Source: a virus
Taxonomy: Duplodnaviria > Heunggongvirae > Uroviricota > Caudoviricetes
Virus record (IMG/VR): IMGVR_UViG_2541047825_000011
Span: 1 to 39,394 of that record
DNA length: 39,394 nt
Reading direction: 5' to 3' (one strand)
In this document: piece after piece, positions 1 through 39,394 of the stretch
Position numbering within the stretch: position 1 is the stretch's first letter
How the letters are laid out: every line of letters begins with the position of its first letter
Translations under genes and position numbers: made by a program
Notes under the pieces: model-generated
What the model saw: the letters and a program-made list of their open reading frames with translations, nothing else
Databases searched by the model: none
What the model was told of the DNA's origin: nothing

Positions 1-516
1 ATGAAATTTAAAAAATGTCTTCTGCCTGTGGCAATGTTAGCGTCATTCACTCTGGCAGGATGCCAGTCAAATGCTGATGATCATGCTGCCGATGTTTATC
101 AAACCGATCAACTGAATACCAAACAAGAAACTAAAACCGTTAATATTATTTCCATTCTTCCCGCAAAAGTTGCCGTAGACAACGCCCAAAATAAACGGAA
201 CGCACAAGCCTTCGGCGCGCTTATTGGCGCTGTCGCTGGCGGTGTTATCGGCCACAACGTCGGGTCTGGCAGCAATTCCGGAACGACGGCAGGTGCAGTT
301 GGCGGCGGAGCTGTAGGCGCGGCAGCGGGTTCGATGGTGAATGATAAAACCTTAGTGGAAGGTGTTTCTTTAACATATAAGGAAGGCACCAAAGTGTATA
401 CCTCCACCCAGGTGGGTAAAGAGTGCCAGTTTACGACAGGTTTAGCCGTTGTTATTACCACGACGTATAACGAAACGCGTATTCAGCCAAATACCAAATG
501 TCCTGAAAAGAGCTAA
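1..516 (+). CDS. yfgH: Host outer-membrane lipoprotein with glycine-zipper region (YfgH-like)
   Basis: ATG at base 1, 171 aa; signal peptide ending in lipobox LAGC; Gly/Ala zipper GALIGAVAGGVIGHNVG...GGGAVGAAAG. Symbol assigned from remembered gene order yfgH-yfgI-guaA and matching protein length, not from residue-level recall. Confidence 0.55.
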   Translation: MKFKKCLLPVAMLASFTLAGCQSNADDHAADVYQTDQLNTKQETKTVNIISILPAKVAVDNAQNKRNAQAFGALIGAVAGGVIGHNVGSGSNSGTTAGAVGGGAVGAAAGSMVNDKTLVEGVSLTYKEGTKVYTSTQVGKECQFTTGLAVVITTTYNETRIQPNTKCPEKS

Positions 517-531
517 TAATCAGGAGGAGTC

Positions 532-1071
532 ATGAAGAAAGTTTTTCTTTGCGCCATCTTAGCCTCCTTAAGCTATCCGGCTATCGCCTCATCATTGCAG
601 GATCAACTCTCGGCTGTCGCAGAAGCGGAACAGCAAGGTAAAAATGAAGAGCAAAGGCAGCATGACGAATGGGTCGCGGAGCGCAACAGGGAAATCCAGC
701 AAGAGAAGCAACGTCGCGCAAACGCCCAGGCCGCGGCTAATAAAAGAGCGGCAACGGCAGCGGCGAATAAGAAAGCTCGTCAGGATAAACTGGACGCCGA
801 AGCCACTGCGGACAAAAAACGCGATCAAAGTTATGAAGATGAGCTACGCAGCTTAGAGATTCAGAAACAAAAACTGGCGCTGGCGAAAGAAGAAGCCCGC
901 GTCAAGCGCGAAAACGAATTTATCGATCAGGAACTGAAGCACAAAGCTGCGCAAACCGATGTGGTGCAATCTGAAGCTGACGCAAACAGAAATATGACTG
1001 AAGGCGGTCGCGATCTGATGAAAAGCGTGGGTAAAGCAGAAGAGAACAAATCGGACAGCTGGTTTAACTAA
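532..1071 (+). CDS. yfgI: Host secreted Lys/Glu/Ala-rich coiled-coil protein (YfgI-like)
   Basis: ATG 532 with AGGAGG just upstream; cleavable signal peptide; 179 aa; followed by an intrinsic terminator; symbol by synteny and length only. Confidence 0.5.
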   Translation: MKKVFLCAILASLSYPAIASSLQDQLSAVAEAEQQGKNEEQRQHDEWVAERNREIQQEKQRRANAQAAANKRAATAAANKKARQDKLDAEATADKKRDQSYEDELRSLEIQKQKLALAKEEARVKRENEFIDQELKHKAAQTDVVQSEADANRNMTEGGRDLMKSVGKAEENKSDSWFN

Positions 1072-1115
1072 GCGATGTCAGTAACTTCAAGCCTATGATT
1101 CGTGAGTATAAAAAA

Positions 1116-1142
1116 CCCTCTGTAGTAACAGAGGGTTTTGTT
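1116..1142 (+). terminator. Rho-independent terminator after host gene
   Basis: CCCTCTG-tagtaa-CAGAGGG 7-bp stem followed by TTTTGTT; A-tract upstream makes it potentially bidirectional. Confidence 0.7.
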
Positions 1143-1172
1143 CATTCATAGTGCAGGGTTCAAATCATTCCC

Positions 1173-1208
1173 ACTCAATTATTTACGATAACCATAACCA
1201 ATTGAGTG
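1173..1208. repeat. 9-bp inverted repeat in host/prophage junction gap (candidate attL-proximal element)
   Basis: CACTCAATT ... AATTGAGTG separated by 18 bp, in the about 150-bp gap between the host terminator and the first phage gene. Confidence 0.3.
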
Positions 1209-1289
1209 ATAACATTTTTCCAAATCTCAATTTTTCCCGTACCGTTTTATATACCGTCACCGGAAATCAGTACCATGAAAAATGCCATG

Positions 1290-1772
1290 CTATCTGGTCA
1301 AAGTGTCGTACTGTTTTTCGCAGACTCTTCCGGCTTCGGCTGCCCGGTCAGCATACTCTGCCAGTTGTCTGTTTCTCTCGAGAGATTTGCTGAGCACGTC
1401 GGCAAGCAAAACTCCGGTGTCTGCGGCTGACGACCCAGCGCCGACAATGGCGTTATACTGCCTGAGCTGCTCACGGATGGCAAAGAGTTGTTGCTGCAAC
1501 CGGCCAGCGCTAGCGGCAGCATCAAGAGCATCATTGCGCGCCTGGTCGATCCTCTGCTGAGCTTCACGTTCATTGGTCACTTTCTCCTGTTCGTAGTACT
1601 GACGAACTTTTTCTTCTTCGGCTTTGCAGTCTTCTTTCGCCTGCGCATACCCGGCGTCGTACTGACGGATACCGTGTACATTCCAGGCAACAACTCCTGA
1701 TATGACCAGAACAGCAAGCACTGCCACGATAATCAACTGTTTCCAGTATGCTTTTACGAATGCCCAGATCAT
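1290..1772 (-). CDS. i-spanin (Rz-like)
   Basis: N-terminal TM helix ([18 protein letters not shown]), then Q/E/R/A-rich coiled coil; start overlaps the endolysin stop; contains an embedded out-of-frame lipoprotein ORF. Confidence 0.8.
1298..1573 (-). CDS. o-spanin (Rz1-like) lipoprotein embedded in Rz
   Basis: ORF lies wholly inside Rz in another frame; signal peptide with lipobox LAGC; Pro-containing mature part; start may be Met1 (1573) or Met14 (1534). Confidence 0.6.
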   Translation of the reverse strand: MNVKLSRGSTRRAMMLLMLPLALAGCSNNSLPSVSSSGSITPLSALGRQPQTPEFCLPTCSANLSRETDNWQSMLTGQPKPEESAKNSTTL

Positions 1773-2398
1773 ACCGCCAGCACCTTACTGGCAGTGACGT
1801 ACCGCGCGCGCCGGTCGTCGATGCCATTCCTGCCACCATTGATAATCAGAGTTACACGTGCAATATCGCCGGTATACTTCATGCAACCTTTGCTGGAGAA
1901 GAACCACGCCGCGCTACGAGCCGCGTATTCGTCCTGCGCCAACAGTTCAGGATTCTCCAGCAGGTCCACTTTCAGGCCGTTTCCGCAATCACGATAGTTA
2001 TTCAAACCGGTAATCTGGATAAGTCCGCGGCCACGGTAATTCCAGCCATCGCCGGGGGCATTGTTCCCCATGCGTTTGCTGTACACCAGATTGGCAATCG
2101 CTCGCTGGCGCTCGAGTGGCAATGGTGGTTCACCAGCATGGCGACCCAGTGCATTAGCCTGCCCCTGAGTGAGACGCCCAGCCCGAACGAAGTTAGCCAG
2201 TCCGCTGACACTGTAGTTGAAATTCTCCTGCAACCTGGTGAAGCCCCCAGACTCATGCCCGACTTGAGCAATAAACATTGCCTGATCTTCTGCTTTGCTG
2301 ATACCAAACTCTTTCATCGCAGAAGTTATATGCGAGAACCAGCGTGCGGCCAGCGCCTCGCTAATACCAGCAGCTCGCTGGAATTGTTTAATCTCCAT
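1769..2398 (-). CDS. Endolysin, glycoside hydrolase family 19 (chitinase-like) fold
   Basis: Track ORF 1769..2629 trimmed to the ATG at 2398 (GAGG 6 nt upstream); GH19-like motifs [10 protein letters not shown] and NFNYS. Confidence 0.85.
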
Positions 2399-2696
2399 GT
2401 TTAGACCTCGATATTTTGAAAATCTGAACAACGTTACCGCGTGTTTTAATAACCGCGGCAAGCATGACAGCGTTGATAATGACCTCAGATAAATCCACAG
2501 CCATTGGCGTGCGTAACCAGATTGCATAGACGACACGAACAGGAATACTGGCCGCAGCAACAATAAGGAAATAAGCAAGCCACCCTCCCCATCTTCGATG
2601 TTGAGAGCCGTTACGCCGGAATGTGACAACGCGAATTGCTATGCCAGTACAAATAACTGCATTGGTGATAAGCAAAAAAAACTCATGCGTTACCAT
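2388..2696 (-). CDS. Holin-like small membrane protein (holin or antiholin)
   Basis: 102 aa with three hydrophobic segments; overlaps the endolysin start and the upstream holin stop. Confidence 0.55.
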
Positions 2697-3096
2697 CGTC
2701 TTTTCTCCCCGGAATTAAATCGCGTGGATTGTCTGAACGGTGGTAGAGCCATATACCAATACGCACAGCGACAATTGCTGACACGAATGCGCCAGCAGAG
2801 AAAACAATCCCTTTTTCAAAAGAGTCCTGCGTGATGGTAGGGATCAGGCTGGCTATGCCGATAAGAATTGATGCTGCTGGTTTGTAGAAAAGAAGTCCAC
2901 AGAGAAAGCTAAGCATCGATAAGAGTACGCGACGATGAATTGGGTACTCTACCGCAGAGGTAACAAAAATTACCGCACCAGCAAGAGCACCGAGCGCCAC
3001 CTCTGGCGGAACGCCTACGATAACTGCAGCAAGAGAGCTCACACTAAGCCATTGATTTAAAGAATCAGTAGTTAGATGGGCTGACATAATGAACAC
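2683..3096 (-). CDS. Holin-like membrane protein
   Basis: 3-4 predicted TM segments; first gene of the lysis cassette; GTG at 3096 or ATG at 3087. Confidence 0.6.
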   Translation of the reverse strand: MFIMSAHLTTDSLNQWLSVSSLAAVIVGVPPEVALGALAGAVIFVTSAVEYPIHRRVLLSMLSFLCGLLFYKPAASILIGIASLIPTITQDSFEKGIVFSAGAFVSAIVAVRIGIWLYHRSDNPRDLIPGRKDDGNA

Positions 3097-3316
3097 CGTT
3101 TATTACGCATAACAATCTCCTTACTATTGAAGATTCACACATAATAAACCATTTAAGGATAATAGTTACCTCAAAACGCTGTATTTCTACCTTCTACGGC
3201 AATGAAAATTTCGTTCAGAAAATGGTCTAGTGTACCTCTCAGTCACAATTAAAGAAGAAAGAAGCCGAACTTACTTCGTAATAAGCAAGCCGGCTACTAA
3301 GATTAATCCTCAATAT

Positions 3317-6073
3317 TTAGCTACTTTCAAGCATTGCAAGACGTGATTCTATTTTTTCGATTCTTCTACGCAAATAAGCTGACTCAAGCCATAAACACTG
3401 GTCAGTACGGATACCCCACCTATTTCCAGCCTTGCAAACCAGAGTTCGCTCTTCTGTTTCGTATTCTTCTTCCATCTCAATTTCGACGCCATCCACAACT
3501 TTAGTGATCATCCTTACCGCCATCACTGGCGCGTATTTATCATCCCATTCATCGTAACAGAGAAGGCCAAATCTGGTTCCATCAATCCCATGCGCGAGGA
3601 AAGCGTCTCTCACTTGTTGTGCTATAACACCAAAATGCCAGCGGGCACCATCTCCCTTTTCCCTGACGGCATCAAGCCAGCGAAAAGCTACAATCCTGAT
3701 ATCTCCCCATGCATCCAGAATTGCATCACCTTCATAACCACGAGACATATACAAGCTGAGCTCACTTGTACTAATCGGTTCACTTTTTTCTCTACCATCT
3801 GATGTGTTTATCGAACCGTTCGCAGAATAAACCTGTGCCCATCTAAATGATGGTGCACCAAGAGATTTGCTGTTATCAATAATTGGTGAAAAATTACCTT
3901 TAATGGCAATATTTCCAGAGTCGCCGAATATATTAATAACTGCAGAGTCATCACCATGGTTTTTTACGCTTAAGTTTCTTGATGAAATATTTATATCTTT
4001 GTTATATCCACTAACATTAATCCATCTTTTACCATCAATGTGATGCCCGTAAATATTTCCGTTTGATTGTTCGTCAGGTGACTCTCTAAGAACAATAGCA
4101 TCTGCTCCAGACGACCATTGTATTTTTGTATCTGTAGGCCTCCAGTTCTTTATAATGAACGAACCATCAGTAAACTCCGTTTTTATTTGTCTATTGTCTA
4201 CAAATGCGTCTCTTGGTTTAAACTCACTTGTGTTAACGCTGCTCTGAAGATCAGAAGCAAAAAATCTAAGATTTCCTGTATAACCCTGAGTCTCGGTCAG
4301 GTTATACGCAATCATAATTCCATTTTCAAACTCAGATGATGTTATTTTAACATCACGGCAATCACCAAAAATGCAATTTCCTTTATCAAATGTTGTTTGA
4401 GCTTTGAATTTATCAAACCTTAAATTACGAACAGGGAAACCATCAACCTCTAATGCAAAGGATGCAGGAAGGCCAAAGTATTCTGATGGCTTACCTGATG
4501 TATGATCAAGAGTAGTGGCTACTGTATTCTCAAAAACAGTCCCGCTAAAATTATTACCAATTGACGGAAACCTGATTACACTTATTGTACCTTGTATTTC
4601 AGGAGAAATACCAGATAGTGTGATGTTAGTTCCATCAAATGATGCATCTGAATACGTATATACTAATTCACTGCCAGCAATTTTAAACTGTTTAACTGAA
4701 GTTATTCTCATCGACTTTTTATGTTTAAATGTCACTGAGCTTTCAGTATTACTTACAAGATCAATCTGAGGGCTATTCCTTATCGCGATCCCTGACTGGA
4801 CATAAACGTTATTAAAGTGCGTTTTTTCAGGATTTCCCTTCATTGAAAGGCTCCCGTCATTTTCTGTCAGTAGTAGTCCTTTTACCCTCCAATAGCCGAC
4901 AATCTGTACGTTATCAATAACTGAATCACAGCTATCGTATACATGCAACCCTATATCCCAGTCATCACCCAATGAATAAGAATCAGGGTTATTGTATCCT
5001 TCAATACCATTTTTACTTACCATTATTCTCAGGTTGCGTAACTGTGATGCCCTGTTGATACTAACAGCTACGCTCATGGCTTTTGGTGTAGCAGGAGTAA
5101 CACCTACAGAATCTTCATTTGTAAACTCAGTGAACTTACAAGATATCCCTTCAACAATTTTAACTGGTCTTTCATTAGAGATGTTAAAAAAATATTTGTT
5201 TTTTTCTCCATCACCAGTAAATACAAGATGGGTTCCTTTACTCCAACTTTTTAATAATCTTTCAGGCGCTGGTCTATATGTATCCCAATAATCAATGCCA
5301 TCACCAATTAATGACACTCCAGGAGGCACATCTATGTTCTTAGAAATCATCCATTTACCTGCAGGTATTCTAACGACACTTGCACCAGAATTTATCGCAT
5401 TAATTAACCATTCAGACGCATCAACTTCAAAATTTAATGCAGCATATCTTTGCTCAAACGGAACAAAATCAAGAGCGTTAACGTTATCCCGCATCTTATC
5501 CTGGAACGTTCGGTATACTGCTCCAGAACCATACTGAATAAACCAACCAAAACCACCAACAACTCCGGCGATTGCAGCATCAACATAATTACGCATTGAG
5601 CGATTATTTACAGCATCCTGCTCAAGTGATGGATCTGCAAGGTTAGAAATTCTGTTTTGCTTTGCATCGTAATATTTTGCAAGCAAAGATGGTTTCATCA
5701 ATGCACGTCTGAACCACCCAAAACATTGCTGGATCAGCATCGTCAGGTAGTCAAAAGCATCCTCATGAACTTCGGGGAAAAATTTTCCCTGATTGCGAAG
5801 ATCAGTCTCCTGCACCACATCAAGCACACGCTCTATCGTGATTCGCCAGCCAGCAGCAAGCGGCGACGGAAGAACCACTGCACCGCCACTATAAGTTCCC
5901 GCCCCTGTTACCGTATAACCAGCATCCAGCACTAGTTCTGTTACGTTACCGTTAAGGTCAGACACCTGAACAACCAGGTCGGATTTTTTGAAAATACGGA
6001 AGGTATACGGAAATGATGTCGTAACGCCGTTACCTGTGTATTCGTTGTGGTCAACTTCGGTTGAGACCGTCAT
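3317..6073 (-). CDS. Tailspike: T7 gp17-like N-terminal adaptor domain, central receptor-binding region, C-terminal S74-type intramolecular chaperone
   Basis: N-terminus EYTGNGVTTSFPYTFRIFKKSDLVVQV follows the T7 tail-fibre N-domain pattern; C-terminus SDGREK...RIEKIESRLAMLESS resembles the autoproteolytic chaperone of endosialidase-type fibres; central part is markedly AT-rich. Confidence 0.85.
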   Translation of the reverse strand: MTVSTEVDHNEYTGNGVTTSFPYTFRIFKKSDLVVQVSDLNGNVTELVLDAGYTVTGAGTYSGGAVVLPSPLAAGWRITIERVLDVVQETDLRNQGKFFPEVHEDAFDYLTMLIQQCFGWFRRALMKPSLLAKYYDAKQNRISNLADPSLEQDAVNNRSMRNYVDAAIAGVVGGFGWFIQYGSGAVYRTFQDKMRDNVNALDFVPFEQRYAALNFEVDASEWLINAINSGASVVRIPAGKWMISKNIDVPPGVSLIGDGIDYWDTYRPAPERLLKSWSKGTHLVFTGDGEKNKYFFNISNERPVKIVEGISCKFTEFTNEDSVGVTPATPKAMSVAVSINRASQLRNLRIMVSKNGIEGYNNPDSYSLGDDWDIGLHVYDSCDSVIDNVQIVGYWRVKGLLLTENDGSLSMKGNPEKTHFNNVYVQSGIAIRNSPQIDLVSNTESSVTFKHKKSMRITSVKQFKIAGSELVYTYSDASFDGTNITLSGISPEIQGTISVIRFPSIGNNFSGTVFENTVATTLDHTSGKPSEYFGLPASFALEVDGFPVRNLRFDKFKAQTTFDKGNCIFGDCRDVKITSSEFENGIMIAYNLTETQGYTGNLRFFASDLQSSVNTSEFKPRDAFVDNRQIKTEFTDGSFIIKNWRPTDTKIQWSSGADAIVLRESPDEQSNGNIYGHHIDGKRWINVSGYNKDINISSRNLSVKNHGDDSAVINIFGDSGNIAIKGNFSPIIDNSKSLGAPSFRWAQVYSANGSINTSDGREKSEPISTSELSLYMSRGYEGDAILDAWGDIRIVAFRWLDAVREKGDGARWHFGVIAQQVRDAFLAHGIDGTRFGLLCYDEWDDKYAPVMAVRMITKVVDGVEIEMEEEYETEERTLVCKAGNRWGIRTDQCLWLESAYLRRRIEKIESRLAMLESS

Positions 6074-6176
6074 GTTAAATCTCCAGATAGTCGCAGCACC
6101 CGTTGCGCCGCATATCTGGTTATTCTATTACCTGAAAAACCACATATGGATAGAAAGACTGTGAATACGAACAGAT

Positions 6177-6193
6177 ATTACCTTTCGGGTAAT
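6177..6193. promoter_or_regulatory. Operator-like palindrome ATTACC-TTTCG-GGTAAT
   Basis: Perfect 6-bp inverted arms with 5-bp spacer, 17 bp total, in the intergenic region upstream of the + strand antirepressor island. Confidence 0.6.
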
Positions 6194-6229
6194 TTGCAAA
6201 ACGTGCTGGATAGCAAACAAATTATTTGA

Positions 6230-6249
6230 TACTGTATAAATATACAGTT
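6230..6249 (+). promoter_or_regulatory. LexA (SOS) box
   Basis: TACTGTATAAATATACAGTT matches CTGT-N8-ACAG with an AT-rich spacer; about 20 bp upstream of the ATG at 6269. Confidence 0.7.
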
Positions 6250-6268
6250 ATTGCATGGAGAAGATAAG

Positions 6269-6526
6269 ATGCAGCAGTATCACTATCCACTGGAAGACGG
6301 ATTTACCGAAAGGATTCACACGCCGGGAGGCGTCAGGTCACTGGTGGAGGGATCGCACTTGATGAAATTACTCCGGGATCTCGATAAGGATGGATTTAAT
6401 GTCGATGGCCCACTTGCCGAACTGACTGCACTGATTAACTACGTCACCAGCTCACAGATGTCTATGCAGGATCTGCAAACACATCTCGACTATTGTGCCG
6501 AACAATTACGAAAACAAACCAGATAA
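6269..6526 (+). CDS. Small antirepressor-like protein, stand-alone homolog of the C-terminal domain of the adjacent BRO-N antirepressor
   Basis: ATG 6269 with GGAG 8 nt upstream (track ORF starts at TTG 6251); HTPGGVRSLVEGSHLMKLLRDLDKDGFNVDGPLAELT...QTHLDY aligns with HSPSGVLGLTENSLLMNLLNKLQEDGHDVSGAAAELT...QTHAEY of ORF 6840..7532. Confidence 0.65.
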   Translation: MQQYHYPLEDGFTERIHTPGGVRSLVEGSHLMKLLRDLDKDGFNVDGPLAELTALINYVTSSQMSMQDLQTHLDYCAEQLRKQTR

Positions 6527-6555
6527 GGTTTGCAATTACCAAGTGGAGTGCTTAT

Positions 6556-6574
6556 ATTTACCTTTGAGGTAAAT
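6556..6574. promoter_or_regulatory. Operator-like palindrome ATTTACC-TTTGA-GGTAAAT
   Basis: Perfect 7-bp arms; sits in the loop of a longer inverted repeat AAGTGGAGTGC ... GCACTCCTCTT (6541..6591). Confidence 0.6.
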
Positions 6575-6839
6575 TTACATCGCACTCCTCTTGTGCCATA
6601 GTAATCGGGCACTGGCAAAATCCAGTGCCGGGATTGGCGTCCCGAGTTACTACAGAGGCACATATGCCGCATAAGCGGTTTTTTTTATGTGTAAAGCGCA
6701 CCTATTCTATGGTGGGCTGTGTGGGGGCACCGAAAGGTGCGCCGGGTCCTTTGTAGCCGGTTACGCCAACCCTGCACAGTTCACCACCAACCGATTGGCG
6801 TCGGTAGTGGTGATTAACCTAACTACAAAGGTGATCGCC

Positions 6840-7532
6840 ATGAATACCAAACCTTCCATCTTTTCCTTTGAGTCATCCTGCCAGATCCGTATGTTCATGA
6901 TTGACGGAGAACCTTGGTTTGTCACCAAAGATGTGTGCAATGCTTTGAATATTGATGTTACACAAGCGAGAAAACTTGATAAAAAAGGCTGGAACAAAAA
7001 GGGGCTGTATTCAATACAGACCCCTGGTGGAATACAAGAACTATCCATCGTTTCAGAATCAGGTCTCTACATCCTTATTCTGCGTTGCAAAGAGGCAATG
7101 ACTGAGGGAACGAGAGCATTCAGATTTCTTGAATGGGTTACAGGTGAGGTTCTTCCTCAGATCCGCCGCACCGGAAGTTACATTAAAAACTCGCTCCCGC
7201 AGGAAGAACGCATAAAGATGGTTGCCGACCAGGTAGCCAACGCCACGGCGTCAGCAGTAATGCAGGCGATGAAGATAGAGAACAAAACCTACAGCGCCCC
7301 ACTGAAGCCCGGCTACCGTAGCCTGATTCATTCGCCGTCTGGTGTTCTCGGCCTGACGGAGAACTCACTGCTGATGAATCTGCTGAACAAGTTACAGGAA
7401 GACGGGCACGATGTATCGGGCGCGGCAGCGGAGCTGACCACCATGTTCTGCTACATCGTCGGTGTGAGCAAATGCCTGCGTGATATCCAGACGCACGCGG
7501 AGTACATCAACGACAAAGCAGGGTTCTTCTGA
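6840..7532 (+). CDS. Phage antirepressor with BRO-N type N-terminal domain
   Basis: Track ORF 6687..7532 trimmed to ATG 6840 (GGTGA upstream); N-terminal FESSCQIRMFMIDGEPWFVTKDVCNALNI ... ESGLYILILRCKEAMTEGTRAFRFLEWVTGEVLPQIR matches the Bro-N/antirepressor pattern. Confidence 0.8.
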   Translation: MNTKPSIFSFESSCQIRMFMIDGEPWFVTKDVCNALNIDVTQARKLDKKGWNKKGLYSIQTPGGIQELSIVSESGLYILILRCKEAMTEGTRAFRFLEWVTGEVLPQIRRTGSYIKNSLPQEERIKMVADQVANATASAVMQAMKIENKTYSAPLKPGYRSLIHSPSGVLGLTENSLLMNLLNKLQEDGHDVSGAAAELTTMFCYIVGVSKCLRDIQTHAEYINDKAGFF

Positions 7533-7603
7533 CGGGCGGCGGCACAGGGATGTGCCTTTAAATAATTCTGTACAGATTGCAGACTGGGGGTGAATAGCGT
7601 ACT

Positions 7604-7620
7604 ATTACCTCACGGGTGAT
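7604..7620. promoter_or_regulatory. Operator-like palindrome ATTACC-TCACG-GGTGAT (one mismatch)
   Basis: Same architecture as the other sites; upstream of the orphan gene 7761..8396. Confidence 0.5.
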
Positions 7621-7656
7621 CCATAGCGATTAGGCACCGATACAGGAGGAGCCCAC

Positions 7657-7689
7657 ATGAGAAAATTTGACGAGTACGAAGGCGTTTAA
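7657..7689 (+). CDS. Possible 10-codon leader ORF (MRKFDEYEGV)
   Basis: ATG 7 nt downstream of a perfect AGGAGG; lies between two operator-like sites; may be regulatory rather than a protein. Confidence 0.2.
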   Translation: MRKFDEYEGV

Positions 7690-7703
7690 CATTCGGATAG
7701 TTC

Positions 7704-7722
7704 ATTTACCCTAATGGTAAAT
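7704..7722. promoter_or_regulatory. Operator-like palindrome ATTTACC-CTAAT-GGTAAAT
   Basis: Perfect 7-bp arms, about 40 bp upstream of ATG 7761. Confidence 0.6.
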
Positions 7723-7760
7723 CCCGCTTAAAGAAGCATCTATATATTATGAGGTGATGT

Positions 7761-8396
7761 ATGCCACAACAACTGCTGAATCCGGCAAAGGTAACTGAGG
7801 TTTTCGCTCATCTGAACGAAACTCCAGACAACCGCGCCCTGTATTCAGAGTTAGTGAACGGCAACGATGTCACATCTGATGTCAAAGGCGTTTCTCTGGC
7901 TCCTGGATACCGCGTTGTCCGTGTAGACGATCGTAAGAAAGGCGAGATTCCACAGGCGCACTTTGAACTGTCATTGATAAATGACCTCACCGAAGAGGTA
8001 GTGTATTACAATCGTGTCATTATCCAGCCTGACAGCTATCTTAACTGCCGTCCTGTCACGCAGATATTGGTATGGAGAACCCAGAAGCCTAAGCATCGTG
8101 CTGTGCTTCATGATTTCGCCGGCATCATCTTCATGAACTACCTCTTGGAACGGTACGATATCATCGTGTCAGATCGCAACCAGACTCATGAAGGCATGTC
8201 GTTCTGGCAGGCTCGCATGTATGACGCACTGGAACTTGGCCTCCACCTCTATGGTTACGACATGATGACATGCGAGCTGATAGAGATGAATAACGAGGAA
8301 GAGCTTGAGAAAGGTGAAACCTGGTTGTGGGGTGATGCGGAAAACTTCCAAAACAGATTGGCCATAATTTCAAAGCATAAGCTGCCAATAAAATAG
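7761..8396 (+). CDS. Orphan protein of unknown function in the accessory island (211 aa)
   Basis: ATG with GAGGTGA upstream; no TM segment and no motif I recognise; own operator-flanked upstream region and a strong terminator. Confidence 0.7.
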   Translation: MPQQLLNPAKVTEVFAHLNETPDNRALYSELVNGNDVTSDVKGVSLAPGYRVVRVDDRKKGEIPQAHFELSLINDLTEEVVYYNRVIIQPDSYLNCRPVTQILVWRTQKPKHRAVLHDFAGIIFMNYLLERYDIIVSDRNQTHEGMSFWQARMYDALELGLHLYGYDMMTCELIEMNNEEELEKGETWLWGDAENFQNRLAIISKHKLPIK

Positions 8397-8403
8397 TTCT
8401 TTA

Positions 8404-8426
8404 AGCCCGCGACGCGGGCTTTTTTG
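8404..8426 (+). terminator. Rho-independent terminator of the + strand island
   Basis: AGCCCGC-gac-GCGGGCT followed by TTTTTTG. Confidence 0.8.
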
Positions 8427-8463
8427 TGTCTGCGGATTCCCGCCCGGGCGGCGGTGGCATTCG

Positions 8464-8490
8464 TTAAAAACAAGGCCGCGAAAGCGGCCT
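8464..8490 (-). terminator. Rho-independent terminator of the leftward virion operon
   Basis: AGGCCGC-gaaa-GCGGCCT hairpin with T-run on the minus strand, directly after the lipoprotein gene. Confidence 0.65.
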
Positions 8491-8502
8491 GTGACATGTC
8501 AC
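8491..8502. repeat. 12-bp perfect palindrome GTGACATGTCAC (copy 1 of 3)
   Basis: Exact copies also at 25648..25659 and 27912..27923; all intergenic. Confidence 0.8.
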
Positions 8503-8505
8503 GAC

Positions 8506-8919
8506 TTATAAAGATGACTGATATTTTACAACTCTGTTCATGGCATCTTTTTTCACCGAGCTGATATCAGTTCTTATTTTGGCTTCGTCATTACTGCTTA
8601 TCATGCTATTAATTTTTTGCACTGACATGCCGTTTCTTTCAGCCATTGCACATACAGCAGCATCGTATGAAGAACTCGCTGCGATGGATATCACCTTGTT
8701 ACACTCAAACACAGCACCTTCAGCAATATCAGATGCCGATGAGGCTGGCTTGGTATAAGTCTTGACGTAGTGATCAATACAACTATCCTTCGCCGTCTTG
8801 GCAAGAGAAAAATCCATTTTAACTTTGTCGCAATATGCCTTATCAACACCGTCATAAACATCATAGGATGTCGAGCAAGCGGATATCAAAAATACCGATA
8901 ACAGCAATAATTCCTTCAT
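8506..8919 (-). CDS. Lipoprotein at the end of the virion operon (candidate superinfection-exclusion lipoprotein)
   Basis: Signal peptide with lipobox LISAC; 137 aa; several Cys in the mature part; last gene of the structural operon. Confidence 0.7.
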   Translation of the reverse strand: MKELLLLSVFLISACSTSYDVYDGVDKAYCDKVKMDFSLAKTAKDSCIDHYVKTYTKPASSASDIAEGAVFECNKVISIAASSSYDAAVCAMAERNGMSVQKINSMISSNDEAKIRTDISSVKKDAMNRVVKYQSSL

Positions 8920-8928
8920 TGTTGTTCC

Positions 8929-11403
8929 TTATTGCGGAGTGACATCCTGAGGTCGCCACCAGTATGTCTGGTTAAACTCTTTCTTTGAACGTTGCTCCAT
9001 TTTACGCAAATAGCCTGGTGAAAAATACTCCTGCATCTGGTTAAAGATCATGTGATCGAGAGCCGCCTTTAAGTACCAGAGATTCGCACCTGGCATCAGA
9101 CCTTTCCCCAGCTTAACCAGATCACCACCAGTCTGCTCATTCTTCCCTTCCACAGCATTTAACGGTATGCCCTGAGCAATCTTCACTACGTCATCAACCA
9201 GACCAGCTACCGGGCCAAGCATCGACGCCAACGCGCCGCTTCCGTACCTGGTGTGGTCAGAGAAAAGAAAATCACCATACAACCCTGCACCACCACCTTT
9301 TAAAAATGCATTTATCCAGAATTTAACCATGTTGTCACCGGTCATTTCTTTTGGATTTCTCCCATTAATAAGATCAGTAATCTGCATGGAAAGAGCACCA
9401 AGCATGGTTGTGCTTGCTAAAAACGTTGCTATATATGCTGCACGCCCACCAGCAGACGGCATCCCCATAGCTCTATGCCAGTGACGCATAACTACCGAGA
9501 TAGGGAACGATTTAAACAGGAAAACACTTCTCGTTAATTCACCTTTCCATGTTCCACGCTGAAGACCAGACCCTACGAACATCTGTTCACGTGCGCCCGG
9601 TGTAATAACAGCCATATCAACTTCTTCAGTTACGGCACCGAGCAGTTTACGCATTGCCTCAAATTTCACGCGTTCAGGCTCACCAAGATGTTTAACTGCT
9701 GAATCAGGGATACGCATAATGCTTTCCGGTGTCAGCATCGTATTATTACCGTTCCCCCAGTCCTCCTGTTGCGCCAGCTTCCATACGCTCCAGTCTGTGT
9801 CAGTAATCCCTTTGCTTTTCAGGATACGAAAATCAGAGTCATCGAGGCTACGAAGGTCTGGTGTCCGTGACACTACTTCTCCCAGGCTTCCCATCATGGT
9901 TACGCCATAGGCGCGCTTGTGCGCATCTGACCATGCTGTAAGCCCACTGGCACGCATTACCGCCGTTGCCGCCCAACGAGACACAGACGGCCCCATATTA
10001 TCCATCGCCCAGCGGTTAACGCTGCCAAGTAGAGATTCCATCGCCAGGCCAGCGCGGCGCGCCCGCGCAAGCTCAGTACGGTTCGTTGGGTCCATAGCTT
10101 CAAGCTGGTTGCGAAATAACTGGTTCATTGGAAGGTTGGTAACCTTCGCAGACAGATACATGGTTCCAAGATCAGAGAACGATGACAGCAACGCGGATCC
10201 GAGTCTGCTGGCAACCAGCCAGTTGCGGATATTGTCAGACCATCGCGCGATGTGCGGATTCGCTACAGGCTGTGTTTTTCCGGAAATAAAGTTGTACAAG
10301 TTCTCTGTTTTGTTCGCCAGACGCTCGACGCTACCGGTTTTACTCGGGTTAGCTGTTGCCGTTTCTGCCTTAACCTGATCAAGAAGAGAGCGGAAAACAT
10401 GATCGGGGTTTGGGCCATATGTTTCCACCAGCGCAATATCTTTACTGATACCTTCCAGGTGACCGACCATGATTTCCCATAGAGAGCGATCGCCATAAAG
10501 TTGCTGATATTGCAGATAGGAATCTGCATCTTTGAAATGTATCTGTCGTGATGCATTACCACGGTTAGCACGTGCGCCGGAAATTCGCATTCCGGTATCA
10601 GTAAGCTTATTCAGCCCACCAGTAGCGATCGTGTTATAAGCCTCTCCAAGAAATTCAGACAACTCGGCATCGTTCATCAGTTGTCCATCGGCTCGGGTAT
10701 AATATTTGCGATCCAGCTTACCTATAACATCGCTAACCCACTTATCCTTTGATACCGCCCCAACCTTTTCCATAGAATGATGTTGAGGGATCCCCCAGTT
10801 TTCGAGATAGCCAATGTCACCACCAGCATCATTAAACCGGCGGCGCAGTAGCTCTGTCACTTCTCTCCACGCCTTAGCACCTTTTCTTGCTTTAGCATTG
10901 CCAGTATTTTGCCCTCGCATTTCATATACCAGATCACGCACGCCCGCTTCATCTTCAAACAGGCCAAAAAAGCGAGGATCAACTGCTTCAAATGCCTCCT
11001 GCAATTGACTCAATGCATAATCACGGGTGGCTTTTGTTCTGGATTCAACAGAGAGGAAATTAGATTTACCGTCTGCATTAAAAGCTATAGTACGGTTAAG
11101 AGCGCCAAGTTTCCCATCAGCCCCTTGATAGCTATTGATAAATTTATCCAATCTCTGACGCGCGGCTATAGTGAGAGCCACACGACGTTTCTTTAATGCC
11201 GCTTCTCGCTGTAATTCTTCAGATGCCAATTGTGCTGCTCGATATAGCCGCTCTGATTCGGAAAGTTGTCGCCACGACATCGGGTCATCACGAGCAATGG
11301 AGCGCATATTTCGATAAATGCGGTCTTCAATGTTCTGTATTTCTCGCGCCGTTAACATGCGCTGCGCCGCCTGCTGGACAGCTTGTATACATTCCTGTCT
11401 CAT
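8929..11403 (-). CDS. Internal virion (ejection) protein, large; T7 gp16-like position
   Basis: 824 aa; last large ORF of the virion operon; assignment by size and synteny only. Confidence 0.6.
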   Translation of the reverse strand: MRQECIQAVQQAAQRMLTAREIQNIEDRIYRNMRSIARDDPMSWRQLSESERLYRAAQLASEELQREAALKKRRVALTIAARQRLDKFINSYQGADGKLGALNRTIAFNADGKSNFLSVESRTKATRDYALSQLQEAFEAVDPRFFGLFEDEAGVRDLVYEMRGQNTGNAKARKGAKAWREVTELLRRRFNDAGGDIGYLENWGIPQHHSMEKVGAVSKDKWVSDVIGKLDRKYYTRADGQLMNDAELSEFLGEAYNTIATGGLNKLTDTGMRISGARANRGNASRQIHFKDADSYLQYQQLYGDRSLWEIMVGHLEGISKDIALVETYGPNPDHVFRSLLDQVKAETATANPSKTGSVERLANKTENLYNFISGKTQPVANPHIARWSDNIRNWLVASRLGSALLSSFSDLGTMYLSAKVTNLPMNQLFRNQLEAMDPTNRTELARARRAGLAMESLLGSVNRWAMDNMGPSVSRWAATAVMRASGLTAWSDAHKRAYGVTMMGSLGEVVSRTPDLRSLDDSDFRILKSKGITDTDWSVWKLAQQEDWGNGNNTMLTPESIMRIPDSAVKHLGEPERVKFEAMRKLLGAVTEEVDMAVITPGAREQMFVGSGLQRGTWKGELTRSVFLFKSFPISVVMRHWHRAMGMPSAGGRAAYIATFLASTTMLGALSMQITDLINGRNPKEMTGDNMVKFWINAFLKGGGAGLYGDFLFSDHTRYGSGALASMLGPVAGLVDDVVKIAQGIPLNAVEGKNEQTGGDLVKLGKGLMPGANLWYLKAALDHMIFNQMQEYFSPGYLRKMEQRSKKEFNQTYWWRPQDVTPQ

Positions 11404-11408
11404 TTAAT

Positions 11409-13211
11409 TTAACCTCTCAAGAAACACGCCACAGCGACATCAAACAGGCTGGAATCCTGTATTGCCTGCTCACTTTCCCTGTTCGCTTCATCCAGTACTT
11501 CACGCGCACTGCGCGATTGTGGATTACCATCATCATCCAGCACGGTGATTATCATGTCAGGAGATTCAAGCAGCGAGTCTTCAGCTATACGCAGATCAAT
11601 ATCTCCTGCCGGATCTGCCATCATTTTTTGTTCTGTCTGTTGCAATATCTTACCGGGCTCAAAAGGAGCTACTTCGTCTGGCGTCCTGACCTCTGCTGTT
11701 TTATAGAATGAAACAGCCTGAGCATTAAGTTCACTTTCTGCCTGCTGTCGTCGTGCCAGTTCTGCTCGAGCTTCAAAAAACTGACCGCCAGGCTCGTGCG
11801 GTGCCAACGCGTTACGGGAAAACTCCAGGCGTTCTTGTGCCTGCCGGATTCGTTGATCAATATCGCGAAGTCTGGCCTGTTTATCTGATCGAGCACGAGA
11901 CAAAGCTTTACCGCTACCGGTTGGCTCTTCTGCAAGAATTTGTGCACGCTGTTCAGTGAGATTTTCAATAATTCGTTGGCTATTAGCGATTTCAGACTGG
12001 TAAACCTGTCTATCTCCACGCGGCAAAAGCTGCGCGGCCTGTTCTTCAAGCAACCGATTTTCTATAGCGCGCGCCGTTATTCCATCATCTACAGATGACA
12101 GAGCCTCATTAACTGCCTGAGACAGCAGACTCTTGCGCCCAGGAATTTCACTGAAAGATGCAGACTCAACAATGCTGGCAACGTCTACAGGTCTCCCCTG
12201 GCTAACATCAGACATAGCTTTTCGCAGAGCCTGAATGTGAGAATTACGCGAAAGCACGTTGATCGGCACGCCAGGAGCAATATCAATTTCAGCATGATGA
12301 GCGGCATTCGCCGCCAGTGCAGCATCGATATCAACTGGTGAAAAATTTGGTGTGCTTGTAGACTCGCCGCGAGAGTTAATAAATCTGCCGACACCACCAA
12401 ACGCCACCCCAAGAACAGCATCAATAGCAATTGCCTGTCGATCCAACACATCATACTGGTTAGCCATTTCGCTATAGCCACCATCACGAAGCGTTTTTGC
12501 AGTAAGCCCACGCTGTGCCATACCGAACGCAATATTTGTACCTGCGGCATAGGCAATATCTGGCGTTGCACGTACTGCTGTTGCTGCGGCGCGTCGCACT
12601 GAACTCTCACCCGTCCGTGCAAGCTGAGCCGCCACACCTTCCGCCAGCGCACCACCAGCACGTAACCCGAGGCTCATAGGGATCAGTGTTCCGGCACCAG
12701 CAGTAATGCCCTGCACTAATCCCGCTTCCTGCGCCGTCCTGAAATCAACACCCTGTGCTGTCAGCCGTTCAAACTCAGAAAAACCCTGTAGCGAAGTTAC
12801 CGCCGCTGCACCTCCGACAGGACCACCGAGCGTTGTACCGACAACAGCCTGCCCGCCCATATCGAACAACCCATAAAGAACCTGCCCGGCGGTTCCGGTT
12901 GTCGCGGCATCAGGCGTCAGCCGCTTAACCTGCTGCTCTGCTAGTTTTCTCTGCTCAGCAATGTATGAAACTGAAGTGTCATTGAGCGAGGTGTTTTCGT
13001 TAACAAACTGAGCAATCGGGGATACGATTTTATCCATCCCTGCCCATAGCAACTGATCTGGCTTTGCCACCAGCCCGGAGTACAAACCAGACAATGCCGC
13101 TCCTACAGCATTGTCGAAAAAACCAACATCGCTGTTAAAGCCAACTGGATTTGATGCTGCTTCGTCAAGCTGCTGATTCTGGTTTACTGGATTAAGGCCA
13201 AAGTAACTCAT
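11409..13211 (-). CDS. Internal virion (ejection) protein; T7 gp16-like position
   Basis: 600 aa, Ala/Gly-rich; contiguous with flanking virion genes; function from synteny. Confidence 0.55.
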   Translation of the reverse strand: MSYFGLNPVNQNQQLDEAASNPVGFNSDVGFFDNAVGAALSGLYSGLVAKPDQLLWAGMDKIVSPIAQFVNENTSLNDTSVSYIAEQRKLAEQQVKRLTPDAATTGTAGQVLYGLFDMGGQAVVGTTLGGPVGGAAAVTSLQGFSEFERLTAQGVDFRTAQEAGLVQGITAGAGTLIPMSLGLRAGGALAEGVAAQLARTGESSVRRAAATAVRATPDIAYAAGTNIAFGMAQRGLTAKTLRDGGYSEMANQYDVLDRQAIAIDAVLGVAFGGVGRFINSRGESTSTPNFSPVDIDAALAANAAHHAEIDIAPGVPINVLSRNSHIQALRKAMSDVSQGRPVDVASIVESASFSEIPGRKSLLSQAVNEALSSVDDGITARAIENRLLEEQAAQLLPRGDRQVYQSEIANSQRIIENLTEQRAQILAEEPTGSGKALSRARSDKQARLRDIDQRIRQAQERLEFSRNALAPHEPGGQFFEARAELARRQQAESELNAQAVSFYKTAEVRTPDEVAPFEPGKILQQTEQKMMADPAGDIDLRIAEDSLLESPDMIITVLDDDGNPQSRSAREVLDEANRESEQAIQDSSLFDVAVACFLRG

Positions 13212-15721
13212 TGCGGAATATCTCCGGAGAATCTCTGACGCTTCTGTGTCAGATCAAGAACAACAGGAGAACCATCATCTTTCAGCAGATAACCAGTACC
13301 AAGTTTCACCAGGTACTGACTATCGCCGTAACTTTGCAAACCATACTGACCAGGCGGTGTTTTTATCCCGGTGCCGACAACTTGTTCATTCCAAGCCTGA
13401 TTAACCTGCTTATCGAATTGCTCTGCAGACATTCCCCACGGCAAAAGGACATTCCCCATTCCGTTATAGTCATGCACGCCACCTGTAGCTACGTTAACAG
13501 CCTGTTTCCAGATATCAGTGTCAATTTCGCCTGATATCACGCCTTTTTTCGCCATCACACCAGCGTAATAGTCCTTTGCGATCTCGTATGCCATTGATGC
13601 CCCCTGAGCATCACCAGCAAATGCATCCTTCACCATGTCAGAAAACTCAAGGCGAAGATCAGCATCTTTAGGCATCGGAATACCTTTCGCATCATCAGTA
13701 CCTTTACGAGCCGCCGCGCCAGCAAGAATTGTCTGCGCAGCGGTTTCAGGAGACACGGAAACATCCGGATTAAACCAGTTTTTTTCTGCCAAAATACCAC
13801 CAGGCTTGTCCATCAGTATCCCGGCAACGGCAGCAGATGGAGCGTTGGCACTGATCTGCTGTAGTGCTGACATATACACCTGCCCACCACCAGTGCTCTG
13901 CCTGATGGTATCGAGATATGCTGCCTGTTGGGAAACTGGAGCATCACGAAAGAAAACACCGATCTGATTGGCCTCGTCTTTGGAAAAGAACGTCAGTGGA
14001 GTGCCATATGACTTAGCAAGATCACTGACCTGAGCGGCACGCAAGGCAACGCTCTGTCCAAAGTTATCCTTATTGCTCATGTCGATAGGCTTTGCCTGTC
14101 CGGAGGCAAGAGAGAACTGCACAGGATCCGACTGCCGCTGCTTTATCACCTGATTTGCAGCCGAAACAACGTTGTCATAAAGAGCTGCGCGAGACGCATA
14201 ACCCTCCCCTGTCTCACCGGTATCCGGGCGTAATTGCTCAACATATGCTGTAATGCTGCTTGTCGGCATGTTGCGGAAAGAGCCTATATACTGTCCGGCG
14301 ATTTGCGTATTTCTGAACTCGGTATATCGCAGGTTTCCTTCTCTGACTCCATAAGCTGCAATAAAATCAGCCTCACCAGGTGGGTTAGGAAATTCAACGC
14401 CACGCATATACGCAGCTGTCGCATCGCGAACCTGGCTGTCAATCATCGTTTTATATTCAGCCTGCTGCTGCCGACGCAGTTGATCAGCCTGTCGCATAAA
14501 ACTTGCCTGCGCCTCAGGAGATGCCGCATCGAATGCTGCATTACCGGTATAGCGTTTGGTGTTGGTTGGAATTGTTGATAAACCAAGTGCTGCACTGACA
14601 CCAGCAGTTAACTGCTGATCACTGTATGGCTGGCTACCGTTCTCATGATGGATAATGGCTGCACAAAGCGCCTTCAGGGTATCAGGATTAGATGCATCGA
14701 GAGGCTCATCAGCAGAAACGCCAAGTTGTTCGCACACTGCTTTGATATACGACATAGTGTCATTTTTATCAGTAGGCGGTGCCCAGCGATTAATTATCTC
14801 GCTGACGGTATCAATACCCTGCCTCTGATACGACATCAGGTTCCGCCCTAATGCACGAATCCCGTGTTCAGGTGTTTCGAATTTAGCAAATCGACCATCA
14901 TCACCGGTCTGGCCTACCCACGGATTAGTTTTGCTGTATTCGAGATTTCCTGGGTTATTGTTGCGTATGCCGCGGGCACGCTCGGAAGAGTCACTATCTG
15001 CTACAGCACGGCGAGCTCCAGCAGCAGTATCACTTAACTCGCCATTACTTTGGATGAATGCGGTCGCATTGTTTGCCGACCACTGGGACAATGCGGCATC
15101 AGCAACCTTCTCTTTAAACTCGATTTTCTTGGCCTGTATTTGCTCGTCGCTCCAGCCATGCGCAATGCCGTAATCCTCAATTTGCTGGAAAGTTTGCTTA
15201 TTAGCCAATACGTATGCGGCGTTGTCGCCATACAATGCTGCGGCATTTTTACCATTGTTCAGCAGCGTCGCCTGAAACTGGCCTTCTTCGTAGGCATTTA
15301 TTTGCCCTATCTCGTGCCGCCCGGCCTGCGTAGTGAACTGAATACGCTGCTGCTGCGCCTGCTGCATGAAAGCATTACGAGCTTGTTCATCCGGCAGCGA
15401 CATAGCCAGTTGCTCGACCTGGGCATCAAACTGCTGCGTATACTCCTGACCTTTTCCAATAGCATTTTTCCCTTTCAAGTTAAGCAAACCTGTTTCAGGG
15501 TTATTCAGCAGATCGCTACTTATCTGGCTTAAGCTAAGAGAAGCATCCTGAGCCATAGCAACATTCGCACGCTGTTTTGCCTGCGCAATAATACCTGCAT
15601 ATTGCTCTGCAACATCGCCAAGTACATCACCGACATTTGGTGTCTGAAACGATGAGAATCCCTGCGTCGAAATCCCTCTGCTCTGAACCTGACGTCCCGA
15701 TGTTGTTGGTACAACTGGCAT
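13208..15721 (-). CDS. Internal virion protein; T7 gp15-like position
   Basis: 837 aa; contains a conserved-looking block RNNNPGNLEYS...RWAPPTDKNDT of unknown function; overlaps the downstream gene start. Confidence 0.55.
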   Translation of the reverse strand: MPVVPTTSGRQVQSRGISTQGFSSFQTPNVGDVLGDVAEQYAGIIAQAKQRANVAMAQDASLSLSQISSDLLNNPETGLLNLKGKNAIGKGQEYTQQFDAQVEQLAMSLPDEQARNAFMQQAQQQRIQFTTQAGRHEIGQINAYEEGQFQATLLNNGKNAAALYGDNAAYVLANKQTFQQIEDYGIAHGWSDEQIQAKKIEFKEKVADAALSQWSANNATAFIQSNGELSDTAAGARRAVADSDSSERARGIRNNNPGNLEYSKTNPWVGQTGDDGRFAKFETPEHGIRALGRNLMSYQRQGIDTVSEIINRWAPPTDKNDTMSYIKAVCEQLGVSADEPLDASNPDTLKALCAAIIHHENGSQPYSDQQLTAGVSAALGLSTIPTNTKRYTGNAAFDAASPEAQASFMRQADQLRRQQQAEYKTMIDSQVRDATAAYMRGVEFPNPPGEADFIAAYGVREGNLRYTEFRNTQIAGQYIGSFRNMPTSSITAYVEQLRPDTGETGEGYASRAALYDNVVSAANQVIKQRQSDPVQFSLASGQAKPIDMSNKDNFGQSVALRAAQVSDLAKSYGTPLTFFSKDEANQIGVFFRDAPVSQQAAYLDTIRQSTGGGQVYMSALQQISANAPSAAVAGILMDKPGGILAEKNWFNPDVSVSPETAAQTILAGAAARKGTDDAKGIPMPKDADLRLEFSDMVKDAFAGDAQGASMAYEIAKDYYAGVMAKKGVISGEIDTDIWKQAVNVATGGVHDYNGMGNVLLPWGMSAEQFDKQVNQAWNEQVVGTGIKTPPGQYGLQSYGDSQYLVKLGTGYLLKDDGSPVVLDLTQKRQRFSGDIPQ

Positions 15722-15733
15722 CTTATTATCCCC

Positions 15734-16273
15734 TTATCGACCGGTTGGAGTGCCAACAGCAGCAGAAATCGGCGCAGCCTTCTGAGAGAACGGGCTCCAC
15801 GTTCCGCCGCCCATCTGGTATGCACCGTATGCTTTTAGTGGTGCCGTTAACAAAGTGCTGGTCATCGATGATTTAGCAGCCGACTGAGCAGCAGCCCCCT
15901 GTGCCTGAGCATTCATTCCCTGAACCTGATACCCATATGCCTCACGCTGAGCATTATTCACTGTCGTTAACGCATCAAGAGTACCGAACTGAGCATTATC
16001 CGCAAAAACGTCAAGAGCTGTTCCGCTACTTAATTCCGCACCGGTAGCCCCCATAGTGGCCGCCGTAGTGCCTGAGCGTTGACGCATTTCACGACGACGC
16101 TGATCCGCTTCAATATTCCCACGATTGATTGAATCCTGTGCCTGAGCTTCAGCAATTTCAGCATTCCGATCAGCTATGGCTGACTGGTATTTTGCCTGCT
16201 TGCTCTGGCTGTACATTGACGCGGCTGTGGATGCCACTGTGACGGCAACCAAAGCGATGGCTGGGTTACACAT
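15734..16273 (-). CDS. Internal virion protein; T7 gp14-like position
   Basis: 179 aa; N-terminal hydrophobic helix then Ala/Gln-rich region. Confidence 0.5.
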   Translation of the reverse strand: MCNPAIALVAVTVASTAASMYSQSKQAKYQSAIADRNAEIAEAQAQDSINRGNIEADQRRREMRQRSGTTAATMGATGAELSSGTALDVFADNAQFGTLDALTTVNNAQREAYGYQVQGMNAQAQGAAAQSAAKSSMTSTLLTAPLKAYGAYQMGGGTWSPFSQKAAPISAAVGTPTGR

Positions 16274-16737
16274 TATTTTCTCTCCATGTGAAATCTGTGG
16301 AAATTAAGACCAAGAGCACCATAAGGCGCGGCTTCTTCAAGCCTGAATCCAAGCCAGTGGAGCCATGCTTTGGCAACATGGTTTCGCTCGTCGACGTAGT
16401 TTTCCAGGCGCGGATAAACTGCCAGCATCTGCTGCAATACAGGTCGGCAGTGGCGAAGAAATGTCTTCTGATATTTTTCAATACGGCTTGTCCCGACCAG
16501 CCAGGGCGTACCATTGCCACCAATCATTGACGCCGGAGATACACCAAACATGGTTACCAGTTCTCCGTTCGCGAACCCTGACCAGGCCATAGTCGCAGTG
16601 CGCAGACCAACGCGCAGCGCATCTTCGGTAGTCATCAGCGATACCGCATATAGTTCGTCAATATCAGCCTGACGAACATCCGGCAAAATCATCTGAAGAT
16701 GCTCTTCGGTAGCGGGAATAATTTGAATATAGATCAT
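16273..16737 (-). CDS. Virion assembly protein; T7 gp13-like position
   Basis: 154 aa; start and stop coupled to flanking virion genes. Confidence 0.45.
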   Translation of the reverse strand: MIYIQIIPATEEHLQMILPDVRQADIDELYAVSLMTTEDALRVGLRTATMAWSGFANGELVTMFGVSPASMIGGNGTPWLVGTSRIEKYQKTFLRHCRPVLQQMLAVYPRLENYVDERNHVAKAWLHWLGFRLEEAAPYGALGLNFHRFHMERK

Positions 16738-19208
16738 CAGAATCCCCCAACAGTAAGGCGAGGAATAACGGCAAGAACAGACAGCGGCAACGGGTCAAGC
16801 TGACGGATTCTTACACGTCCGTTTTTGCCCCAGTTACTGTCCAGTTTCACTTCTACTTTTCCGGTAGCGTCATCAACAGGATCATCGTAGAACTCGAATT
16901 CACGCTGTGGATATTCGTACCATTTACCGCCGGGCGTAGTCGCCCAGATGCCGCGACTGGCATTCACAACCAGAGTAACGGAGGGGATCACCTGTTTTTT
17001 GTCCAGCAGCGTTTCCTGTCCGTTAATGTTGATATCCAGTGTTTCGAATTCAGCAGTTATTGGCAGGCCGATGTGCACTACAGCCCCCGGAGATTCCAGC
17101 GTGACGGCACCTCCGGAAACCACTTTCTGTGGTTCCACGTTCGCATCAGAGAGAATGTTTACGGTCTGGCCTTCAAGATGAGACAGGCCTCCAAATGTCC
17201 GGCGCGCCATCTGCCAGTTCGTGGTGGCCACATTCCTGAGGGATGGCGGGACGTTCCTGTTAGCACGAACCACTACAGCGGTATTGCTGGTTACAGAAAT
17301 AATGTCGCAACGTAATTCTTTTGACACTTCATCGCCAGTATCGGGAACAGTTCCGGTATAAGGGAACTGTAGTTGCGCACCGACATCACTACTGGTGAAG
17401 TACGCACCACCAGAAACACTGATTGTATATTCCGCGCGGTAATCCCATTCGCCAGAACCACCAGTGATTGTCATCGTTCTGTCAGACGTATTTCTTCCAT
17501 CATAGCTAAGGCCAGAATCAACAAAGAAAGCGTCTTCATCGCTGGTAAATAAACGGCTGGACAGCCGTTCGATGTATCTCACTGTTTGCCCGTTAACGGT
17601 TCGGTTAACGACGAAATACACCGCATCTTCATTGCCTTCGCTGATACTGCATGTGCTTTCATATTTTCCGGTACTGGATTGTGGTGCCCATGCAAAAACC
17701 TGCTGATCACGCAAATAGGTCATCACCAGTAATTTACCGTCATCACGAATGCAGAAGGCACTGGAGTAAGGGACAATCGAGAAGCACCAGTCAACAATGC
17801 TGTGCTTCTGAAAAAGATGATTGGCAAGGATGGTCAGGTCGTTCCCCTGATAGCCGTCAACATCGAATGAGTAGGCCAGATCACGGACAACGCTGCCTTT
17901 CTCCTGGACGAACAGAGCAATATTCGCCACAGCAATTGGTGGGACGTTGCTTGAGCCATTTGATCCCTGAGAGCTGAATGCAAATGATGATGGGGTTAAC
18001 ACTTTGTTCTGGTCGCCAGTGATGACGTACTCACCTCCGGAAGTCAGCGCCACCAGCGAACCAACATCAATCAGGTGGCGGATCTCATTAACCTGACGCC
18101 CGGCATAGGTGTAGATAATTCTGTCGTCATCCTGCGTAGGATTGCTTTTGCCAAAATCCTTATAATCCCCGGTACGGCTGGCCCAGATAGTCTGAGGGAA
18201 CGCGGTCGATGCGGCGAAGTAAAGACGTTGTTGATAATAAACAACAGTGCCAGGATAACCATTAACACTGTTCCAGGCATATTTAGCCCATTTATAGCTG
18301 GCATTATCCTCGCCAACTACCTGCGAAGGGATATAGGAAATCACCTCGGCAGTTGCAGTAGTTCCATTTGCAGCAGTGATACGGGCAATGCCAAAACCAC
18401 TGTGCAGATACTCCCACTCAATGCCGGTATCATCATCACCGGATCCGCCCCAGCCATCCCATGATGTGCCTTCTGTATGCGAAGGGCGCAAAGTACCTGT
18501 TTTGCCTGCTGTAACGGCGCGATAGTAGTTACTGTCTGCACGGCGAATATCGCCAATCGACGTACTCTTACTGGTTTCCCATACCGGCACTGAATCCACT
18601 GCAGGCTGTTCCAGATAGAACAATTTGCCTACCTGCTCCGCGCCAAAAATAGAGGCGCTTGCCGTTAACGTAATTGTCCCAGTGCTGGCGCTGGCATAAA
18701 CCGTCACTGACTCGTCAATATTGATATCTTCAAATGGCCCGTTCTTCGTTACCACATCAACCAGTTGCCAGTTATCATGCGCATAGCGGCGCAACTCTTT
18801 CGGCGGGTATGCCGGGTGAACCAGCGTAAGCACGTCGGCGCTTTGCGTAAATTTAATTCGGAACAGATCAGCTTCAGTATATGGCGTGGCAATTTCATAA
18901 ATAACATTGCTGCTGTTCAGCACCAACGCACCATCTTTGATAACGCGCATGTACTGGTGTCCGAACTCCAGAACATAGGTCTGAACAGTCGAGAACTGGA
19001 ACGGGATCAGGCGGCATTTCCGATTTGGGTATTTGGCGGCACCAACAAAACGCGTACCAGGTCGATTCTCAACGCCGCCATACTGCCGCACGATAAAGTT
19101 ATCGCACTTGCGCAATGCCACCTGGTACTTCGCCATGTCGATACGACCGTACAACGACGGTCCAATCTCACCACCGGCAAAGCTGGGCTGGATCCAACTG
19201 ATAGCCAT
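16737..19208 (-). CDS. Tail tubular protein B-like (nozzle)
   Basis: 823 aa; N-terminal SFAGGEIGPSLYGRID...ENRPGTRFVG parallels the T7 gp12 N-terminal pattern; follows the tubular A-like gene. Confidence 0.65.
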   Translation of the reverse strand: MAISWIQPSFAGGEIGPSLYGRIDMAKYQVALRKCDNFIVRQYGGVENRPGTRFVGAAKYPNRKCRLIPFQFSTVQTYVLEFGHQYMRVIKDGALVLNSSNVIYEIATPYTEADLFRIKFTQSADVLTLVHPAYPPKELRRYAHDNWQLVDVVTKNGPFEDINIDESVTVYASASTGTITLTASASIFGAEQVGKLFYLEQPAVDSVPVWETSKSTSIGDIRRADSNYYRAVTAGKTGTLRPSHTEGTSWDGWGGSGDDDTGIEWEYLHSGFGIARITAANGTTATAEVISYIPSQVVGEDNASYKWAKYAWNSVNGYPGTVVYYQQRLYFAASTAFPQTIWASRTGDYKDFGKSNPTQDDDRIIYTYAGRQVNEIRHLIDVGSLVALTSGGEYVITGDQNKVLTPSSFAFSSQGSNGSSNVPPIAVANIALFVQEKGSVVRDLAYSFDVDGYQGNDLTILANHLFQKHSIVDWCFSIVPYSSAFCIRDDGKLLVMTYLRDQQVFAWAPQSSTGKYESTCSISEGNEDAVYFVVNRTVNGQTVRYIERLSSRLFTSDEDAFFVDSGLSYDGRNTSDRTMTITGGSGEWDYRAEYTISVSGGAYFTSSDVGAQLQFPYTGTVPDTGDEVSKELRCDIISVTSNTAVVVRANRNVPPSLRNVATTNWQMARRTFGGLSHLEGQTVNILSDANVEPQKVVSGGAVTLESPGAVVHIGLPITAEFETLDININGQETLLDKKQVIPSVTLVVNASRGIWATTPGGKWYEYPQREFEFYDDPVDDATGKVEVKLDSNWGKNGRVRIRQLDPLPLSVLAVIPRLTVGGF

Positions 19209-19813
19209 CAGGACAACCTCGCAATGGTAAACTCGTCAACCGGTGGCTGTGGTTCCTGTGATTCATTCTGGCTATGCGAACCAGCACTAAGAATCACGCG
19301 ATTGTACATATTGAGGGAAAACGTACCGAGGTCTGCATTCCCAGTCAGCGCCATGTTAATAGCTGCCGCAAGACGCCAGGCCAGCGCCTCCATAAAAATG
19401 GCATCAAACATGTTCACATCTGTAACACGAGAGACATACTTGAGCCATGCCTGCGGCTGGTCTGTGTAGATCAACTTTCCTGTTCCGTTGGCGTCTGCAC
19501 CAACTTCGTACTGAACACGCATTGCTGCTGTTGGATTGCGTACACCAGGAAGCATAATTTCAGTAATGCGCAGACAATCGGACGGGTACTGGTATGCGTA
19601 TTCCCAGTCTGGCGGCGGATTGTTCGTATCTGCAAGCGCCACGCGTTTGGTAGCAAAGTTCCAGTCAAAATCAGAAAGCACAGCATCACGGCAGGCCTCA
19701 AAGTGCAGCGAACATTCCCCCGCTTCCTTACTGGCTTCCGTCAGGCTGTTAATGCTGCGGCTGTTGCCAATATTGGACAGCGCACGATTACAGATCTCTA
19801 CTACAGAGGCCAT
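19208..19813 (-). CDS. Tail tubular protein A-like (adaptor)
   Basis: 201 aa, T7 gp11-like size; N-terminal EICNRALSNIGNSRSINSL pattern. Confidence 0.6.
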   Translation of the reverse strand: MASVVEICNRALSNIGNSRSINSLTEASKEAGECSLHFEACRDAVLSDFDWNFATKRVALADTNNPPPDWEYAYQYPSDCLRITEIMLPGVRNPTAAMRVQYEVGADANGTGKLIYTDQPQAWLKYVSRVTDVNMFDAIFMEALAWRLAAAINMALTGNADLGTFSLNMYNRVILSAGSHSQNESQEPQPPVDEFTIARLS

Positions 19814-20142
19814 TACTCACCCCCATTGCCGTACAGAGTTTCAGCCGCTGATTTTTCTACATCCCCGGAAACAGGAGCGATCGCCATATCAGTGATCTGC
19901 AGATCGACGCTGCGATTAACACCATCGTCAGTTTCTCTGGCAGACAGGCCTCGAATAACAGCCTTTGCAGTTATCATCACTTCTGTTCCGACGCCCTGAG
20001 GTTGCGCCTTCAGCTTATTCAATGTGTCGTTATTAAGAGTGATGCACAGCCCCCACGGGTATTCATCGCGAGTTCTGGTTTCTCCGCTCTCATCCTGGTA
20101 GCTGTCAGTGCCGGTTTTGAGGTTTACGAGTTCCATATACAC
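19813..20142 (-). CDS. Hypothetical virion protein
   Basis: 109 aa; translationally coupled within the structural operon. Confidence 0.5.
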   Translation of the reverse strand: MYMELVNLKTGTDSYQDESGETRTRDEYPWGLCITLNNDTLNKLKAQPQGVGTEVMITAKAVIRGLSARETDDGVNRSVDLQITDMAIAPVSGDVEKSAAETLYGNGGE

Positions 20143-20186
20143 TCCTGCAATAAAGGGGCCGAAGCCCCTTGTCTGATTCGCGAGGC

Positions 20187-20522
20187 TTACACGCCCAGTT
20201 CTTTACGCTTATCTGCGATCTTCTCGCGGAGCGTTTCGGCTTTGGCGTTATGGTGTGGCTTCTCGTTAAAGAGCAATTCGTACTCTTCACGGAGCTTATC
20301 CAGTTCACCATCATCTGACACATCGTTGATGATTTTGGTGCTGGTTGCTGCCATAGACACCTTTCCTGCTACCTTTGCTTTTGCCTGTCTGGCTGCATCG
20401 TTAACAGGTTCCAGTGCGCTACCAGGCTCACCTTCGTATTCGATTTCTGCCCCCTCCGGCCACAGTGTGTTATGGATATGAGAGAGGCGCAGAACGCGGT
20501 ATCTTGGTTTCTCACCTGACAT
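20187..20522 (-). CDS. Hypothetical virion protein
   Basis: Track ORF trimmed to the ATG at 20522 with AAGGTGA upstream; acidic helical protein. Confidence 0.5.
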   Translation of the reverse strand: MSGEKPRYRVLRLSHIHNTLWPEGAEIEYEGEPGSALEPVNDAARQAKAKVAGKVSMAATSTKIINDVSDDGELDKLREEYELLFNEKPHHNAKAETLREKIADKRKELGV

Positions 20523-20532
20523 CGAAATCACC

Positions 20533-20970
20533 TTAACCAGTTACTTTTGAGCGGATCGGGTACGGCGTATTGGCATCAACATCAAGATTGATACCAGCAG
20601 TGAATTCGCCAGCCGTTAGTGGGCCAGTTGCGACGGAGTAGTTAACACGCAGATATCGCTGAACACCGGCAGGAACCTTTGCAGAAACAACTCGTTTACC
20701 TGCTGTCAGGGCGGTCTTTGCCAGTGCGCCACTATCATAAATAGTGGTCCATGAGCTGTTATTCTCACTCGTCTGCAACTGGATGTTTACAGTTGCATCA
20801 CCGCTTGCCGCGGCGGCTGTGTTAACCAGCGCCCAAAACTCAAGCGGGTAACCCACGCCGATATCACGACGTTTTCCGTCAATTGGACCGAGATCGATTA
20901 CGTCAGTAGAAGCCGCGGTATTCGTAACCGCCTGAGCTTCGGAGAACATCAACAGTTTGTCGGTGATCAT
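20533..20970 (-). CDS. Hypothetical capsid-associated protein (possible decoration protein)
   Basis: 145 aa, immediately downstream of the capsid gene; beta-rich composition. Confidence 0.5.
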   Translation of the reverse strand: MITDKLLMFSEAQAVTNTAASTDVIDLGPIDGKRRDIGVGYPLEFWALVNTAAAASGDATVNIQLQTSENNSSWTTIYDSGALAKTALTAGKRVVSAKVPAGVQRYLRVNYSVATGPLTAGEFTAGINLDVDANTPYPIRSKVTG

Positions 20971-21021
20971 CTTCTTTCTCCATTAGTGGGCCTGTTGCGG
21001 CCCACAGGTTAATAACAGGCG

Positions 21022-22014
21022 TTACACCACGCGGGCTTCTGTTTCCAGAAGCGCATCAGTTTCACGAATTGGTACACCACGGAATGAAGTCCACCACTCG
21101 CCTTCTGTCTCTTTTACGCTGATCGCCAGAGATGTTTTCTCCAGAGATTGCAGATCAAGAGCCTGGCCTACAGTGCGGTTCATGTAGAACACTGGGCGCC
21201 CCATGCCACGGTTTGGAATGCGATGCAGTGCTTTAACCATCAACTTCGCAATATTTGCGGCAGAGGAAGGTTCTGAAAGATTGCTGACATCGATGTTTGC
21301 AATGCGAACAACATAACGCCAGTCACGCAGAGCAAGTCCGTTGTCCCATTTGTAATGGGTGCGATAGCCTTCGTACTTGCCGCCATTAGCATCTTCCAGT
21401 GTCACCTGGCCTTTATCTTCCATCTGGATGCCAGCCTTCTGCCCTTTCGGGAAGATGCCATGCACGGTGTTTTCGCCCCACACCACTAACCAGATTGAGG
21501 TGTTATCTGTACCCGTGCCACCAGCATCAATGATGTTCTGAGCATTACCCGCAGACAGGCTGGAATAGCGGGAGGACAGTCCCATAAACTGCTGAGGGTT
21601 AACGCTGGAATCACCATAAAACAGCGTCTGCGCCATCTGCTGATTCATCGCTTCAATAAATGCGCGGTCTTCAGACAGGCGGAATTCAGCGGTATTGCCG
21701 TTCAGATCAGCCAGTGACTTATCGACTTCAGCATAGGTTTCCAGCATGCCAACGGAATCGGTTACCTGCACTGTGGTTGATTTGCTTGGCTGTACGCCAT
21801 AGTTCAGCAAACGCCAGGTAGCTGAAGGTAAACCAGAACGAATGGTGGTTCGGTGTCCGGTAGGAAGGTTCCCTTCGACAAAAGGCATATCCTGAAGGAT
21901 CGGGTTAGTTTGACCGAGAAGCTCGATAATCTTATCGACTTTCCCGTTTGGATCGACGCGCTTACCCCAGTCAGCCAGCGTTAGCGCAGTTAAGCCTTTA
22001 ACAGCCATTGTCAT
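21022..22014 (-). CDS. Major capsid protein
   Basis: 330 aa; directly follows the scaffold gene; stem-loop GTGGGCC-tgttgc-GGCCCAC downstream. Confidence 0.8.
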   Translation of the reverse strand: MTMAVKGLTALTLADWGKRVDPNGKVDKIIELLGQTNPILQDMPFVEGNLPTGHRTTIRSGLPSATWRLLNYGVQPSKSTTVQVTDSVGMLETYAEVDKSLADLNGNTAEFRLSEDRAFIEAMNQQMAQTLFYGDSSVNPQQFMGLSSRYSSLSAGNAQNIIDAGGTGTDNTSIWLVVWGENTVHGIFPKGQKAGIQMEDKGQVTLEDANGGKYEGYRTHYKWDNGLALRDWRYVVRIANIDVSNLSEPSSAANIAKLMVKALHRIPNRGMGRPVFYMNRTVGQALDLQSLEKTSLAISVKETEGEWWTSFRGVPIRETDALLETEARVV

Positions 22015-22022
22015 TTCCTCTC

Positions 22023-22724
22023 TTATTTGCCATAGAGCACTTCGGCCGCACTACGCTGGCCTTCATTACCACCGGTGACCATGCCATCTTCAGACATCGC
22101 CTTTCCGATTTTCACGAACGTTTTGACCAGATCAGGGTGATTACCCAGCCCGGTGGTGTTCAGATATTCTTTGAGTTCAGGTGTCCCGAACTGGTCAAGC
22201 GCACGCTGTGCGGCGCTAAGGTTAGAAATCAACTTGTCGCCACCGATTTCTTTGTCAGCTTTTACATCCGCAGCCCACTGCTCGGTTGTTTTCTGCCAGG
22301 CTTCTGCCTGGCGCTGCTGAACACCTGCCAGAATCTTCGGATAAGCATCAACCAGCTTTTGCGCTTGCTCGTTGGTCAGGTTAAGTTCTCGCGCCACCGG
22401 CTCGAATTCCTTCAACGCTTCTGTATCCAGCTCTACGCCTTCGGCAGCCTGAAACTCGTACTTCTCAGGCGCACCCTCTGGTTTATCGCCGTCCTTTTTT
22501 TCATCCTGCTTATCGTTTTCAGGCTTTTTGTCATCAGCAGGTTTATCGCCATCAGCAACAGGTTGTGGCTTATCACCTTCCTGTTGTGATGGATCACCAA
22601 CTGGAGCAGGGTTATCACCTGCAGGCGCTGACGGTTCTGACGCAGCCGGAGCTGCTCCACCATCGACTGGTTGCTCATTGCAAAGACGGCGATACAGCAA
22701 ACGCTCAAATAAATTCATGATCAC
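22023..22724 (-). CDS. Scaffolding protein
   Basis: 233 aa; strongly acidic/Lys-rich low-complexity N-half (DGDKPADDKKPENDKQDEKKDGDKPEG), helical C-half; upstream of the capsid gene. Confidence 0.7.
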   Translation of the reverse strand: MIMNLFERLLYRRLCNEQPVDGGAAPAASEPSAPAGDNPAPVGDPSQQEGDKPQPVADGDKPADDKKPENDKQDEKKDGDKPEGAPEKYEFQAAEGVELDTEALKEFEPVARELNLTNEQAQKLVDAYPKILAGVQQRQAEAWQKTTEQWAADVKADKEIGGDKLISNLSAAQRALDQFGTPELKEYLNTTGLGNHPDLVKTFVKIGKAMSEDGMVTGGNEGQRSAAEVLYGK

Positions 22725-23017
22725 TCCTGTTCACTGGCCTCTTTGGCCATCTTCAAATACTGTTCAGGGCAATGCGCCATAACGCGCTGAAACAGTTCCA
22801 GCGCCAGATTGCGTTGCCCCTCATTAAATGCCATTGCCATAGCATCCATCGGAGAGATAGCGGAAAACACACGGCCTTTCTCCAGCACCGACCAGACAAC
22901 GCGACGCCCCTGTTCACTGCTCATGACAAAGCGAATGTCATCAATTTCACGCTGTGCCATGTCACGTTGCTTACGGGCGTTTTCTTCTTTCAGTTGATCG
23001 TCTTCGTAATCTGTCAT
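22721..23017 (-). CDS. Hypothetical small head-module protein
   Basis: 98 aa; overlaps the portal stop and scaffold start. Confidence 0.5.
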   Translation of the reverse strand: MTDYEDDQLKEENARKQRDMAQREIDDIRFVMSSEQGRRVVWSVLEKGRVFSAISPMDAMAMAFNEGQRNLALELFQRVMAHCPEQYLKMAKEASEQE

Positions 23018-24693
23018 TGTGATTGCCCACCCTGACCACTAACTGCATTCGCCATAGCTGACAAAACACTCGGATCCGAAGTTTTAGCTTCGCTTAGCGT
23101 CTTGGCACCCTGTGCCGCCGCCATCCCCATCGCCATCATTTGTTGCTGCTGTTGTTGCTGTGCCCGTTGCTGGCGAGCCTGCTCAACCTGTTCCTGCGGA
23201 ACAATGACGGTTGGAGACACTCCGGACATATCAGCGAATGCATCGATCGCCTGATCAACGTTGAGTTTGTCGAGAGCTTCTGGTTTCGCTTGCGCAAGTT
23301 GACCAATGAAGTTGACCGTAGACGCCAGACTGGACAGGCCGATAGACTTCTGCGCCTGAGCCATGACGGAAATGTATTCGACCTTCAGGGGCATACCTTC
23401 CATCGCGTCAGGCGGTGGCGGCAGCATGTTTTTACGCACCATCATCGAGAAAGCGCGGTCAATGAGAGGATTAAGACATTCGTCGTTCAGACGCTCCAGA
23501 ACCGGCCCCAACATCAGAAGTTTTTCTTCTTTCATTTCGATCACCGCTTCAACAGGCATCGAGCGGGTATTGATGTTCTGCAACATCATGAACAGATCGA
23601 CAAAGTAGGCGCTGTTAATGATTTGACGAGTGTCCTGAATGTCTGCCACCAAATCTGCTGTACTGGGGTTAACCAGATAAGCAGGTCTGAAACCATCCTG
23701 ACCAGTAATCTGATCGATATACGTGATGTCGCCAGGAAGAAGGGAGGCACGCTGATTCTTGAGGGAAGTCGGAGCAACCATCGGCGGATTGGTGGCTTTA
23801 TCAATCAACTGCGACTTGCGCTTCTGGAGAAGCTGCAATGCCTTAACAGGTCCAAGCGCCAGCATACCCGGGCATGATGATCCATAAACATCTTCGCCGT
23901 TAACTTCCCAGCGCGGAGCCATAATTGGAAACTCATCGAATCCGGACTCACGCAACAACTTGTCGTTATCGCCACCAACCTCGTAATAAACCGATTTGAA
24001 TGGCTTGTTCTTGCTATCCAGCTTCGATGTATCGCGGTCAATGTTCGGGTAAACCGAATGCATCACTTCGATCCACTTCTCGTAGGTGCCGCTTTCCCAC
24101 ATGCTTTTTACGGATTCGCTGACGTTATTTAGCCCGAACTCCTGAACAAGCTGACGAACAGTCATAGAGAACTTGCGAAAACAGGTGTCAACACTGCCAC
24201 GAGGTGAGTTAGCCAGGTAGTAACTGCCTATCGGGAATGGCATTGTGCGAATGATGTCCTCGTCATCCTCCAGCACTGCCATTGCACCAGTGCTGTATGT
24301 GCCGAGGCTTCCGTATAACTGCGGCAGCGACTGATAGAGATTCGACTTATTGAACATATCGTTCATGCGGTTCTGCACCGCCTCAAGCCACAACTTAACA
24401 GGGCCATAATCCATCATTTCAGGATCTGGCGTAGCCAGGCGAAACCACGGACGCGCGGGGCTTGTGATGCCTGACATCATGCCGCTGGCGAGAGTGCGCG
24501 CCGCCATAGTCCCGGTCGAATCAATAATGCGTGTATTGCGTCGATCGTTACGGTTGACCTCAGAAGTCAGAAAGCGGGAACCACGCGGGTTGATGTAATC
24601 ACTCAACTCGCGCCAGTGCGGCTCGAACGACTGACGCTCGCTTTCAAGTTGTGCGAACTGTTTGTTCAATCGCTCTTTAGTTGTTTCCGCCAT
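23014..24693 (-). CDS. Portal protein
   Basis: 559 aa; Gln/Ala-rich C-terminal tail; position between terminase and scaffold. Confidence 0.8.
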   Translation of the reverse strand: MAETTKERLNKQFAQLESERQSFEPHWRELSDYINPRGSRFLTSEVNRNDRRNTRIIDSTGTMAARTLASGMMSGITSPARPWFRLATPDPEMMDYGPVKLWLEAVQNRMNDMFNKSNLYQSLPQLYGSLGTYSTGAMAVLEDDEDIIRTMPFPIGSYYLANSPRGSVDTCFRKFSMTVRQLVQEFGLNNVSESVKSMWESGTYEKWIEVMHSVYPNIDRDTSKLDSKNKPFKSVYYEVGGDNDKLLRESGFDEFPIMAPRWEVNGEDVYGSSCPGMLALGPVKALQLLQKRKSQLIDKATNPPMVAPTSLKNQRASLLPGDITYIDQITGQDGFRPAYLVNPSTADLVADIQDTRQIINSAYFVDLFMMLQNINTRSMPVEAVIEMKEEKLLMLGPVLERLNDECLNPLIDRAFSMMVRKNMLPPPPDAMEGMPLKVEYISVMAQAQKSIGLSSLASTVNFIGQLAQAKPEALDKLNVDQAIDAFADMSGVSPTVIVPQEQVEQARQQRAQQQQQQQMMAMGMAAAQGAKTLSEAKTSDPSVLSAMANAVSGQGGQSQ

Positions 24694-24707
24694 TTCAATG
24701 ACTCCGG

Positions 24708-24914
24708 TTACTGACCAAGTAGCGTTTTACCGCTGGTATTAGCGGTTGATGTGTCGCCCTGAGAACCGGTAAGCAGCGTAGAACTACGACCAGCAGCAGC
24801 GCGACGGCGACGAGTTTCTTCGTCGCGGGCATCAACAACGGCGGCATCCTGCTCCTGTGGTGCTGCCTGAACTTCTGGTGTTGCAGGCACTGATGGTGAG
24901 CTACCCATGCACAT
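24708..24914 (-). CDS. Small acidic protein upstream of portal
   Basis: 68 aa with GGAG upstream; preferred over the overlapping 79-aa ORF 24695..24934. Confidence 0.35.
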   Translation of the reverse strand: MCMGSSPSVPATPEVQAAPQEQDAAVVDARDEETRRRRAAAGRSSTLLTGSQGDTSTANTSGKTLLGQ

Positions 24915-24982
24915 ATCAATGACTCCGTACGCAATTAAATTATTACCAATTTAACCACATATGATTTATTTATCGTAGGCAG

Positions 24983-25020
24983 TTGACATTTAACGCACAA
25001 ATTATTACCTTTCAGGTAAC
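24983..25020 (+). promoter_or_regulatory. Candidate promoter (-35 TTGACA) with overlapping operator-like palindrome ATTACC-TTTCA-GGTAAC
   Basis: TTGACA at 24983..24988; palindrome at 25004..25020 where a -10 would lie; oriented toward the tRNA. Confidence 0.4.
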
Positions 25021-25340
25021 CAAAGAGTTCATTCCGGTTACTAACCTGACTGGCTTGTCGTTAAATTGAACAGGTGGAGTGAGCTTTTATTTTGAGCAGT
25101 ACGGCGTATGGCACATGCGCCGATAGCGGTCTGGATACGTTTAAGGGGCACCCTCCCTTGCTCGGGCAACGAACCAGGTAGCCGGAATGTGCAAGTCGAG
25201 CGGTTTTATTCCGCGCACGGGGATTCACCATCCTGGCGATTCGGTGTGACGCCTCGGAAGAGACGAGGGTACAACGATGAGAGCATTTATGAAGCCGCGA
25301 CAAAGTGTGGCGTCTTAACAGGCTAAGTGCTCTCAGCGTT

Positions 25341-25417
25341 GTGGCATTAGCTCAGTTGGACAGAGCAACCGCCTTCTAAGCGGTTGGTCGCAGGTTCGAA
25401 TCCTGCATGCCACGCCA
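25341..25417 (+). tRNA. tRNA-Arg (anticodon UCU)
   Basis: 77 nt cloverleaf by hand: acceptor GTGGCAT/ATGCCAC, D-arm GCTC..GAGC, anticodon stem ACCGC/GCGGT with loop CTTCTAA, T-arm GCAGG-TTCGAAT-CCTGC, encoded CCA; differs from host argU in acceptor and anticodon stems. Confidence 0.9.
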
Positions 25418-25460
25418 GAATCACGCCTAAGGACCGTGATGCCAGAAGTTCCAGGGGCTT

Positions 25461-25502
25461 GGCGGTGATGGTTTCCCTTGAAGGACTATCACCGCCCTTT
25501 TT
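25461..25502 (+). terminator. Hairpin with T-run downstream of tRNA
   Basis: GGCGGTGAT ... ATCACCGCC 9-bp stem with long loop, then CTTTTT. Confidence 0.45.
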
Positions 25503-25580
25503 ACAGCAGGACGCCATTGCGATGACTTCATGCTGTAAACCCGTACAGCCACGGAAGGCAAAACTCATTGCTTCCAGTTC

Positions 25581-25604
25581 GCCCGGTTCGCCGGGCATTT
25601 TTTT
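25581..25604 (+). terminator. Rho-independent terminator
   Basis: GCCCGG-ttcg-CCGGGC followed by ATTTTTTT. Confidence 0.75.
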
Positions 25605-25647
25605 AAGGTGTGAATCATGAAATACGAATTCGATGGATTTTGATGTC

Positions 25648-25659
25648 GTGACATGTCAC
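25648..25659. repeat. 12-bp perfect palindrome GTGACATGTCAC (copy 2 of 3)
   Basis: About 75 bp beyond the terL stop, at the right edge of the tRNA island. Confidence 0.8.
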
Positions 25660-25663
25660 AAAC

Positions 25664-25690
25664 AGCCAGCCGATGAGCTGGCTTTGTTTT
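25664..25690 (+). terminator. Hairpin plus T-run
   Basis: AGCCAGC-cgatga-GCTGGCT followed by TTGTTTT. Confidence 0.5.
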
Positions 25691-25733
25691 ATCATCATCA
25701 GAGGATATCAACGATATTATCCCCTCAAGCGGA

Positions 25734-27209
25734 TTAAGCATAGGGATCGTAATCTGTGATGGCCTTGCCTTGCTGGTTCTGCTGCCCGGGAATTCGCAGA
25801 CGCTTCGACACAGGGAACGCAAACGTCAGCAGTAGCGCATCGCCTTTACCAGGCGAACGCCCAAGCCGCTCCTTGATATCTTCCTTCGGTTCGATAACGA
25901 TTTTACCGTCCACTCGAACTTTGTACTCTGCCGCCGACAGATCGTCCGCTGTTTCCTGGTCATCCAGCATCCCGCCCAGCCTCAGCCATGTCTTGCATGA
26001 GTTGAACATCTCCCCACGCTTGTTGAGCATCTGCTGGTCAGTAGACGCGCCACCGAACGGAACAAGTTGCCATGTGCGCCCCCAACCGTCACCGATTGAC
26101 TTCAGACCGGTACCGTAACCAAAGTCGATGAACACTGCGTCAGCCTGATACAGGTCTTCAAAGTCAGCAATACGCTTCGCCATAATCAGATCGTCGGTAG
26201 TCTTGTTGCCAGTCCACAGCACCTTACTGTGTAGCCCCTGCCGCAGGTATATCACCGCGTCATCAACGCCTGAATATGCCGGGTCAACACCGATTATCAC
26301 CGGAGCATGCGCCACCTGCGCAGCGGTTACCACCCGTTTCATTGCCTCATCAGTAAGACCGGTAGGGATAAACTGCAATTCAGATGCATCAGGGAATATG
26401 CCGCGCACACGGATTTTAACGAAGTCGCTGTCTTCCCCGTAGTCATCAACCCATTTCTGCAACTGCTGTTTGTTAGTGCCTTCCACCGTCCGGCTGTCAA
26501 TCTGCGCAGTTTTCCAGCGGTGTTTATATTTGCGGAAACATTCACGGAATCGCCCGGTATTACGCGTCGGGTTTCCGAACGCCACCCAGATAATCTCAGT
26601 GTCTTCGTCCGTTAGCGCACCTTCGGCAACTTCCCACACCAGATCCGCAATGTTCGACGCTTCATCGAATACCACGATGATGCGTTTGCGCTCGTTGTGT
26701 AGTCCGGCGAATGCCTCAGTGTTGTGCTCAGACCAGGGGATTGCGTCAGCTCGCCACCGCTTGTCGTGCCCAGGATCATTGCTGTACATCGCGGTAGCGG
26801 TACAGGTAAACCAGTCTTTCGTGATAGCAAGGTTCGACCACTTGATAATTTCCGGCCAGGTCTTCGTTCGTAGCTGGTTGTCGGTGTTGGCGGTCACCAC
26901 GACCTTACAATCCTCGCAAGTGGACATGCCCCAGTTGATCAGCATTGAGATGAATGCGGATTTACCAATACCGTGACCAGAAGCGCGTGCCAGCATAAGC
27001 GGCTGATAGCGCGTCTCTGGATTCTGCAGGTAATCACGTATCTCTCGGAACGCATCAGCCTGCCACTGACGTGGGCCGGTGGCATGTGCCAGTTCAGTCC
27101 CCTCTTCCCCCCACGGGAACGCATAGAGGGCATAGCCAAGCGGATCGTGAGTGAACCCTGCAATATCCTCGATCAACTGCTCTTCAGGAGATAACGCTGT
27201 ATCTGTCAC
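25734..27209 (-). CDS. Terminase large subunit
   Basis: 491 aa; P-loop-like SGHGIGKS, Walker B-like IIVVFDEASN, C-terminal nuclease-like region; overlaps terS stop. Confidence 0.9.
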   Translation of the reverse strand: MTDTALSPEEQLIEDIAGFTHDPLGYALYAFPWGEEGTELAHATGPRQWQADAFREIRDYLQNPETRYQPLMLARASGHGIGKSAFISMLINWGMSTCEDCKVVVTANTDNQLRTKTWPEIIKWSNLAITKDWFTCTATAMYSNDPGHDKRWRADAIPWSEHNTEAFAGLHNERKRIIVVFDEASNIADLVWEVAEGALTDEDTEIIWVAFGNPTRNTGRFRECFRKYKHRWKTAQIDSRTVEGTNKQQLQKWVDDYGEDSDFVKIRVRGIFPDASELQFIPTGLTDEAMKRVVTAAQVAHAPVIIGVDPAYSGVDDAVIYLRQGLHSKVLWTGNKTTDDLIMAKRIADFEDLYQADAVFIDFGYGTGLKSIGDGWGRTWQLVPFGGASTDQQMLNKRGEMFNSCKTWLRLGGMLDDQETADDLSAAEYKVRVDGKIVIEPKEDIKERLGRSPGKGDALLLTFAFPVSKRLRIPGQQNQQGKAITDYDPYA

Positions 27210-27802
27210 TGATTACCATCCTGACGTTCTTTGAGTCGCTTCCTGGCTGCCGCTATGCGATCAGCAATTGTCACATTCACATTAACATCCAGGCGTTCTT
27301 TGAACGCGTTGACGTCGACGTGCTTACCAATCAGTTCGAGGTTCTTCACCTTGTCAGGCCATTTAATTTTTTTGAGGATTGTCTCTATCGAATCCTCGTT
27401 CATGTTCATGATGGTCGATGACAGATCAAAGCCACTAAGCGTAGTGCGCCAGATTTTCGGCCACTCGCGGATTGGCTTAAGGCTCCCATCGTCGTTGAGG
27501 ATGTCGATCACGTCCATCTGGTCGATCTCCACTAGGCGCATGAGAACGTAATCAGCACTGACGCGCATTCGTTTGTTGCGCTCCTCCATCAACTCGGCAA
27601 TCCGTTTTTGAATGCGTTCATCGCGCATCATGACACTGGCTTTAACTGCCGCTGTATTTGGGGAGAATCCTGCGTTAATCGCTGCCTGAGTCTGGTTTTC
27701 AGGCGTTTTGATGTATGACTGGCAATAAGCCTCCTGCATTGCTGTTAGTGGCTTAAATTGCGTTGATTTGCGTTTATAGGTTTTAGGTTCAGCAGGCATC
27801 AT
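27206..27802 (-). CDS. Terminase small subunit
   Basis: Track ORF 27206..27898 trimmed to the ATG pair at 27802/27799 because a hairpin with T-run and direct repeats occupy 27803..27898. Confidence 0.6.
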   Translation of the reverse strand: MMPAEPKTYKRKSTQFKPLTAMQEAYCQSYIKTPENQTQAAINAGFSPNTAAVKASVMMRDERIQKRIAELMEERNKRMRVSADYVLMRLVEIDQMDVIDILNDDGSLKPIREWPKIWRTTLSGFDLSSTIMNMNEDSIETILKKIKWPDKVKNLELIGKHVDVNAFKERLDVNVNVTIADRIAAARKRLKERQDGNQ

Positions 27803-27809
27803 AACCACC

Positions 27810-27838
27810 GTGGTAATAGTTACCGTTGTGGTAATAGT
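27810..27838. repeat. Two 11-bp direct repeats GTGGTAATAGT just upstream of terS
   Basis: Copies at 27810..27820 and 27828..27838; each carries a TTACC half-site on the coding strand. Confidence 0.55.
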
Positions 27839-27844
27839 ACCATG

Positions 27845-27871
27845 CAAAATAAAGCCGCCATAGTTGGCGGC
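27845..27871 (-). terminator. Terminator-like hairpin in the terS leader
   Basis: GCCGCCA-tagt-TGGCGGC; T-rich run follows on the minus strand. Confidence 0.45.
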
Positions 27872-27911
27872 AGTATTCAAAACCATCAAATTCATCATGC
27901 ATAATCTACTC

Positions 27912-27923
27912 GTGACATGTCAC
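27912..27923. repeat. 12-bp perfect palindrome GTGACATGTCAC (copy 3 of 3)
   Basis: Overlaps the stop codon of gene 27920..28261, upstream of terS. Confidence 0.8.
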
Positions 27924-28261
27924 ACTATTAATTTCGTTTCATGCCAGCCTTTAGTCACCCAGCATTGTGAGTCACCATTACACGGACATGAATTAACTGG
28001 AACTCTCTCGCCGCACTTACCGCAACGTTTTCTAATGATCGATTTTATACGCCCGCGCACGCGTGCATCATCCTGGCGGATCAGTAACGCTATATACTCA
28101 CAAAATTCGTAAGGCGCACGCCCGGGGCGACGCGCAGCACAGTTACGCTCAAGCATTTCAATTTCCTGAGCATCAAGCACAATTTCCAGCTTACGCACAC
28201 CAGATGCAGCTTGTCTGGCTCTCTGAGCGGCTTTGCGCTCTGCTGCTGATTTAGCCATCAA
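27920..28261 (-). CDS. Cys-rich small basic protein (candidate zinc-ribbon regulator)
   Basis: 113 aa; basic helical N-terminus; C-terminal CGKCGERVPVNSCPCNGDSQC cluster; last gene before the packaging genes. Confidence 0.55.
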   Translation of the reverse strand: MMAKSAAERKAAQRARQAASGVRKLEIVLDAQEIEMLERNCAARRPGRAPYEFCEYIALLIRQDDARVRGRIKSIIRKRCGKCGERVPVNSCPCNGDSQCWVTKGWHETKLIV

Positions 28262-28532
28262 TATTTACCTTTATCGCGAACACCTTTACCGGTTTATCAC
28301 CGAAGTGGGGGTGTGTGATTGTCTTGATTTCATATCCGTCATACGGGACGTCAATTCTGCGACTGGAGTCGTCGCGCTTCGGATATCCCCTTGTGATAAT
28401 CAGGCGGTCATACTTACGGTTAACGAGGCGCTTATTCCAGTAGTCATTACACAAGCGATACTCTTCCGTTTTCTCTCCACGAATCATGGCATCGAAGTAT
28501 TCACCTTTGACGGCAAGTTGCAGGTTAGCCAC
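28251..28532 (-). CDS. Hypothetical nin-region protein
   Basis: 93 aa; coupled to flanking ORFs. Confidence 0.55.
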   Translation of the reverse strand: MANLQLAVKGEYFDAMIRGEKTEEYRLCNDYWNKRLVNRKYDRLIITRGYPKRDDSSRRIDVPYDGYEIKTITHPHFGDKPVKVFAIKVNIDG

Positions 28533-29151
28533 GGTTAACCTCCTGCGGCGGTTCCGGTAGCGGCATCCAGTGGGTTACTTTCGATGCCGGTTCTTCCACA
28601 TCGTCAGTAACTGCCCACCATTTGTTTTTCGACCAATCGTAATACCCTTCGAAGGTATCGCACTCAGTCCAGCCGTAAGACTTCCCCCAACACCAAACAT
28701 ACTGTTTATCGTTCGGCATTCGCTCACTACAGCTTATCCAACCATCCGGAGTTACCGGAGAGTTGCCCGACAGCTCGTTCAACTTATAAGTCTGGCTTAC
28801 AGGTTCGGCACCATTAAGCATGGAGGCGCGGCAGGCGTTCCAGCCTTCATCAAAGCCGACTATGCCATTATTTAAAGACGGACGAGCATCTGGCACCATC
28901 GGCACTGGCTTGGCTATATATAGCGGCTGAACATACCAGCCCTTTGATAACCAACTGTCAGCAATGTTTTTACTCCTCGTTATTGCCGGAATACCTAAGC
29001 CATTTTCTGAATGCAGCCATGCCACCGGCTCCTCTTCTAGCGATGCCAGAGCAATTTCATAAGCACGGCGCTCAATATTGTCTCGCACGTCCAGGCTGCC
29101 TATGCGTTCTTTGATTTCTTTAATCATTTCTTTGTCGGTTAAAGTTGTCAT
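28525..29151 (-). CDS. Phage protein with DUF551-like C-terminal domain
   Basis: 208 aa; Trp-rich C-terminus VWCWGKSYGWTECDTFEGYYDWSKNKWW...HWMPLPEPP. Confidence 0.6.
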   Translation of the reverse strand: MTTLTDKEMIKEIKERIGSLDVRDNIERRAYEIALASLEEEPVAWLHSENGLGIPAITRSKNIADSWLSKGWYVQPLYIAKPVPMVPDARPSLNNGIVGFDEGWNACRASMLNGAEPVSQTYKLNELSGNSPVTPDGWISCSERMPNDKQYVWCWGKSYGWTECDTFEGYYDWSKNKWWAVTDDVEEPASKVTHWMPLPEPPQEVNRG

Positions 29152-29154
29152 GTG

Positions 29155-29472
29155 TTAGTCCTCATCCACTTCAACGCCATCTTTCAGCGTGATGCCGTGC
29201 CAATCATCAGCCCAACTGGTTAGCCCTGGCGCATCAATGCTAGGCATATAAACGCTTGCAGTGTGGTAGCCCTTATCGTTATCAATGCTGGCAACGTGCT
29301 CGCCGTTGTATGCGCTCAGCGTGTCCAGGACGCTATAAAACTTTCCTCCGGCTGCCCTGAAATCCTTTACAGCCTTCACAAGGCGATTCCACGCTTTTTC
29401 CTGTTCTGGCGTCAGGTCGATTAATTCCTGCAAAGTTGCCATATCACCCTCCTTTGATGCCAATGCCAGCAA
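29155..29472 (-). CDS. Hypothetical nin-region protein
   Basis: 105 aa; possible later start at Met11. Confidence 0.5.
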   Translation of the reverse strand: MLALASKEGDMATLQELIDLTPEQEKAWNRLVKAVKDFRAAGGKFYSVLDTLSAYNGEHVASIDNDKGYHTASVYMPSIDAPGLTSWADDWHGITLKDGVEVDED

Positions 29473-30205
29473 GCCAGTTTCTTATGCCGATATATTCAGC
29501 GTTCCTGAAACCGCCATTTACATATATAAATGGCAAGCGAAGATTGTGACCATTGGCTGCCAGGTAGTCTTTACAACCCTGTTCGGTGAAACAGCAGGTA
29601 ACGAATTCATCAATATCTTTCACAGCAACGCGCCGCCATTTTTCTGGTGGTTCCCGAAAGTTTTCATGAAGTAGTTCGAGACGACGACTTTGGCGTTTAT
29701 TGGCTTCATTGCCATCTTCATCAACCCAGACAATCCTGTCATAGTCATAATCAGCATCAACAACGATTTCGCGCTTTTGATACACACAAAACATAGGGTC
29801 TGACGTTATTCGATTATCCTGTGTTCGAATATTTTCACCGATGATGCCAAACGAATCTGGTGCAGATTTTGTCTTCAACTCTTCGATACGTTTGCTTTGA
29901 GCTTCCAGTTCATCAAGAAGCGCAAGCATGGTAGCCGGACTGGCTGCGGCGATGAATTCAGCATTTGCCTGCTGTTCCATTTGGAAATCTTCATCGAAAC
30001 CGCTTTCAGGATGCGCTCCTTCAATTCTGCAAATGGGAATATATCCAGCAGCCTCGCGATGAATTAGCGCATCATCACCATCAAATCGGCCCTCTCCATA
30101 TTCGAGCGACCATACACCACACGTTGCTTTCTCTGCCTTTTCACGCAGTGCCTGATAGTCAATCTTGCTCACTGGTTTCCTCCTTTGCGAAGCTGTTCCG
30201 CACAA
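29444..30205 (-). CDS. Ead/Ea22-like protein
   Basis: 253 aa; N-terminal KIDYQALREKAEKATCGVWSLEYG and coiled-coil segment typical of lambdoid Ea22-type proteins; start uncertain. Confidence 0.55.
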   Translation of the reverse strand: MCGTASQRRKPVSKIDYQALREKAEKATCGVWSLEYGEGRFDGDDALIHREAAGYIPICRIEGAHPESGFDEDFQMEQQANAEFIAAASPATMLALLDELEAQSKRIEELKTKSAPDSFGIIGENIRTQDNRITSDPMFCVYQKREIVVDADYDYDRIVWVDEDGNEANKRQSRRLELLHENFREPPEKWRRVAVKDIDEFVTCCFTEQGCKDYLAANGHNLRLPFIYVNGGFRNAEYIGIRNWLAGIGIKGG

Positions 30206-30828
30206 TCCAGCAGGGCGTCCGTCGCTTCTTTCACCGTAACGATGTCGCCATCGTCCAGCCCGACAACCGTCGCGTTCTTAACGAACACCGAGCAAAGGTC
30301 ATTAAACGCCTGCGCCCGCACTTCAGCCAGGCATTTGCGAAACTCGGAAACGTACTGTTCGACGCTCATTCCCCAGCTAAGTGGACATTCATTGAATGTT
30401 TCGCCTTCGTGCTCTTCATCAGGTAGCTCTTTGGTAAAGAACTCACGTTCAATGGCGTGGAGTGTGTCAGCAAAACGACGTAAGTTACTCAAACCTGTCG
30501 TAATGGAGAATTCAGGAGCATCACATCCGACGCCCATCTGCTGATAAACGGCGGTTTTGAAGGCCTTCAGCCCCGCATTCTCCGCCGCCAACGCCGAAAA
30601 CTTCTCGTGTGCCAACTTAACAGCCGCATCAGCCTGCTTAATTGACTCAATCGCTTTCTGCTGGTCTTCGGCCAGCGCATTAGCACGCACCAGTTGCACT
30701 TCCAGTTGCGTTGCCAAATCGCTGATCAGCTTTGCCACACTGCGCATATCAACGGCACCACATTCTGCTTTCAGTTCCGAAGCCATCTCATGCCCGGCGG
30801 CAACTAACCCTTTGATATTACTTTCCAT
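30169..30828 (-). CDS. Hypothetical coiled-coil protein
   Basis: 219 aa, helical composition. Confidence 0.55.
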   Translation of the reverse strand: MESNIKGLVAAGHEMASELKAECGAVDMRSVAKLISDLATQLEVQLVRANALAEDQQKAIESIKQADAAVKLAHEKFSALAAENAGLKAFKTAVYQQMGVGCDAPEFSITTGLSNLRRFADTLHAIEREFFTKELPDEEHEGETFNECPLSWGMSVEQYVSEFRKCLAEVRAQAFNDLCSVFVKNATVVGLDDGDIVTVKEATDALLDCAEQLRKGGNQ

Positions 30829-30889
30829 CTTTACCCTCGCTTATCCACATAACTTATTGATTACATTGATAACTAAAAAGATCGTCGAT

Positions 30890-31234
30890 TCAGAACTCTT
30901 CGATGTTCCAGCCACCACCTGTTTTCTTTGGTTTAACCGTTACCCCGATGATTCGGAACGGATACTGATCTGCGGCGACTTTGGTTTTCACCCTGGCGTC
31001 GTCGGTCCAGAAACCTTTCACTTCGTGCAGTTCCATCTCTCCGGTGGCGAGCATCACAGCGAAATCTGGCGTATAGAACGTGTTGTCAGCTAACCGCAGC
31101 TTGATACCCTCGAATCGATACCAGGCGATTTCCCCTGCACGTTTACGCAGCTCAAGGTGCTGGCAATACGCAGATTCAGTTTTGTTCATCTGGCCTGTTT
31201 TGAGTCGACCAAGAGCCTGTATCTGTTTTCTCAT
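30890..31234 (-). CDS. Small PD-(D/E)xK-type nuclease-like protein (DUF1064-like)
   Basis: 114 aa; motif YTPDFAV...GEMELHEVKG fits PD...ExK; its SD lies inside an operator-like palindrome. Confidence 0.6.
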   Translation of the reverse strand: MRKQIQALGRLKTGQMNKTESAYCQHLELRKRAGEIAWYRFEGIKLRLADNTFYTPDFAVMLATGEMELHEVKGFWTDDARVKTKVAADQYPFRIIGVTVKPKKTGGGWNIEEF

Positions 31235-31235
31235 G

Positions 31236-31254
31236 ATTTACCTCTGAGGTAATT
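31236..31254. promoter_or_regulatory. Operator-like palindrome ATTTACC-TCTGA-GGTAATT
   Basis: Overlaps the Shine-Dalgarno and start of gene 30890..31234. Confidence 0.55.
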
Positions 31255-31287
31255 AAAAACCACATAAGACATGAAATCAATAGAGTT

Positions 31288-31315
31288 TATAATATTTTGT
31301 TACCTAACAGGTAAT
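31288..31315. promoter_or_regulatory. TATAAT hexamer plus operator-like palindrome GTTACC-TAACA-GGTAAT
   Basis: TATAAT at 31288..31293; palindrome at 31299..31315; intergenic between the P-like gene and the nin-like genes. Confidence 0.5.
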
Positions 31316-31326
31316 TATCGAGGCGT

Positions 31327-31346
31327 AAAAAAATGCGCTATCGCGC
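31327..31346 (-). terminator. Possible terminator after P-like gene
   Basis: Short GC stem GCGC-gata-GCGC followed by a long T-run on the minus strand. Confidence 0.35.
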
Positions 31347-31351
31347 TGGTA

Positions 31352-32128
31352 TTACTTGATAAATCCTGCCGCCTTTCCCCGCCTGTATTCCTCCATCAGC
31401 CACTGCGCCGGTGTTATTCCCCCAAGGGTGGCGGCGTTAGGCATGCACCCGAAACTTCGCCCTGGTGGATGGTAAACGTCTCTCCCTGTGTCCGGAGGTG
31501 TACTCATGGGCTCTGGCTTTGCCTGTATGCTGATCACCGGATCGGGTATCTGCTGTCCGGAAGCCACCTTTTTCGCCCAATCATCGAGCAGCCTGCGCGC
31601 GTGTTTCTCAACCTCACTCTCGCTAAGCTGGCGCTGATACATTGCACGACGGGTATCACATACGACCCAGTACATAACCGGATGCCGCCACGGGAATCTT
31701 TCGGGACCACCAGGATATAAACTTTTTTCCTTGCTGTACCGGTGAAACTCCGCCATCACATCGTCAATGGTGACGCCAAGAACCATCTTGCTGTCTTTGC
31801 ACCACTTGATGAATTGCCCTGGCGACGGCCAGAACGGAGATTCACTGGCGCGGGCGTGGCGCATACCAGCGTTAACCTGTTCCATTGTAGTGATCCCATT
31901 CTCCAGAAACGCAAGCATCCATTGCTTACGGAATTCATTAAGTTTGTTCTGCTCCCTTATGGTCGAAACGCTTGCAGGAAATGCAGCCTGTAACTGGACA
32001 AATAGTTCATTGAAAATTCTAGCAACCTGCTCCTTTTTGCCATTGCTGTCACGCCGCTCTTCATGCACAGCAACACCATGCTCACGTAAGCGATCGTACT
32101 CATTGAGAAGTTCTGGAGTTGATTTCAT
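31352..32128 (-). CDS. Replication protein P-like (helicase loader)
   Basis: 258 aa; block IFNELFVQLQAAFPASV...EFRKQWMLAFLENGITTMEQVNAGMRHAR...PSPGQFIKWC closely parallels the lambda P N-terminal region as I recall it. Confidence 0.8.
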   Translation of the reverse strand: MKSTPELLNEYDRLREHGVAVHEERRDSNGKKEQVARIFNELFVQLQAAFPASVSTIREQNKLNEFRKQWMLAFLENGITTMEQVNAGMRHARASESPFWPSPGQFIKWCKDSKMVLGVTIDDVMAEFHRYSKEKSLYPGGPERFPWRHPVMYWVVCDTRRAMYQRQLSESEVEKHARRLLDDWAKKVASGQQIPDPVISIQAKPEPMSTPPDTGRDVYHPPGRSFGCMPNAATLGGITPAQWLMEEYRRGKAAGFIK

Positions 32129-32924
32129 CCCACACCCCTTCTATCCAGTCAGTGTTATTCCAGTCAAGCTCATCGCTTTTCCCGGCATTTTTTGATTTTC
32201 CCCTGATATGATTTACGTGCCTGGCGAATTTTTGTTCCCACTGAACCTGCGTGAACACTTTGCCCTCAGCCATCCAGTAATCCCGGAATGCAGCAAGTTC
32301 AGCAGGTGTAAATTCCGGTTCCGGCAGGGCCGTTCCCCACAGCGCAGCACGCCGCCGAAAATCTGGCGACGGTAGCCAGCCATCTGTCATCGGAAATTTC
32401 CCGATGGGTTCACTCAGGCCATCCAGAAATTCAGGTTCTGCCACCTGCAACGGCGTACTGTTCGCTTCACTGGTCGGAGCACCCTCGCGCACGTGCGCTA
32501 TGTGTGGGGTTTTATATATATCTTCCTCTTCCTCTGGTAACTCCTTTTGTAACGCTGTTGGCGTTACTTTTTGCGTTACTCGTTTTCGATGCTCTGCCAC
32601 TCTTCTATTCGTAAGTGCACGTTTTTTCGATGATTCTCCATTATGTCGCTCAAAGTTTGGAAGAATTAGTTTGCCGTCATGATAAGCAAGCCATCCGACG
32701 CTAATGAGGGCGTCAGCAAATCCTGTAATAAAAGCGAGTCTATCAAGTACTCCTTTTGTAACGCTGCCAGCGTTACCGTCTATTGTTTGCTGGTCAGCCC
32801 ATGCCCATATACGAACCAGCTTTCCAAGAACAGCATCTGGATCAATACCCAGAATTTCTGCTATCTGAAAAATTTCAGGTTTATCAGGAGTGATAACTTC
32901 AACCTTAATCCAGCTGCTTGCCAT
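32100..32924 (-). CDS. Replication initiation protein (O-like, with DnaT-like C-terminal region)
   Basis: Track ORF trimmed to ATG 32924 (AGAGGGGAA upstream); N-terminal winged-helix-like MASSWIKVEV...; C-terminal FTPAELAAFRDYW...QWEQKF; overlaps the P-like start. Confidence 0.65.
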   Translation of the reverse strand: MASSWIKVEVITPDKPEIFQIAEILGIDPDAVLGKLVRIWAWADQQTIDGNAGSVTKGVLDRLAFITGFADALISVGWLAYHDGKLILPNFERHNGESSKKRALTNRRVAEHRKRVTQKVTPTALQKELPEEEEDIYKTPHIAHVREGAPTSEANSTPLQVAEPEFLDGLSEPIGKFPMTDGWLPSPDFRRRAALWGTALPEPEFTPAELAAFRDYWMAEGKVFTQVQWEQKFARHVNHIRGKSKNAGKSDELDWNNTDWIEGVWDEINSRTSQ

Positions 32925-33117
32925 AGGTTTCCCCTCTTGCACTCTTTAGTGCACAAGCAAATTCATTACGATGGCGGTTGGCGCTATTCATTGCACATTC
33001 AACACATGTTCCGTTCAGAACATACCTTTCAGAGAGATGGCCGTGACGGCACCGCTTTCCTGTGAAATAGCGATTTAACCCGGCTTTTGCGGCCTCCATT
33101 CTGGTTACTATCTTCAA
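32905..33117 (-). CDS. Small Cys/His-containing protein in the cII position
   Basis: 70 aa; CRHGH...CVEC pattern; between cro and the replication genes. Confidence 0.5.
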   Translation of the reverse strand: MKIVTRMEAAKAGLNRYFTGKRCRHGHLSERYVLNGTCVECAMNSANRHRNEFACALKSARGETYGKQLD

Positions 33118-33220
33118 TTTTTCCGCCCCTTTTTGTTATTGATATTGGCTATTTTGCACAATTGGAAAATTTGATCAACCAGATTTGGTTTTTTATTACC
33201 CTTAAGGTGCGAATAGATAT

Positions 33221-33243
33221 GAAAAGACCGCCGGATGGCGGTC
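33221..33243 (-). terminator. Rho-independent terminator downstream of cro (tR1-like)
   Basis: GACCGCC-atcc-GGCGGTC followed by TTTTC on the minus strand. Confidence 0.65.
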
Positions 33244-33265
33244 TACAGAGGGTTGTGGCTGGATA

Positions 33266-33496
33266 TCATGAGTAGAAGAAGTATGCCAGTTCTGCTTTTG
33301 AGCGCAGCCATTGTCTTGTTTTACAGGCTTTAAAAAGCCCATTCATCAATACTTTACCTGGCATTTTGCGCTTACCTGTTAAGTGAGTCTGGATATAGTG
33401 ACTCGTCGTTCCGGCTTCCTGTGCGAAGGCTTCACGCTCATCCGGAGTAAGTGCAAGCCAGTGCTTTTTGAAATCGAAATGTCCGTTATCGCTCAT
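33266..33496 (-). CDS. cro: Cro-like small HTH regulator
   Basis: 76 aa; transcribed divergently from the repressor gene across a 154-bp operator region; symbol is functional, by position. Confidence 0.7.
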   Translation of the reverse strand: MSDNGHFDFKKHWLALTPDEREAFAQEAGTTSHYIQTHLTGKRKMPGKVLMNGLFKACKTRQWLRSKAELAYFFYS

Positions 33497-33650
33497 AGCT
33501 ATTGCCTGATATTTATTTCAGATAATAAATATTCACCCATAAGGTAACAAAAATCAAGGATAGTTACCTGTGGGGTGCATTTACCTGTTGGGTAATATTG
33601 CTTTAAATTGAATCATCTACTGATTCATATATGAGGCGATTTTCCAGAAA
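33497..33650. promoter_or_regulatory. Immunity-region operator/promoter cluster
   Basis: Three ACC-N5-GGT sites (33532..33548, 33563..33579, 33579..33597) plus a 24-bp AT-rich palindrome ATATTTATT-tcagat-AATAAATAT (33509..33532) between the divergent cro and repressor starts. Confidence 0.7.
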
Positions 33651-34235
33651 ATGAAAAGTATCCAGGACGTCCGCAGGCAAAATCTCAACGACTTGATCGA
33701 CCGTGAATTCAATGGTGTTCAGACGCGGATGGCTGAAAAACTTGGAACTCAGGCAAATCTGGTAAACCGCTGGGCTCTTGGCAAGAAGGTTATCGGCGAC
33801 CAGGTTGCACGAAAAATTGAAGCTGCCGCCAATAAACCCCGTAACTGGCTTGATATCGATCGCTCGCTTTCTCAGGAAGGTTTTCAGCCTGTCGGCCCAA
33901 GCGACATTGGCCAGCTGGCGGCTCACAACCTGGAACGCTGGATGAGCGAAAGCCGCGACCTTTCAACACAGGGAAAACTTCACCGCGCATCCGGCGTAGC
34001 CCAGGTGACAATCAGCCGCCTGTTAAACAATGAGGTCAGCGTTTCCATTTCCACCCTGGAGAATGTTGCATCCGCATTCGGGCGTCACGGCTATGAATTA
34101 CTGATTCACCCGCACGACCCTGCGACCATCAACTATGATCGCTCGCGCTACGCATTGTTACCCGAAACCGAGAAAGCAAAGATCGAAAGTTACATTGAAT
34201 TTGTCATCAACCAGAACGAAAAAAACAAACAATAA
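33651..34235 (+). CDS. Prophage repressor (cI-like) with two HTH motifs and no recognisable autocleavage module
   Basis: 194 aa; two XRE-type HTH segments (QTRMAEKLGTQANLVNRWALG and KLHRASGVAQVTISRLLNN); no Ala-Gly or Cys-Gly dipeptide and no S24-like C-terminal region. Confidence 0.75.
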   Translation: MKSIQDVRRQNLNDLIDREFNGVQTRMAEKLGTQANLVNRWALGKKVIGDQVARKIEAAANKPRNWLDIDRSLSQEGFQPVGPSDIGQLAAHNLERWMSESRDLSTQGKLHRASGVAQVTISRLLNNEVSVSISTLENVASAFGRHGYELLIHPHDPATINYDRSRYALLPETEKAKIESYIEFVINQNEKNKQ

Positions 34236-34257
34236 AACCATATTTTTCAGTAAGTAA

Positions 34258-34282
34258 GCCGCCTTATGGCGGCTTTTTTATT
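34258..34282 (+). terminator. Rho-independent terminator after the repressor gene
   Basis: GCCGCC-ttat-GGCGGC followed by TTTTTTATT. Confidence 0.8.
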
Positions 34283-34291
34283 GCCTATTCG

Positions 34292-34308
34292 ATTACCTAA
34301 CGGGTAAT
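34292..34308. promoter_or_regulatory. Operator-like palindrome ATTACC-TAACG-GGTAAT
   Basis: Perfect arms; upstream of the early-left promoter. Confidence 0.6.
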
Positions 34309-34326
34309 TTTTTTAACTCATATCTA

Positions 34327-34370
34327 TTGACATCAAACCATATACGCATAATTATTACCTCAACGGTAAC
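34327..34370 (+). promoter_or_regulatory. Early-left promoter candidate (-35 TTGACA) with overlapping operator ATTACC-TCAAC-GGTAAC
   Basis: TTGACA at 34327..34332; AT-rich -10 region around 34347..34355; palindrome at 34354..34370; GAGGT RBS and ATG 34389 follow. Confidence 0.55.
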
Positions 34371-34388
34371 AGACCGAGGTAACAAGTT

Positions 34389-34541
34389 ATGCAGTGGAAA
34401 ATCATCAACGGTTGGTACTGCGTTACTGCATGCGGATTCATGAGCTGGAAGTTCCGCACCTTACAGGAAGGCATTAAGTGGGCTTTCGTCAGCAAAGAAG
34501 CTCGCGATGTGGCCAACGATAACGAGATATGGGAGGGCTGA
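34389..34541 (+). CDS. Small protein, first gene of the early-left operon (50 aa)
   Basis: Not in the ORF track (short); ATG 34389 with GAGGT 8 nt upstream; stop adjacent to the next ATG; Trp/Cys-containing. Confidence 0.4.
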   Translation: MQWKIINGWYCVTACGFMSWKFRTLQEGIKWAFVSKEARDVANDNEIWEG

Positions 34542-34543
34542 TA

Positions 34544-34843
34544 ATGAACGTTAATCAGCAGAAAAATCTTCAAAAAATCATGCTGGCATTCGACAAGGAC
34601 TACCGTCTGTCAGAACAGTTATATGACCGACAAGTTGAACTGATTGAGAGTATCCGGCTTCATCAACTGGCATCAACTTTCGACGTTGTAACAGTTAAAG
34701 GCGTTCGCCAGGAAGTACTGGAGGCCGCTAAAGACAGCCCTGAGTTCGAAGAACTAATGGATGCCTACCGGCGCGAGGCAATGGCAATTATCGCCCGCTG
34801 GGATCTGGCTGATCAGCTTGATGGGCAGAGGGACGCGGCATGA
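34544..34843 (+). CDS. Hypothetical early protein
   Basis: Track ORF 34529..34843 trimmed to ATG 34544 (GGGAGGG upstream); 100 aa, helical. Confidence 0.55.
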   Translation: MNVNQQKNLQKIMLAFDKDYRLSEQLYDRQVELIESIRLHQLASTFDVVTVKGVRQEVLEAAKDSPEFEELMDAYRREAMAIIARWDLADQLDGQRDAA

Positions 34844-35661
34844 AACCGGGAATTTATTTCGACATCAGCAACGAAGACTACCACGCCGGTGACGGCGTGA
34901 GTAAGTCGCAACTGGACATGGTTGCCAAGAATCCGGCGCTTCTTAAATGGGTTCAGGCAGCACCAGAAGACGAAGAGAAAAAGTCTGCACTGGATATGGG
35001 AACCGCATTGCACTGTCTGCTTCTGGAGCCTGGAGAGTTCGACAAACGCTTCATTGTTTCACCGAAATTCGATCGTCGGACGAAACAAGGTAAAGCTGAC
35101 GAAGAGGAATTTCTTCGTGATGTGGCGGATATGGGGATTACGGTACTTGATGCCGAGCAGTGGCGGAAACTGGAGCTGATGCGTGATAGCGCAATGGCTC
35201 ACCCGGCGGCACGCTGGATGCTGGAAGCACCTGGTTACTGCGAAGCATCAATGTACTGGAACGATGAAGAGACGGGGGAGTTGTGCCGAATTCGTCCAGA
35301 CAAATGGCTGAACGAGCACAACGTGATCGTCGACGTGAAAAAGGTTGCAGATATGGACCGTTTTGCACGCCACATCGAGGAATTCCGCTACCACGTGCAG
35401 GACGCAATGTACCGCGAAGGCGCAATGAGGGTTACTGGTCAGCCGCATGGTTTTTTCTTTCTTGCCGTGAGCGAAAGCATTGATTGTGGTCGGTATCCGG
35501 TACGCATGTTCGAGCTGGATGCGCAGGATGTCGATGCCGGGCACGCTCTGTTCCGCCGGGATCTGAATACCTATCACGAATGCCGCATCAATGATGAATG
35601 GGGCGGTGTGGAAATCATTAAACGCCCTGAGTGGGCACGCAAACAGGATATGTACATATGA
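34840..35661 (+). CDS. PD-(D/E)xK exonuclease, RecE-like
   Basis: 273 aa; N-terminal GIYFDISNEDYHAGDGVSKSQLDM; RPD...VDVKK nuclease motif; stop overlaps the RecT start. Confidence 0.75.
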   Translation: MKPGIYFDISNEDYHAGDGVSKSQLDMVAKNPALLKWVQAAPEDEEKKSALDMGTALHCLLLEPGEFDKRFIVSPKFDRRTKQGKADEEEFLRDVADMGITVLDAEQWRKLELMRDSAMAHPAARWMLEAPGYCEASMYWNDEETGELCRIRPDKWLNEHNVIVDVKKVADMDRFARHIEEFRYHVQDAMYREGAMRVTGQPHGFFFLAVSESIDCGRYPVRMFELDAQDVDAGHALFRRDLNTYHECRINDEWGGVEIIKRPEWARKQDMYI

Positions 35662-36599
35662 GCAACGACATCGCAAACATCAACGCACCAGTAGACACAG
35701 CAATCGCTGGAACTGCTGCAACTATTTTCAGCCCAGACGGCTTGAACCAACTGATGAAATTCGCCGAGGTAATGGCGCAAAGCCGCGTAACGGTACCGGC
35801 GCACCTCGCCGGGAAACCAGCTGATTGCATGGCCGTGGCAATGCAGGCTGCGCAGTGGGGAATGAACCCGTTTGCCGTGGCTCAGAAAACCCATGTTGTG
35901 AACGGCACGCTAGGTTATGAAGCCCAATTAGTAAACGCAGTTATCTCAACGATGTCGCCAACAAAAGATCGCATCAACTACGAGTGGTTCGGGCCGTGGG
36001 AACGCGTGATCGGTAAGTTTGTTGAGAAAACATCCAAAAACGGCAATCCATATATCGCACCAGGCTGGACTCTAAAAGACGAAGAAGGCTGCGGTGTTCG
36101 CGTATGGGCAACCATGAAGGGCGAGGATCAACCTCGAGTGCTTGAGTTAATGCTGTCTCAAGCACAGGTAAGAAACTCCACACTTTGGGCCAGTGATCCG
36201 AAACAACAACTCGCATACCTTGCGACAAAACGCTGGTCTCGCCTGCACTGTCCTGACGTAATCATGGGCGTCTACACCCCAGACGAATTACAGGAAACGG
36301 CACCGCGCGTTGAGCGAGACATTACTCCGCAAACGACCACTGCTGCGGGAATGAACAGTCTGATCAACGCTAAACCAGCGAAAAAGCCTGATGAGCAAAC
36401 GCGTAAATCGGACAGCCGTGATCCAGAAGAAATGCTGATGGCCTTTACCAGCGCAGCGATGAATTACAGCACTGTCTCCGAACTGGATAAGGCTTACAAA
36501 TACATTGCACAAAAACTTTCAGATGATGACGAACTGCTGGCAAAAGCCACCGACGTTTACAGCGTTCGTCGGGAAGAATTAAACGAAACATCTATGTAA
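35658..36599 (+). CDS. recT: RecT-family single-strand annealing protein
   Basis: Track ORF 35631..36599 trimmed to ATG 35658; RecT-like core ...QAAQWGMNPFAVAQKTHVVNGTLGYEAQLVNAVI...; paired with the exonuclease. Confidence 0.75.
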   Translation: MSNDIANINAPVDTAIAGTAATIFSPDGLNQLMKFAEVMAQSRVTVPAHLAGKPADCMAVAMQAAQWGMNPFAVAQKTHVVNGTLGYEAQLVNAVISTMSPTKDRINYEWFGPWERVIGKFVEKTSKNGNPYIAPGWTLKDEEGCGVRVWATMKGEDQPRVLELMLSQAQVRNSTLWASDPKQQLAYLATKRWSRLHCPDVIMGVYTPDELQETAPRVERDITPQTTTAAGMNSLINAKPAKKPDEQTRKSDSRDPEEMLMAFTSAAMNYSTVSELDKAYKYIAQKLSDDDELLAKATDVYSVRREELNETSM

Positions 36600-36648
36600 C
36601 CACCACCGCGGCGCCACGCGCGCCGCACTGCAACCAAGAGAGGTATTT

Positions 36649-36897
36649 ATGAAAGGTGCATTAGGTAAGAAGGAACTCCTGGCGGTGGTTCCACTGTCAT
36701 GGAGCACTATCGACCGTATGGAGCGCGCAGGGGAATTTCCTAAACGCTGGTATATCACCGATAAACGCTGCGCATGGAACCGTGATGAAGTTGAGCGTTG
36801 GCTTGATGAACGTCAGGCAGCAAGCCCGGCAGAGTTCCAGGGTAAAAAACCTCCTGTTCAGCAACGTGTATATCGTCCCGTGAGCAACGCGGCATGA
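36649..36897 (+). CDS. AlpA-family HTH protein (excisionase/regulator-like)
   Basis: 82 aa; KELLAVVPLSWSTIDRMERAGEFPKRWYITDKRCAWNRDEVERWL follows the AlpA-type pattern. Confidence 0.65.
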   Translation: MKGALGKKELLAVVPLSWSTIDRMERAGEFPKRWYITDKRCAWNRDEVERWLDERQAASPAEFQGKKPPVQQRVYRPVSNAA

Positions 36898-36912
36898 GTG
36901 TGCTGCTAAGGC

Positions 36913-36996
36913 ACTGGAGCAAATGGTCAGGATGGTACTTATTCCTGGCCTCTGTTTCAGCATGGCTTTATCTGCTGGCATTAATTTTCAGAGAGG
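36913..36996 (+). CDS. Possible 27-aa hydrophobic peptide
   Basis: MVRMVLIPGLCFSMALSAGINFQRGLD; weak RBS; not in ORF track; could be a small membrane peptide or noise. Confidence 0.15.
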
Positions 36997-37006
36997 GTTG
37001 GATTAA

Positions 37007-37306
37007 GTGAGAAAGTTAAGCCGACTTGAAAAATATCACATGAACAAGGTTTCAATGCGCAGTCCGTCAAAGATTGTCGCCGTTACTCCTGCGGCGATAG
37101 AGATCGAAAAACGCGCGATTGAAAGAGAGAAAAAAGGGCAGTTCCGCATTGCCGCTCACCTTTGGCTTCAGTGTATGGATGTTGCTTCTGGTGATGTTGA
37201 GCGTGCAAGGATCGCGGTTCGCAGGGACCAATGTATCACAAAAGGTAACGGCCTTCGCCGTGGCGACTATAGCGGCATAGGATGTTGTGGGGTGGTTTAT
37301 GACTAA
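37007..37306 (+). CDS. Hypothetical protein
   Basis: 99 aa; stop overlaps the methyltransferase start. Confidence 0.45.
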   Translation: MRKLSRLEKYHMNKVSMRSPSKIVAVTPAAIEIEKRAIEREKKGQFRIAAHLWLQCMDVASGDVERARIAVRRDQCITKGNGLRRGDYSGIGCCGVVYD

Positions 37307-37949
37307 GAAATACACACTAATCTATGCAGATCCACCCTGGGTATACCGGGACAAAGCCGCAGATGGTAATCGCGGTGCCGGTTTTAAATATCCGGTTATG
37401 AGTGTGCTGGATATCTGCCGCCTTCCTGTGTGGGATTTGGCCGATGAAAACTGTCTGTTGGCCATGTGGTGGGTGCCAACACAACCACTCGAAGCACTAA
37501 AAGTTGTTGAGGCCTGGGGATTCCGTCTGATGACCATGAAGGGATTCACGTGGATAAAATGTGGTAGTCGACAACCAGATAAACTGGTTATGGGTATGGG
37601 TCACATGACTCGCGCCAATAGTGAAGATTGCCTGTTTGCAGTAAAGGGAAAACTACCTACGCGCATTAATGCAGGGATCGTTCAGTCATTTACCGCACCG
37701 CGGCTTGAGCATTCAAGAAAACCAGATATCGTTCGTGAAAAACTTTTGCAATTGTTAGGCGATGTTTCTCGCATTGAACTGTTCGCCCGCCAGTCGTCTC
37801 ATGGTTTCGATGTTTGGGGTAATCAGTGCGAAGACCCGGCAGTGCAACTACACCCTGGATACGCGTTGGATATTGCCAGATTAACAAATGCATTCAGCAA
37901 TGCTCCGCTGTCACCAACAGACAACCAGGGGCGGGAGCGTGCAGCATGA
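37299..37949 (+). CDS. MT-A70 family N6-adenine DNA methyltransferase (orphan)
   Basis: Track ORF trimmed to ATG 37299; catalytic DPPW motif in YADPPWVY; no adjacent restriction endonuclease gene. Confidence 0.8.
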   Translation: MTKKYTLIYADPPWVYRDKAADGNRGAGFKYPVMSVLDICRLPVWDLADENCLLAMWWVPTQPLEALKVVEAWGFRLMTMKGFTWIKCGSRQPDKLVMGMGHMTRANSEDCLFAVKGKLPTRINAGIVQSFTAPRLEHSRKPDIVREKLLQLLGDVSRIELFARQSSHGFDVWGNQCEDPAVQLHPGYALDIARLTNAFSNAPLSPTDNQGRERAA

Positions 37950-38140
37950 ACAGGGCATCACCATCAGATTTAAGGAAATGCCTTGAAACTGCAAACATGC
38001 TTGCACACAGCGGGATCAGGTTTGTTCCAATTCCCGCTGTCACTGATGCTGAATTTGCAACACTGTCAGCAATATTCACAGATAAAATTGAATCACTGGC
38101 AGCAGAAGCCGAGATGGAAGAAAATCAGCAGAACTATTAA
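37946..38140 (+). CDS. Small hypothetical protein
   Basis: Track ORF 37826..38140 trimmed to ATG 37946 (GGGAG upstream, overlaps methyltransferase stop); 64 aa. Confidence 0.5.
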   Translation: MNRASPSDLRKCLETANMLAHSGIRFVPIPAVTDAEFATLSAIFTDKIESLAAEAEMEENQQNY

Positions 38141-38143
38141 ACG

Positions 38144-39394
38144 TTATTCCCCCGCCATCCACTTCTCAAACTTCGACGGGGAGAACGGAATCAGATCCGT
38201 ATGCTCCCCGTCAATCCATGAATCAATCATATCGGCCCACTGCTGCAACATGTAGGCGCGCTGTCTGGCGTATTCCGCTTTGTTATATACGGCGCGCACA
38301 CCTTTCTGCTCATGTGCCAGAGCCTTTTCAATCCAGTCTGAAGGATAACCAGCCTCATGCAATAACGTACTGGCTGTACGGCGCATATCATGTACGGTGA
38401 AGTCCTGAATATGCTCACCATCTTCATTTATTATTTTCACCGTTCTGTCGATCAGAGAGTTCAGCGCGGCATTAGATAATGGCTTCCGGAAGTTGTAACG
38501 ACCAGGAACCAGATATTCACTTCCACCAGCGCACATCTGCAACCCGACCAATATATCCTGTGCCTGTTTAGGCAGGTAAATAACATGCGCCCGGCTTCCC
38601 TTCATGCGGTCTGAAGGAATTGTCCATGTCCATTTTTTAAAATCTATTTCGTCCCACGTTGCATTGGTGAATTCGCCTTTACGAACCATAGTGATAAGCA
38701 CCAGCTTTAAAGCCATTTTCATAGTGCCCATAGCACCAATGGCATCCAGCGTGCGGAAGAACAGACCAATTTCTTCTGGTGTAAGTGTTCGCTCTCGTGG
38801 TTTAAATATGGCGATAGACGAAGGTTTAATGTCAGCAGCAGGATTAAACAAACCATGACCACGGTCATTGGCATGACGGTATACGCTGCTGATGATCTCC
38901 CTGGCCTGCACTGCTGTTGCCCGGCCGCCGCGTTCGACAATCCGGTCACACAAATCACGAACCATCGATGTGGTAATTTCAGCCATCATTTTGTTACCAA
39001 GAACAGGAAGTATGTCACGGTCGATCACCGCCTGCTTCATTGCGCGGGTACTGTCAGCCAGGATGACGTGTTTCATATAACTGTCGGTATGTACCGCAAA
39101 CGTCTCGGCACCACGAATCTTTTTGATACCGTCACGTTTAGCCGCAGCCGGTGACTGGCCTGCTTTAAGCAGCTTCTTTGCAGCAATCAGTTCTTCTCGC
39201 GCTTCTGCCAGGCTGATACCGTCACGCCCATACTGCCCAATTACCAGTGTTTCGCGGCGACCGTTGATACGGTAGTCATAGCGAAACGAGACCGTACCTG
39301 ACGTAAGCACAGCTACATACAGCCCGTCACGATCGGAGACCTTGTACAGTTTGTCCTGCGGCTTGAGGTTTTTTAATTTTGTATCGGTAAGCAC
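38144..39394 (-). CDS. int: Tyrosine integrase (P4-type)
   Basis: 416 aa; N-terminal TDTKLKNLKPQDKLYKVSDRDGLY arm-binding pattern; C-terminal HDMRRTASTLLHEAGY and RAVYNKAEY consistent with the R..HxxR..Y catalytic set; GTG start on the last three bases of the window. Confidence 0.9.
   Translation of the reverse strand: MLTDTKLKNLKPQDKLYKVSDRDGLYVAVLTSGTVSFRYDYRINGRRETLVIGQYGRDGISLAEAREELIAAKKLLKAGQSPAAAKRDGIKKIRGAETFAVHTDSYMKHVILADSTRAMKQAVIDRDILPVLGNKMMAEITTSMVRDLCDRIVERGGRATAVQAREIISSVYRHANDRGHGLFNPAADIKPSSIAIFKPRERTLTPEEIGLFFRTLDAIGAMGTMKMALKLVLITMVRKGEFTNATWDEIDFKKWTWTIPSDRMKGSRAHVIYLPKQAQDILVGLQMCAGGSEYLVPGRYNFRKPLSNAALNSLIDRTVKIINEDGEHIQDFTVHDMRRTASTLLHEAGYPSDWIEKALAHEQKGVRAVYNKAEYARQRAYMLQQWADMIDSWIDGEHTDLIPFSPSKFEKWMAGE

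Follow-up and report, generated by a model that had tools for sequence, protein, structure and literature searches.

The host range of a phage is decided by its tailspike modules, and swaps of these modules retarget phages, tailocins and engineered therapeutics. For the genus Uetakevirus, the modular design of the receptor-binding proteins (RBPs), with an anchor and a receptor-binding domain (RBD), is already published, the anchor of phiV10 measuring about 205 residues (Pas et al. 2023, PMC10408124). For epsilon15 gp20, a beta-sandwich has been described along with an esterase 'petal', in a text that was found to name no chaperone (bioRxiv 10.64898/2026.07.31.742079).

Here we analysed a stretch of 39,394 nucleotides (hereafter the window) whose virion genes are 96-97% identical at the nucleotide level to those of phiv142-3 and phiV10. 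The minus-strand open reading frame at 3317-6073 starts with ATG, encodes a protein of 918 residues (ORF list and translation) and is the tailspike of an epsilon15/phiV10-like (Uetakevirus) temperate podovirus of E. coli: PHROG 1171 'tail spike protein' matches the product over its full length (E = 4.5e-299), and protein cluster P0001 (654 members) is 99% identical to it. Because one PHROG family spans the entire minus-strand frame, the small plus-strand ORFs within it (e.g. 3590-3802 and 4992-5291) were taken as antisense by-products. The tailspikes of the same genus (epsilon15 gp20, phiV10 gp25 and phiv142-3 Orf6) have anchors 68-94% identical to this one with a boundary at about residues 203-205, and their genes occupy the same position, between the conserved antirepressor module and the lysis genes, but they differ in the receptor-binding core and in the C-terminus, which here is an S74 chaperone. 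Moreover, phiV10 has oac downstream, whereas an O-antigen-modification gene is absent downstream of the tailspike here. The gene is a clear example of a known process and not a new kind of system; it shows at base-pair resolution how a module was exchanged between two genera of temperate phages, both junctions falling in conserved motifs. As a whole, it is best explained (probability about 0.85) as the phage's single tailspike, a three-parent mosaic with three modules: an anchor, a beta-helix and a chaperone predicted to cleave itself off. Its features are as follows.

3251..3294, minus strand: terminator-like hairpin with a trailing U-rich tract, 3' of the tailspike stop
3317..6073, minus strand: tailspike coding sequence (PHROG 1171; P0001), stop codon at 3317-3319
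3320..3799, minus strand: intramolecular chaperone domain, residues 759-918, 18.5 kDa (Pfam Peptidase_S74, 3gw6)
3785-3787, minus strand: codon of Lys763, of the Ser758/Lys763 dyad
3800..3802, minus strand: codon of Ser758, predicted nucleophile, with the predicted autocleavage site between Ser758 and Asp759 (aligned with the endoNF motif)
3821..5275, minus strand: AT-rich right-handed beta-helix, receptor-binding and probable depolymerase body plus distal stalk, residues 267-751
5276..5281, minus strand: left crossover interval, gene nucleotides 793-798, residues 265-266
5279..5464, minus strand: N-terminal cap and first beta-helix rungs, residues 204-265, still from the Uetakevirus-type parent
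5465..6073, minus strand: anchor module, residues 1-203, phage-binding domain of the epsilon15 gp20/phiV10 type, folded like the T7 gp17 N-domain
6081..6084, minus strand: Shine-Dalgarno GGAG, 7 nt 5' of the ATG, read from the sequence

The Shine-Dalgarno element is unchanged in phiV10 and phiv142-3. At the other end of the gene, the hairpin (RNA fold -22.3 kcal/mol, z = -2.2) is a putative terminator.

Anchor, beta-helix and chaperone modules

The anchor, a beta-sandwich (residues 8-85) plus a helix (99-125), is 71.5% identical to epsilon15 gp20, 68% to phiV10 and 94% to ZX5 (over residues 1-165/203). In BLAST searches, many E. coli prophage tailspikes are 94-97% identical over residues 1-203 and then suddenly lose similarity; the anchor thus combines high identity to the genus with an exchange boundary at residue 203, compared with about residue 205. 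The initial annotation had assigned about 150 N-terminal residues to a T7 gp17-type domain. This length is superseded by the recombination boundary at residue 203, and the assignment itself holds for the fold and for the Pfam matches of relatives, but not for the protein's own score, as Pfam Phage_T7_tail (PF03906) stays below its gathering score of 25.2 bits, the full protein reaching 13.6 bits and residues 1-215 alone 18.5 bits. Among proteins with the same N-domain, 16 of 25 match this family at E<=0.1 (best E = 9.5e-11). A Foldseek search with the AF2 model of residues 1-215 (mean pLDDT 65.5, low TM-scores) retrieved T7 gp17 (7boz, 7ey9 and 9jz0; E 4e-4 to 5e-3, prob 1.0), superposed in one case at 2.3 A across 82 columns, and all 13 matches at E<=1e-3 were fibre or tail-complex entries from short-tailed phages. 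The anchor therefore shares the fold of the T7 gp17 N-domain, although its sequence is too diverged for the Pfam threshold. Closer in sequence is the fibre N-terminus in PDB 28lx/8ck1 (E = 1.4e-30); the fibre N-domain of the Cobetia phage Carin-1 (8ck1) is 47% identical to the anchor, and its adaptor and nozzle also have homologues in the window. In contrast to the T7 gp17 and Carin-1 N-domains, the anchor here reaches residue 203, with extra helices that are poorly modelled.

16737-19208, minus strand: nozzle, 823 residues (PDB 8ck1_A tail nozzle, E = 1.5e-218)
19208-19813, minus strand: adaptor/connector, 201 residues (PDB 8ck1_E connector, E = 3.2e-26)

The PHROG labels of adaptor and nozzle are 'tail protein' / 'tail tubular protein'. 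These matches to 8ck1, together with a T7_gp14 Pfam match and a T7-type portal in the window, lend indirect support to the T7-type tubular A/B genes that had been invoked earlier, and accompany the T7-like fold of the anchor with T7-like partners. Going by PDB entry names and sequence homology, adaptor and nozzle are the predicted docking partners of the anchor, which would fix six tailspike trimers at the adaptor-nozzle junction of the tail.

The AF2 model of the central part (pLDDT 88.3) is a right-handed parallel beta-helix of the pectin-lyase fold. Neither Pfam Pect-lyase_RHGA_epim (PF12708) nor any other beta-helix family matches the tailspike at E<=1; within alignment A1, of 25 proteins that share the tailspike's N-domain, 12 do match PF12708. 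No solved structure is closer to the core than 18% identity. Ten acidic residues (D370, D373, E404, D406, E416, E542, D544, D563, D574 and E583) are each kept by 85% or more of 40 homologues, and the beta-helix most probably cleaves, as a hydrolase, lyase or esterase, E. coli surface polysaccharide, which its trimer (residues ~204-757) would bind, thereby setting the host range.

The C-terminal sequence SDGREK...RIEKIESRLAMLESS begins at Ser758, and its reading as an S74-type chaperone, proposed earlier on inspection, is upheld by Pfam and PDB searches. Pfam Peptidase_S74 (PF13884) scores 42.7 bits over residues 758-829 (cut-off 22, E = 7.1e-11), and the C-terminal domain of endoNF from phage K1F (PDB 3gw6) matches at E = 4.5e-34 over residues 709-917; further PDB matches are 9vvr, 3gud (GA-1 neck appendage) and 4uw8 (T5 pb1), the latter two homologous chaperone domains alongside that of endoNF. 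The motif S758-D-G-R-E-K763 lines up with the cleavage motif of 3gw6 and 9vvr, so that a Ser-Lys dyad is in place, akin to the Ser-x4-Lys dyad of endoNF (Ser911/Lys916). Both proteins also have a stalk segment before the chaperone (here matching positions 118-160 of Pfam End_tail_spike, E = 0.0038), but the catalytic domain preceding it is a beta-helix here versus an endosialidase beta-propeller in endoNF, and Pfam and structure searches detected no sialidase domain in the tailspike. As predicted from domain and dyad, the chaperone would nucleate trimerisation and then cleave itself off between Ser758 and Asp759 by means of Ser758/Lys763; the predicted products are an 18.5 kDa fragment and, after chaperone release following trimer assembly, a mature subunit of 83.9 kDa.

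Base composition and parentage

Windowed GC calculation confirmed the AT-rich centre that had been noted by eye at 3800-5400: this stretch has a GC content of 0.364, as opposed to a mean of 0.498 (sd 0.019, minimum 0.444) in 1500-bp windows off the gene, and the ten lowest-GC 1500-bp windows of the entire 39,394 nucleotides all start at 3701-4151. GC is 0.489 over the whole window, 0.400 in the tailspike gene and 0.363 in the core (residues 204-757, 3803-5464). Compared to a set of 30 other genes in the window, the core is markedly lower in GC (0.363 versus 0.496, z = -4.6) and GC3 (0.258 versus 0.493 +/- 0.063, z = -3.7; the lowest other gene has 0.382) while GC2 is near-normal (z = -0.3), and the shift therefore falls mostly on synonymous sites. 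A GC-normal homologue (76% amino acid identity) is the 911-residue tailspike (L012) of a Uetakevirus-type prophage of strain O15_8X, the same phage type, whose RBD has a GC content of about 0.50 at 66-78% nucleotide identity. One domain family is thus seen in AT-rich and GC-normal versions, which shows that the AT-richness of the core is inherited history, without functional need.

The parents can be told apart along the gene. Up to residue 265, it is 96-100% identical at the nucleotide level to L012, and in a three-way alignment all informative sites to nucleotide 792 favour the Uetakevirus-type parent. The last such site (nucleotide 792) and the first P22-type site (nucleotide 799), at window positions 5282 and 5275, respectively, enclose the left crossover within the conserved motif GIDYWDTYRPAPERL. 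Residues 267-751 are 99% identical at the nucleotide level to tailspikes of P22-like (Lederbergvirus-type) prophages, including WP_213666884 of O15_8X, and few residues differ between the window core and the P22-type core; however, the P22-like tailspikes begin with a head-binding domain of the P22 type (PF09008), and their S74 chaperone is a different one (38-52% nucleotide identity). The peptides at the two junctions, GIDYWDTYRP and FRWAQVYSA, are both conserved motifs. Of 5426 E. coli genomes, 29 carry the same core, with 13 full-cover matches annotated 'tail fiber domain-containing protein', in all of which the Uetakevirus-type junction was confirmed, and 16 matches at 89% cover annotated 'phage tailspike protein'; one genome of each annotation class was inspected, and the 89%-cover one has a P22-like context. 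At a nucleotide identity of at least 99.6%, the chaperone block is confined to the same 13 genomes, and one further match (90.7%) lies in a P22-type tailspike. The gene is a recent recombinant, Uetakevirus-type to residue 265, with a P22-shared beta-helix at 267-751 and a chaperone from a third lineage; the horizontal acquisition of the core that had been argued from composition is hereby borne out, with the crossover now mapped. Homologues follow P22 head-binding, Tail_spike_N, T7-tail and other N-termini, and include tailspikes of a Justusliebigvirus (60% amino acid identity), where they belong to a set of multiple tailspikes, and of a Vectrevirus (45%).

Since two further tailspikes of Uetakevirus also have low GC in their receptor-binding parts (phiv142-3, 0.364; phiV10, 0.418), so that the pattern recurs and is not unique to this gene, the AT-richness could also be read as a by-product of amino acid composition, or of a functional or translational constraint on beta-helix tailspikes, rather than as a foreign trace. 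We regard this as very improbable: GC2 is unchanged where GC3 drops, the 76% identical homologue L012 has an RBD of normal GC in the same phage type, the AT-rich block recurs at 99% identity in a different phage genus with a sharp crossover at its end, and the Justusliebigvirus homologue is located in a genome region that itself has a GC content of 0.375. Nearly as improbable is that the S74-like domain stays uncleaved and is kept as a distal knob on the mature spike. Some S74-containing fibres do lack experimental tests, but the spacing of Ser758 and Lys763 equals that of the endoNF dyad, S758 (95%) and D759 (93%) are near-invariant in 40 homologues, as is Lys763 among homologues, and the chaperone was swapped as a unit with its boundary just upstream of the cleavage site.

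Serogroups of the carriers and the receptor

The serogroups O5, O15, O25 and O83 include common extraintestinal pathogenic types, and all four are found among the typed carriers of the core at a nucleotide identity of at least 98%: O15 (three), O83 (three), O25 (one) and O5 (one) gene clusters, counts that cover eight of the 29 carriers. Specificity for O15, suggested by the strain name O15_8X, was rejected on account of the O83, O25 and O5 carriers; O15 wzy occurs in 100 genomes, and three of the 29 core carriers are among the 96 matches listed.

Two receptors come into consideration. The beta-helix may target a single serogroup-specific O-antigen, as in phiV10 (O157) or epsilon15, in which case the lysogens would differ in O type through O-antigen switching after lysogeny or retargeting by point mutation, and we give this somewhat less than even odds. 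Such specificity holds as a rule among RBPs of Uetakevirus and Lederbergvirus (PMC10408124), the window core departs from the P22-type one at few residues, and O15_8X harbours prophages of two genera, each with an RBD of this family, suggesting matching to the host. Against it, carriers span at least four O serogroups among eight typed, whereas in a serogroup-specific RBP subtype at least 90% of host serogroups are identical (PMC10408124). The same spread speaks for a 'multi-serogroup' RBP that recognises a glycan common to several serogroups (K capsule, another exopolysaccharide or a core structure), a pattern also seen in phiv142-3 and other RBPs, for which the K antigen was proposed (PMC10408124), and in keeping with the homologues within the multiple tailspikes of a Justusliebigvirus. 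We hold this second receptor to be slightly less likely than the first; prophage carriage is no proof that an RBD still matches its host, and the typing covers eight of 29 carriers. More doubtful still is that the core is a broad-range depolymerase for a glycan common to O5, O15, O25 and O83, mobile among Uetakevirus-like and P22-like prophages and, distantly, lytic phages. Should the core bind a glycan that several O serogroups have in common, it might be of use as a depolymerase or retargeting module; otherwise, the gene is a well-documented instance of biology already known.

Upstream region and plus-strand module

6074..6268: divergent intergenic control region containing a pair of LexA-box-like palindromes (CTGT-N8-ACAG) at 6159-6174 and 6232-6247
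6251..8421, plus strand: module between tailspike and virion operon (PHROG 450, 130 and 1349)
6251-6526, plus strand: epsilon15 gp19-like small protein (PHROG assignment)
6687-7532, plus strand: Ant/Bro antirepressor (PHROG assignment)
7761-8396, plus strand: protein without assigned function, an ORF in the antirepressor module
8403-8421, plus strand: terminator, convergent with 8473-8490
8473-8490, minus strand: terminator, convergent with 8403-8421

A sigma-70 promoter for the tailspike was rejected on a consensus scan, which gave no minus-strand match in 6074-6250, total matches being below the shuffle expectation; transcription may start at an unrecognised promoter or come from late-operon read-through antisense to the plus-strand module. 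The tailspike is indeed set apart from the virion operon, as had been noted, but what had been called an accessory island is a conserved antirepressor module with LexA-box-like sites: phiV10 and phiv142-3 share the layout of 6251-8421, and 6074-6268 is 97% conserved with both. The CTGT-N8-ACAG pattern occurs six times in the window, compared with 0.53 sites expected, and two of these lie in 6074-6268.

The modular tailspike and its AT-rich core

The minus-strand open reading frame at 3317–6073, the coordinates given in the initial annotation, encodes a protein of 918 aa, which PHROG 1171 ('tail spike protein') covers end to end (E=4.5e-299). It is a typical modular Uetakevirus tailspike, of an architecture already described in the literature, and public databases hold a 99% identical tailspike (a cluster of 654 sequences) and phage Phi05_1387 B at 98.7% nucleotide identity. 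The earlier observation and its interpretation are essentially correct, and what we add is the exact three-parent map, a GC-normal sister allele and a mixed serogroup distribution. The AT-rich central region noticed at the outset proved real by windowed GC: the core (aa 204–757, window 3803–5464) has a GC content of 0.363 vs 0.495 in the remaining window, and of all 1500-bp windows across the 39 kb, the ten lowest in GC lie within this AT-rich zone. Compared to 30 other genes, the core has a deficit of z=-4.6 in GC, of z=-3.7 in GC3 (0.258 vs 0.493) and of z=-2.8 in GC1, but of only z=-0.3 in GC2; the shift is thus largely at synonymous positions, and second-position, amino-acid-driven composition does not explain it.

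When the core DNA (window 3803–5464) was searched at ≥98% identity among 5426 complete E. coli genomes, it was found in 29, under two annotations. In 13 genomes the match spans the whole query within a 'tail fiber domain-containing protein', with the same anchor–core junction as in the window in all 13, whereas the other 16 matches cover only window 3822–5300 and lie in a 'phage tailspike protein'. The one copy inspected among these 16, that of E. coli O15_8X, has Arc and Ant genes upstream and belongs to a P22-like prophage located at argW/intS. It is 97–100% identical to the window gene in every 90-nt block over aa 271–750 and 38–57% elsewhere, while the 911-aa tailspike of the Uetakevirus-type prophage in the same strain is 96–100% identical at the nucleotide level up to aa ~265 and 41–80% beyond, with an RBD of normal GC (~0.50). 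The two O15_8X tailspikes are two apparent parents of the window gene. In a three-way alignment, all informative sites up to nt 792 go with the Uetakevirus-type parent and all from nt 799 with the P22-type parent; because of this switch, the alignment places the crossover at gene nt 793–798 (window 5276–5281, aa 265–266), within GIDYWDTYRPAPERL. The right junction falls at aa ~751–755 (FRWAQVYSA), directly ahead of the predicted cleavage site. At ≥99.6% identity the chaperone block beyond it recurs in the same 13 genomes only; one P22-type tailspike matches it at 90.7%.

In O15_8X (NZ_CM182542.1) the prophages belong to two genera, the Uetakevirus-type one next to yfgI and the P22-like one at argW; their tailspikes, at 3120–5855 of stretch L012 (GC-normal) and 5584–8058 of stretch L003 (AT-rich), share one RBD family. 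Four other carriers (E57, Combat2C1, OZ040490 and ECE170) also have the core in two places.

In wider homologues the N-terminus ahead of the core is of the P22 head-binding, Tail_spike_N, T7-tail or another type; among them are a Justusliebigvirus tailspike (60% aa identity, local GC 0.375–0.40) and one of a Vectrevirus (45%). The AT-rich version therefore gives the impression of a lineage with a past in phages of lower GC, brought by recombination into a homologous gene of normal GC. RBD GC is also low in phiv142-3 (0.364) and phiV10 (0.418), as would fit a common pool of such modules, on a comparison of three genes of the genus.

Anchor, beta-helix and chaperone

Over aa 1–165 the tailspike shares 71.5% identity with epsilon15 gp20 and 68% with the tail fibre of phiV10. 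Many prophage tailspikes of E. coli match aa 1–203 at 92–97% identity and diverge completely beyond, in agreement with the 205-aa phiV10 anchor used by Pas et al. (2023; PMC10408124). The T7 gp17 N-domain pattern proposed initially stands as a fold but not as a Pfam assignment. Phage_T7_tail scored below its cut-off of 25.2 bits on the tailspike (13.6 bits; 18.5 bits for the isolated domain), although 16 of 25 proteins with the same N-domain match it (best E=9.5e-11). The AF2 model of the N-domain (mean pLDDT 65.5; ~90 in the beta-sandwich of aa 8–85) has as its top Foldseek matches the fibre N-domains of Carin-1 (47% identity, E=3.9e-11), PhiM1, LME-1, P-SCSP1u, Kp9, HRP29 and T7 gp17 (7boz, 7ey9, 9jz0). 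We conclude that the domain works like the T7 gp17 N-domain and is a remote homologue of it; the curated Pfam test places it outside PF03906, and the Uetakevirus anchor is the family to which it properly belongs.

The central domain (aa 196–760) is confidently modelled by AF2 as a right-handed parallel beta-helix (pLDDT 88.3). Ten of its acidic residues are kept in ≥85% of 40 homologues, a conservation compatible with the core as a putative enzyme. The O serogroups of core carriers, read from annotated wzx/wzy genes, were O15 (n=3), O83 (n=3), O5 (n=1) and O25 (n=1, a Uetakevirus-type carrier). Judged by the serogroup-consistency criterion of Pas et al., this mix of O15, O83, O25 and O5 carriers speaks against specificity for one O-antigen. 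The spread resembles their 'multi-serogroup' RBPs, for which a K antigen has been proposed (PMC10408124).

For the C-terminus, the initial annotation had proposed a self-cleaving S74-type chaperone. The domain itself was recovered by Pfam (Peptidase_S74 above threshold, E=7.1e-11) and by alignment of aa 709–917 with the endoNF chaperone domain (3gw6, E=4.5e-34), where S758-DGRE-K763 sits on the cleavage motif; further matches are to the E1004 tailspike (9vvr), GA-1 (3gud) and T5 pb1 (4uw8). S758 and D759 are nearly invariant among homologues (n=40). Autocleavage at the chaperone we infer from what is established for the S74 family; the predicted products would be an 83.9-kDa mature chain and an 18.5-kDa fragment.

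Control region and flanks of the tailspike gene

A divergent intergenic region of 195 bp, 97% conserved with phiV10 and phiv142-3, precedes the tailspike. The surroundings comprise:

3097–3316: 220 bp from the tailspike to the holin/lysis genes, with a terminator-like hairpin after the tailspike stop codon and no O-antigen-modification gene
6159–6174: LexA-box-like CTGT-N8-ACAG palindrome
6232–6247: second such palindrome, near-consensus (CTGTATAAATATACAG), its CTGT-N8-ACAG kept in phiV10 and phiv142-3
Beyond the intergenic region, plus strand: genes for an epsilon15 gp19-like protein, an Ant/Bro antirepressor and an uncharacterised protein
8403–8490: convergent terminators closing these genes

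The separate upstream region was correctly recognised, but the plus-strand genes, initially called an accessory island, are not variable and form a conserved lysogeny-control module. Lying between the tailspike and this Ant/Bro module, the palindromes suggest SOS control of the antirepressor, whose induction would then resemble that in coliphage 186 and the Gifsy phages. CTGT-N8-ACAG occurs 6 times in the window vs 0.53 expected from shuffles; the further matches (5052–5067, 20992–21007, 25533–25548 and 29579–29594) mostly have GC-rich spacers unlike LexA boxes. A sigma-70 consensus scan found no tailspike promoter. Unlike the window, phiV10 carries the O-acetyltransferase gene oac (9637–10653 of stretch L001) between tailspike and lysis genes.

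Virion genes and genome ends

The window represents a temperate podovirus of the epsilon15/phiV10 type (genus Uetakevirus), and its virion genes are 96–97% identical at the nucleotide level to those of phiv142-3, HEMP4 and phiV10. On the minus strand, a T7-type portal (PF12236) and the capsid (PF20911) are followed by tail proteins of 201 and 823 aa, two small internal virion proteins (one of the T7_gp14 family) and three large virion proteins. The 201-aa protein matches the 'Connector Protein' chain (E=3.2e-26) and the 823-aa protein (window 16737–19208) the 'Tail Nozzle' chain (E=1.5e-218) of 8ck1, the cryo-EM tail of Cobetia phage Carin-1. To speak of T7-type tubular A/B genes was therefore fair for this adaptor–nozzle pair, on the basis of 8ck1 homology and gene order rather than of a direct T7 gp11/gp12 match. 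Since the nozzle of so distant a phage, from a marine Cobetia, is very close, the tail machinery of the group seems conserved over distant hosts. The PHROGs matched by an 837-aa virion protein (window 13208–15721) carry annotations as ejection proteins of transglycosylase/endolysin type; taken with the T7_gp14-family protein at 15734–16273, they point to a T7-like ejectosome.

The first base of the window is that of the ATG of a gene for a DNA methyltransferase (PHROG 1277); an uncharacterised plus-strand gene (PHROG 1094) comes next, and at its other end the window stops where a minus-strand integrase starts (window ends 1–1163 and 38144–39394). The first 1163 bp, matched in TL-2011b and in neither phiv142-3 nor phiV10, give the appearance of a moron that went in between Rz and int of a complete, circularly permuted genome.

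Follow-up and report, generated by a model that had tools for sequence, protein, structure and literature searches.

Dispersed palindromes as candidate operators of an SPC32H-type repressor in a phiV10/epsilon15-like prophage

Genes of the immunity and antirepressor regions

The stretch of DNA analysed here (the window; 39,394 nt, IMGVR_UViG_2541047825_000011:1-39394) is a phiV10/epsilon15-like (Uetakevirus) prophage, in which we assigned the following regulatory genes, RNAs and LexA box:

6230..6248, + strand: LexA box TACTGTATAAATATACAGT over the ant promoter (sequence reading)
6269..6526, + strand: small antirepressor Ant (PDB 5D50 chain E, the SPC32H anti-repressor, E = 4e-47)
6609-6685, + strand: isrK sRNA (Rfam RF01394, 74.2 bits)
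6705-6791, + strand: C4 antisense RNA (Rfam RF01695, 79.5 bits)
6834..7532, + strand: BRO-N antirepressor gene (Pfam Bro-N, 1.8e-13)
25341-25417: tRNA-Arg
33266..33496, - strand: cro-like gene, 76 aa, weak HTH (PHROG 35 'transcriptional repressor', 5.6e-13)
33651..34235, + strand: immunity repressor Rep (PDB 5D50 chain A, E = 4e-42, residues 1-190)

Rep is a full-length homologue of the Rep of Salmonella phage SPC32H (PDB 5D50), to which it is about 42% identical, and it is 100% identical to phiV10 p40. Its N-terminal HTH is followed by a middle dimerisation domain, and its C-terminal tetramerisation domain is homologous to the corresponding region of SPC32H Rep; a Pfam scan returned HTH-type families only (HTH_3, HTH_26 and similar) and no S24 peptidase or LexA-like cleavage domain. 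Rep was shown to bind DNA as a tetramer, with a C-terminal domain of the DNA-looping 'TetDloop' fold (PMC9638917; PMC9986798), while its repression mechanism 'has not been extensively characterized', according to a 2023 paper (PMC9986798). The cognate small ant gene lies under a LexA box, the CTGT-N8-ACAG of which was invariant in 7 genomes. The isrK and C4 RNAs (6609..6791) form the leader of a second antirepressor module, whose BRO-N gene is 75% identical to phiV10 p23; Rfam confirmed this RNA pair in the window, phiV10 and Tyrion.

Abundance and conservation of the palindrome

A repeated palindrome, ATTACC-N5-GGTAAT, had been described in the initial annotation, and the motif was indeed present at all twelve positions listed there. 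Scanning of the whole window with the 17-mer gave 12 copies at ≤2 mismatches; the numbers of sites at ≤0, ≤1 and ≤2 mismatches were 2, 10 and 12, as compared with 0.00, 0.055 and 1.4 in a Markov-2 simulation. Exact 15-bp cores, TTACC-N5-GGTAA, occurred 10 times in the whole window against 0.03 expected, a level reached by 0 of 100 shuffles. Nine of these cores come from the earlier list (6178, 6558, 7706, 25005, 31238, 31300, 33581, 34293 and 34355), in which the core is imperfect at 7604 (one mismatch), 33532 (one) and 33563 (two); the tenth, at 27820, was absent from it. The list was thus incomplete, since it omitted a tandem pair, 27801-27817 with 27819-27835, that abuts the ATG of the small-terminase gene (TerS) on its upstream side. 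When every 5+5 palindrome with a gap of 0-10 was counted, giving an unbiased ranking, TTACC-N5-GGTAA came first with its 10 copies, and the next independent motif had 3.

All 12 sites with ≤2 mismatches are non-coding (binomial P = 5e-14) in a window of which 3,089 nt, or 7.8%, do not code, and simulated sequence of non-coding composition would hold 0.19 sites; the enrichment over shuffled and coding sequence is therefore genuine. The signal is confined to good matches, because the 3-mismatch class shows no non-coding enrichment (3 of 28, with 2.2 expected). The statement that every copy is intergenic holds only if TerS starts at ATG 27805/27802, as annotated in epsilon15, SPC32H, ZX5 and Tyrion, but not with the TTG start of the phiV10 RefSeq entry.

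Homologous positions carry the motif in phiV10, epsilon15, SPC32H, Tyrion and in Serratia prophages; among the genomes with it are two prophages with a Rep only 54-55% identical to that of the window. Across genomes the half-site is conserved while the 5-bp spacer varies freely. In an alignment of Reps 42-100% identical, which took in those of epsilon15, SPC32H, Tyrion and BUCT554, the recognition-helix residues N36, R40 and W41 were invariant, and the half-site was unchanged across Rep homologues at all divergences sampled.

The cro-like protein may also bind some or all of the sites. Its product is a small HTH protein, weakly similar to the HTH of Rep, from a PHROG family annotated 'transcriptional repressor', and in lambda the operators are common to Cro and CI. 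That the sites are bound mainly by this protein (33266-33496) or another phage regulator, and organise lytic timing rather than lysogenic silencing, nevertheless seems unlikely. Its putative recognition helix, TSHYIQTH, is unlike QANLVNRW of Rep; in telomere phages Cro binds just 1 of 5 prophage-repressor operators (PMC4997575); the annotators of epsilon15 credited the sites to the repressor; and in ZX5 over-expression of Rep, reported as identical, by itself silences late genes, lowering endolysin and holin transcripts by >99.9% (PMC9782041).

Placement of the sites at promoters

The putative operators (no strand assigned unless given) are:

6177..6193: ATTACCTTTCGGGTAAT, 0 mismatches, between the divergent tailspike and ant genes
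6557..6573: TTTACCTTTGAGGTAAA, 5' of the BRO-N module
7604..7620: ATTACCTCACGGGTGAT, heading a variable cargo slot
7705..7721: TTTACCCTAATGGTAAA, 40 bp 5' of orf211, of uncertain role
25004..25020: ATTACCTTTCAGGTAAC, on the tRNA-Arg side
27801..27835: tandem operators 18 bp apart upstream of TerS, distal 27819-27835 (GTTACCGTTGTGGTAAT) and proximal 27801-27817 (ATAACCACCGTGGTAAT)
31237..31315, - strand: 'Pnin' cassette (cassette alignment, promoter register), with distal operator 31299-31315, 18 bp, -35 TTGATT (31280-31275), 17 bp, and -10 TTTAAT (31257-31252) fused to proximal operator 31253-31237
33195..33211: weak site ATTACCCTTAAGGTGCG just 3' of the cro-gene terminator
33532..33596: OR, three positions between the cro-like gene and rep (sequence and conservation), 33532-33548 (TTCACCCATAAGGTAAC), degenerate middle site 33563-33579 (GTTACCTGTGGGGTGCA) and 33580-33596 (TTTACCTGTTGGGTAAT)
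34292..34370, + strand: 'PL' cassette ahead of the early-left operon (cassette alignment, promoter register), with distal operator 34292-34308, 18 bp, -35 TTGACA (34327-34332), 17 bp, and -10 AATTAT (34350-34355) fused to proximal operator 34354-34370

At least six sites are alike in layout, the -10 hexamer ending on operator base 2, and TTG stands at the -35 register in five of these at least six. The stereotyped -35/-10/operator register was found in 5 of the 28 site orientations (P = 1.5e-4) and in each case points to the downstream gene. Since the -10 hexamer ends on operator base 2, Rep bound at the fused sites would cover both -10 and +1, blocking initiation.

The early-left and 'nin' promoters each lie between two operators, and the distance separating these is exactly 62 bp in all genomes compared. 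A gap-free alignment of nine PL and Pnin cassettes, with a mean identity of 50%, showed no variation in either operator or in TATTGA. One plausible arrangement, suggested by the fixed spacing and the known tetramer, is that a single Rep tetramer probably sits on both operators, clamping the promoter within a loop, which at 62 bp would be short. The PL operators are homologous to the 'repressor' features 32554-32570 and 32616-32632 of epsilon15, the third OL site of which (32479-32494) has no counterpart in the window. The distal Pnin operator corresponds to feature 35906-35922, and the proximal one contains the Shine-Dalgarno sequence of the DUF1064 gene. The copies noted earlier before the DUF1064-like gene head the DUF1064/nin unit. 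In OR the centre-to-centre spacings are 31 and 17 bp. Two of the three positions are degenerate here (3 and 4 mismatches), yet they are conserved: all three are kept in 5 genomes, epsilon15 and SPC32H having a perfect core at the middle position. The assignment of the immunity copies to OR and OL was thereby upheld, with three conserved cro-rep positions and two sites flanking a TTGACA promoter before the early-left operon. Counterparts of the weak 33195 site are one-mismatch cores in phiV10 (33112) and Tyrion (35365).

The TerS pair has a terminator (27854-27871) on one side and the TerS ATG on the other. An extended -10, TGgTACTAT (27842-27834, - strand), invariant in 7 genomes, overlaps the distal operator, which is homologous to the epsilon15 feature 12-27. 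The late (terminase) unit is also a predicted target, which the initial annotation had missed.

Operator 6557 overlaps the -10 of TTGCAA(6530)-17-TATATT(6553-6558) and directly adjoins the -35 element of the isrK promoter, TTTACA(6574). It was found in phiV10, Tyrion, phiv142-3 and ZX5 and only in genomes with the BRO-N antirepressor gene; epsilon15 and SPC32H have no operator at the equivalent position, and isrK/C4 is absent from epsilon15, the one operator-less relative checked for these RNAs. Operator 7604 overlaps the -10 of TTGCAG(7577)-17-TACTAT(7600-7605). Copies do stand ahead of both the BRO-N module and the orf211 slot, as had been proposed; so does one at the candidate tRNA promoter, where an invariant TTGACA (24983-24988) lies 17 nt 5' of TACCTT within operator 25004, forming a rightward promoter toward tRNA-Arg. 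Operator 25004 is homologous to the epsilon15 feature 2931-2947.

Operator 6177, conserved in 7 genomes and homologous to the epsilon15 'repressor' feature 19895-19911, has its centre about 57 bp 5' of the inferred ant start and stops 36 bp short of the LexA box. This geometry, together with the need for Ant to be expressible while Rep is active, makes it doubtful that the small SOS antirepressor is gated directly, as claimed previously. A weak - strand promoter, TTGTTT-17-GCAAAT, is in register with the operator, which fits a role on the divergent tailspike side as well as, or better than, one at ant. None of the operators at 6177, 7705 and 25004 is overlapped by a strong sigma-70 promoter in the standard register, and the direction of control at these three sites, like its strength, is presumptive.

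Several sites come after a terminator and directly adjoin the following start codon, namely the TerS pair, 31237 (covering the Shine-Dalgarno sequence) and 33195, and a bound tetramer could also halt read-through transcription. Could the dispersed copies then act as elongation roadblocks of the stoperator type, or as insulators behind terminators, instead of promoter operators? We consider this rather improbable, although one role need not preclude the other. No strand bias is seen among the sites, which are palindromic, and six are in exact -10 register with conserved -35 or TGn partners. Stoperators, on the other hand, are 13-bp, asymmetric, oriented with transcription and mostly outside promoters (PMC6550527). 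The many extra-immunity repressor sites of cluster A mycobacteriophages (L5 gp71), mostly in short intergenic gaps, do resemble those of the window, whose sites are, however, perfect or near-perfect palindromes, most of them fused to -10 elements with a conserved -35 or TGn (at least six). The likeness to stoperators drawn initially thus fails: given their palindromic form and the overlap of at least six of them with a -10 element, the sites are more probably promoter operators than elongation blocks.

Identical promoter/operator heads may carry different cargo. After 7604 the window has orf211, found in no relatives, while in phiv142-3 other ORFs come after the identical promoter and operator; RuvC and DUF1064 alternate after Pnin, and 25004 is followed by a tRNA or by ORFs, depending on the genome. 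Such exchange might indicate that the palindromes are mainly mosaic-junction sequences favouring recombination at module boundaries, with regulation secondary. This is very improbable, as it leaves unexplained the -10 register, the 62-bp pairing, the OR/OL placement and the conservation of half-sites around a freely varying 5-bp spacer; cargo exchange is an expected by-product of conserved regulatory heads.

Proposed control by Rep and relation to known systems

In our opinion the palindromes are very probably operators of an SPC32H-type Rep, heading nearly every transcription unit and released by LexA-controlled Ant; binding at each individual site is predicted from the DNA sequence. In a lysogen, Rep would occupy PR (cro) and its own promoter through the three OR sites, the early-left promoter and the second early promoter (Pnin) after the replication genes, the terminase promoter, the promoter of the isrK-C4-BRO-N module, two variable-cargo slots (tRNA-Arg and orf211) and the tailspike/ant divergent region. 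Inactivation would be brought about by Ant rather than by RecA-mediated cleavage. SOS induction would remove LexA from the ant promoter, and Ant would strip Rep off the DNA, so that all units, including the second antirepressor, would open together.

A dispersed Rep regulon is prior art, of a known kind and not new, since equivalent dispersed sites are already annotated in epsilon15, which shares the identical motif, the genus and the gene order with the window. Its GenBank record (AY150271.2) labels seven sites "protein_bind: repressor", upstream of TerS and gp3, in the ant/tailspike gap, at OL (three) and after the replication genes; six of the seven have a positional counterpart in the window. 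The paper paired with this feature table is said to be Kropinski et al. 2007, Virology 369:234. The record leaves unlabelled the OR sites, the second TerS site and the second nin site, which a motif scan finds. The window differs in its extra sites at 6557 (isrK-C4-BRO-N) and at 7604 and 7705 (orf211 slot), in modules missing from epsilon15, and has neither the third OL site nor the one ahead of the lysis cassette; its 5-bp spacers are of mixed composition, whereas those of epsilon15 are A/T-rich. With SPC32H the window shares a Rep and an Ant homologous to both chains of the solved complex (PDB 5D50, 5D4Z), a LexA box over the ant promoter and the operator motif at equivalent genome places, to which it adds the BRO-N type antirepressor behind isrK and C4 RNAs. 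The SPC32H Rep-Ant switch is reportedly described by Kim & Ryu 2013 and Kim et al. 2016.

The term 'lambda-like', used at first, applies to sequence and geometry only. As in lambda, the sites are 17-bp and two-fold symmetric, with a half-site (ATTACC) one base from ATCACC, overlap divergent promoters between cro and the repressor gene, and recur at the early-left promoter. The six operators of lambda all lie within its immunity region. Here, in contrast, late and accessory promoters have sites as well; OL consists of two sites at a distance of 62 bp in place of a tripartite array, with at least nine further sites elsewhere, and spacings are 17-18, 31 and 62 bp, not 23-24 bp. Rep, an SPC32H-type tetramer devoid of an S24 or LexA-like cleavage domain, would be induced through an antirepressor.

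Phage P1 offers a further parallel, as its single immunity repressor, C1, has 22 operators dispersed genome-wide, including replication and late-regulator genes, with an asymmetric 17-bp consensus, ATTGCTCTAATAAATTT (PMC8546580). The operator of the window is instead palindromic and of other sequence, C1 is unrelated to Rep, and P1 is a plasmid prophage. P1 also has a C4-carrying antirepressor operon behind a repressor-controlled promoter (Op51). The same arrangement is seen in the window, where C4 and isrK lie upstream of BRO-N and operator 6557 is placed at two promoter-like elements.

Identity of the prophage and distribution of the motif

The window is a podovirus prophage of the phiV10/epsilon15 type, genus Uetakevirus, and its closest relatives are ZX5, TL-2011b, phiv142-3 and phiV10 (96-98% identity). 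The immunity repressor gene rep (33651-34235) is 100% identical to phiV10 p40; its product, Rep, is a full-length homologue of the SPC32H repressor (PDB 5D50_A, E = 4e-42), in which Pfam gives HTH domains only and no S24 peptidase domain. Gene 6269-6526 codes for Ant (85 aa), the antirepressor of SPC32H (5D50_E, E = 4e-47). No match to the cro-like protein was found in PDB, and Pfam, PHROGs and NCBIfam gave no function for orf211, orf137 and p55. The left boundary is as follows.

1-1179: host flank, the left 1.18 kb of the window, ending at the att core
1163-1179, - strand: att core ATTGAGTGGGAATGATT, boundary of the host flank

The window end (39394) coincides exactly with the integrase start codon, and a near-operator, TTACCYTAAAGGTAT, conserved in relatives about 45 bp upstream of int, would lie beyond it.

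Ten exact copies of the core TTACC-N5-GGTAA were counted in 39.4 kb, where 0.03 would be expected; none of 100 shuffles reached this number. When all 5+5 palindromes were enumerated without bias, it came first by a wide margin. A scan with the 17-mer ATTACC-N5-GGTAAT at up to two mismatches returned 12 sites, compared with 1.4 in a Markov-2 simulation and 0.19 in a simulation of non-coding composition.

6177, 6557, 7604, 7705, 25004, 27801, 27819, 31237, 31299, 33580, 34292, 34354: sites with two mismatches or fewer in the 17-mer scan

A gene map carried over from phiV10 leaves 3,089 bases non-coding, or 7.8% of the window, and all 12 fall within them (P = 5e-14); sites with three mismatches showed no non-coding bias in the same window and map. 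When 14 sites were tested in two orientations for the register of a -35 element, TTG was exactly placed five times (P = 1.5e-4), each time pointing to the downstream gene. Every site listed in the initial annotation was confirmed; of its triple between the cro-like gene and rep, all three positions are present, two of them (33532 and 33563) degenerate in the window, and its list had overlooked the tandem pair 27801 and 27819.

Enrichment was also strong in each relative examined, with 14-18 sites per genome against less than one expected when one core mismatch was allowed, and the operators occupy equivalent relative positions in phiV10, epsilon15, SPC32H and Tyrion. In the GenBank record of epsilon15 (AY150271.2), seven features are labelled 'protein_bind / repressor / lysogeny', and each has the sequence ATTACC-N5-GGTAAT. 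One is located upstream of the small terminase gene (TerS), one upstream of gp3, one in the gap that separates the tailspike gene from the ant homologue, three at OL and one after the replication genes. Six of the seven places are homologous to sites of the window, the third OL site having no counterpart. The repeated motif is real, and the earlier proposal of a dispersed regulon appears essentially right.

Placement of the candidate operators at individual promoters

A common arrangement is found in the early-left cassette (PL) and in the cassette ahead of the DUF1064 gene (Pnin).

34292-34370, + strand: PL cassette; distal operator, 18 bp, (TA)TTGAnn, 17 bp, -10 fused to the proximal operator
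31315-31237, - strand: Pnin cassette, after the P-like replication gene; plan identical to that of PL

In both, the final two bases of the -10 hexamer are the opening two of the proximal operator, and the operator centres, at about -62 and +1, are 62 bp apart. A gap-free alignment of nine such cassettes, taken from five genomes, has a mean identity of 50%, with both operators and TATTGA invariant. In Pnin, the gene that comes first has its Shine-Dalgarno sequence within the proximal operator. At OR, between the cro-like gene and rep, three operator positions with spacings of 31 and 17 bp are kept in five genomes; the site nearest the cro-like gene sits within the predicted cro promoter, and the one nearest rep overlaps TTTACC-17-TTAAAT, a conserved element.

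Ahead of TerS a terminator comes first. An extended -10, TGnTAsTAT, which does not vary among seven genomes, follows it, and then come a pair of operators with a spacing of 18 bp and the ATG. Starting there, TerS has 198-199 aa, in agreement with epsilon15, SPC32H, ZX5 and Tyrion, and its Terminase_2 domain begins at residue 20. The phiV10 RefSeq entry (NC_007804.2, 41-715) starts TerS at TTG and gives 224 aa; the part of the window concerned is 27802-27880, - strand. This start is probably wrong, since the reading frame would cross the rho-independent terminator and both operators.

Two antirepressor genes, ant and the BRO-N gene (6834-7532), had been proposed as targets of the immunity protein, and only the second of these assignments is backed by site position. 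Between and around them lie the following elements.

6230-6248: perfect LexA box upstream of ant, unchanged in seven genomes
6609-6685, + strand: isrK, Hfq-binding sRNA, above the Rfam gathering score
6705-6791, + strand: C4 antisense RNA, above the Rfam gathering score

Operator 6177 is situated in the gap that separates ant from the tailspike gene. Its end is 36 bp short of the LexA box, and the only promoter in register with it, a weak one, is on the tailspike side. Both its position and the logic of the circuit make direct repression of ant by Rep unlikely. Operator 6557 overlaps the -10 of TTGCAA-17-TATATT and also borders on the -35 of a second element, TTTACA-17-CATAGT, with the 5' end of isrK 7 nt further on; isrK and C4 follow as a tandem that has ant on one side and the BRO-N gene on the other. 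This operator is kept in phiV10, Tyrion, phiv142-3 and ZX5, and no counterpart was found in epsilon15 or SPC32H, both devoid of the BRO-N gene. Both phiV10 and Tyrion have the isrK/C4 pair as well; epsilon15 lacks it. Repression of the BRO-N module by Rep via this candidate operator is well supported by position, and a feed-forward step arising from it is plausible. Phage P1 has a C1-controlled c4-ant operon, and the isrK-C4-BRO-N arrangement resembles P1 immI and Gifsy-1 in being an RNA-controlled antirepressor module. In relatives, isrK and C4 are annotated only as 'misc_feature' or 'ash family protein'.

At site 7604, TTGCAG-17-TACTAT is fused to the operator. In phiv142-3 an identical head is followed by unrelated ORFs, and orf211, the 211-aa gene downstream, with its upstream region (7533-8500), had no match in a collection of 50,697 phage records except for the conserved flanks. 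On these grounds the site is predicted to be a Rep-gated slot for variable cargo. The orf211 product belongs to PHROG 1349, a family without assigned function. A micro-ORF of 10 codons (7658-7690) lies between operators 7604 and 7705.

Site 25004 has an invariant TTGACA 17 nt before TACCTT, the latter within the operator. This promoter-like element is directed at a tRNA gene in the window and at other cargo in relatives.

25341-25417, + strand: tRNA-Arg, anticodon UCU, overlapping the opposite-strand ORF 25350-25598 (-), a homologue of phiV10 p04

The overlapping ORF is probably not a gene. In relatives there is a further site, TCACC-N5-GGTAA, ahead of the lysis cassette; a search of 3088-3316 in the window, where the oac/serotype-conversion region is missing, gave only a GGTAAC half-site.

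Probable mode of repression and related systems

Rep would most likely bind the candidate operators and block initiation at almost every transcription unit; upon LexA cleavage, Ant would disassemble Rep, and all units would be relieved together. A 2022 paper on ZX5, which mentions operators only generically, reports that the mRNAs of endolysin and holin fell by more than 99.9% when Rep was over-expressed (PMC9782041). According to structural work summarised in PMC9638917, Rep binds DNA as a tetramer, with the DNA-binding pairs drawn from different dimers. A 2023 paper describes a C-terminal domain with a fold linked to DNA looping and two domain pairs about 100 Å apart, and states that the repression mechanism 'has not been extensively characterized' (PMC9986798). 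The indel-free 62-bp pairs and the 17-18-bp tandem pairs would be the expected targets of such a tetramer.

The half-site appears common to distant Reps. Two examined prophages with Reps 54-55% identical, one of them a Serratia prophage, keep TTACC-N5-GGTAA at equivalent positions, and among the sampled Reps (42-100% identical) no heteroimmune operator variant was found, the half-site being constant throughout. In an alignment of twelve Reps spanning this range, N36, R40 and W41 are invariant in the putative recognition helix, which fits the unchanged half-site. The allele of the window is 100% identical in at least 80 viral contigs of IMG/VR (all 80 kept from 225 tblastn-confirmed matches); protein homologues were found down to 52% identity, and the Reps of epsilon15 and SPC32H are 42% identical to that of the window. 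In epsilon15 and SPC32H the 5-bp spacers are rich in A and T; those of phiV10-type phages have a mixed composition.

One tentative reading, to which we give somewhat less than even weight, is that tetrameric Rep, rather than a simple dimer on single operators, clamps promoters by bridging two operators, one centred near +1 and the other near -62, at a constant distance of 62 bp, a module doubled at PL and Pnin and free of indels across enterobacterial Uetakeviruses. With a half-site common to Reps down to 42% identity, immunity specificity, if any, would be set by the 5-bp spacer or by the pairing of Ant with Rep, and not by the half-site. Such clamping, combined with direct Rep sites at the terminase promoter and at the second, RNA-controlled antirepressor, would amount to a single-layer switch of all units at once, as opposed to a lambda-style cascade.

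The resemblance to lambda on which the initial annotation drew is limited to the 17-bp symmetry and a half-site one base different; a lambda-type operator system is ruled out by the lack of an S24 domain in Rep and by the different spacing. Its comparison with stoperators does not hold, since these have asymmetric sequences and a set orientation and mostly lie outside promoters (PMC6550527), whereas the sites of the window are palindromic and promoter-fused. The C1 network of phage P1, with 22 dispersed operators (PMC8546580), is similar in its way of working and differs in proteins and site symmetry. The window belongs, as a member, to the epsilon15/SPC32H Rep-operator system. Prior art was drawn from the epsilon15 feature table and secondary citations, and literature searches on the motif and on operators of Uetakevirus gave nothing beyond these. 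The dispersed regulon is already known, having been annotated for epsilon15 in 2007, and the Rep family has been studied structurally. What the window adds is another member, extra module-specific sites and a clearer architecture; it reveals no new kind of regulatory system.

The result is a complete, position-resolved map of candidate operators for a very common type of E. coli prophage; the cargo of these phages is O-antigen-modifying and of other kinds. What the map predicts is a lysogen in which neither the tRNA nor orf211 nor the BRO-N antirepressor is expressed and the small Ant is left free for the SOS response. The spacing rules of 17-18 bp and 62 bp could be used to probe DNA engagement by the structurally unusual tetrameric Rep.

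Other repeated elements

A perfect 12-bp palindrome, GTGACATGTCAC, occurs three times, always intergenic and adjoining an intrinsic-terminator hairpin.

8491-8502, 25648-25659, 27912-27923: copies of GTGACATGTCAC

One copy is found where the p55 regulator gene ends, ahead of TerS, another after the large terminase gene (TerL) and a third after the last structural gene. The same three places are occupied in epsilon15 (39612, 2142, 19517), and two of the three in phiV10 and Tyrion, both records being cut at the third. The palindrome may be a late-regulator or antitermination site.

A second element, CATATGTGGTT-N5-GGTAAT followed by TAnnnT, includes one operator half-site and is invariant in 6-7 genomes.

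6127-6147, - strand: upstream of the tailspike gene
24942-24962, - strand: upstream of gp3 (head operon)

These elements may be activator-dependent late promoters. One additional copy of ATGTGGTT lies in the Pnin spacer (31258).

Follow-up and report, generated by a model that had tools for sequence, protein, structure and literature searches.

A probable two-tier anti-immunity locus in a phiV10-like Uetakevirus: a LexA-gated small antirepressor beside an RNA-controlled BRO-N::Ant fusion

The DNA considered here (39,394 nucleotides, referred to as the window) belongs, judged by its sequence, to an epsilon15/phiV10-like Escherichia coli phage of the genus Uetakevirus. Between its tailspike gene and a virion protein gene lies a group of genes and signals (Table 1) that comprises a small antirepressor gene (ant), an isrK-like RNA, a C4-type antisense RNA, a gene for a BRO-N::Ant fusion protein (ant2) and cargo genes. 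The locus is probably the secondary immunity (anti-immunity) region of a Uetakevirus, built of two tiers: the LexA-gated Ant and the RNA-controlled fusion. The individual parts are already known, and it is the combination alone that appears undescribed. The original prediction saw a departure from known systems in the position of the locus between virion operon and tailspike gene and in the phage operator that it carries. Both placement and operator are present, but the arrangement is exactly that of SPC32H and epsilon15; as in the SPC32H-type system, ant lies antisense to both of its neighbours.

Table 1. Features of the anti-immunity locus and of the repressor region (window coordinates; putative features are marked as such)
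Feature	Position	Strand	Basis or remark
Tailspike/tail-fibre gene, 918 aa	3317-6073	minus	one flank of the anti-immunity locus
Rep-type operator ATTACCTTTCGGGTAAT	6177-6193	.	exact ATTACC-N5-GGTAAT match, upstream of small ant
P_ant, putative: -35 TGGATA (6207-6212), 17-nt spacer, -10 TACTGT (6230-6235)	6207-6235	+	186 p95 analogy
LexA box TACTGTATAAATATACAGTT	6230-6249	.	2 mismatches to TACTG(TA)5CAGTA
Ant, 85 aa, orthologue of SPC32H Ant and epsilon15 gp19	6269-6526	+	homology
Promoter-like site TTGCAA-17-TATATT, -10 end overlapping next operator	6530-6558	+	promoter scan
Rep-type operator TTTACCTTTGAGGTAAA	6557-6573	.	abuts -35 of isrK promoter
Putative isrK promoter TTTACA-17-CATAGT, TG-extended	6574-6602	+	promoter scan; start about 6609
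isrK-like RNA with decoy sites a1 (6634-6640) and b1 (6650-6658)	6609-6685	+	Rfam RF01394
C4-type antisense RNA	6705-6791	+	Rfam RF01695, clan CL00128, 79.5 bits (gathering 45), model positions 1-87 of 87
a2, TTGGCGT	6795-6801	+	ant2 leader; exact complement of a' (7 nt)
b2, CTACAAAGG	6823-6831	+	exact complement of b' (9 nt); overlaps ant2 Shine-Dalgarno AAGGTGA, covering AAGG
Ant2: BRO-N (residues 16-106) and Ant-like C-terminal domain (149-225)	6840-7532	+	Pfam, PDB and paralogue matches
Two Rep-type operators	7604-7620, 7705-7721	.	palindrome match, upstream of cargo gene
Cargo gene	7761-8396		operators at 7604-7620 and 7705-7721 upstream
Virion protein gene, 824 aa	8929-11403	minus	other flank of the anti-immunity locus
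Operators flanking rep	33580-33596, 34292-34308, 34354-34370	.	palindrome match
Rep, two-HTH repressor without S24 module, 194 aa	33651-34235	+	100% identical to phiV10 Rep
Strong TTGACA promoter downstream of rep	34328-34370, including overlapping operator		promoter sequence

The small gene product matches SPC32H Ant (PDB 5D50_E) with a phmmer E of 4e-47 over residues 2-84 and is 88% identical to it by tblastn. It corresponds to phrog_450, is 84-100% conserved across the genus and is found in essentially the same phage records as Rep (35 and 36, respectively); RefSeq and PHROGs label it ‘hypothetical’ or ‘unknown function’. In the repressor Rep, Pfam places HTH_3 at residues 106-147, and residues 21-61 give another HTH-like match. 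The absence of a cleavage site and of an S24-like region, predicted from the sequence, was confirmed: the Pfam search returned HTH families only, with no Peptidase_S24 match even at E<=1, and the Rep sequence contains neither an AG nor a CG dipeptide. Rep aligns to SPC32H Rep (PDB 5D50_A) with E 4e-42 over residues 1-190, and because the two are only 42% identical, binding of Ant to Rep is extrapolated for the window. The Rep/Ant pair of Salmonella phage SPC32H was reportedly worked out by Kim and Ryu in J Virol in 2013 and by Kim et al. in PNAS in 2016, with PDB entries 5D50 and 5D4Z. In a review, the SPC32H-type antirepressor is described as being produced after LexA self-cleavage and as inhibiting the repressor through protein–protein contact, and another paper states that the SPC32H Ant tetramer breaks the Rep tetramer. 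Direct homology to this solved pair supports the central reading, that a LexA-gated small antirepressor acts on a repressor unable to self-cleave. However, the SOS circuit is not new, since a LexA-controlled small antirepressor has already been solved in SPC32H, and the claim, repeating a published and crystallised mechanism, adds little by itself. The proposed match to induction of the 186 Tum and Gifsy type holds for the logic, in that LexA represses a small antirepressor (Tum in 186, GfoA/GftA in Gifsy) that inactivates a non-cleavable repressor. It does not extend to the proteins, which have no sequence relationship to the Ant of the window: comparison with 186 Tum gave E 0.061 over 46 residues, no homology, and there was no alignment with the 73-aa ORF downstream of Gifsy-1 dinI, which we take to be gfoA.

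The near-consensus LexA box predicted directly upstream of the 85-aa gene is indeed present and conserved in relatives. It is the sole site in the window with <=3 mismatches, and 100 shuffles yielded none; its end is separated by 19 nt from the ant ATG (6269), with GGAG at 6257-6260. The box occupies the same position in phiV10, TL-2011b, EC.W1-9, SPC32H, epsilon15 and Tyrion, and, of 87 loci examined (the window and 86 relatives), 80 have it, the other seven including loci whose ant flank is cut off. Its CTGT/ACAG arms are kept among relatives and its interior is variable, as expected of a site under selection. The putative promoter P_ant was placed by analogy with phage 186, where the annotated SOS promoter p95 has the same geometry and takes its -10 from the TACTGT of the LexA box; in the window, TACTGT is likewise both the proposed -10 and the first half of the box. 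If this geometry holds, the LexA box would overlap the ant promoter. The 186 p95 box is almost the same as the boxes in epsilon15 and SPC32H, and the block TGCTGGATAG at the putative P_ant is invariant across seven relatives. A consensus promoter scan reported no promoter at this position, and other -35/-10 hexamer pairings tried by eye were poor. A second candidate LexA box, CTGT-N8-ACAG at 6159-6174, is missing from all six aligned relatives and was for this reason read as a chance or very recent match.

It might be argued that box and small gene are relics and that induction proceeds through RecA-stimulated loss of Rep or by some other route, given how far Rep has diverged from the characterised SPC32H Rep and given that lysogens of phage vB_EcoP_ZX5 (ZX5) spontaneously release phage at high titre (PMC9782041). 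This explanation is scarcely credible in view of the conservation of Ant throughout the genus, the selection-like pattern of the box and a Rep with neither S24 domain nor cleavage dipeptide.

The prediction that the locus also carries the phage operator palindrome proved correct, with four sites between the tailspike and virion protein genes. Matches to the Rep-type palindrome ATTACC-N5-GGTAAT with <=2 mismatches number 12 in the window against 0.99 expected, a count reached in 0 of 100 shuffles. The operator at 6177 is conserved in 7/7 Uetakevirus relatives, and its epsilon15 equivalent is annotated as a repressor binding site. This putative operator stands some 57 nt ahead of the putative P_ant start; at that distance its effect could be repression or activation, or it could belong to the divergent tailspike gene. 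SPC32H likewise has a Rep operator upstream of a LexA box that directly precedes ant, in the same orientation and the same tailspike–virion position. There, however, only a terminator follows ant, whereas the window adds the isrK-C4-BRO-N::Ant cassette and the cargo genes.

For the first tier it is proposed that LexA would occupy the box overlapping P_ant until DNA damage removes it. The 85-aa Ant would then be produced, bind Rep and break its DNA-binding tetramer, and in this way a repressor unable to self-cleave would still be SOS-inducible. These steps are shown for the SPC32H orthologues, and for the window we infer them from the sequence.

The neighbouring protein, Ant2, matches Bro-N (PF02498) with E 1.7e-13 and 51.4 bits against a cut-off of 25.6, and it also matches PHROG anti-repressor families. 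As the original prediction had it, the 85-aa product aligns with the C-terminal domain of the BRO-N protein (Ant2 residues 149-222, 42% identity, E 6e-20). This alignment, together with a match of the Ant2 C-terminus to 5D50_E (E 1.3e-13), bears out the view that the same domain exists here once alone and once fused to a BRO-N head. The two forms have 21 positions that are invariant between small Ants and fused Ant-like domains. E. coli phages whose Rep proteins are 98.5-100% identical share one Ant2 C-terminus, while their N-terminal domains have been exchanged; in Tyrion and the Klebsiella phages, where Rep diverges, the C-terminal domain diverges too. In ZX5, which has the same Rep, overexpression of the BRO-N antirepressor cut lysogens from 1e9 to 1e6, about 1000-fold (PMC9782041). 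One may ask whether Ant2 acts on the resident Rep at all: its Ant-like domain could serve only in oligomerisation, or the protein could address repressors of other prophages or, through BRO-N, host DNA, paralogy then saying nothing about Rep binding. The identity to Ant of 42%, the general nature of BRO-N domains as DNA-binding heads and the known cross-talk of antirepressors between prophages would fit such a target, but we regard it as very improbable, because the C-terminal domain varies along with Rep whereas N-terminal domains are freely exchanged, the invariant positions are common to both forms, and the ZX5 protein pushes ZX5 itself towards lysis. On a bolder and less certain reading, the fusion would employ the fold with which the SOS-gated Ant binds Rep, and the routes of SOS induction and of anti-immunity would thus meet at a single surface of the repressor via paralogous domains. 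A longer ant2 ORF of 281 aa, starting at the in-frame ATG 6687, was rejected because this ATG lies in the T-run of a terminator and has no Shine-Dalgarno sequence, and the ORF would run through the C4 RNA.

The BRO-N gene had been taken as part of the SOS locus, but it is not simply an SOS unit: what had been missed are its own operator-flanked promoters, the isrK-like RNA and the C4 antisense RNA. The first promoter-like site (6530-6558) has a -10 overlapped by an operator, as is also seen at the TTGACA promoter downstream of rep, and its variant upstream contexts retain, by eye, a TTGnnn -35 and a TATnnT -10. In the operator that follows, the TTACC/GGTAA half-sites persist in nearly all of the 76 distinct modules, around a variable centre of 5 nt. 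The -35 of the putative isrK promoter is identical in 75 of these modules and its -10 in all 76. The isrK-like RNA scores 74.2 bits (gathering 50) and ends in an intrinsic terminator at 6666-6685, with 6666-6679 followed by a T-run; a match to RF03163 (c4-a1b1) at 6596-6648 reaches 44.3 bits, just below the gathering value of 46.7. In the C4 RNA, b' forms the loop of hairpin 2 (6748-6756, CCUUUGUAG) and a' a single-stranded stretch (6763-6769, ACGCCAA), both unpaired in the fold. Upstream, a1 is the exact complement of a', and b1 pairs with b' with one G-U. Neither the sequence nor the promoter/terminator scan shows a terminator in the interval from the ant stop codon to isrK. The module is set apart from ant by about 1.1 kb of sequence on the opposite strand in TL-2011b and EC.W1-9. 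Elsewhere, C4 regions are annotated as ‘ash family protein’ or have been absorbed into ORFs of 279-281 aa.

The module stands directly upstream of ant2 in all 80 BRO-N::Ant loci taken from viral contigs. Its C4, isrK and ant2-leader sites co-vary. Among the 95 modules compared, which come from 85 loci, they define seven specificity types, each a combination of one of three a types with one of four b types; every a or b type is altered on all three partners. Across these types, the exact complement was found for a2 in 95/95 and for b2 in 94/95 modules, and cognate matches in isrK for a1 in 94/95 and for b1 in 95/95. The counts were made alignment-free because the module alignment had shifted one a2 type one column out of register. 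The window is of C4 type ACGCCAA/CCTTTGTAG, phiV10 of type CCTTTTAG and EC.W1-9 of type AGACCAA, and the E. coli phages whose Rep is 98.5-100% identical show five different module states. Co-resident modules do not have a type in common (0 of 11 pairs against 2.65 expected), a weak signal (P about 0.045) drawn from interrelated loci. The module is missing in PAS61, which has the same Rep, and in SPC32H and epsilon15, and the phiV10 copy is frameshifted; going by these genomes, the second tier (isrK-C4-ant2) is dispensable.

The second tier is proposed to be a cassette of the P1 immI/Gifsy-1 isrK type, placed directly downstream of ant. Its operator-flanked promoters would give an isrK-like RNA that mostly terminates, and read-through past isrK would yield the C4 antisense RNA and ant2 mRNA. 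By pairing of a' and b' with a2 and b2 of the ant2 leader, C4 would mask the Shine-Dalgarno sequence and leave the BRO-N::Ant fusion untranslated, and the isrK RNA, bearing a1 and b1, could compete for C4. If C4 acts in trans, a resident prophage would silence ant2 when the incoming phage matched it in RNA type, and a phage of another RNA type could express Ant2 and overcome the shared Rep. The heteroimmunity of P1 and P7 is the model for immunity specificity that is set by RNA. Such action in trans, together with the existence of seven or more co-varying types in phages with a common Rep, leads us to infer, by analogy with P1 and P7, that the second tier mainly sets immunity specificity. It may also reinforce induction, since transcripts from P_ant would enter it and Rep operators flank its promoters.

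A more restricted explanation makes the second tier only a cis-acting amplifier of SOS induction with no role in immunity between phages: Ant would inactivate Rep, the operator-controlled promoters would fire, transcripts from P_ant would read through, excess isrK would titrate C4, and Ant2 would lock the lytic decision. It is consistent with the uninterrupted, terminator-free path from ant into the module, with Rep operators overlapping or abutting both module promoters and with data on Gifsy-1, where IsrK drives AnrP synthesis and prophage induction (PMC4825925). We nevertheless consider it rather unlikely, as it gives no reason why a1/a'/a2 and b1/b'/b2 should have switched repeatedly with compensation on all three partners, leaves the differing types among same-Rep phages and the always-differing co-resident modules unexplained, and sits poorly with the opposite-strand stretch between ant and the module in TL-2011b and EC.W1-9. 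A bolder proposal, less likely than not to be right, is that in the E. coli Uetakeviruses with one shared Rep immunity specificity resides in RNA and not in the repressor. The C4/isrK lock would decide whose fusion is translated in a lysogen, and phages of a different type, or with two to three differently typed modules, could break immunity and induce otherwise homoimmune prophages. If true, this RNA-typed immunity would explain the coexistence and cross-induction of phages with identical repressors, and it would offer a natural set of orthogonal antisense/target pairs.

Several known systems come close to parts of this locus. The immI operon of P1 and P7 (c4 antisense RNA, icd, ant), reportedly described by Citron and Schuster in 1990, resembles the window in having a C4-family RNA with single-stranded a' and b', matching a1/b1 upstream, a2/b2 covering the downstream antirepressor unit's ribosome-binding site, an operator for the repressor at its promoters and specificity types that differ between related phages. 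The window, however, has no icd; C4 would target the Shine-Dalgarno sequence of the antirepressor gene itself, and the product of this gene, a BRO-N::Ant fusion, has no relationship to P1 Ant. The isrK-orf45(STnc1160)-anrP region of Gifsy-1 likewise places isrK and C4, the same Rfam families in tandem, ahead of an antirepressor-like gene, and its a-site sequence agrees with that of the window. Its RNAs were studied experimentally: the isrK terminator permits read-through, a processed downstream RNA was described, and short IsrK activates translation via a 45-codon ORF that lies upstream and is coupled to it (Hershko-Shalev et al., 2016, PMC4825925). This coupling model does not fit the window and the Gifsy mechanism is not transferable as it stands, because the corresponding ORF, from ATG 6709, has only 15 codons: its stop, a TAG, falls within the b' loop, leaving 84 nt to the start of ant2. 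BLASTP of AnrP against Ant2 gave no significant alignment (best E 3.3), and no Rep-type operator was found at the Gifsy-1 promoter. In N15, an SOS-gated, LexA-controlled antC and an immA under a small processed RNA occur in one phage (Mardanov and Ravin, 2007; Ravin et al., 1999), so that an SOS-gated antirepressor is combined, as in the window, with a second, RNA-controlled anti-immunity unit. The N15 units stand at separate loci, whereas those of the window are adjacent and their proteins share one domain. In the APSE phages of Hamiltonella, isrK and C4 RNAs adjoin a BRO-N gene, and a'/b' match its upstream region (Rouil et al., 2020, PMC7313666); unlike in the window, neither an Ant-like C-terminal domain nor a LexA-controlled partner gene is reported in that paper.

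A relative that has been studied is ZX5, a phage of the same genus with an identical Rep and an identical small Ant, whose ORF4, preceded by an isrK-C4 module, is a BRO-N protein sharing its C-terminal domain with Ant2. It differs from the window in its BRO-N variant and in its b type (CCTTTTAG). The ZX5 paper dealt with the BRO-N protein, and the adjoining LexA-gated Ant went unnoticed there; small Ant, LexA box and RNAs are not mentioned (Li et al., 2022, PMC9782041), and the ZX5 C4 region is annotated as ‘ash family protein’. A PADLOC search gave no match for Ant2 or for two cargo genes. Prophages of the phiV10 type are common, and 113 of 5,426 complete E. coli genomes contain the whole locus. 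Relatives serve in O157 typing and detection.

Positions 6100-7760 are 93-97% identical to Escherichia phages EC.W1-9, TL-2011b, ZX5 and phiV10, podoviruses of the genus Uetakevirus (epsilon15/phiV10 group), and the whole antirepressor locus is carried (at least 80% coverage) by 113 of 5,426 complete E. coli genomes, while 998 carry parts of it. The original prediction of a LexA-gated antirepressor acting on a non-cleavable repressor is supported by the match of both proteins to those of Salmonella phage SPC32H and PDB entry 5D50. The small 85-aa antirepressor (Ant), labeled a hypothetical protein in RefSeq, matches 5D50 chain E ("Anti-repressor protein") with an E-value of 4e-47, and in tblastn it is 88% identical to "ant: anti-repressor protein" of phages SPC32H and SPC32N. 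The repressor (Rep) matches chain A (E 4e-42) and is 41.8% identical to "rep" of SPC32H. As predicted, it contains two HTH-type matches and no Peptidase_S24 match even at E<=1; neither Ala-Gly nor Cys-Gly is present. The operator half-sites are common to the window and SPC32H despite only 42% identity of Rep, with Ant 88% identical; a conserved patch on Rep may be the Ant-binding surface. According to a review citing Kim and Ryu (2013), the antirepressor produced after LexA self-cleavage blocks the lytic repressor by protein–protein contact, and a 2016 structure, as summarized in another paper, has DNA-bound Rep as a tetramer, which is split when an Ant tetramer takes two Rep dimers. By orthology with these systems, LexA would repress ant until the SOS response lifts repression, and Ant would take apart Rep, which is incapable of self-cleavage.

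Features of the antirepressor locus, its surroundings and the repressor gene
Feature	Position	Strand	Remark
Tailspike-like gene, 918 aa	3317-6073	minus	one flank of the locus
CTGT-N8-ACAG motif GACTGTGAATACGAACAGAT	6159-6174		just 5' of operator
Operator	6177-6193
TGGATA	6207-6212		candidate P_ant element
TACTGT	6230-6235		candidate P_ant element; opens LexA box
LexA box TACTGTATAAATATACAGTT	6230-6249		2 mismatches to palindromic consensus
ant, 85 aa	6269-6526		GGAG ribosome-binding site
Operator, Rep-type	6557-6573		abuts -35 of putative isrK promoter
Putative isrK promoter TTTACA-17-CATAGT	start ~6609		start at first base of isrK match
isrK	6609-6685		Rfam, 74.2 bits
a1, TTGGCGT	6634-6640		isrK loop
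b1, CTACAGAGG	6650-6658		isrK
C4 antisense RNA	6705-6791		Rfam, 79.5 bits
b', CCUUUGUAG	6748-6756		C4
a', ACGCCAA	6763-6769		C4
a2, TTGGCGT	6795-6801		ant2 leader
b2, CTACAAAGG	6823-6831		first half of Shine-Dalgarno AAGGTGA
ant2 (BRO-N::Ant fusion)	6840-7532
Operators	within 7604-7721
Mini-ORF, 10 codons	7658-7690		strong Shine-Dalgarno
211-aa gene	7761-8396		phrog_1349 match
137-aa protein gene	8506-8919	minus	lipoprotein-like N-terminus (LISAC); phrog_8691, function unassigned there
Virion protein gene, 824 aa	8929-11403	minus	other flank of the locus
tRNA-Arg gene, anticodon TCT	25341-25417	plus	surrounded by minus-strand genes
rep	33651-34235

The features named in the original prediction are all present. 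The LexA box is the sole such site in 39 kb (none in 100 shuffles), and the ATG of ant directly follows, 19 nt past the box end. No ant promoter was detected by a consensus promoter scan. Alignment of seven relatives reveals an invariant TGCTGGATAG block 17 nt 5' of TACTGT, and the annotated SOS promoter p95 of phage 186 uses as its -10 exactly the TACTGT of its LexA box; from these we infer that the ant promoter (P_ant) comprises TGGATA and TACTGT, which would centre the upstream operator near -57. The CTGT-N8-ACAG motif further 5' was considered as another LexA box, but it is probably due to chance or very recent, since it is missing at the aligned position in phiV10, TL-2011b, EC.W1-9, SPC32H, epsilon15 and Tyrion. 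The operator palindrome ATTACC-N5-GGTAAT, expected about once, occurs 12 times in the window, including four sites in the antirepressor locus, where its presence had been noted originally, and three flanking rep. Five more matches lie outside both immunity regions (25004, 27801, 27819, 31237 and 31299), those at 27801 and 27819 forming an adjacent pair. The placement of the locus and its operator had been regarded as departures from known systems; they are the family norm instead, because in SPC32H and epsilon15 ant is placed and oriented as in the window and is likewise preceded by this operator and a LexA box, and in the epsilon15 record the operator equivalent is annotated as a repressor binding site. 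The proposed likeness to 186 Tum and Gifsy antirepressors holds for the logic and not for relatedness (Tum E 0.061; the dinI-adjacent ORF of Gifsy-1 is unrelated). The SOS antirepressor circuit is already known from SPC32H, and the window is an added member with a known RNA-gated cassette.

The RNA part of this cassette, missed in the original prediction, consists of isrK and C4 RNA, both above the Rfam gathering threshold and lying between ant and ant2. The paralogy proposed for the two genes is borne out, with Ant 42% identical to residues 149-222 of the BRO-N protein (E 6e-20). A permissive scan also returned the "a1, b1 targets of C4" family at 6596-6648 (44.3 bits versus a threshold of 46.7). 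The 3' end of isrK is the sole plus-strand intrinsic terminator of the region. In a further promoter-like sequence, TTGCAA-17-TATATT, the operator at 6557-6573 overlaps the -10, a geometry shared with the strong TTGACA promoter that follows rep. In the predicted C4 fold two stretches remain single-stranded: a' exactly complements both a1 and a2, and b' exactly complements b2 and pairs with b1 through one G-U. The same a1 b1 / a' b' / a2 b2 layout is described for the P1 c4 system in PMC7313666, and Hershko-Shalev et al. liken isrK to P4 seqA / CI / seqC, with the same layout (PMC4825925). The complementarity and the way it covaries, together with the P1 and Gifsy examples, suggest that C4 pairing over the ant2 ribosome-binding site would block translation and that isrK would supply competing sites for C4. 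Protein annotation swallows the RNA genes (window 6625-6839; 3955-4068 in relative L087), and in ZX5 an "ash family protein" is annotated over C4. Many database entries give the BRO-N protein a length of 279-281 aa by starting it at an earlier in-frame ATG, which in the window (6687) lies inside the isrK terminator T-run.

Eighty loci were retrieved from viral contigs in a search with BRO-N::Ant proteins, and in every one the isrK-C4 module lies directly upstream. An alignment-free census gave 95 modules in 85 loci, of seven (a',b') types built from three a-site forms (ACGCCAA, AGACCAA, GTGCAAA) and four b-site forms (CCTTTGTAG, CCTTTTAG, CCACTTAG, CCTGTGAC). All 95 modules have an exact complement of a' in the leader, and 94 of them have one of b' at the Shine-Dalgarno; in isrK, the a1 site is present in 94/95 and b1 in 95/95, the latter allowing one G-U or a one-base-shorter match. 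Every a and b form is altered on all three partners. The isrK promoter is nearly invariant among 76 distinct modules (-35 identical in 75, -10 in all), and the operators keep their half-sites but differ in the five bases between them. The main rival reading, in which the module is a cis-only amplifier, draws on the operators at module promoters and on ant and isrK having no terminator between them, but it leaves the repeated, fully compensated specificity switches unexplained. In TL-2011b (L003 3280-4368) and EC.W1-9 (L004 3782-4697), an opposite-strand coding insert of ~1.1 kb between ant and the module uncouples the latter from P_ant read-through. Nine loci hold two or three modules (L012, L017, L018, L019, L020, L024, L027, L032 and L045), each of a different a'/b' type and each driving a separate gene whose product has an Ant-like C-terminus; no co-resident pair of 11 is of the same type versus 2.65 expected (P about 0.045, a weak statistic on non-independent loci). 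In L020 (modules at 1729-2098 minus, 2677-3046 plus and 5427-5799 minus), a1 of one module mismatches its own a', which suggests recombination.

RNA type also differs among phages with one repressor. The window Rep is found at 98.5-100% identity in 17 E. coli phage records, and named phages with near-identical Rep differ in a'/b' type: ACGCCAA / CCTTTGTAG in the window, ACGCCAA / CCTTTTAG in phiV10, TL-2011b and ZX5, AGACCAA / CCTTTGTAG in EC.W1-9, AGACCAA / CCACTTAG in phiv142-3 and ACGCCAA / CCACTTAG in HEMP4; PAS61 lacks the module. The fusion proteins of these phages have an Ant-like C-terminus with an identical end, while their N-terminal domain is exchanged (three BRO-N variants, and a different head in phiv142-3). 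Tyrion and Klebsiella phages have a diverged Rep and a likewise diverged C-terminal domain; therefore, this domain follows Rep. RNA type and head domain appear to assort freely. In P1 and P7, RNA type acts as an immunity specificity, and the population pattern suggests that it may do so among one-Rep phages. The literature searched yielded no description of the paralogy of the two antirepressors, of a Uetakevirus RNA lock or of RNA typing among same-Rep phages. The cassette is accessory, since SPC32H and epsilon15 lack the module and in phiV10, nonetheless a working temperate phage, a frameshift splits the BRO-N::Ant gene (L001 3740-4419) into ORFs of 194 aa and 29 aa.

Experimental precedents come from related arrangements. 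In Gifsy-1, an isrK and C4 tandem likewise precedes anrP; AnrP is unrelated to Ant2, and the promoter is without a Rep-type operator. There, anrP is transcribed from the isrK promoter via terminator read-through, and the long RNA is translationally silent until short IsrK activates it in trans through a coupled 45-codon ORF (PMC4825925); STnc1160, a stable RNA produced by processing, maps 3' of isrK. In the window counterpart of this ORF, an in-frame TAG created by the b' loop leaves only 15 codons, so the coupled-ORF part of the mechanism is not transferable. ZX5 shares its Rep and small Ant with the window, and overexpression of its BRO-N anti-repressor reduced both lysogens (1e9 to 1e6 PFU/mL equivalents) and repressor transcripts (by 75%), in a paper silent on small Ant, LexA and the RNAs (PMC9782041). 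C4 a'/b' matches 5' of a BRO-N gene were already noted in APSE phages (PMC7313666). In N15, LexA controls an antirepressor at one locus and an RNA controls an anti-immunity operon at another.

Additional Ant-like-domain genes, 42-44% identical to small Ant, lie downstream in several relatives (L007 4960-5187, L023, L025, L035-L037 and others, minus strand); no isrK-C4 module is detectable at them, and therefore the domain has spread beyond the two contexts studied. The 211-aa gene, preceded by two further Rep-type operators and the mini-ORF, looks like repressor-controlled cargo; its product gave zero Pfam or PADLOC matches. The 137-aa protein likewise had zero PADLOC matches, and its gene stands where SPC32H and phiV10 have a small membrane protein.

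Follow-up and report, generated by a model that had tools for sequence, protein, structure and literature searches.

What does a 211-aa gene do that lies against the direction of the late genes of a phage, and in which phase of the phage life cycle is it made? In our window, the whole stretch of 39,394 nucleotides that was analyzed, this gene occupies the plus strand between minus-strand genes (the tailspike gene, 3317..6073, and genes of 137, 824, and 600 aa at 8506..13211), confirming the orientation given by the first-pass annotation, and it runs in the same direction as the two antirepressor genes just upstream. That annotation had proposed a defense, exclusion, or anti-defense moron that is expressed in the lysogen from a private leader. 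The open reading frame is preceded by a Shine-Dalgarno sequence, GAGGTG (7751-7756), 4 nt before the start, and the M1-P2 start of the protein is invariant in 50 homologues. The strong terminator noted after the gene was also found here; it closes the plus-strand unit and faces a convergent terminator that serves the 137-aa and 824-aa late genes (Table 1). An Rfam Trp_leader match at 8320-8427 (E = 0.35) represents the terminator only and was rejected.

Sequence comparison identifies the window as an epsilon15/SPC32H/phiV10-like (Uetakevirus-type) Escherichia coli prophage. The small antirepressor shares 85.7% identity with the protein annotated as Ant in Salmonella phage SPC32H and 97-99% with its orthologues in phiV10, TL-2011b, and phiv142-3. 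The repressor gene rep (33651..34235) encodes a 194-aa HTH protein with 42% identity to SPC32H Rep, in which an HTH_3 domain is present and an S24 peptidase domain is absent. The layout of P_ant is that of SPC32H, including the consensus LexA box. As PMC9638917 summarizes the SPC32H-type lysogeny switch (Kim and Ryu 2013; Kim et al. 2016), a Rep tetramer is reported to occupy palindromic DNA sites and a tetramer of Ant to take it apart. Unlike the window, SPC32H carries neither a cargo gene nor a Bro-N module after ant. Here, the plus-strand unit 6159..8427 is built of three modules with a predicted Rep operator at the promoter of each, namely a LexA-controlled small ant, a P1-immI-like module with a Bro-N Ant, and the cargo gene with a predicted GNAT fold. 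In the second module, IsrK-like and C4 antisense RNAs precede the Bro-N Ant gene.

Table 1. Features of the plus-strand unit, its surroundings, and the operator sites elsewhere in the window
Feature	Position	Strand	Details
Context module 1	6159..6526	+	Predicted Rep operator, small antirepressor gene, two LexA-box-like sites
LexA-box-like sites	6159-6174 and 6232-6247		Module 1; the second is CTGTATAAATATACAG
Operator, module 1 (P_ant)	6177-6193		Predicted Rep site
Small antirepressor gene	6251..6526	+	Probable start ATG 6269; orthologue of SPC32H ant
Context module 2	6530..7532	+	Promoter, operator, two small RNAs, Bro-N antirepressor gene
Predicted promoter, module 2	6530-6558	+	TTGCAA-17-TATATT
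Operator, module 2	6557-6573		Predicted Rep site; overlaps -10 of Bro-N promoter
IsrK-like RNA	6609-6685	+	Rfam, 74 bits
C4 antisense RNA	6705-6791	+	Rfam, 79.5 bits
Bro-N antirepressor gene	6840..7532	+	6840 is the probable start
Hairpin	7541..7556	+	GGCACA-GGGA-TGTGCC, then UUUAAAUAAU; directly after Bro-N stop codon; -10.1 kcal/mol, z = -2.4
Predicted sigma-70 promoter of cargo slot	7577..7605	+	-35 TTGCAG 7577-7582, 17-nt spacer, -10 TACTAT 7600-7605
Predicted operator O1	7604..7620	.	ATTACCTCACGGGTGAT; 1 mismatch to ATTACC-N5-GGTAAT; overlaps promoter -10/+1
AGGAGG and 10-codon mini-ORF	7644-7649 and 7657..7689	+	Putative ORF, MRKFDEYEGV; 7 nt apart
Predicted operator O2	7705..7721	.	TTTACCCTAATGGTAAA; core TTACC-N5-GGTAA exact; at left recombination boundary of cassette
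211-aa gene (phrog_1349), predicted GNAT fold	7761..8396	+	ATG start
Intrinsic terminator of plus-strand unit	8403..8427	+	Stem 8403-8421 and T-run; 8-bp GC-rich stem, -13.4 kcal/mol, z = -2.8
Convergent intrinsic terminator of late genes	8473..8490	-	137-aa and 824-aa genes; -14.3 kcal/mol, z = -4.0
Further operator sites	25004 and 31237/31299
Operators upstream of terS	27801, 27819
OR-like operator set	33532, 33580		Between cro-like gene and rep
OL-like operator pair	34292, 34354		Brackets TTGACA-N17 promoter of recombination operon

The leader of the 211-aa gene holds the two palindromes and the AGGAGG-preceded mini-ORF that had been described. Palindromes inside this 228-nt leader are only weakly above chance (arms of at least 7 arose in 39 of 300 shuffles). 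Both are copies of a 17-bp motif, ATTACC-N5-GGTAAT, found on either side of the repressor gene. Ten copies of its core, TTACC-N5-GGTAA, are found in the window compared with 0.13 expected, a count reached in 0 of 100 shuffles; O1 is an eleventh, with one mismatch to the full 17-mer. In SPC32H, this 17-mer has 18 copies where 0.83 would be expected; their locations match those in the window and include either side of the annotated rep. We infer that the leader palindromes are operators of the immunity repressor Rep, and the promoter of the 211-aa gene carries the same predicted operator as the SPC32H Rep switch. The centers of O1 and O2 lie 101 bp apart, and a tetrameric Rep could bridge them. 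We know of no earlier description of Rep control of a downstream accessory gene.

The promoter itself is weak (3 of 6 consensus positions at -35 and 4 of 6 at -10); it was read from the sequence and falls beneath the threshold of a generic promoter scan. The same geometry, TTGCAx or TTGGCx, a spacer of 16-18 nt, and a TAnnAT fused to the operator, is found in 12 of 14 divergent relatives, including those of Dickeya, the subfamily-2 cassettes, and phage LLS. This recurrence supports the promoter as real. In the shared arrangement, the last two bases of TAnnAT are the first two of the operator, as they are in the window, where O1 covers the end of the -10-like TACTAT. The hairpin upstream of the promoter is a weak terminator-like element and is kept in relatives.

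We assessed how widely the leader and the gene are distributed. Among 5426 complete E. coli genomes, the flanks of the slot were matched in 553 and the 211-aa gene in 13. The leader segment 7533..7702, with promoter, O1, and mini-ORF, occurs at 95-99% identity in ~330 E. coli genomes with a different cargo gene; the features that had been assigned to the leader stand, and their supposed privacy does not. By annotation, the alternative cargos are DUF4760 proteins, a YafO-family toxin, DUF2335 proteins, a "transmembrane anchored protein," and hypothetical proteins. The toxin cargo has the same type of promoter and operator. Alignment of the upstream regions places the left boundary of the cassette at ~7703-7716, and the right one lies at ~8414-8429, within the terminator region. 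The stretch ~7613-7702 with the mini-ORF is shared with the DUF4760-type leader, in which an intrinsic terminator hairpin follows the mini-ORF; the mini-ORF is therefore part of the slot leader and not of the 211-aa gene, and relatives such as those at loci L013, L002, and L003 have the gene without it. A riboswitch or attenuator in the leader was rejected because its folding stability is ordinary (z = +0.8) and Rfam gave no leader match.

These data demonstrate that the 211-aa gene is accessory and rare, and that it fills a hypervariable cargo slot that follows the antirepressor genes in Uetakevirus-like prophages. A comparison across syntenic relatives, which the first-pass annotation had suggested, showed that the cargo changes between them. 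SPC32H has ant only, phiV10 has ant, the Bro-N gene, and a tiny ORF, and the window has ant, Bro-N Ant, and the 211-aa gene. The type phages epsilon15, SPC32H, phiV10, and TL-2011b lack this gene, which is thus not a core virion gene of all relatives. In Dickeya, a family gene occupies this slot with the small ant gene as its immediate upstream neighbor, and one strain carries [Bro-N + cargo] modules in tandem. Against phage records, the megablast match was confined to the first 85 nt of the region, and tblastn returned a single distant homologue, in LLS, at 30% identity. With its own predicted promoter, its terminator, and this presence/absence polymorphism, the gene looks like a phage moron or accessory cassette. 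That part of the earlier proposal, a non-core cassette in a variable slot, holds.

The proposed timing does not. Expression in the lysogen had been read from the architecture, and the predicted promoter is overlapped by the same operator that forms the OR-like and OL-like sets, which implies repression in the lysogen and derepression together with the antirepressors. From its sequence, the gene is probably switched on with the lytic program rather than in the resting lysogen, and with this inferred timing a lytic-phase role in counter-defense or host takeover fits better than lysogen-protective exclusion. The operator likewise weighs against a lysogen-expressed defense or superinfection-exclusion moron, whose own promoter would be active in the prophage and which would protect the host from other phages. 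The stand-alone cassette, strongly terminated and antisense to the late operon, would suit such a moron, as would a variable slot whose other occupants include a YafO-family toxin, DUF4760, and membrane proteins. PADLOC, however, returned no match for the 211-aa protein or for three other cargos of the slot, and the protein is soluble, acidic, and, as had been predicted, free of membrane segments, unlike typical exclusion proteins. Several of the other cargos (the YafO-like toxin and the membrane proteins) have more the look of genes for lysogen benefit or abortive infection, an observation that counts against a lytic-phase reading of the slot.

Family members outside the Uetakevirus-type slot bear on the same question. 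Some stand at classic moron positions, in LLS and, at locus L030, adjoining an integrase. The promoter/operator unit is also present with the family genes of phage LLS and of a lambda-like tail cluster. In the LLS genome, the palindrome occurs only upstream of the family member, and none is found in the phage's own immunity region; without a resident repressor site that matches, the family gene may be constitutive there, as the moron reading would have it. The flanks of the LLS cassette are unlike those of epsilon15-type cassettes, and the promoter/operator geometry is kept. Most simply, the entire cassette would have been acquired recently from an epsilon15-like donor (the proteins in question share ~83% identity); a host or other factor may bind the site in LLS. 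No operator was found upstream of the family members in the Photorhabdus, Xenorhabdus, and Erwinia loci. An operator intrinsic to the protein family was rejected for these distant members, and the site thus belongs to the lineage of the slot and not to the protein family. We consider a moron expressed in the lysogen unlikely.

The protein has no match in Pfam, NCBIfam, or PADLOC 2.0, and PHROGs places it in phrog_1349, function unknown. When 81 diverse relatives were scanned against Pfam, the matches were scattered and due to chance. Two profiles searched against PDB sequences likewise hit nothing beyond chance (for example ribosomal protein S6 and CSE4), and a literature search by protein accession returned nothing. 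AlphaFold2, run on a 50-sequence alignment, gave a confident structural model (pLDDT 85, pTM 0.82). The model has a GNAT (acyl-CoA N-acyltransferase) fold, with its elements in the GNAT order beta1-alpha1-alpha2-beta2-4-alpha3-beta5-alpha4-beta6-beta7, and Foldseek searches of the PDB and BFVD agree. The earlier statement that the protein has no assignable motif is superseded by this modeled fold. Foldseek also found the fold in uncharacterized phage proteins, including one of Agrobacterium phage Atu_ph07. The nearest GNAT structures are the protein N-terminal and lysine acetyltransferases NatD/Naa40 and Hat1, and the C-terminal domain of Mycobacterium tuberculosis ICL2/Rv1916, yet identity to them is only 6-13%, and the 211-aa protein differs in having an additional pair of helices at its N terminus and an insertion at 173-190.

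Across the family, the conserved polar residues are Q101, W105, R106, D138, Q141, T142, G145, F148, W149, and Y164. Mapped through the DSSP string of the AlphaFold2 model, they lie on beta4 and beta6, at the end of beta5, and where alpha4 begins, which would correspond to the GNAT cofactor and active-site area. In the model, alpha4 opens with T142-x-x-G145-x-x-F148-W149, a pattern similar to GNAT motif B. The pyrophosphate loop of motif A (Q/R-x-x-G-x-G/A) is not recognizable in the beta4-alpha3 segment, WRTQKPKHRAVLHDFAG, where conservation of a Gly at 118 or 121 does not extend beyond individual subfamilies. An hhalign comparison with RimI gave no signal.

The missing motif A and the lack of a sequence-level GNAT signature mean that the protein could be non-catalytic. 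It might then be a ligand sensor, or a stoichiometric inhibitor or decoy (an antirepressor-like protein or an anti-defense binder) that has lost acyl transfer. Structurally it is closest to a regulatory domain, the acetyl-CoA-binding GNAT-like part of ICL2/Rv1916, its near-invariant residues are mostly aromatic (Y82, W105, W149, and W190), it is acidic (pI 5.3), and its gene sits among antirepressors, all of which would suit such a role. The clustering of the polar residues R106, D138, Q141, T142, and Y164 at the modeled active-site area argues otherwise, as does the precedent of Mom of phage Mu, an enzyme with a GNAT fold that modifies DNA against restriction, with Gly-tRNA as its donor (PMC13219725; PMC7261163), and that, like other divergent GNAT enzymes, also evades sequence detection (PMC13219725). 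We regard a non-catalytic role as quite unlikely.

The 211-aa protein resembles Mom as a phage-encoded, single-gene GNAT-fold protein of ~210-240 aa that is hard to detect by sequence, has an insertion between beta6 and beta7, and is tightly regulated, by prediction in our case, for expression outside lysogeny. It differs from Mom, with its essential R111/S124/D149/R151 and basic DNA/tRNA cleft, in sharing no homology (no similarity by BLASTP or hhalign) and in its pI and its net charge of about -9. Such acidity argues against direct binding of nucleic acid. AcrVA5 is an anti-CRISPR acetyltransferase whose GNAT fold is recognizable from sequence. Rac of phiKMV-like phages is an early, predicted Gcn5-related acetyltransferase that inactivates host RNA polymerase (PMC7552054). 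Both are small phage GNAT proteins that act on host proteins in infection, and the 211-aa protein is likened to them by description; by this analogy, theirs would be its most likely functional class.

An exhaustive profile search found 913 clusters at 50% identity, nearly all of them single-domain proteins of ~200 aa. Close homologues (36-95% identity) are spread across Enterobacterales, and the family occurs in phages, prophages, and plasmids, the latter including plasmids of Aeromonas, Pseudomonas, and Photobacterium. Across ~50 family loci we found no conserved neighbor gene, indicating that the protein works alone. Bro-N/Ant lies upstream in only ~20 of the 50; elsewhere the neighbor is an integrase, a gpK-like protein, a CHAP domain protein, DUF6246, or lysis genes. 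A conserved partner, whether an antitoxin or a dependence on Ant, was rejected on this variation.

Known GNAT toxins carry an Acetyltransf Pfam match. The 211-aa gene differs from TacT, AtaT, ItaT, and KacT in lacking this match, in lacking an adjacent antitoxin (the only ORF upstream is the 10-codon one of the slot leader), and in its other accessory elements. A solitary GNAT-type toxin or abortive-infection effector, held off under Rep, freed by the antirepressor of a superinfecting phage or by SOS, and stopping translation like TacT or AtaT, would be in keeping with the tight repressor control and with the YafO-family toxin under the same promoter/operator type in this slot, but we judge it very unlikely given these differences, the absence of an antitoxin-like partner in the ~50 contexts, a structural match to GNAT toxins that is weaker than that to protein acetyltransferases, and the occurrence of the family as a lone gene on plasmids.

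We tentatively favor, at somewhat less than an even chance, a self-contained Rep-gated cassette that encodes a lone divergent GNAT-fold protein with a role in the lytic phase. The cassette would comprise promoter, Rep operators, leader, gene, and terminator in the slot downstream of the antirepressor genes. Transcription would start from the weak sigma-70 promoter, and Rep would block it through O1, over the -10/+1 region, and through O2, so that the gene would be silent in a stable lysogen. It would come on when the LexA-controlled antirepressor inactivates Rep upon SOS induction, or right after infection of a repressor-free cell. The product would most likely transfer acyl groups, or at the least bind acyl-CoA, without a partner protein, and may modify a target of the host or of a competitor in counter-defense or host takeover, as sequence-orphan phage GNAT-fold proteins have precedent for doing.

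A bolder version of this reading, which we consider rather improbable, would make phrog_1349 a new phage and plasmid family of sequence-orphan GNAT-fold acyltransferases for counter-defense or host takeover. Its members would be immediate-early and repressor-gated and would covalently alter a host protein of immunity or of a core process, or draw on a donor other than CoA in the manner of Mom. The slot would then be a repressor-gated effector port with interchangeable cargos (the GNAT-fold protein, the YafO-like toxin, DUF4760, and others) that fire only when Rep is inactivated.

The analysis turns an unannotated hypothetical family of ~900 clusters (50% identity), found in enterobacterial phages, prophages, and plasmids, into a candidate enzyme with named residues. 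By its predicted operators, the variable cargo slot of Uetakevirus-type prophages appears to be under the control of the immunity repressor. For hotspot genes of this kind, the usual assumption is a defense moron that is expressed in the lysogen. Here, the regulatory logic predicts the opposite timing, so phage-side counter-defense and phenotypes at induction would be more relevant to this gene than protection of the host.

The 17-bp palindrome ATTACC-N5-GGTAAT, two copies of which (O1 and O2) precede the GNAT-fold gene, has 10 exact cores in the whole window against 0.13 expected. Its sites surround the repressor gene as OR-like and OL-like sets, and they also lie at the promoters of the small antirepressor gene, the Bro-N antirepressor gene, terS, the nin-like region and the slot adjoining a tRNA gene. 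The Salmonella phage SPC32H carries 18 such sites, and their positions match those in the window. The palindromes make up a putative genome-wide regulon.

Two LexA-box-like sites also lie in the small antirepressor gene's promoter, and the second of them (6232-6247) is near-consensus, CTGTATAAATATACAG; SPC32H shares this layout. Because the repressor encoded in the window has no peptidase domain, induction of the prophage presumably proceeds via the antirepressor.

Features of the window
Feature	Position	Strand	Description
LexA-box-like sites (2)	6159-6174, 6232-6247		CTGT-N8-ACAG; promoter of small antirepressor gene
c4 target a1b1	6596-6648		Rfam, 44.3 bits; slightly below gathering score (46.7)
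IsrK	6609-6685		Rfam, 74 bits; above gathering score
C4 antisense RNA	6705-6791		Rfam, 79.5 bits; above gathering score
137-aa ORF	8506-8919	minus	lipoprotein-type signal MKELLLLSVFLISAC...; low GC (39%)
ATTACC-N5-GGTAAT sites	6177, 6557, 7604, 7705, 25004, 27801, 27819, 31237, 31299, 33532, 33580, 34292, 34354		17-bp palindrome

Between the promoter overlapped by a predicted Rep operator and the Bro-N antirepressor gene lie matches to IsrK, C4 and the a1b1 target of c4. The region is an antisense control module of the P1/P7 immI type within an epsilon15-like phage. The position of this RNA module (6596-6791) rules out the start at 6687 listed for the 281-aa Bro-N ORF, which is therefore wrong; the true start of the gene is probably 6840.

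The mini-ORF MRKFDEYEGV behind AGGAGG, found in the leader of the window's slot, recurs in a relative with the common DUF4760-type slot (NZ_CP138217.1, 6001-6260). There, an intrinsic terminator hairpin (GGGGCC-ATTA-GGCCCC-TTTT) follows about 20 nt past the mini-ORF and precedes the cargo gene, an arrangement that looks like a leader peptide with an attenuator, whereas in the window the predicted operator O2 replaces this terminator.

A single prophage in NZ_CP148401.1 (28285-32611) carries modules of Bro-N antirepressor plus cargo in tandem; one cargo is the GNAT-fold gene, and the annotation of another reads 'type II toxin-antitoxin system YafO family toxin'; no YafN partner is annotated for the latter. 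YafO-family cargo is frequent in the slot (also database matches H40, H44-H46, H57 and others). The predicted promoter/operator unit also accompanies family members in the lambdoid phage LLS, past the lysis genes (42052-42068; no further copies of the palindrome elsewhere in its 42.9 kb), and in a lambda-like tail gene cluster, past a gpK-like gene (locus L049, 3500-3550). Plasmid-borne family members are lone genes with 27-43% identity (matches H134-H158; loci L060 and L061); in Aeromonas they reside on large MOBH plasmids, in Pseudomonas on megaplasmids and phage-plasmid-like replicons, and in Photobacterium on plasmids.

Finally, the 137-aa ORF matches phrog_8691 (function unknown) and lies at the distal end of the operon that encodes the ejection proteins. 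Relatives carry other small genes at this position: SPC32H and phiV10 have 141-nt membrane protein genes there, and other relatives have 185-aa, 283-aa and further genes. The position is a second variable slot, and the product of the 137-aa ORF is possibly an exclusion lipoprotein.

Follow-up and report, generated by a model that had tools for sequence, protein, structure and literature searches.

A 12-bp perfect palindrome, GTGACATGTCAC, recurs in a 39,394-nucleotide stretch of phage DNA (here called the window), and its recurrence raises the question of which protein, if any, reads it and to what end. The window is an epsilon15/phiV10-like podophage of Uetakevirus. Exact copies of the palindrome, in which positions 5 to 8 read CATG, are confined to 8491-8502, 25648-25659, and 27912-27923 of the window. 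The original prediction held that three exact palindromic copies would not arise by chance, and this was confirmed by exact searches, shuffles, and Markov simulations. About 0.0023 copies are expected under an i.i.d. model, no copy was seen in 100 dinucleotide-preserving shuffles of the window, and no palindromic 12-mer attained three copies in 300 second-order Markov simulations. Once strands are collapsed, no 12-mer family in the window other than GTGACATGTCAC reaches three copies. Allowing one mismatch added a copy at 22954, within coding sequence, which is absent from epsilon15 and is therefore probably a chance match.

Positions and conservation of the three sites

The three copies were originally placed at a gene stop, beyond terL, and at the end of the virion operon, and these contexts agree with what we found. 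Each adjoins an intrinsic-terminator hairpin, and together they mark the 3' ends of successive transcription units. The features are as follows.

27920..28258, minus strand: gene of the presumed binder, 112 amino acids, PHROG 536
27912..27923, no strand: site a, exact match to GTGACATGTCAC, overlapping the TGA stop (27920-27922) of the preceding gene
27854..27871, minus strand: intrinsic terminator, GCCGCCAACTATGGCGGC then TTTATTTT, 40 nt downstream of site a
25664..25683, no strand: hairpin by site b, with a good T-tract on the plus strand and a weak one, TGTTTGTG, in the terL direction
25648..25659, no strand: site b, exact match to GTGACATGTCAC, 74 nt past the terL stop (25734) and 4 nt from the hairpin
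8491..8502, no strand: site c, exact match to GTGACATGTCAC, 3 nt past the stop of the last virion-operon open reading frame (8506)
8473..8490, minus strand: intrinsic terminator of the virion operon, AGGCCGCTTTCGCGGCCT then TGTTTTT, beginning at the base next to site c

The early-right operon ends at site a and is separated from terS by the terminator at 27854..27871, which is kept in relatives and whose equivalent is annotated as a terminator in the epsilon15 record. The start of terS is probably at 27802, as in epsilon15, rather than at 27898. A conserved element, TGnTACTAT or TGnTATTAT, lies 3' of this terminator and is overlapped by a repressor operator, TTACC-N5-GGTAA. The latter motif has ten exact copies in the window, in promoter regions, and its equivalents are annotated as repressor sites in the epsilon15 record; none of the copies coincides with GTGACATGTCAC, and the two motifs are separate classes. 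Site a does lie upstream of terS, as had been claimed, but the terminator and repressor operators lie between them. Site b forms the junction with the plus-strand tRNA island, and because the good T-tract of its hairpin is on the plus strand, this hairpin would terminate the convergent transcripts of the island. The terminator beside site c is kept in all relatives compared. The suggestion that the palindrome is a terminator-associated hairpin thus stands by position in this genus. With a centre of only two bases (one base in one lineage), however, the transcript is unlikely to fold into a hairpin, and a double-stranded DNA site is the better reading.

We compared six diverse relatives from four host genera (epsilon15, phiV10, Tyrion, PAT1, BUCT711, and SPN9TCW). 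Site a is exact, at the same position and in the same register, in five of them (epsilon15, Tyrion, PAT1, BUCT711, and SPN9TCW) and differs by one base in phiV10. Five of the six keep site b (with one mismatch in PAT1); it is absent from the Klebsiella phage BUCT711, which retains two of the three sites. Site c is exact in all six, although the gene preceding it varies between them. Position conservation was therefore borne out, with the same three places used in Escherichia coli, Salmonella, and Enterobacter relatives. Since the 12-mer is kept while the flanking sequences diverge, the site is under selection. Among larger sets of close relatives, site a is exact in 75 of 80 and has one mismatch in 4 of 80, while site b is exact in 50 of 75, with one mismatch in about 10 and absent in 12; being degenerate or missing in about a third of these phages, at least site b is dispensable. 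Similarity between relatives breaks directly beside sites b and c.

The gene ending at site a and its pairing with the site

The product of the gene at 27920-28258, the "Cys-rich" gene of the original prediction, matches the PHROG 536 profile with an E value of 1.6e-53 (residues 2-112 against profile positions 2-114 of 115), a family labeled "transcriptional regulator." Sequence searches of Pfam, NCBIfam, PADLOC, and PDB with the protein gave no informative match, and Pfam ribbon-helix-helix (RHH) models matched only one or two of 54 family members, weakly. The AlphaFold2 monomer model (pLDDT 90.8) has an extended segment at residues 19-29 followed by helices at 30-42 and 52-74. On the strength of this strand-helix-helix arrangement, the product is an RHH fold and a predicted DNA binder. 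Its layout comprises an N-terminal basic helix (5-18), the RHH core (strand at about 22-28 and the two helices), a zinc ribbon with cysteines C79, C82, C91/C93, and C99, and a short C-terminal helix. An HNH/cos function for the Cys-rich gene was rejected, the predicted fold being RHH plus zinc ribbon and not HNH. A relationship to DksA/TraR was also rejected. The C-terminal helix and the CxxC...C region gave weak profile matches to TraR and YbiI in PDB (E values of 0.08-0.1), which are sub-threshold; neither fold search recovered TraR, Pfam zf-dskA_traR did not match the protein, and its second cysteine pair is not CxxC, unlike in the C4 zinc fingers of DksA/TraR.

Distant homologues with 30-45% identity were found in N15-like, P2-like, Vibrio, and metagenomic phages, and most of them have GTGAC-NN-GTCAC at or close to the gene's own stop codon or at another place in the vicinity. 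The family gene ends inside the motif in 6 of the 11 lineages examined. Among the homologues of 30-45% identity, the site lies over the gene's own TGA stop in N15 gp46, in a Yersinia P2-like phage, and in loci L063 and L066, and all 49 of 49 N15-like loci have it over the gene's own stop. Sites in other lineages abut the ribosome-binding site of the next gene (at 1-10 nt in K233, L067, and N15), lie just upstream of terS (Vibrio siphophages), or fall in coding sequence, as does one copy inside the conserved repA of N15-like phages; in L064, two sites lie between convergent genes. There are 2 to 4 sites per genome, scattered and often far from promoters. No site was found near the terminase genes of N15 and P2-like phages, and no GTGAC-NN-GTCAC within 10 kb of the homologue in a Mu-like prophage. 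A conserved partner gene downstream was considered and dropped, as the downstream genes fall in unrelated PHROGs. The phages carrying the family and its sites infect Enterobacterales, Vibrio, and Aeromonas.

The motif is strongly enriched at these loci. Over 11 lineage-representative loci (240 kb), GTGAC-N2-GTCAC occurs 23 times, against a mean of 0.34 occurrences for composition-matched half-sites, and the spacer is essentially always two, with 23 such sites against one with a spacer of three; L070 has a site with a one-base centre. Viral contigs were also scanned for tandem GTGAC-NN-GTCAC sites without regard to gene content. This returned at least 120 loci, with the tandem sites spaced 22-28 bp apart, 27 of which encode the family; in 18 of these 27 the start of the site falls 3 nt short of the stop codon's end. 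With a strict regular expression, the AERK motif turned up almost nowhere around the tandem sites, and an HMM of residues 1-46 was used instead. It revealed the same N-terminal module in 9 further tandem-site loci, and every match at an E value of 0.01 or lower lay no more than 300 bp from them. For small RHH proteins that share the AERK helix, tandem sites lie upstream of the gene itself. About 84 of the at least 120 loci have no recognizable family member, and other proteins may use GTGAC-NN-GTCAC too.

Because homologues carry the site and the gene-blind scan returns the same N-terminal module, GTGACATGTCAC is almost certainly the operator of the 27920-28258 protein, as predicted from gene-site co-occurrence together with the modeled fold. 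A family annotated only as "transcriptional regulator" or "hypothetical," and present in many prophages of E. coli, Salmonella, Klebsiella, Citrobacter, Yersinia, Vibrio, and Aeromonas, gains a predicted target, GTGAC-NN-GTCAC, and a predicted recognition module, an AERK-type basic helix joined to an RHH. In a well-studied phage group (epsilon15, phiV10, and SPN1S), the sites now form a defined set. Literature searches for GTGACATGTCAC and six centre variants returned nothing in a phage context, the ZX5 paper and a search on Uetakevirus late genes added nothing, and no prior description of the gene-plus-site pair was found in the literature searched.

Proposed role and competing explanations

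The best explanation, to which we give a probability of about 0.5, is that the palindrome is the operator of this protein and acts as a boundary or roadblock at the ends of transcription units; we infer this role, as a best guess, in preference to activation or bridging. A symmetric protein dimer would sit on each palindrome, the invariant GTGAC half-sites with two variable bases between them being read by the RHH core and the N-terminal basic helix (AERK..QR.R). The protein would be produced from the early-right operon and then occupy the three sites, which lie at the 3' ends of three successive minus-strand units (early-right, terS-terL, and virion operon). There it may stop or slow RNA polymerase, reinforcing termination, and may keep convergent island transcription away from the late operons. 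As site a covers the protein's own stop codon, binding would limit the protein's own full-length mRNA and read-through toward terS. A boundary role is favored by the placement of all three sites beside terminators at unit ends, by a second group of phages with two sites that repeats the order of gene stop and site, terminator, promoter with repressor operator, and terS, and by the two sites between convergent genes in L064. Several observations sit less well with a roadblock. Sites a and c precede their hairpins while site b follows its hairpin, so there is no single site-terminator geometry, which weighs against this reading. Terminator adjacency as a family-wide rule was rejected, as it holds only in Uetakevirus, and a roadblock is therefore not forced by the wider family. 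In K233 and L067, a roadblock would stand before terS and repress packaging genes, an odd effect for an early protein.

The protein might instead be a late-gene activator that, from site a, recruits RNA polymerase to a weak late promoter before terS with an extended -10 element and no -35 element, playing the part of lambda Q or of a class I activator, with sites b and c being auxiliary; we consider this unlikely. In lambda, Q works with PR', a short 6S leader, and tR', and its gene is followed by the DNA site, a strong terminator, and the late genes. The same order is seen here, with the gene last in the early-right operon and directly before the late operon, as Q is. The conserved element with its overlapping repressor operator follows the terminator, and the site centres lie about -90 (window), -73 (epsilon15), and -70/-92 (a two-site group) from the -10 element. 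The order of gene, site or sites, terminator, promoter, and terS is kept in two phage groups; the second has two sites and shows gene stop and site, terminator, promoter with repressor operator, and terS in succession. Sites b and c, however, are conserved yet have no promoter in reach, and the 17 bp between the distances of -73.5 and -90.5 make no whole number of helical turns. The closeness of sites to the ribosome-binding site in K233, L067, and N15 leaves no room for a promoter. Unlike lambda Q, the phage protein shows no homology to known Q families, there is no conserved promoter at the site, and a separate promoter under repressor control, downstream of the terminator, appears to serve the late operon here. 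At site a, which a terminator follows, the only promoter-like match is GTGACA-18-CATGAT. It was rejected as a promoter: it scores 9 of 12, nothing comparable exists at b or c, and its -35-like GTGACA needs an AT centre and is lost in relatives whose centre differs. The original prediction of a dimeric late regulator thus keeps the adjacent Cys-rich protein as the predicted binder, in agreement with the RHH fold and the gene-site coupling, but the word "late" is doubtful, since homologues occur in phages with their own late regulators (N15 gp40, Mu-like Mor) and b and c have no promoter nearby.

Other readings start from the resemblance to matS, the 13-bp GTGAC[AG]N[TC]GTCAC (PMC3603311, PMC3116907), which has the same half-sites and a degenerate centre and is recognized by MatP through an RHH dimer (PMC12756933), the mode predicted for the phage protein. 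Both systems have few sites scattered over the replicon and not clustered at one promoter, and the taxonomic range is the same. The phage site differs in being 12 bp with a two-base centre, and the phage protein in being phage encoded, with one site on its own stop codon, and in having an N-terminal basic helix and a C-terminal zinc ribbon instead of a four-helix bundle and coiled coil. An architectural role, in which dimers at the three sites pair in a MatP-like manner and loop the DNA so that late units become separate topological or insulated domains, or in which the sites act on host SMC-type complexes, is improbable. The likeness to matS and MatP speaks for it (PMC3603311, PMC3116907, PMC12756933), as do the way the sites bracket terS-terL and the virion operon, their small number and frequent distance from promoters, and a zinc ribbon that could mediate dimer-dimer contacts. 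It is opposed by the lack of sequence homology to MatP (hhalign probability of 0.2%), by a predicted model without four-helix bundle or coiled coil, and by the 22- to 28-bp spacing of tandem sites, which resembles ordinary cooperative operators. A bolder form, which we hold to be quite improbable, is a phage-borne miniature matS-like system in which RHH dimers bridge sites or act on host SMC-type complexes such as MukBEF and so fold the replicating phage genome into insulated loops. The sites would delimit late units, and the spacing shorter by one base would keep them orthogonal to host matS. If true, it would add a level of genome organization not described before, common to many temperate phages of Enterobacterales, Vibrio, and Aeromonas. 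Prophages avoid true matS motifs (PMC3603311), and with the resemblance of the phage sites to matS this raises the question of whether the site-specific DNA organizers of phage and host use one recognition code and yet avoid cross-talk.

We regard it as very improbable that the palindrome is a site for a host factor (MatP or SlmA), a recombination joint for module exchange, or part of pac recognition. Its outer four bases equal those of matS and of the SlmA site, a 12-bp palindrome with the consensus GTGAGTACTCAC (PMC3116907), similarity between relatives breaks right beside b and c, a and b flank terS-terL, and the Vibrio siphophage site lies just upstream of terS. The length nevertheless differs from the 13 bp of matS, whose true motifs are avoided in prophages (PMC3603311), and positions 5-8 are CATG here and GTAC in the SlmA site; SlmA is a TetR-fold protein, whereas the phage protein is a predicted RHH. 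The site follows the phage gene and not host taxon alone, the copy inside repA of N15-like phages is at no module joint, and the terminase genes of N15 and P2-like phages have no site near them. On the originally suggested recombination hotspot at module joints the evidence tips neither way, with the similarity breaks beside b and c on one side and the repA copy on the other. An action at the RNA level is likewise very improbable, with the palindrome serving as a transcript hairpin or protein-bound RNA site that affects 3'-end stability, processing, or translation of the next cistron. All sites do lie in transcribed 3' or intercistronic sequence, several lineages have the site ending 1-10 nt before a ribosome-binding site, and a palindrome yields identical RNA from either strand at convergent junctions. 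Yet five pairs cannot close on a loop of two bases, still less on the one-base loop of L070, and the alternative stem of four pairs is very weak. Half-sites that do not vary, set at a strict distance around a centre that does, are the mark of a dimer bound to duplex DNA, and the associated protein has a predicted DNA-binding RHH fold.

Likeness to other regulators with short operators

With the protein read as the binder of a boundary site, its nearest counterparts by predicted fold are the classical RHH repressors (Arc, Mnt, CopG, MetJ, omega, MazE, and ParD), which also use short palindromic operators. Related lineages have tandem sites about two helical turns apart, and the small relatives have them upstream of their own genes. 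The PHROG 536 site differs in covering the stop codon at the gene's 3' end instead of lying in its promoter; further phage sites are at operon ends by terminators, and the protein has an extra zinc ribbon. An operator placed in this way is atypical for RHH regulators and could reveal protein-assisted termination or insulation in phage genomes. Abo and colleagues reportedly described in 2000 how LacI, when it occupies O3 in the 3' end region of lacI, causes truncation of the lacI mRNA and hence tmRNA tagging. There too, the operator overlaps the end of the binder's own gene and permits roadblock autoregulation, which for the phage protein is pure analogy. The phiV10 record ends within the site; this was rejected as a physical end and reflects an annotation convention, the record stopping at the gp55 stop.

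The palindrome and the layout of the window

The terS-terL region of the window shares 97% identity with E. coli O157 typing phages 9 and 10 and with phiV10; for Salmonella phage epsilon15 the figure is about 80%. On this basis we assign the window to Uetakevirus, as a temperate podophage whose late genes are encoded on the minus strand. The 12-bp palindrome GTGACATGTCAC has exactly three copies in the window, at 8491-8502, 25648-25659, and 27912-27923, and is the only strand-collapsed 12-mer family to reach three or more copies (i.i.d. expectation, 0.0023). The original prediction that these copies are not due to chance was borne out: the 12-mer was absent from all 100 dinucleotide-preserving shuffles of the window, and no palindromic 12-mer reached three copies in any of 300 second-order Markov simulations. 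Allowing one mismatch added a single copy at 22954, in coding sequence and with no counterpart in epsilon15, which is treated as chance.

Layout in the late-gene (minus-strand) direction
27920-28258, -: "Cys-rich" gene, last gene of the early-right operon
27912-27923: site a, overlapping the TGA stop of the "Cys-rich" gene
27871..27854, -: intrinsic terminator after site a
Between this terminator and terS: two TTACC-N5-GGTAA repressor operators and a possible extended -10 element
27802, -: probable start of terS, as in epsilon15
25734, -: stop of terL
25683..25664: hairpin beyond terL, followed by site b (25648-25659)
After site b, +: island with tRNA-Arg and three plus-strand terminators
25005: repressor operator upstream of the virion operon
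8506, -: end of the last ORF of the virion operon
8490..8473, -: terminator after the virion operon, preceded by site c (8491-8502)

In this layout three co-directional transcription units follow one another, and each has a site at its 3' end adjoining an intrinsic-terminator hairpin, in line with the proposed location at intergenic module boundaries. The mechanically called terS ORF (start 27898) passes through a terminator; translation probably begins at the ATG at 27802. Directly past the terminator lies a conserved TGnTACTAT extended -10-like element (27834-27842, -), which overlaps the first of the repressor operators. TTACC-N5-GGTAA, a class unrelated to the 12-mer, has ten exact copies in the window, all in intergenic or promoter regions (6178, 6558, 7706, 25005, 27820, 31238, 31300, 33581, 34293, and 34355), and one copy with 1 mismatch at 27802. 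They are counterparts of epsilon15 sites annotated as repressor-binding. Both terS and the virion operon have copies upstream, so the repressor appears to control the late units directly.

The tRNA-Arg(TCT) is on the strand opposite the late genes (+; feature span, 25341-25683) and is followed by three successive plus-strand terminator-like hairpins (25461-25496, 25581-25596, and 25664-25683). The last virion-operon ORF (8506-8919, -) encodes a lineage-specific 137-aa protein (PHROG 8691) with a weak linker-histone (winged-helix) match under the Pfam cutoff (E=0.0011); in phiV10 and epsilon15 other small genes take its place.

Conservation of the sites and the neighboring protein

The position conservation looked for in related phages was found: the sites are kept at equivalent positions while their flanks diverge, and the gene preceding site c differs too. 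In epsilon15, Tyrion (Enterobacter), and SPN9TCW, each of the three positions carries the exact 12-mer; phiV10 departs from it by one mismatch at site a and PAT1 by one at site b. Klebsiella phage BUCT711 has sites a and c but no site b. Among close IMG/VR relatives, site a is exact in 75 of 80 and has one mismatch in 4; for site b the figures are 50 exact copies out of 75, about 10 copies with a single mismatch, and 12 absences. The phiV10 reference record (NC_007804.2) is cut within site a, which lies at 39101 across the record junction with one mismatch (GTGACATGTTAC); a few relatives in IMG/VR also show this variant or GTGAAATGTCAC. The 12-mer is unannotated in the GenBank entries for epsilon15 and phiV10, and full-text literature searches for it and its variants gave no match in a phage context.

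The 112-aa product of the "Cys-rich" gene matches PHROG 536 ("transcriptional regulator"; E=1.6e-53), with no match of note in Pfam, NCBIfam, PADLOC, or PDB sequences. An AlphaFold2 model, built from an alignment of 54 diverse homologues, was confident (pLDDT, 90.8).

Features of the 112-aa protein (model and homologue alignment)
Residues 5-18: basic N-terminal helix
Residues 19-29: extended segment
Residues 30-42 and 52-74: helices
C79 and C82 (invariant) and C99 (nearly invariant): cysteine-bound ribbon
C terminus: short final helix

The conserved N-terminal helix, AAERKAAQRARQAA (28205-28246, -), resembles what we take to be a bZIP basic region, and the half-site core TGAC is presumably that of the CRE half-site (TGACGTCA).

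Coupling of gene and site across phage lineages

Co-occurrence of gene and site in the compared sequences is the central evidence for assigning the operators to this protein. In distant homologues, half-sites identical to those of the window, likewise two bases apart, cover the gene's own stop codon, the TGA forming site bases 2 to 4.

Stop-codon sites of distant homologues
N15 gp46: GTGACTGGTCAC
Yersinia P2-like phage: GTGACGCGTCAC
Two metagenomic phages: GTGACAGGTCAC

In a lambdoid phage the site is 6 nt past the homologue's stop. N15 has two further variant copies at 28550 and 33237 (GTGACCAGTCAC / GTGACTGGTCAC), one between gene 33 and a terminator and one within repA, the latter kept across N15-like contigs. 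All 49 N15-like loci in IMG/VR have the stop-codon site and a further copy within repA; in some, a third lies about 10 kb off. The total is 110 sites in 913 kb against 0.87 expected. In Vibrio phages, whose homologue is 31% identical, there are three copies per 36 kb, and one of them lies directly upstream of terS. A pair of tandem sites separates convergent genes in one lineage. No site was found within 10 kb of the longer homologue of a Mu-like prophage. Across 11 lineage-representative loci (240 kb), GTGAC-N2-GTCAC has 23 copies, where composition-matched half-sites average 0.34, and a three-base spacer occurs once. The two-base-spaced site is absent from the L070/L071 lineage (homologue P0238, 34% identity), where 11-bp versions, GTGAC-T-GTCAC and GTGAC-C-GTCAC, lie at 13222 and 16056, upstream of lysis genes and of terS; spacing specificity may have shifted there. 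Vibrio phage K233 carries, besides three 12-bp sites, a 13-mer matching the true matS consensus at the stop of a small ORF (19491; GTGACACCGTCAC).

Scanning viral contigs without regard to genes for pairs of sites 5 to 30 nt apart (chance probability, about 2.4e-11 per position) gave at least 120 loci. Among those listed, 27 encode the family, and in 18 of these 27 the site starts 3 nt before the end of the stop codon. An HMM of residues 1 to 46 alone added 9 of the loci listed, where every match at E<=0.01 was within 300 bp of the sites. The added proteins are small ribbon-helix-helix (RHH) proteins that lack the zinc ribbon but share the AERK..R.R helix (hhalign probabilities, 38 to 92%), and their tandem sites lie upstream of their genes, like those of classical autorepressors. 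About 84 of the 120 loci listed (GC, 0.39 to 0.75) have no recognizable family member; many show extra half-sites (e.g., CCTGTCAC), a fixed 24-bp spacing, or a position near contig ends, and other binders or functions may use GTGAC-NN-GTCAC too. This reverse test agrees with the gene-site coupling, and from the two together we conclude that the basic helix plus RHH module is the predicted recognizer of GTGAC-N2-GTCAC and the three window sites are predicted operators of the 27920-28258 product.

RHH proteins with short palindromic operators are a known kind. New are the uncharacterized, zinc-ribbon-bearing family itself, the predicted recognition code, a predicted operator over the regulator's own stop codon, further predicted operators at operon 3' ends beside terminators, and half-sites identical to those of matS at a spacing one base shorter.

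What binding may do

The gene is in early operons in every phage type examined, and sites are few per genome and mostly intergenic (16 of 23 representative sites are intergenic or over a stop codon by our own count). In Uetakevirus they mark transcription-unit ends beside terminators, and the order of gene stop and site(s), terminator, promoter with repressor operator, and terS is repeated in a second group of phages whose two sites are 22 bp apart. We favor a boundary or roadblock role. It is the sole reading under which sites b and c would have a direct function. Bound sites would reinforce termination at unit ends and shield late operons from convergent island transcription, and the stop-codon site would give autoregulation of the protein's own gene. 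Against this, the site-to-hairpin order at site b differs from that at sites a and c, packaging genes would come under repression in siphophages with sites directly upstream of terS, and the terminator association, correctly predicted by position in Uetakevirus, is genus-specific.

Of the original suggestion of a site for a dimeric late regulator such as the Cys-rich protein, the part that names the protein is supported by co-occurrence. Activation of late promoters, suggested by the Q-like gene position and by site centers near -70 to -92 from the putative extended -10, is unlikely, as it accounts neither for sites b and c nor for sites that abut ribosome-binding sites, and does not suit phages that have late regulators of their own. 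MatP-like bridging or insulation by the bound protein would make the sites organize or insulate the phage genome and be of much greater interest if true, but it is still less probable, with no homology to MatP found and no coiled coil in the model. Host MatP or SlmA is an unlikely binder, since matS has 13 bp, the SlmA site differs from the 12-mer at positions 5 to 8 (PMC3116907, PMC3603311), and the site tracks a phage gene. The center of two bases (once one base) and the DNA-binding fold of the associated protein make an RNA element unlikely as well. A recombination or packaging role may be read from site position and from nothing beyond it.

A second palindrome class in the window, GATAA-NN-TTATC, also has three copies (11137, 19092, and 21925), all within virion genes.

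Follow-up and report, generated by a model that had tools for sequence, protein, structure and literature searches.

An accessory lipoprotein gene in a hypervariable slot behind the ejection-protein genes of an epsilon15-like Escherichia coli prophage: a candidate superinfection-exclusion factor

The window analyzed here, a stretch of 39,394 nt, is a segment of an E. coli chromosome that contains a complete prophage of the Uetakevirus (epsilon15/phiV10-like) group. It extends from yfgH/yfgI-like genes (1-1071), recognized from the annotation of the matching E. coli locus, to the integrase gene (38144..39394) at the end of the prophage. The block of ejection-protein genes on the minus strand starts with a T7_gp14-family internal virion protein (179 aa, 15734..16273) and continues with gp15-like (837 aa, 13208..15721), gp16-like (600 aa, 11409..13211) and gp17-like (824 aa, 8929..11403; PHROG 684, "virion structural protein") internal proteins, the last three being equivalent to gp15, gp16 and gp17 of epsilon15. 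An SLT lytic transglycosylase domain occurs in the gp15-like proteins of relatives; Pfam found none in the 837-aa copy of the window. The gene studied here (8506..8919, minus strand, ATG start) directly follows the gp17-like gene and encodes a prolipoprotein of 137 aa. On its other side lie a plus-strand gene for a 211-aa protein of unknown function (7761..8396; PHROG 1349), which is convergent with the lipoprotein gene and belongs to a variable accessory region, a Bro-N antirepressor-like gene (6687..7532, plus strand) that is the positional counterpart of P22 immI/ant, and a minus-strand gene for a tailspike or tail fiber of 918 aa with a C-terminal Peptidase_S74 chaperone domain (3317..6073). 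The lipoprotein gene had been described as preceding the tailspike locus, which is true only loosely, since the tailspike gene is 2.4 kb away and two genes of the opposite strand intervene.

The lysis genes are located elsewhere in the window and comprise two holin-like genes, an endolysin gene and an i-spanin gene (DUF2514; 1290..1772, minus strand), inside which an o-spanin-like lipoprotein ORF with the lipobox LAGC is embedded (1298..1573). The lysis cassette appears to have its own lipoprotein in this ORF, and a spanin role of the 137-aa lipoprotein was dismissed for this reason. A comparison with o-spanins of the Rz1-like type gave only a PHROG Rz-like match with E = 0.13 over residues 1-18, the signal peptide and lipobox region.

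The ATG of the lipoprotein gene starts 9 nt past the TAA of the gp17-like gene (8929-8931), and its AAGGA Shine-Dalgarno sequence overlaps this stop codon (junction 8920..8931, minus strand). Downstream, a terminator-like hairpin with a T-run (8473..8490, minus strand) closes the minus-strand operon; it lies inside the conserved flank 8429-8504, and corresponding terminators are annotated in phiV10 and epsilon15. Another terminator-like hairpin (8403..8421, plus strand) serves the convergent gene. The ORF coordinates, the length of 137 aa and the lipobox given in the original prediction are all correct, and the junction and the hairpin at 8490-8473 agree with its placing of the gene at the end of the virion operon. 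A consensus scan, which a weak promoter could escape, detected no sigma-70-like site at 8920-9600 on the minus strand, and the sole nearby promoter-like match falls within the lipoprotein ORF. Since no promoter is detectable upstream, the lipoprotein is predicted to be expressed from the late transcript, probably with translational coupling to the late genes. The GC content of the ORF is about 0.41 as against about 0.48-0.50 in the flanks. Comparison with the Citrobacter/Enterobacter-type allele (95% identical) confirmed that the ORF is a real gene under strong purifying selection, with 32 synonymous and 8 non-synonymous differences and a dN/dS of about 0.05.

The first 14 residues (MKELLLLSVFLISA) form a signal peptide, which together with the codon of the predicted lipidation site Cys15 (8875-8877) occupies 8875..8919 on the minus strand. 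This assignment is based on a lipobox rule of the PROSITE PS51257 type that comprises a basic n-region, an uncharged h-region and the motif [LVI][ASTVI][GAS]C; the protein shows Lys2, an uncharged h-region and ISAC ending in Cys15 (cleavage LISA/C15). All six family members tested, i.e., the window protein and five homologs, conform to the rule, and the Pfam model LPAM_1 matched one family member. Residue +2, which governs lipoprotein sorting in the Lol pathway, is Ser and not the Asp of the inner-membrane retention signal, and Asp was found at +2 in none of the six proteins. We infer from the Lol rule that the lipoprotein is located in the outer membrane. The canonical lipobox and Ser at +2 thus sustain the earlier claim of a lipoprotein.

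The mature protein has 123 aa, a mass of 13.3 kDa and a pI of 6.75, and is without a transmembrane (TM) helix past the signal peptide. The AlphaFold2 model (mean pLDDT 85) is all-helical with long helices at 24-55 and 74-96. Beyond the lipobox there are four Cys residues (C30, C47, C73, and C90), which are invariant in every homolog down to 26% identity; the only other invariant residues of the family alignment over this range are M1, the lipobox Cys, D26 and S99. The original prediction called the mature part Cys-rich, and the conserved pattern is indeed real, but the term is overstated for 4 of 122 residues. In every homolog the positions of the paired Cys residues add up to a constant (here 30 + 90 = 47 + 73 = 120), which is the register expected if two disulfides staple antiparallel helices and points to a periplasmic protein with the putative pairs C30-C90 and C47-C73. 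The predicted helical bundle is consistent with two such staples and would suit the oxidizing periplasm. Being a generic helical bundle, the model gives no hint of a binding partner.

The lipoprotein gene proved to be an accessory cassette that is exchanged horizontally and enters the same fixed slot in different phages. When window positions 8300-9100 were compared by megablast with 50,697 phage records (INPHARED), only the flanks matched (8429-8504 and from 8925): the DNA of relatives is 97-100% identical as far as about 8504 and then from 8925 onward, and nothing can be aligned in between, which defines a variable cassette at 8505..8924. A tblastn search with the lipoprotein against the same records gave no match. 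Among complete E. coli genomes, 548 match a probe of 8400-9000; the ORF is present in 22 of these, and most others match the flanks only. In phages whose virion genes are 96-99% identical, precisely this place is taken by small membrane proteins that are unrelated to the lipoprotein. Compared with the L105 allele, the cassette has a dS of 0.51, whereas dS is saturated for the adjacent gp17 gene of the same two genomes. Moreover, a 55%-identical copy occupies the same slot in a Cedecea prophage whose gp17 homolog is only 24% identical, and a 27%-identical copy is found in the same slot of another distant relative. One natural allele of the lipoprotein gene (L024) is truncated by a premature stop.

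As a side observation, residues 608-714 of gp17 form a variant block common to lipoprotein carriers. The non-carriers L020, L021, and L026 also have a window-like gp17 (98.9-99.4% identical overall), and a functional coupling of gp17 and the lipoprotein was set aside in favor of clonal linkage for this reason.

A structural role of the lipoprotein in the virion, which the original prediction had named as its alternative, would be suggested only by the location of the gene, which closes the virion-protein operon. Tailed-phage virions assemble in the cytoplasm, which a lipoprotein exported by the Sec and Lol pathways leaves. Moreover, no sequenced phage isolate has the gene, even where the structural genes are 96-99% identical, one of its natural alleles is truncated, and its homologs occur on plasmids and islands without virion genes. 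Given its absence from the 50,697 phage records and from relatives with near-identical virion genes, we rejected a structural role, which we regard as extremely improbable.

To characterize the slot itself, the first ORF past the gp17-like gene was surveyed in 80 IMG/VR relatives whose gp17 is 92-100% identical. A 57-aa two-TM peptide was found at 42 loci, a 46-aa two-TM peptide of the phiV10p21 type at about 26 loci, a TM protein of about 62 aa at 7 loci and the 137-aa lipoprotein of the window at 10 loci (one with a premature stop), while an unrelated 126-aa lipoprotein and a 102-aa protein with a Sec signal were each found at 1 locus. The latter is a short homolog of the central part of the lipoprotein family (hhalign probability 92%, E = 5e-7). 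Most alleles in these relatives begin exactly at +9 nt from the gp17 stop. Epsilon15 gp18, phiV10p21 and phiv142-3 Orf12 are likewise small membrane proteins. In a set of 51 diverse genomes, a two-TM peptide, a lipoprotein or a Sec-signal protein occupies the slot of most Enterobacterales prophages, and diverged relatives frequently have a slot gene that overlaps or adjoins the gp17 stop codon (gaps of -4 to +2). Pseudomonas relatives depart from this pattern in having a 112-aa soluble protein there, and in several alphaproteobacterial relatives a large tail-fiber-like ORF follows straight after the gp17-like gene. A hypervariable slot whose product in Enterobacterales is nearly always targeted to the envelope has the signature of an arms race and not that of a housekeeping lytic function. 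As far as our searches show, this envelope-protein slot of epsilon15-like phages has not been described before; the literature on Uetakevirus exclusion, epsilon15 gp18 and lipoproteins of qnrD plasmids yielded nothing on the lipoprotein or the slot.

The arrangement of the gene might nevertheless be taken to indicate a helper of the lytic cycle that acts on the envelope of the producing cell, e.g., in lysis timing, in disruption of the outer membrane or in neutralizing the muralytic or membrane-active ejection proteins of the phage itself that leak into the periplasm. The gene is indeed co-oriented with a late gene at a distance of 9 nt and without an own promoter, and the slot genes of diverged relatives often lie in a similarly tight position at -4 to +2. 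However, a complete lysis cassette is present elsewhere in the window, phages with 96-99% identical late genes have unrelated replacements in this hypervariable position, and the plasmid and island homologs are found outside any lysis context, so we consider such a helper very unlikely.

The lipoprotein family is small. HMMER, run exhaustively over 1.84 billion representatives, returned only 7 proteins at E <= 0.001, 6 of which are family members or fragments, and no more distant relative emerged from which a function could be borrowed; a search with a profile against 5.8 billion sequences yielded 22. The family members occur in three settings. The first comprises Uetakevirus-like prophages of Escherichia, Enterobacter, Citrobacter and Cedecea, where the gene is always in the slot described above. 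The second consists of integrative islands of Providencia and Morganella (with integrase, AlpA, DUF3987 and YagK/YfjJ), in which the lipoprotein gene is constant and directly beside variable cargo such as type I restriction-modification, an OLD-family nuclease with a UvrD-like helicase, SIR2 and large helicase systems. As an argument for an exclusion role, the association with defense islands is weak, as the lipoprotein gene is constant and the cargo varies, and it may be a core gene of the islands. The third setting, seen in Proteus and Providencia, is that of non-mobilizable Col3M plasmids of 2.4-4 kb; on the 2.4-kb plasmid the lipoprotein homolog is one of just two ORFs, and one metagenomic Col3M variant also bears a pentapeptide-repeat gene, which we take to be qnrD-like.

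The plasmid and island homologs suggest a function that is useful to mobile elements in general, and the lipoprotein is best filed as a member of an uncharacterized family borne by mobile elements. Such a function may be a benefit to the host cell that is unrelated to phage entry. The lipoprotein might be an orphan immunity protein that protects from toxins acting in the periplasm, such as bacteriocins or the amidase and muramidase effectors of type VI systems, or a serum-resistance or fitness lipoprotein like Bor, Iss and TraT that many mobile elements have as cargo. The occurrence of the family on three unrelated types of mobile elements, including tiny non-mobilizable plasmids and the Morganellaceae islands, argues for this view, and the immunity proteins of type VI amidases are typically small, helical and periplasmic with disulfide bonds. 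Carriage on non-mobilizable plasmids would, for its part, suit any host-benefit function equally. On the other hand, neither Bor, TraT and Rap/Tai nor any immunity family was matched in the Pfam, NCBIfam, PDB and fold searches, the coupling of the phage copy to late genes without an own promoter would be odd for a fitness gene of lysogenic conversion, and the slot is tied specifically to the ejection-protein operon across diverged phages. We consider a host-benefit function rather unlikely.

With respect to gene organization, the cassette resembles the lambdoid morons, e.g., HK97 gp15 and lambda bor, in being an extra gene amid conserved genes, of deviating GC content, with an envelope product and mobile between phages. 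Classical morons bring a promoter and a terminator of their own and are prophage-expressed. The window cassette differs from them since it reuses the conserved ribosome-binding site and terminator and no promoter was detected; of the features that characterize a moron, conserved flanks, deviating GC and horizontal exchange are present and an own promoter was not detected.

When known relatives of the lipoprotein were sought in Pfam, PHROGs, NCBIfam and PADLOC, the sole assignment was PHROG 8691 (unknown function); the remainder, e.g., Linker_histone and T4_Spackle, was noise below the thresholds. In PADLOC, the window protein and P0020 had no match, while P0021 and P0022 each showed a single weak match (E 0.006-0.015, 13-14 bits) to unrelated and much longer models. 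PDB sequence profiles contained nothing informative, none of eight family members drew the Bor or TraT families of Pfam at E <= 1, and in the fold searches there was no match to any established family, among them Llp, Cor, Rtp45, Spackle, Bor and Rz1. T4 Spackle, which inhibits the tail-associated lysozyme gp5, deserves mention as another small periplasmic phage protein, and the lytic transglycosylase domain in gp15-like proteins of the relatives of the window phage is virion-borne as well. Spackle is helical, contains a disulfide and blocks penetration after adsorption, but it is not a lipoprotein and is encoded by an early gene. With a cut-off of 27 bits, the Pfam model T4_Spackle (PF25676) reached only 10.7 (E = 0.82), in an alignment of residues 1-56 that takes in the signal peptide; it matched one of eight family members only, below the gathering score, and Spackle was missing among the fold-search matches.

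The original prediction proposed that the lipoprotein blocks the phage receptor in the lysogen in the manner of Llp and Cor. In such a case it would bind the periplasmic face of a secondary or terminal outer-membrane receptor and alter its surface loops, which would keep phages from docking. Like T5 Llp, Rtp Rtp45 and Cor of phi80, N15 and HK022, the window protein is a phage lipoprotein with a short tether that is predicted to reside in the inner leaflet of the outer membrane, and as for these proteins an exclusion role, including the protection of progeny from debris, is plausible. Uetakeviruses adsorb via O-antigen-specific tailspikes, however, and we know of no protein receptor for them, both of which count against a receptor mask. 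Llp is about as small as Rtp45, and the mature window protein is about twice this size. The known exclusion lipoproteins Llp, Rtp45 and Cor have about 6-7 kDa, are encoded beside the gene of the receptor-binding protein and act on FhuA and LptD (PMC9586334; PMC12685063), which shows that a lipoprotein of this topology can work in this way. They are said to avert non-productive adsorption to lysis debris (PMC12685063), and this would suit a late-expressed gene. In contrast to these siphophage proteins, the window protein is all-helical with four conserved Cys residues and has a mature mass of 13.3 kDa versus about 6 kDa for Rtp45 (PMC12685063), and its gene adjoins the ejection genes of an O-antigen-binding podophage and not a receptor-binding protein gene. 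It thus differs from Llp, Cor and Rtp45 in similarity, size and gene position alike, with no match in sequence or fold. Moreover, several different tailspikes accompany the lipoprotein, and other alleles of the slot are inner-membrane two-TM peptides that would be unable to mask an outer-membrane receptor. Together with the different O-antigen modules found beside the gene and the lack of a detected promoter, these findings leave the proposed Llp/Cor-like block in the lysogen unsupported; a classical receptor mask is quite unlikely.

Lysogens of this phage group normally modify the O-antigen, the primary receptor, phiV10 carrying oac and epsilon15 carrying wzy and an inhibitor. No homologs of oac, wzy or gtr were found in the window, and elsewhere the lipoprotein accompanies either type of module, so that a role in O-antigen conversion was discarded. 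Indeed, the lipoprotein is found with tailspikes of 918 aa, about 700 aa and 1070 aa, and with an acyltransferase module, a Wzy module or neither of them, which implies that it is not matched to primary-receptor specificity.

A parallel in gene order is provided by phage P22, in whose annotation the ejection genes 7-20-16 are followed by sieA, mnt/arc/ant, the tailspike gene and gtrABC. SieA of P22 blocks DNA delivery, and mutations that escape from it map to the ejection proteins gp16 and gp20 (PMC10883804). As in P22, a non-structural envelope protein is encoded directly after the ejection genes and ahead of an antirepressor module and the tailspike gene, in a temperate, O-antigen-specific podophage, and SieA itself exists in several sequence types that share less than 30% identity with one another. 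The two proteins differ in that SieA is a multi-pass inner-membrane protein whose gene lies on the opposite strand, has a promoter of its own and is active in the lysogen, whereas the window protein is a predicted outer-membrane lipoprotein whose gene is co-oriented with the late operon and has no detected promoter; a tblastn search of the window with SieA gave no match. The fixed linkage to the ejection operon and the same order in P22 favor an interference with genome delivery after adsorption.

Taken together, we favor the view, to which we assign a probability of roughly 40%, that the lipoprotein is a periplasmic exclusion factor anchored in the outer membrane whose point of attack is genome delivery, once the O-antigen has been bound. 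The exclusion function and its target are deductions, and every family and fold search for a link to known exclusion proteins was negative. The designation as a candidate superinfection-exclusion factor can therefore be kept insofar as an accessory, non-structural envelope role with a parallel in P22 sieA is the most economical explanation, although the support for it is indirect. The juxtaposition with late genes is a counterpoint to exclusion, since the prophage expresses sieA, cor and bor.

In the mechanism that we propose, the precursor would be exported by the Sec system, lipidated at Cys15 and cleaved by LspA, and a tether of about 8 residues would hold a helical bundle of 120 aa near the membrane, in which disulfides formed by DsbA (C30-C90 and C47-C73) may staple the two long antiparallel helices. 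The lipoprotein would most likely interfere with the genome delivery of incoming phages once these have bound the O-antigen, its target being either an outer-membrane component used by the ejected proteins or the ejected gp14/gp15-type proteins themselves, and it could represent the outer-membrane-side counterpart of the inner-membrane SieA of P22. Since it is predicted to be co-transcribed with the late genes, it would act during lytic growth, where it may shield the infected cell and keep progeny from ejecting into debris; an action in lysogens would be conceivable only given read-through or a promoter that escaped detection. As a further and speculative extension, which we consider unlikely, the lipoprotein might be the founder of a new exclusion family, borne by mobile elements, in which disulfide-stapled helical lipoproteins of the outer membrane stop podophage genome delivery by jamming the assembly of the trans-periplasmic ejection channel at the outer-membrane end, and the slot might be a dedicated, hypervariable "entry-immunity" slot whose alleles (two-TM peptides, lipoproteins and Sec-signal periplasmic proteins) each target a different layer of the envelope.

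If the exclusion reading is wrong, the gene would be an ordinary uncharacterized moron. If it is right, the lipoprotein would represent a structurally new class among the few known phage exclusion lipoproteins and would extend these, known from siphophages that use protein receptors, to podophages specific for the O-antigen. It would also make those steps of podophage genome ejection that take place at the outer membrane and in the periplasm, which are poorly understood, accessible to genetics. The slot constitutes a natural library of small envelope proteins for screening, with at least six unrelated alleles in 80 close relatives. Furthermore, the homologs on qnrD-type Col3M plasmids and on Morganellaceae islands may have a bearing on the host range of therapeutic phages in Proteus, Providencia and E. 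coli.

The first open reading frame past the gp17-like gene, which encodes the 824-aa internal virion (ejection) protein at 8929-11403 on the minus strand, is a hypervariable slot (8505-8924 in the window), as seen at loci L016-L095 from close IMG/VR relatives and at loci L111-L161 from 51 diverse genomes. For most alleles of the close relatives, the slot ORF starts exactly 9 nt past the gp17-like stop codon. The slot product in Enterobacterales epsilon15-like prophages is nearly always a small envelope protein: some alleles encode a 2TM peptide of 46 or 57 aa, and others an unrelated lipoprotein or a protein with a Sec signal. At two of the loci (L095 and L124), a 102-aa protein is encoded in the slot, just past the gp17 homolog. 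This protein is a short homolog of residues 34-85 of the window's lipoprotein, its N-terminus is an ordinary Sec signal and not a lipobox, and of the cysteines only the pair equivalent to C47/C73 has been kept.

Distant homologs of the lipoprotein were also found on non-mobilizable Col3M plasmids of 2.4-4 kb in Proteus and Providencia (L103, NZ_CP135992.1; L104, NZ_CP066834.1; L096-L099), where 26-28% identity is accompanied by an unchanged lipobox and cysteine spacing. A 3.7-kb metagenomic variant (L097) has a pentapeptide-repeat gene, which we take to be qnrD-like, beside the lipoprotein homolog. In Providencia and Morganella, the homologs occupy a constant position within int/AlpA/DUF3987/YagK islands (8001-8420 in each of the loci L009-L011 and L100-L102), and the adjoining cargo differs, comprising restriction-modification, an OLD-family nuclease with UvrD-like helicase, SIR2, paired ThiF-domain proteins or antirestriction modules.

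Prophages carrying the lipoprotein gene in the slot have in common 20 gp17-like substitutions relative to most non-carriers, and these cluster in a hydrophobic C-terminal block (residues 608-714). Since the gp17-like proteins of three non-carriers (L020, L021, and L026) are similarly window-like, with 98.9-99.4% identity overall, this association appears to reflect clonal linkage and not a functional coupling. A natural lipoprotein allele in IMG/VR (L024) has a premature stop following residue 120. In E. coli VE-T9 (L003), the annotation lists the gp17-like gene (20501-22975) as a pseudogene containing an internal stop, next to an intact lipoprotein gene.

In this prophage, only about 220 non-coding bases (3097-3316) separate the tailspike gene from the holin-like gene. 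At this position, phiV10 and E. coli VE-T9 have an O-acetyltransferase and epsilon15 has wzy and an inhibitor. No oac, wzy or gtr homologs were found in the whole window.

On the plus strand, a Bro-N antirepressor is encoded at 6687-7532. Its mechanical 281-aa ORF is probably over-extended N-terminally, and translation more likely begins at an internal Met near residue 52, because the Bro-N domain begins at residue 67 and the homologs in relatives have 195-237 aa. Convergent with the lipoprotein gene lies the plus-strand gene of a 211-aa protein (7761-8396; PHROG 1349) without a Pfam match. Other carriers have a YafO-family toxin and a small ORF at this position, which therefore represents a second variable accessory region.
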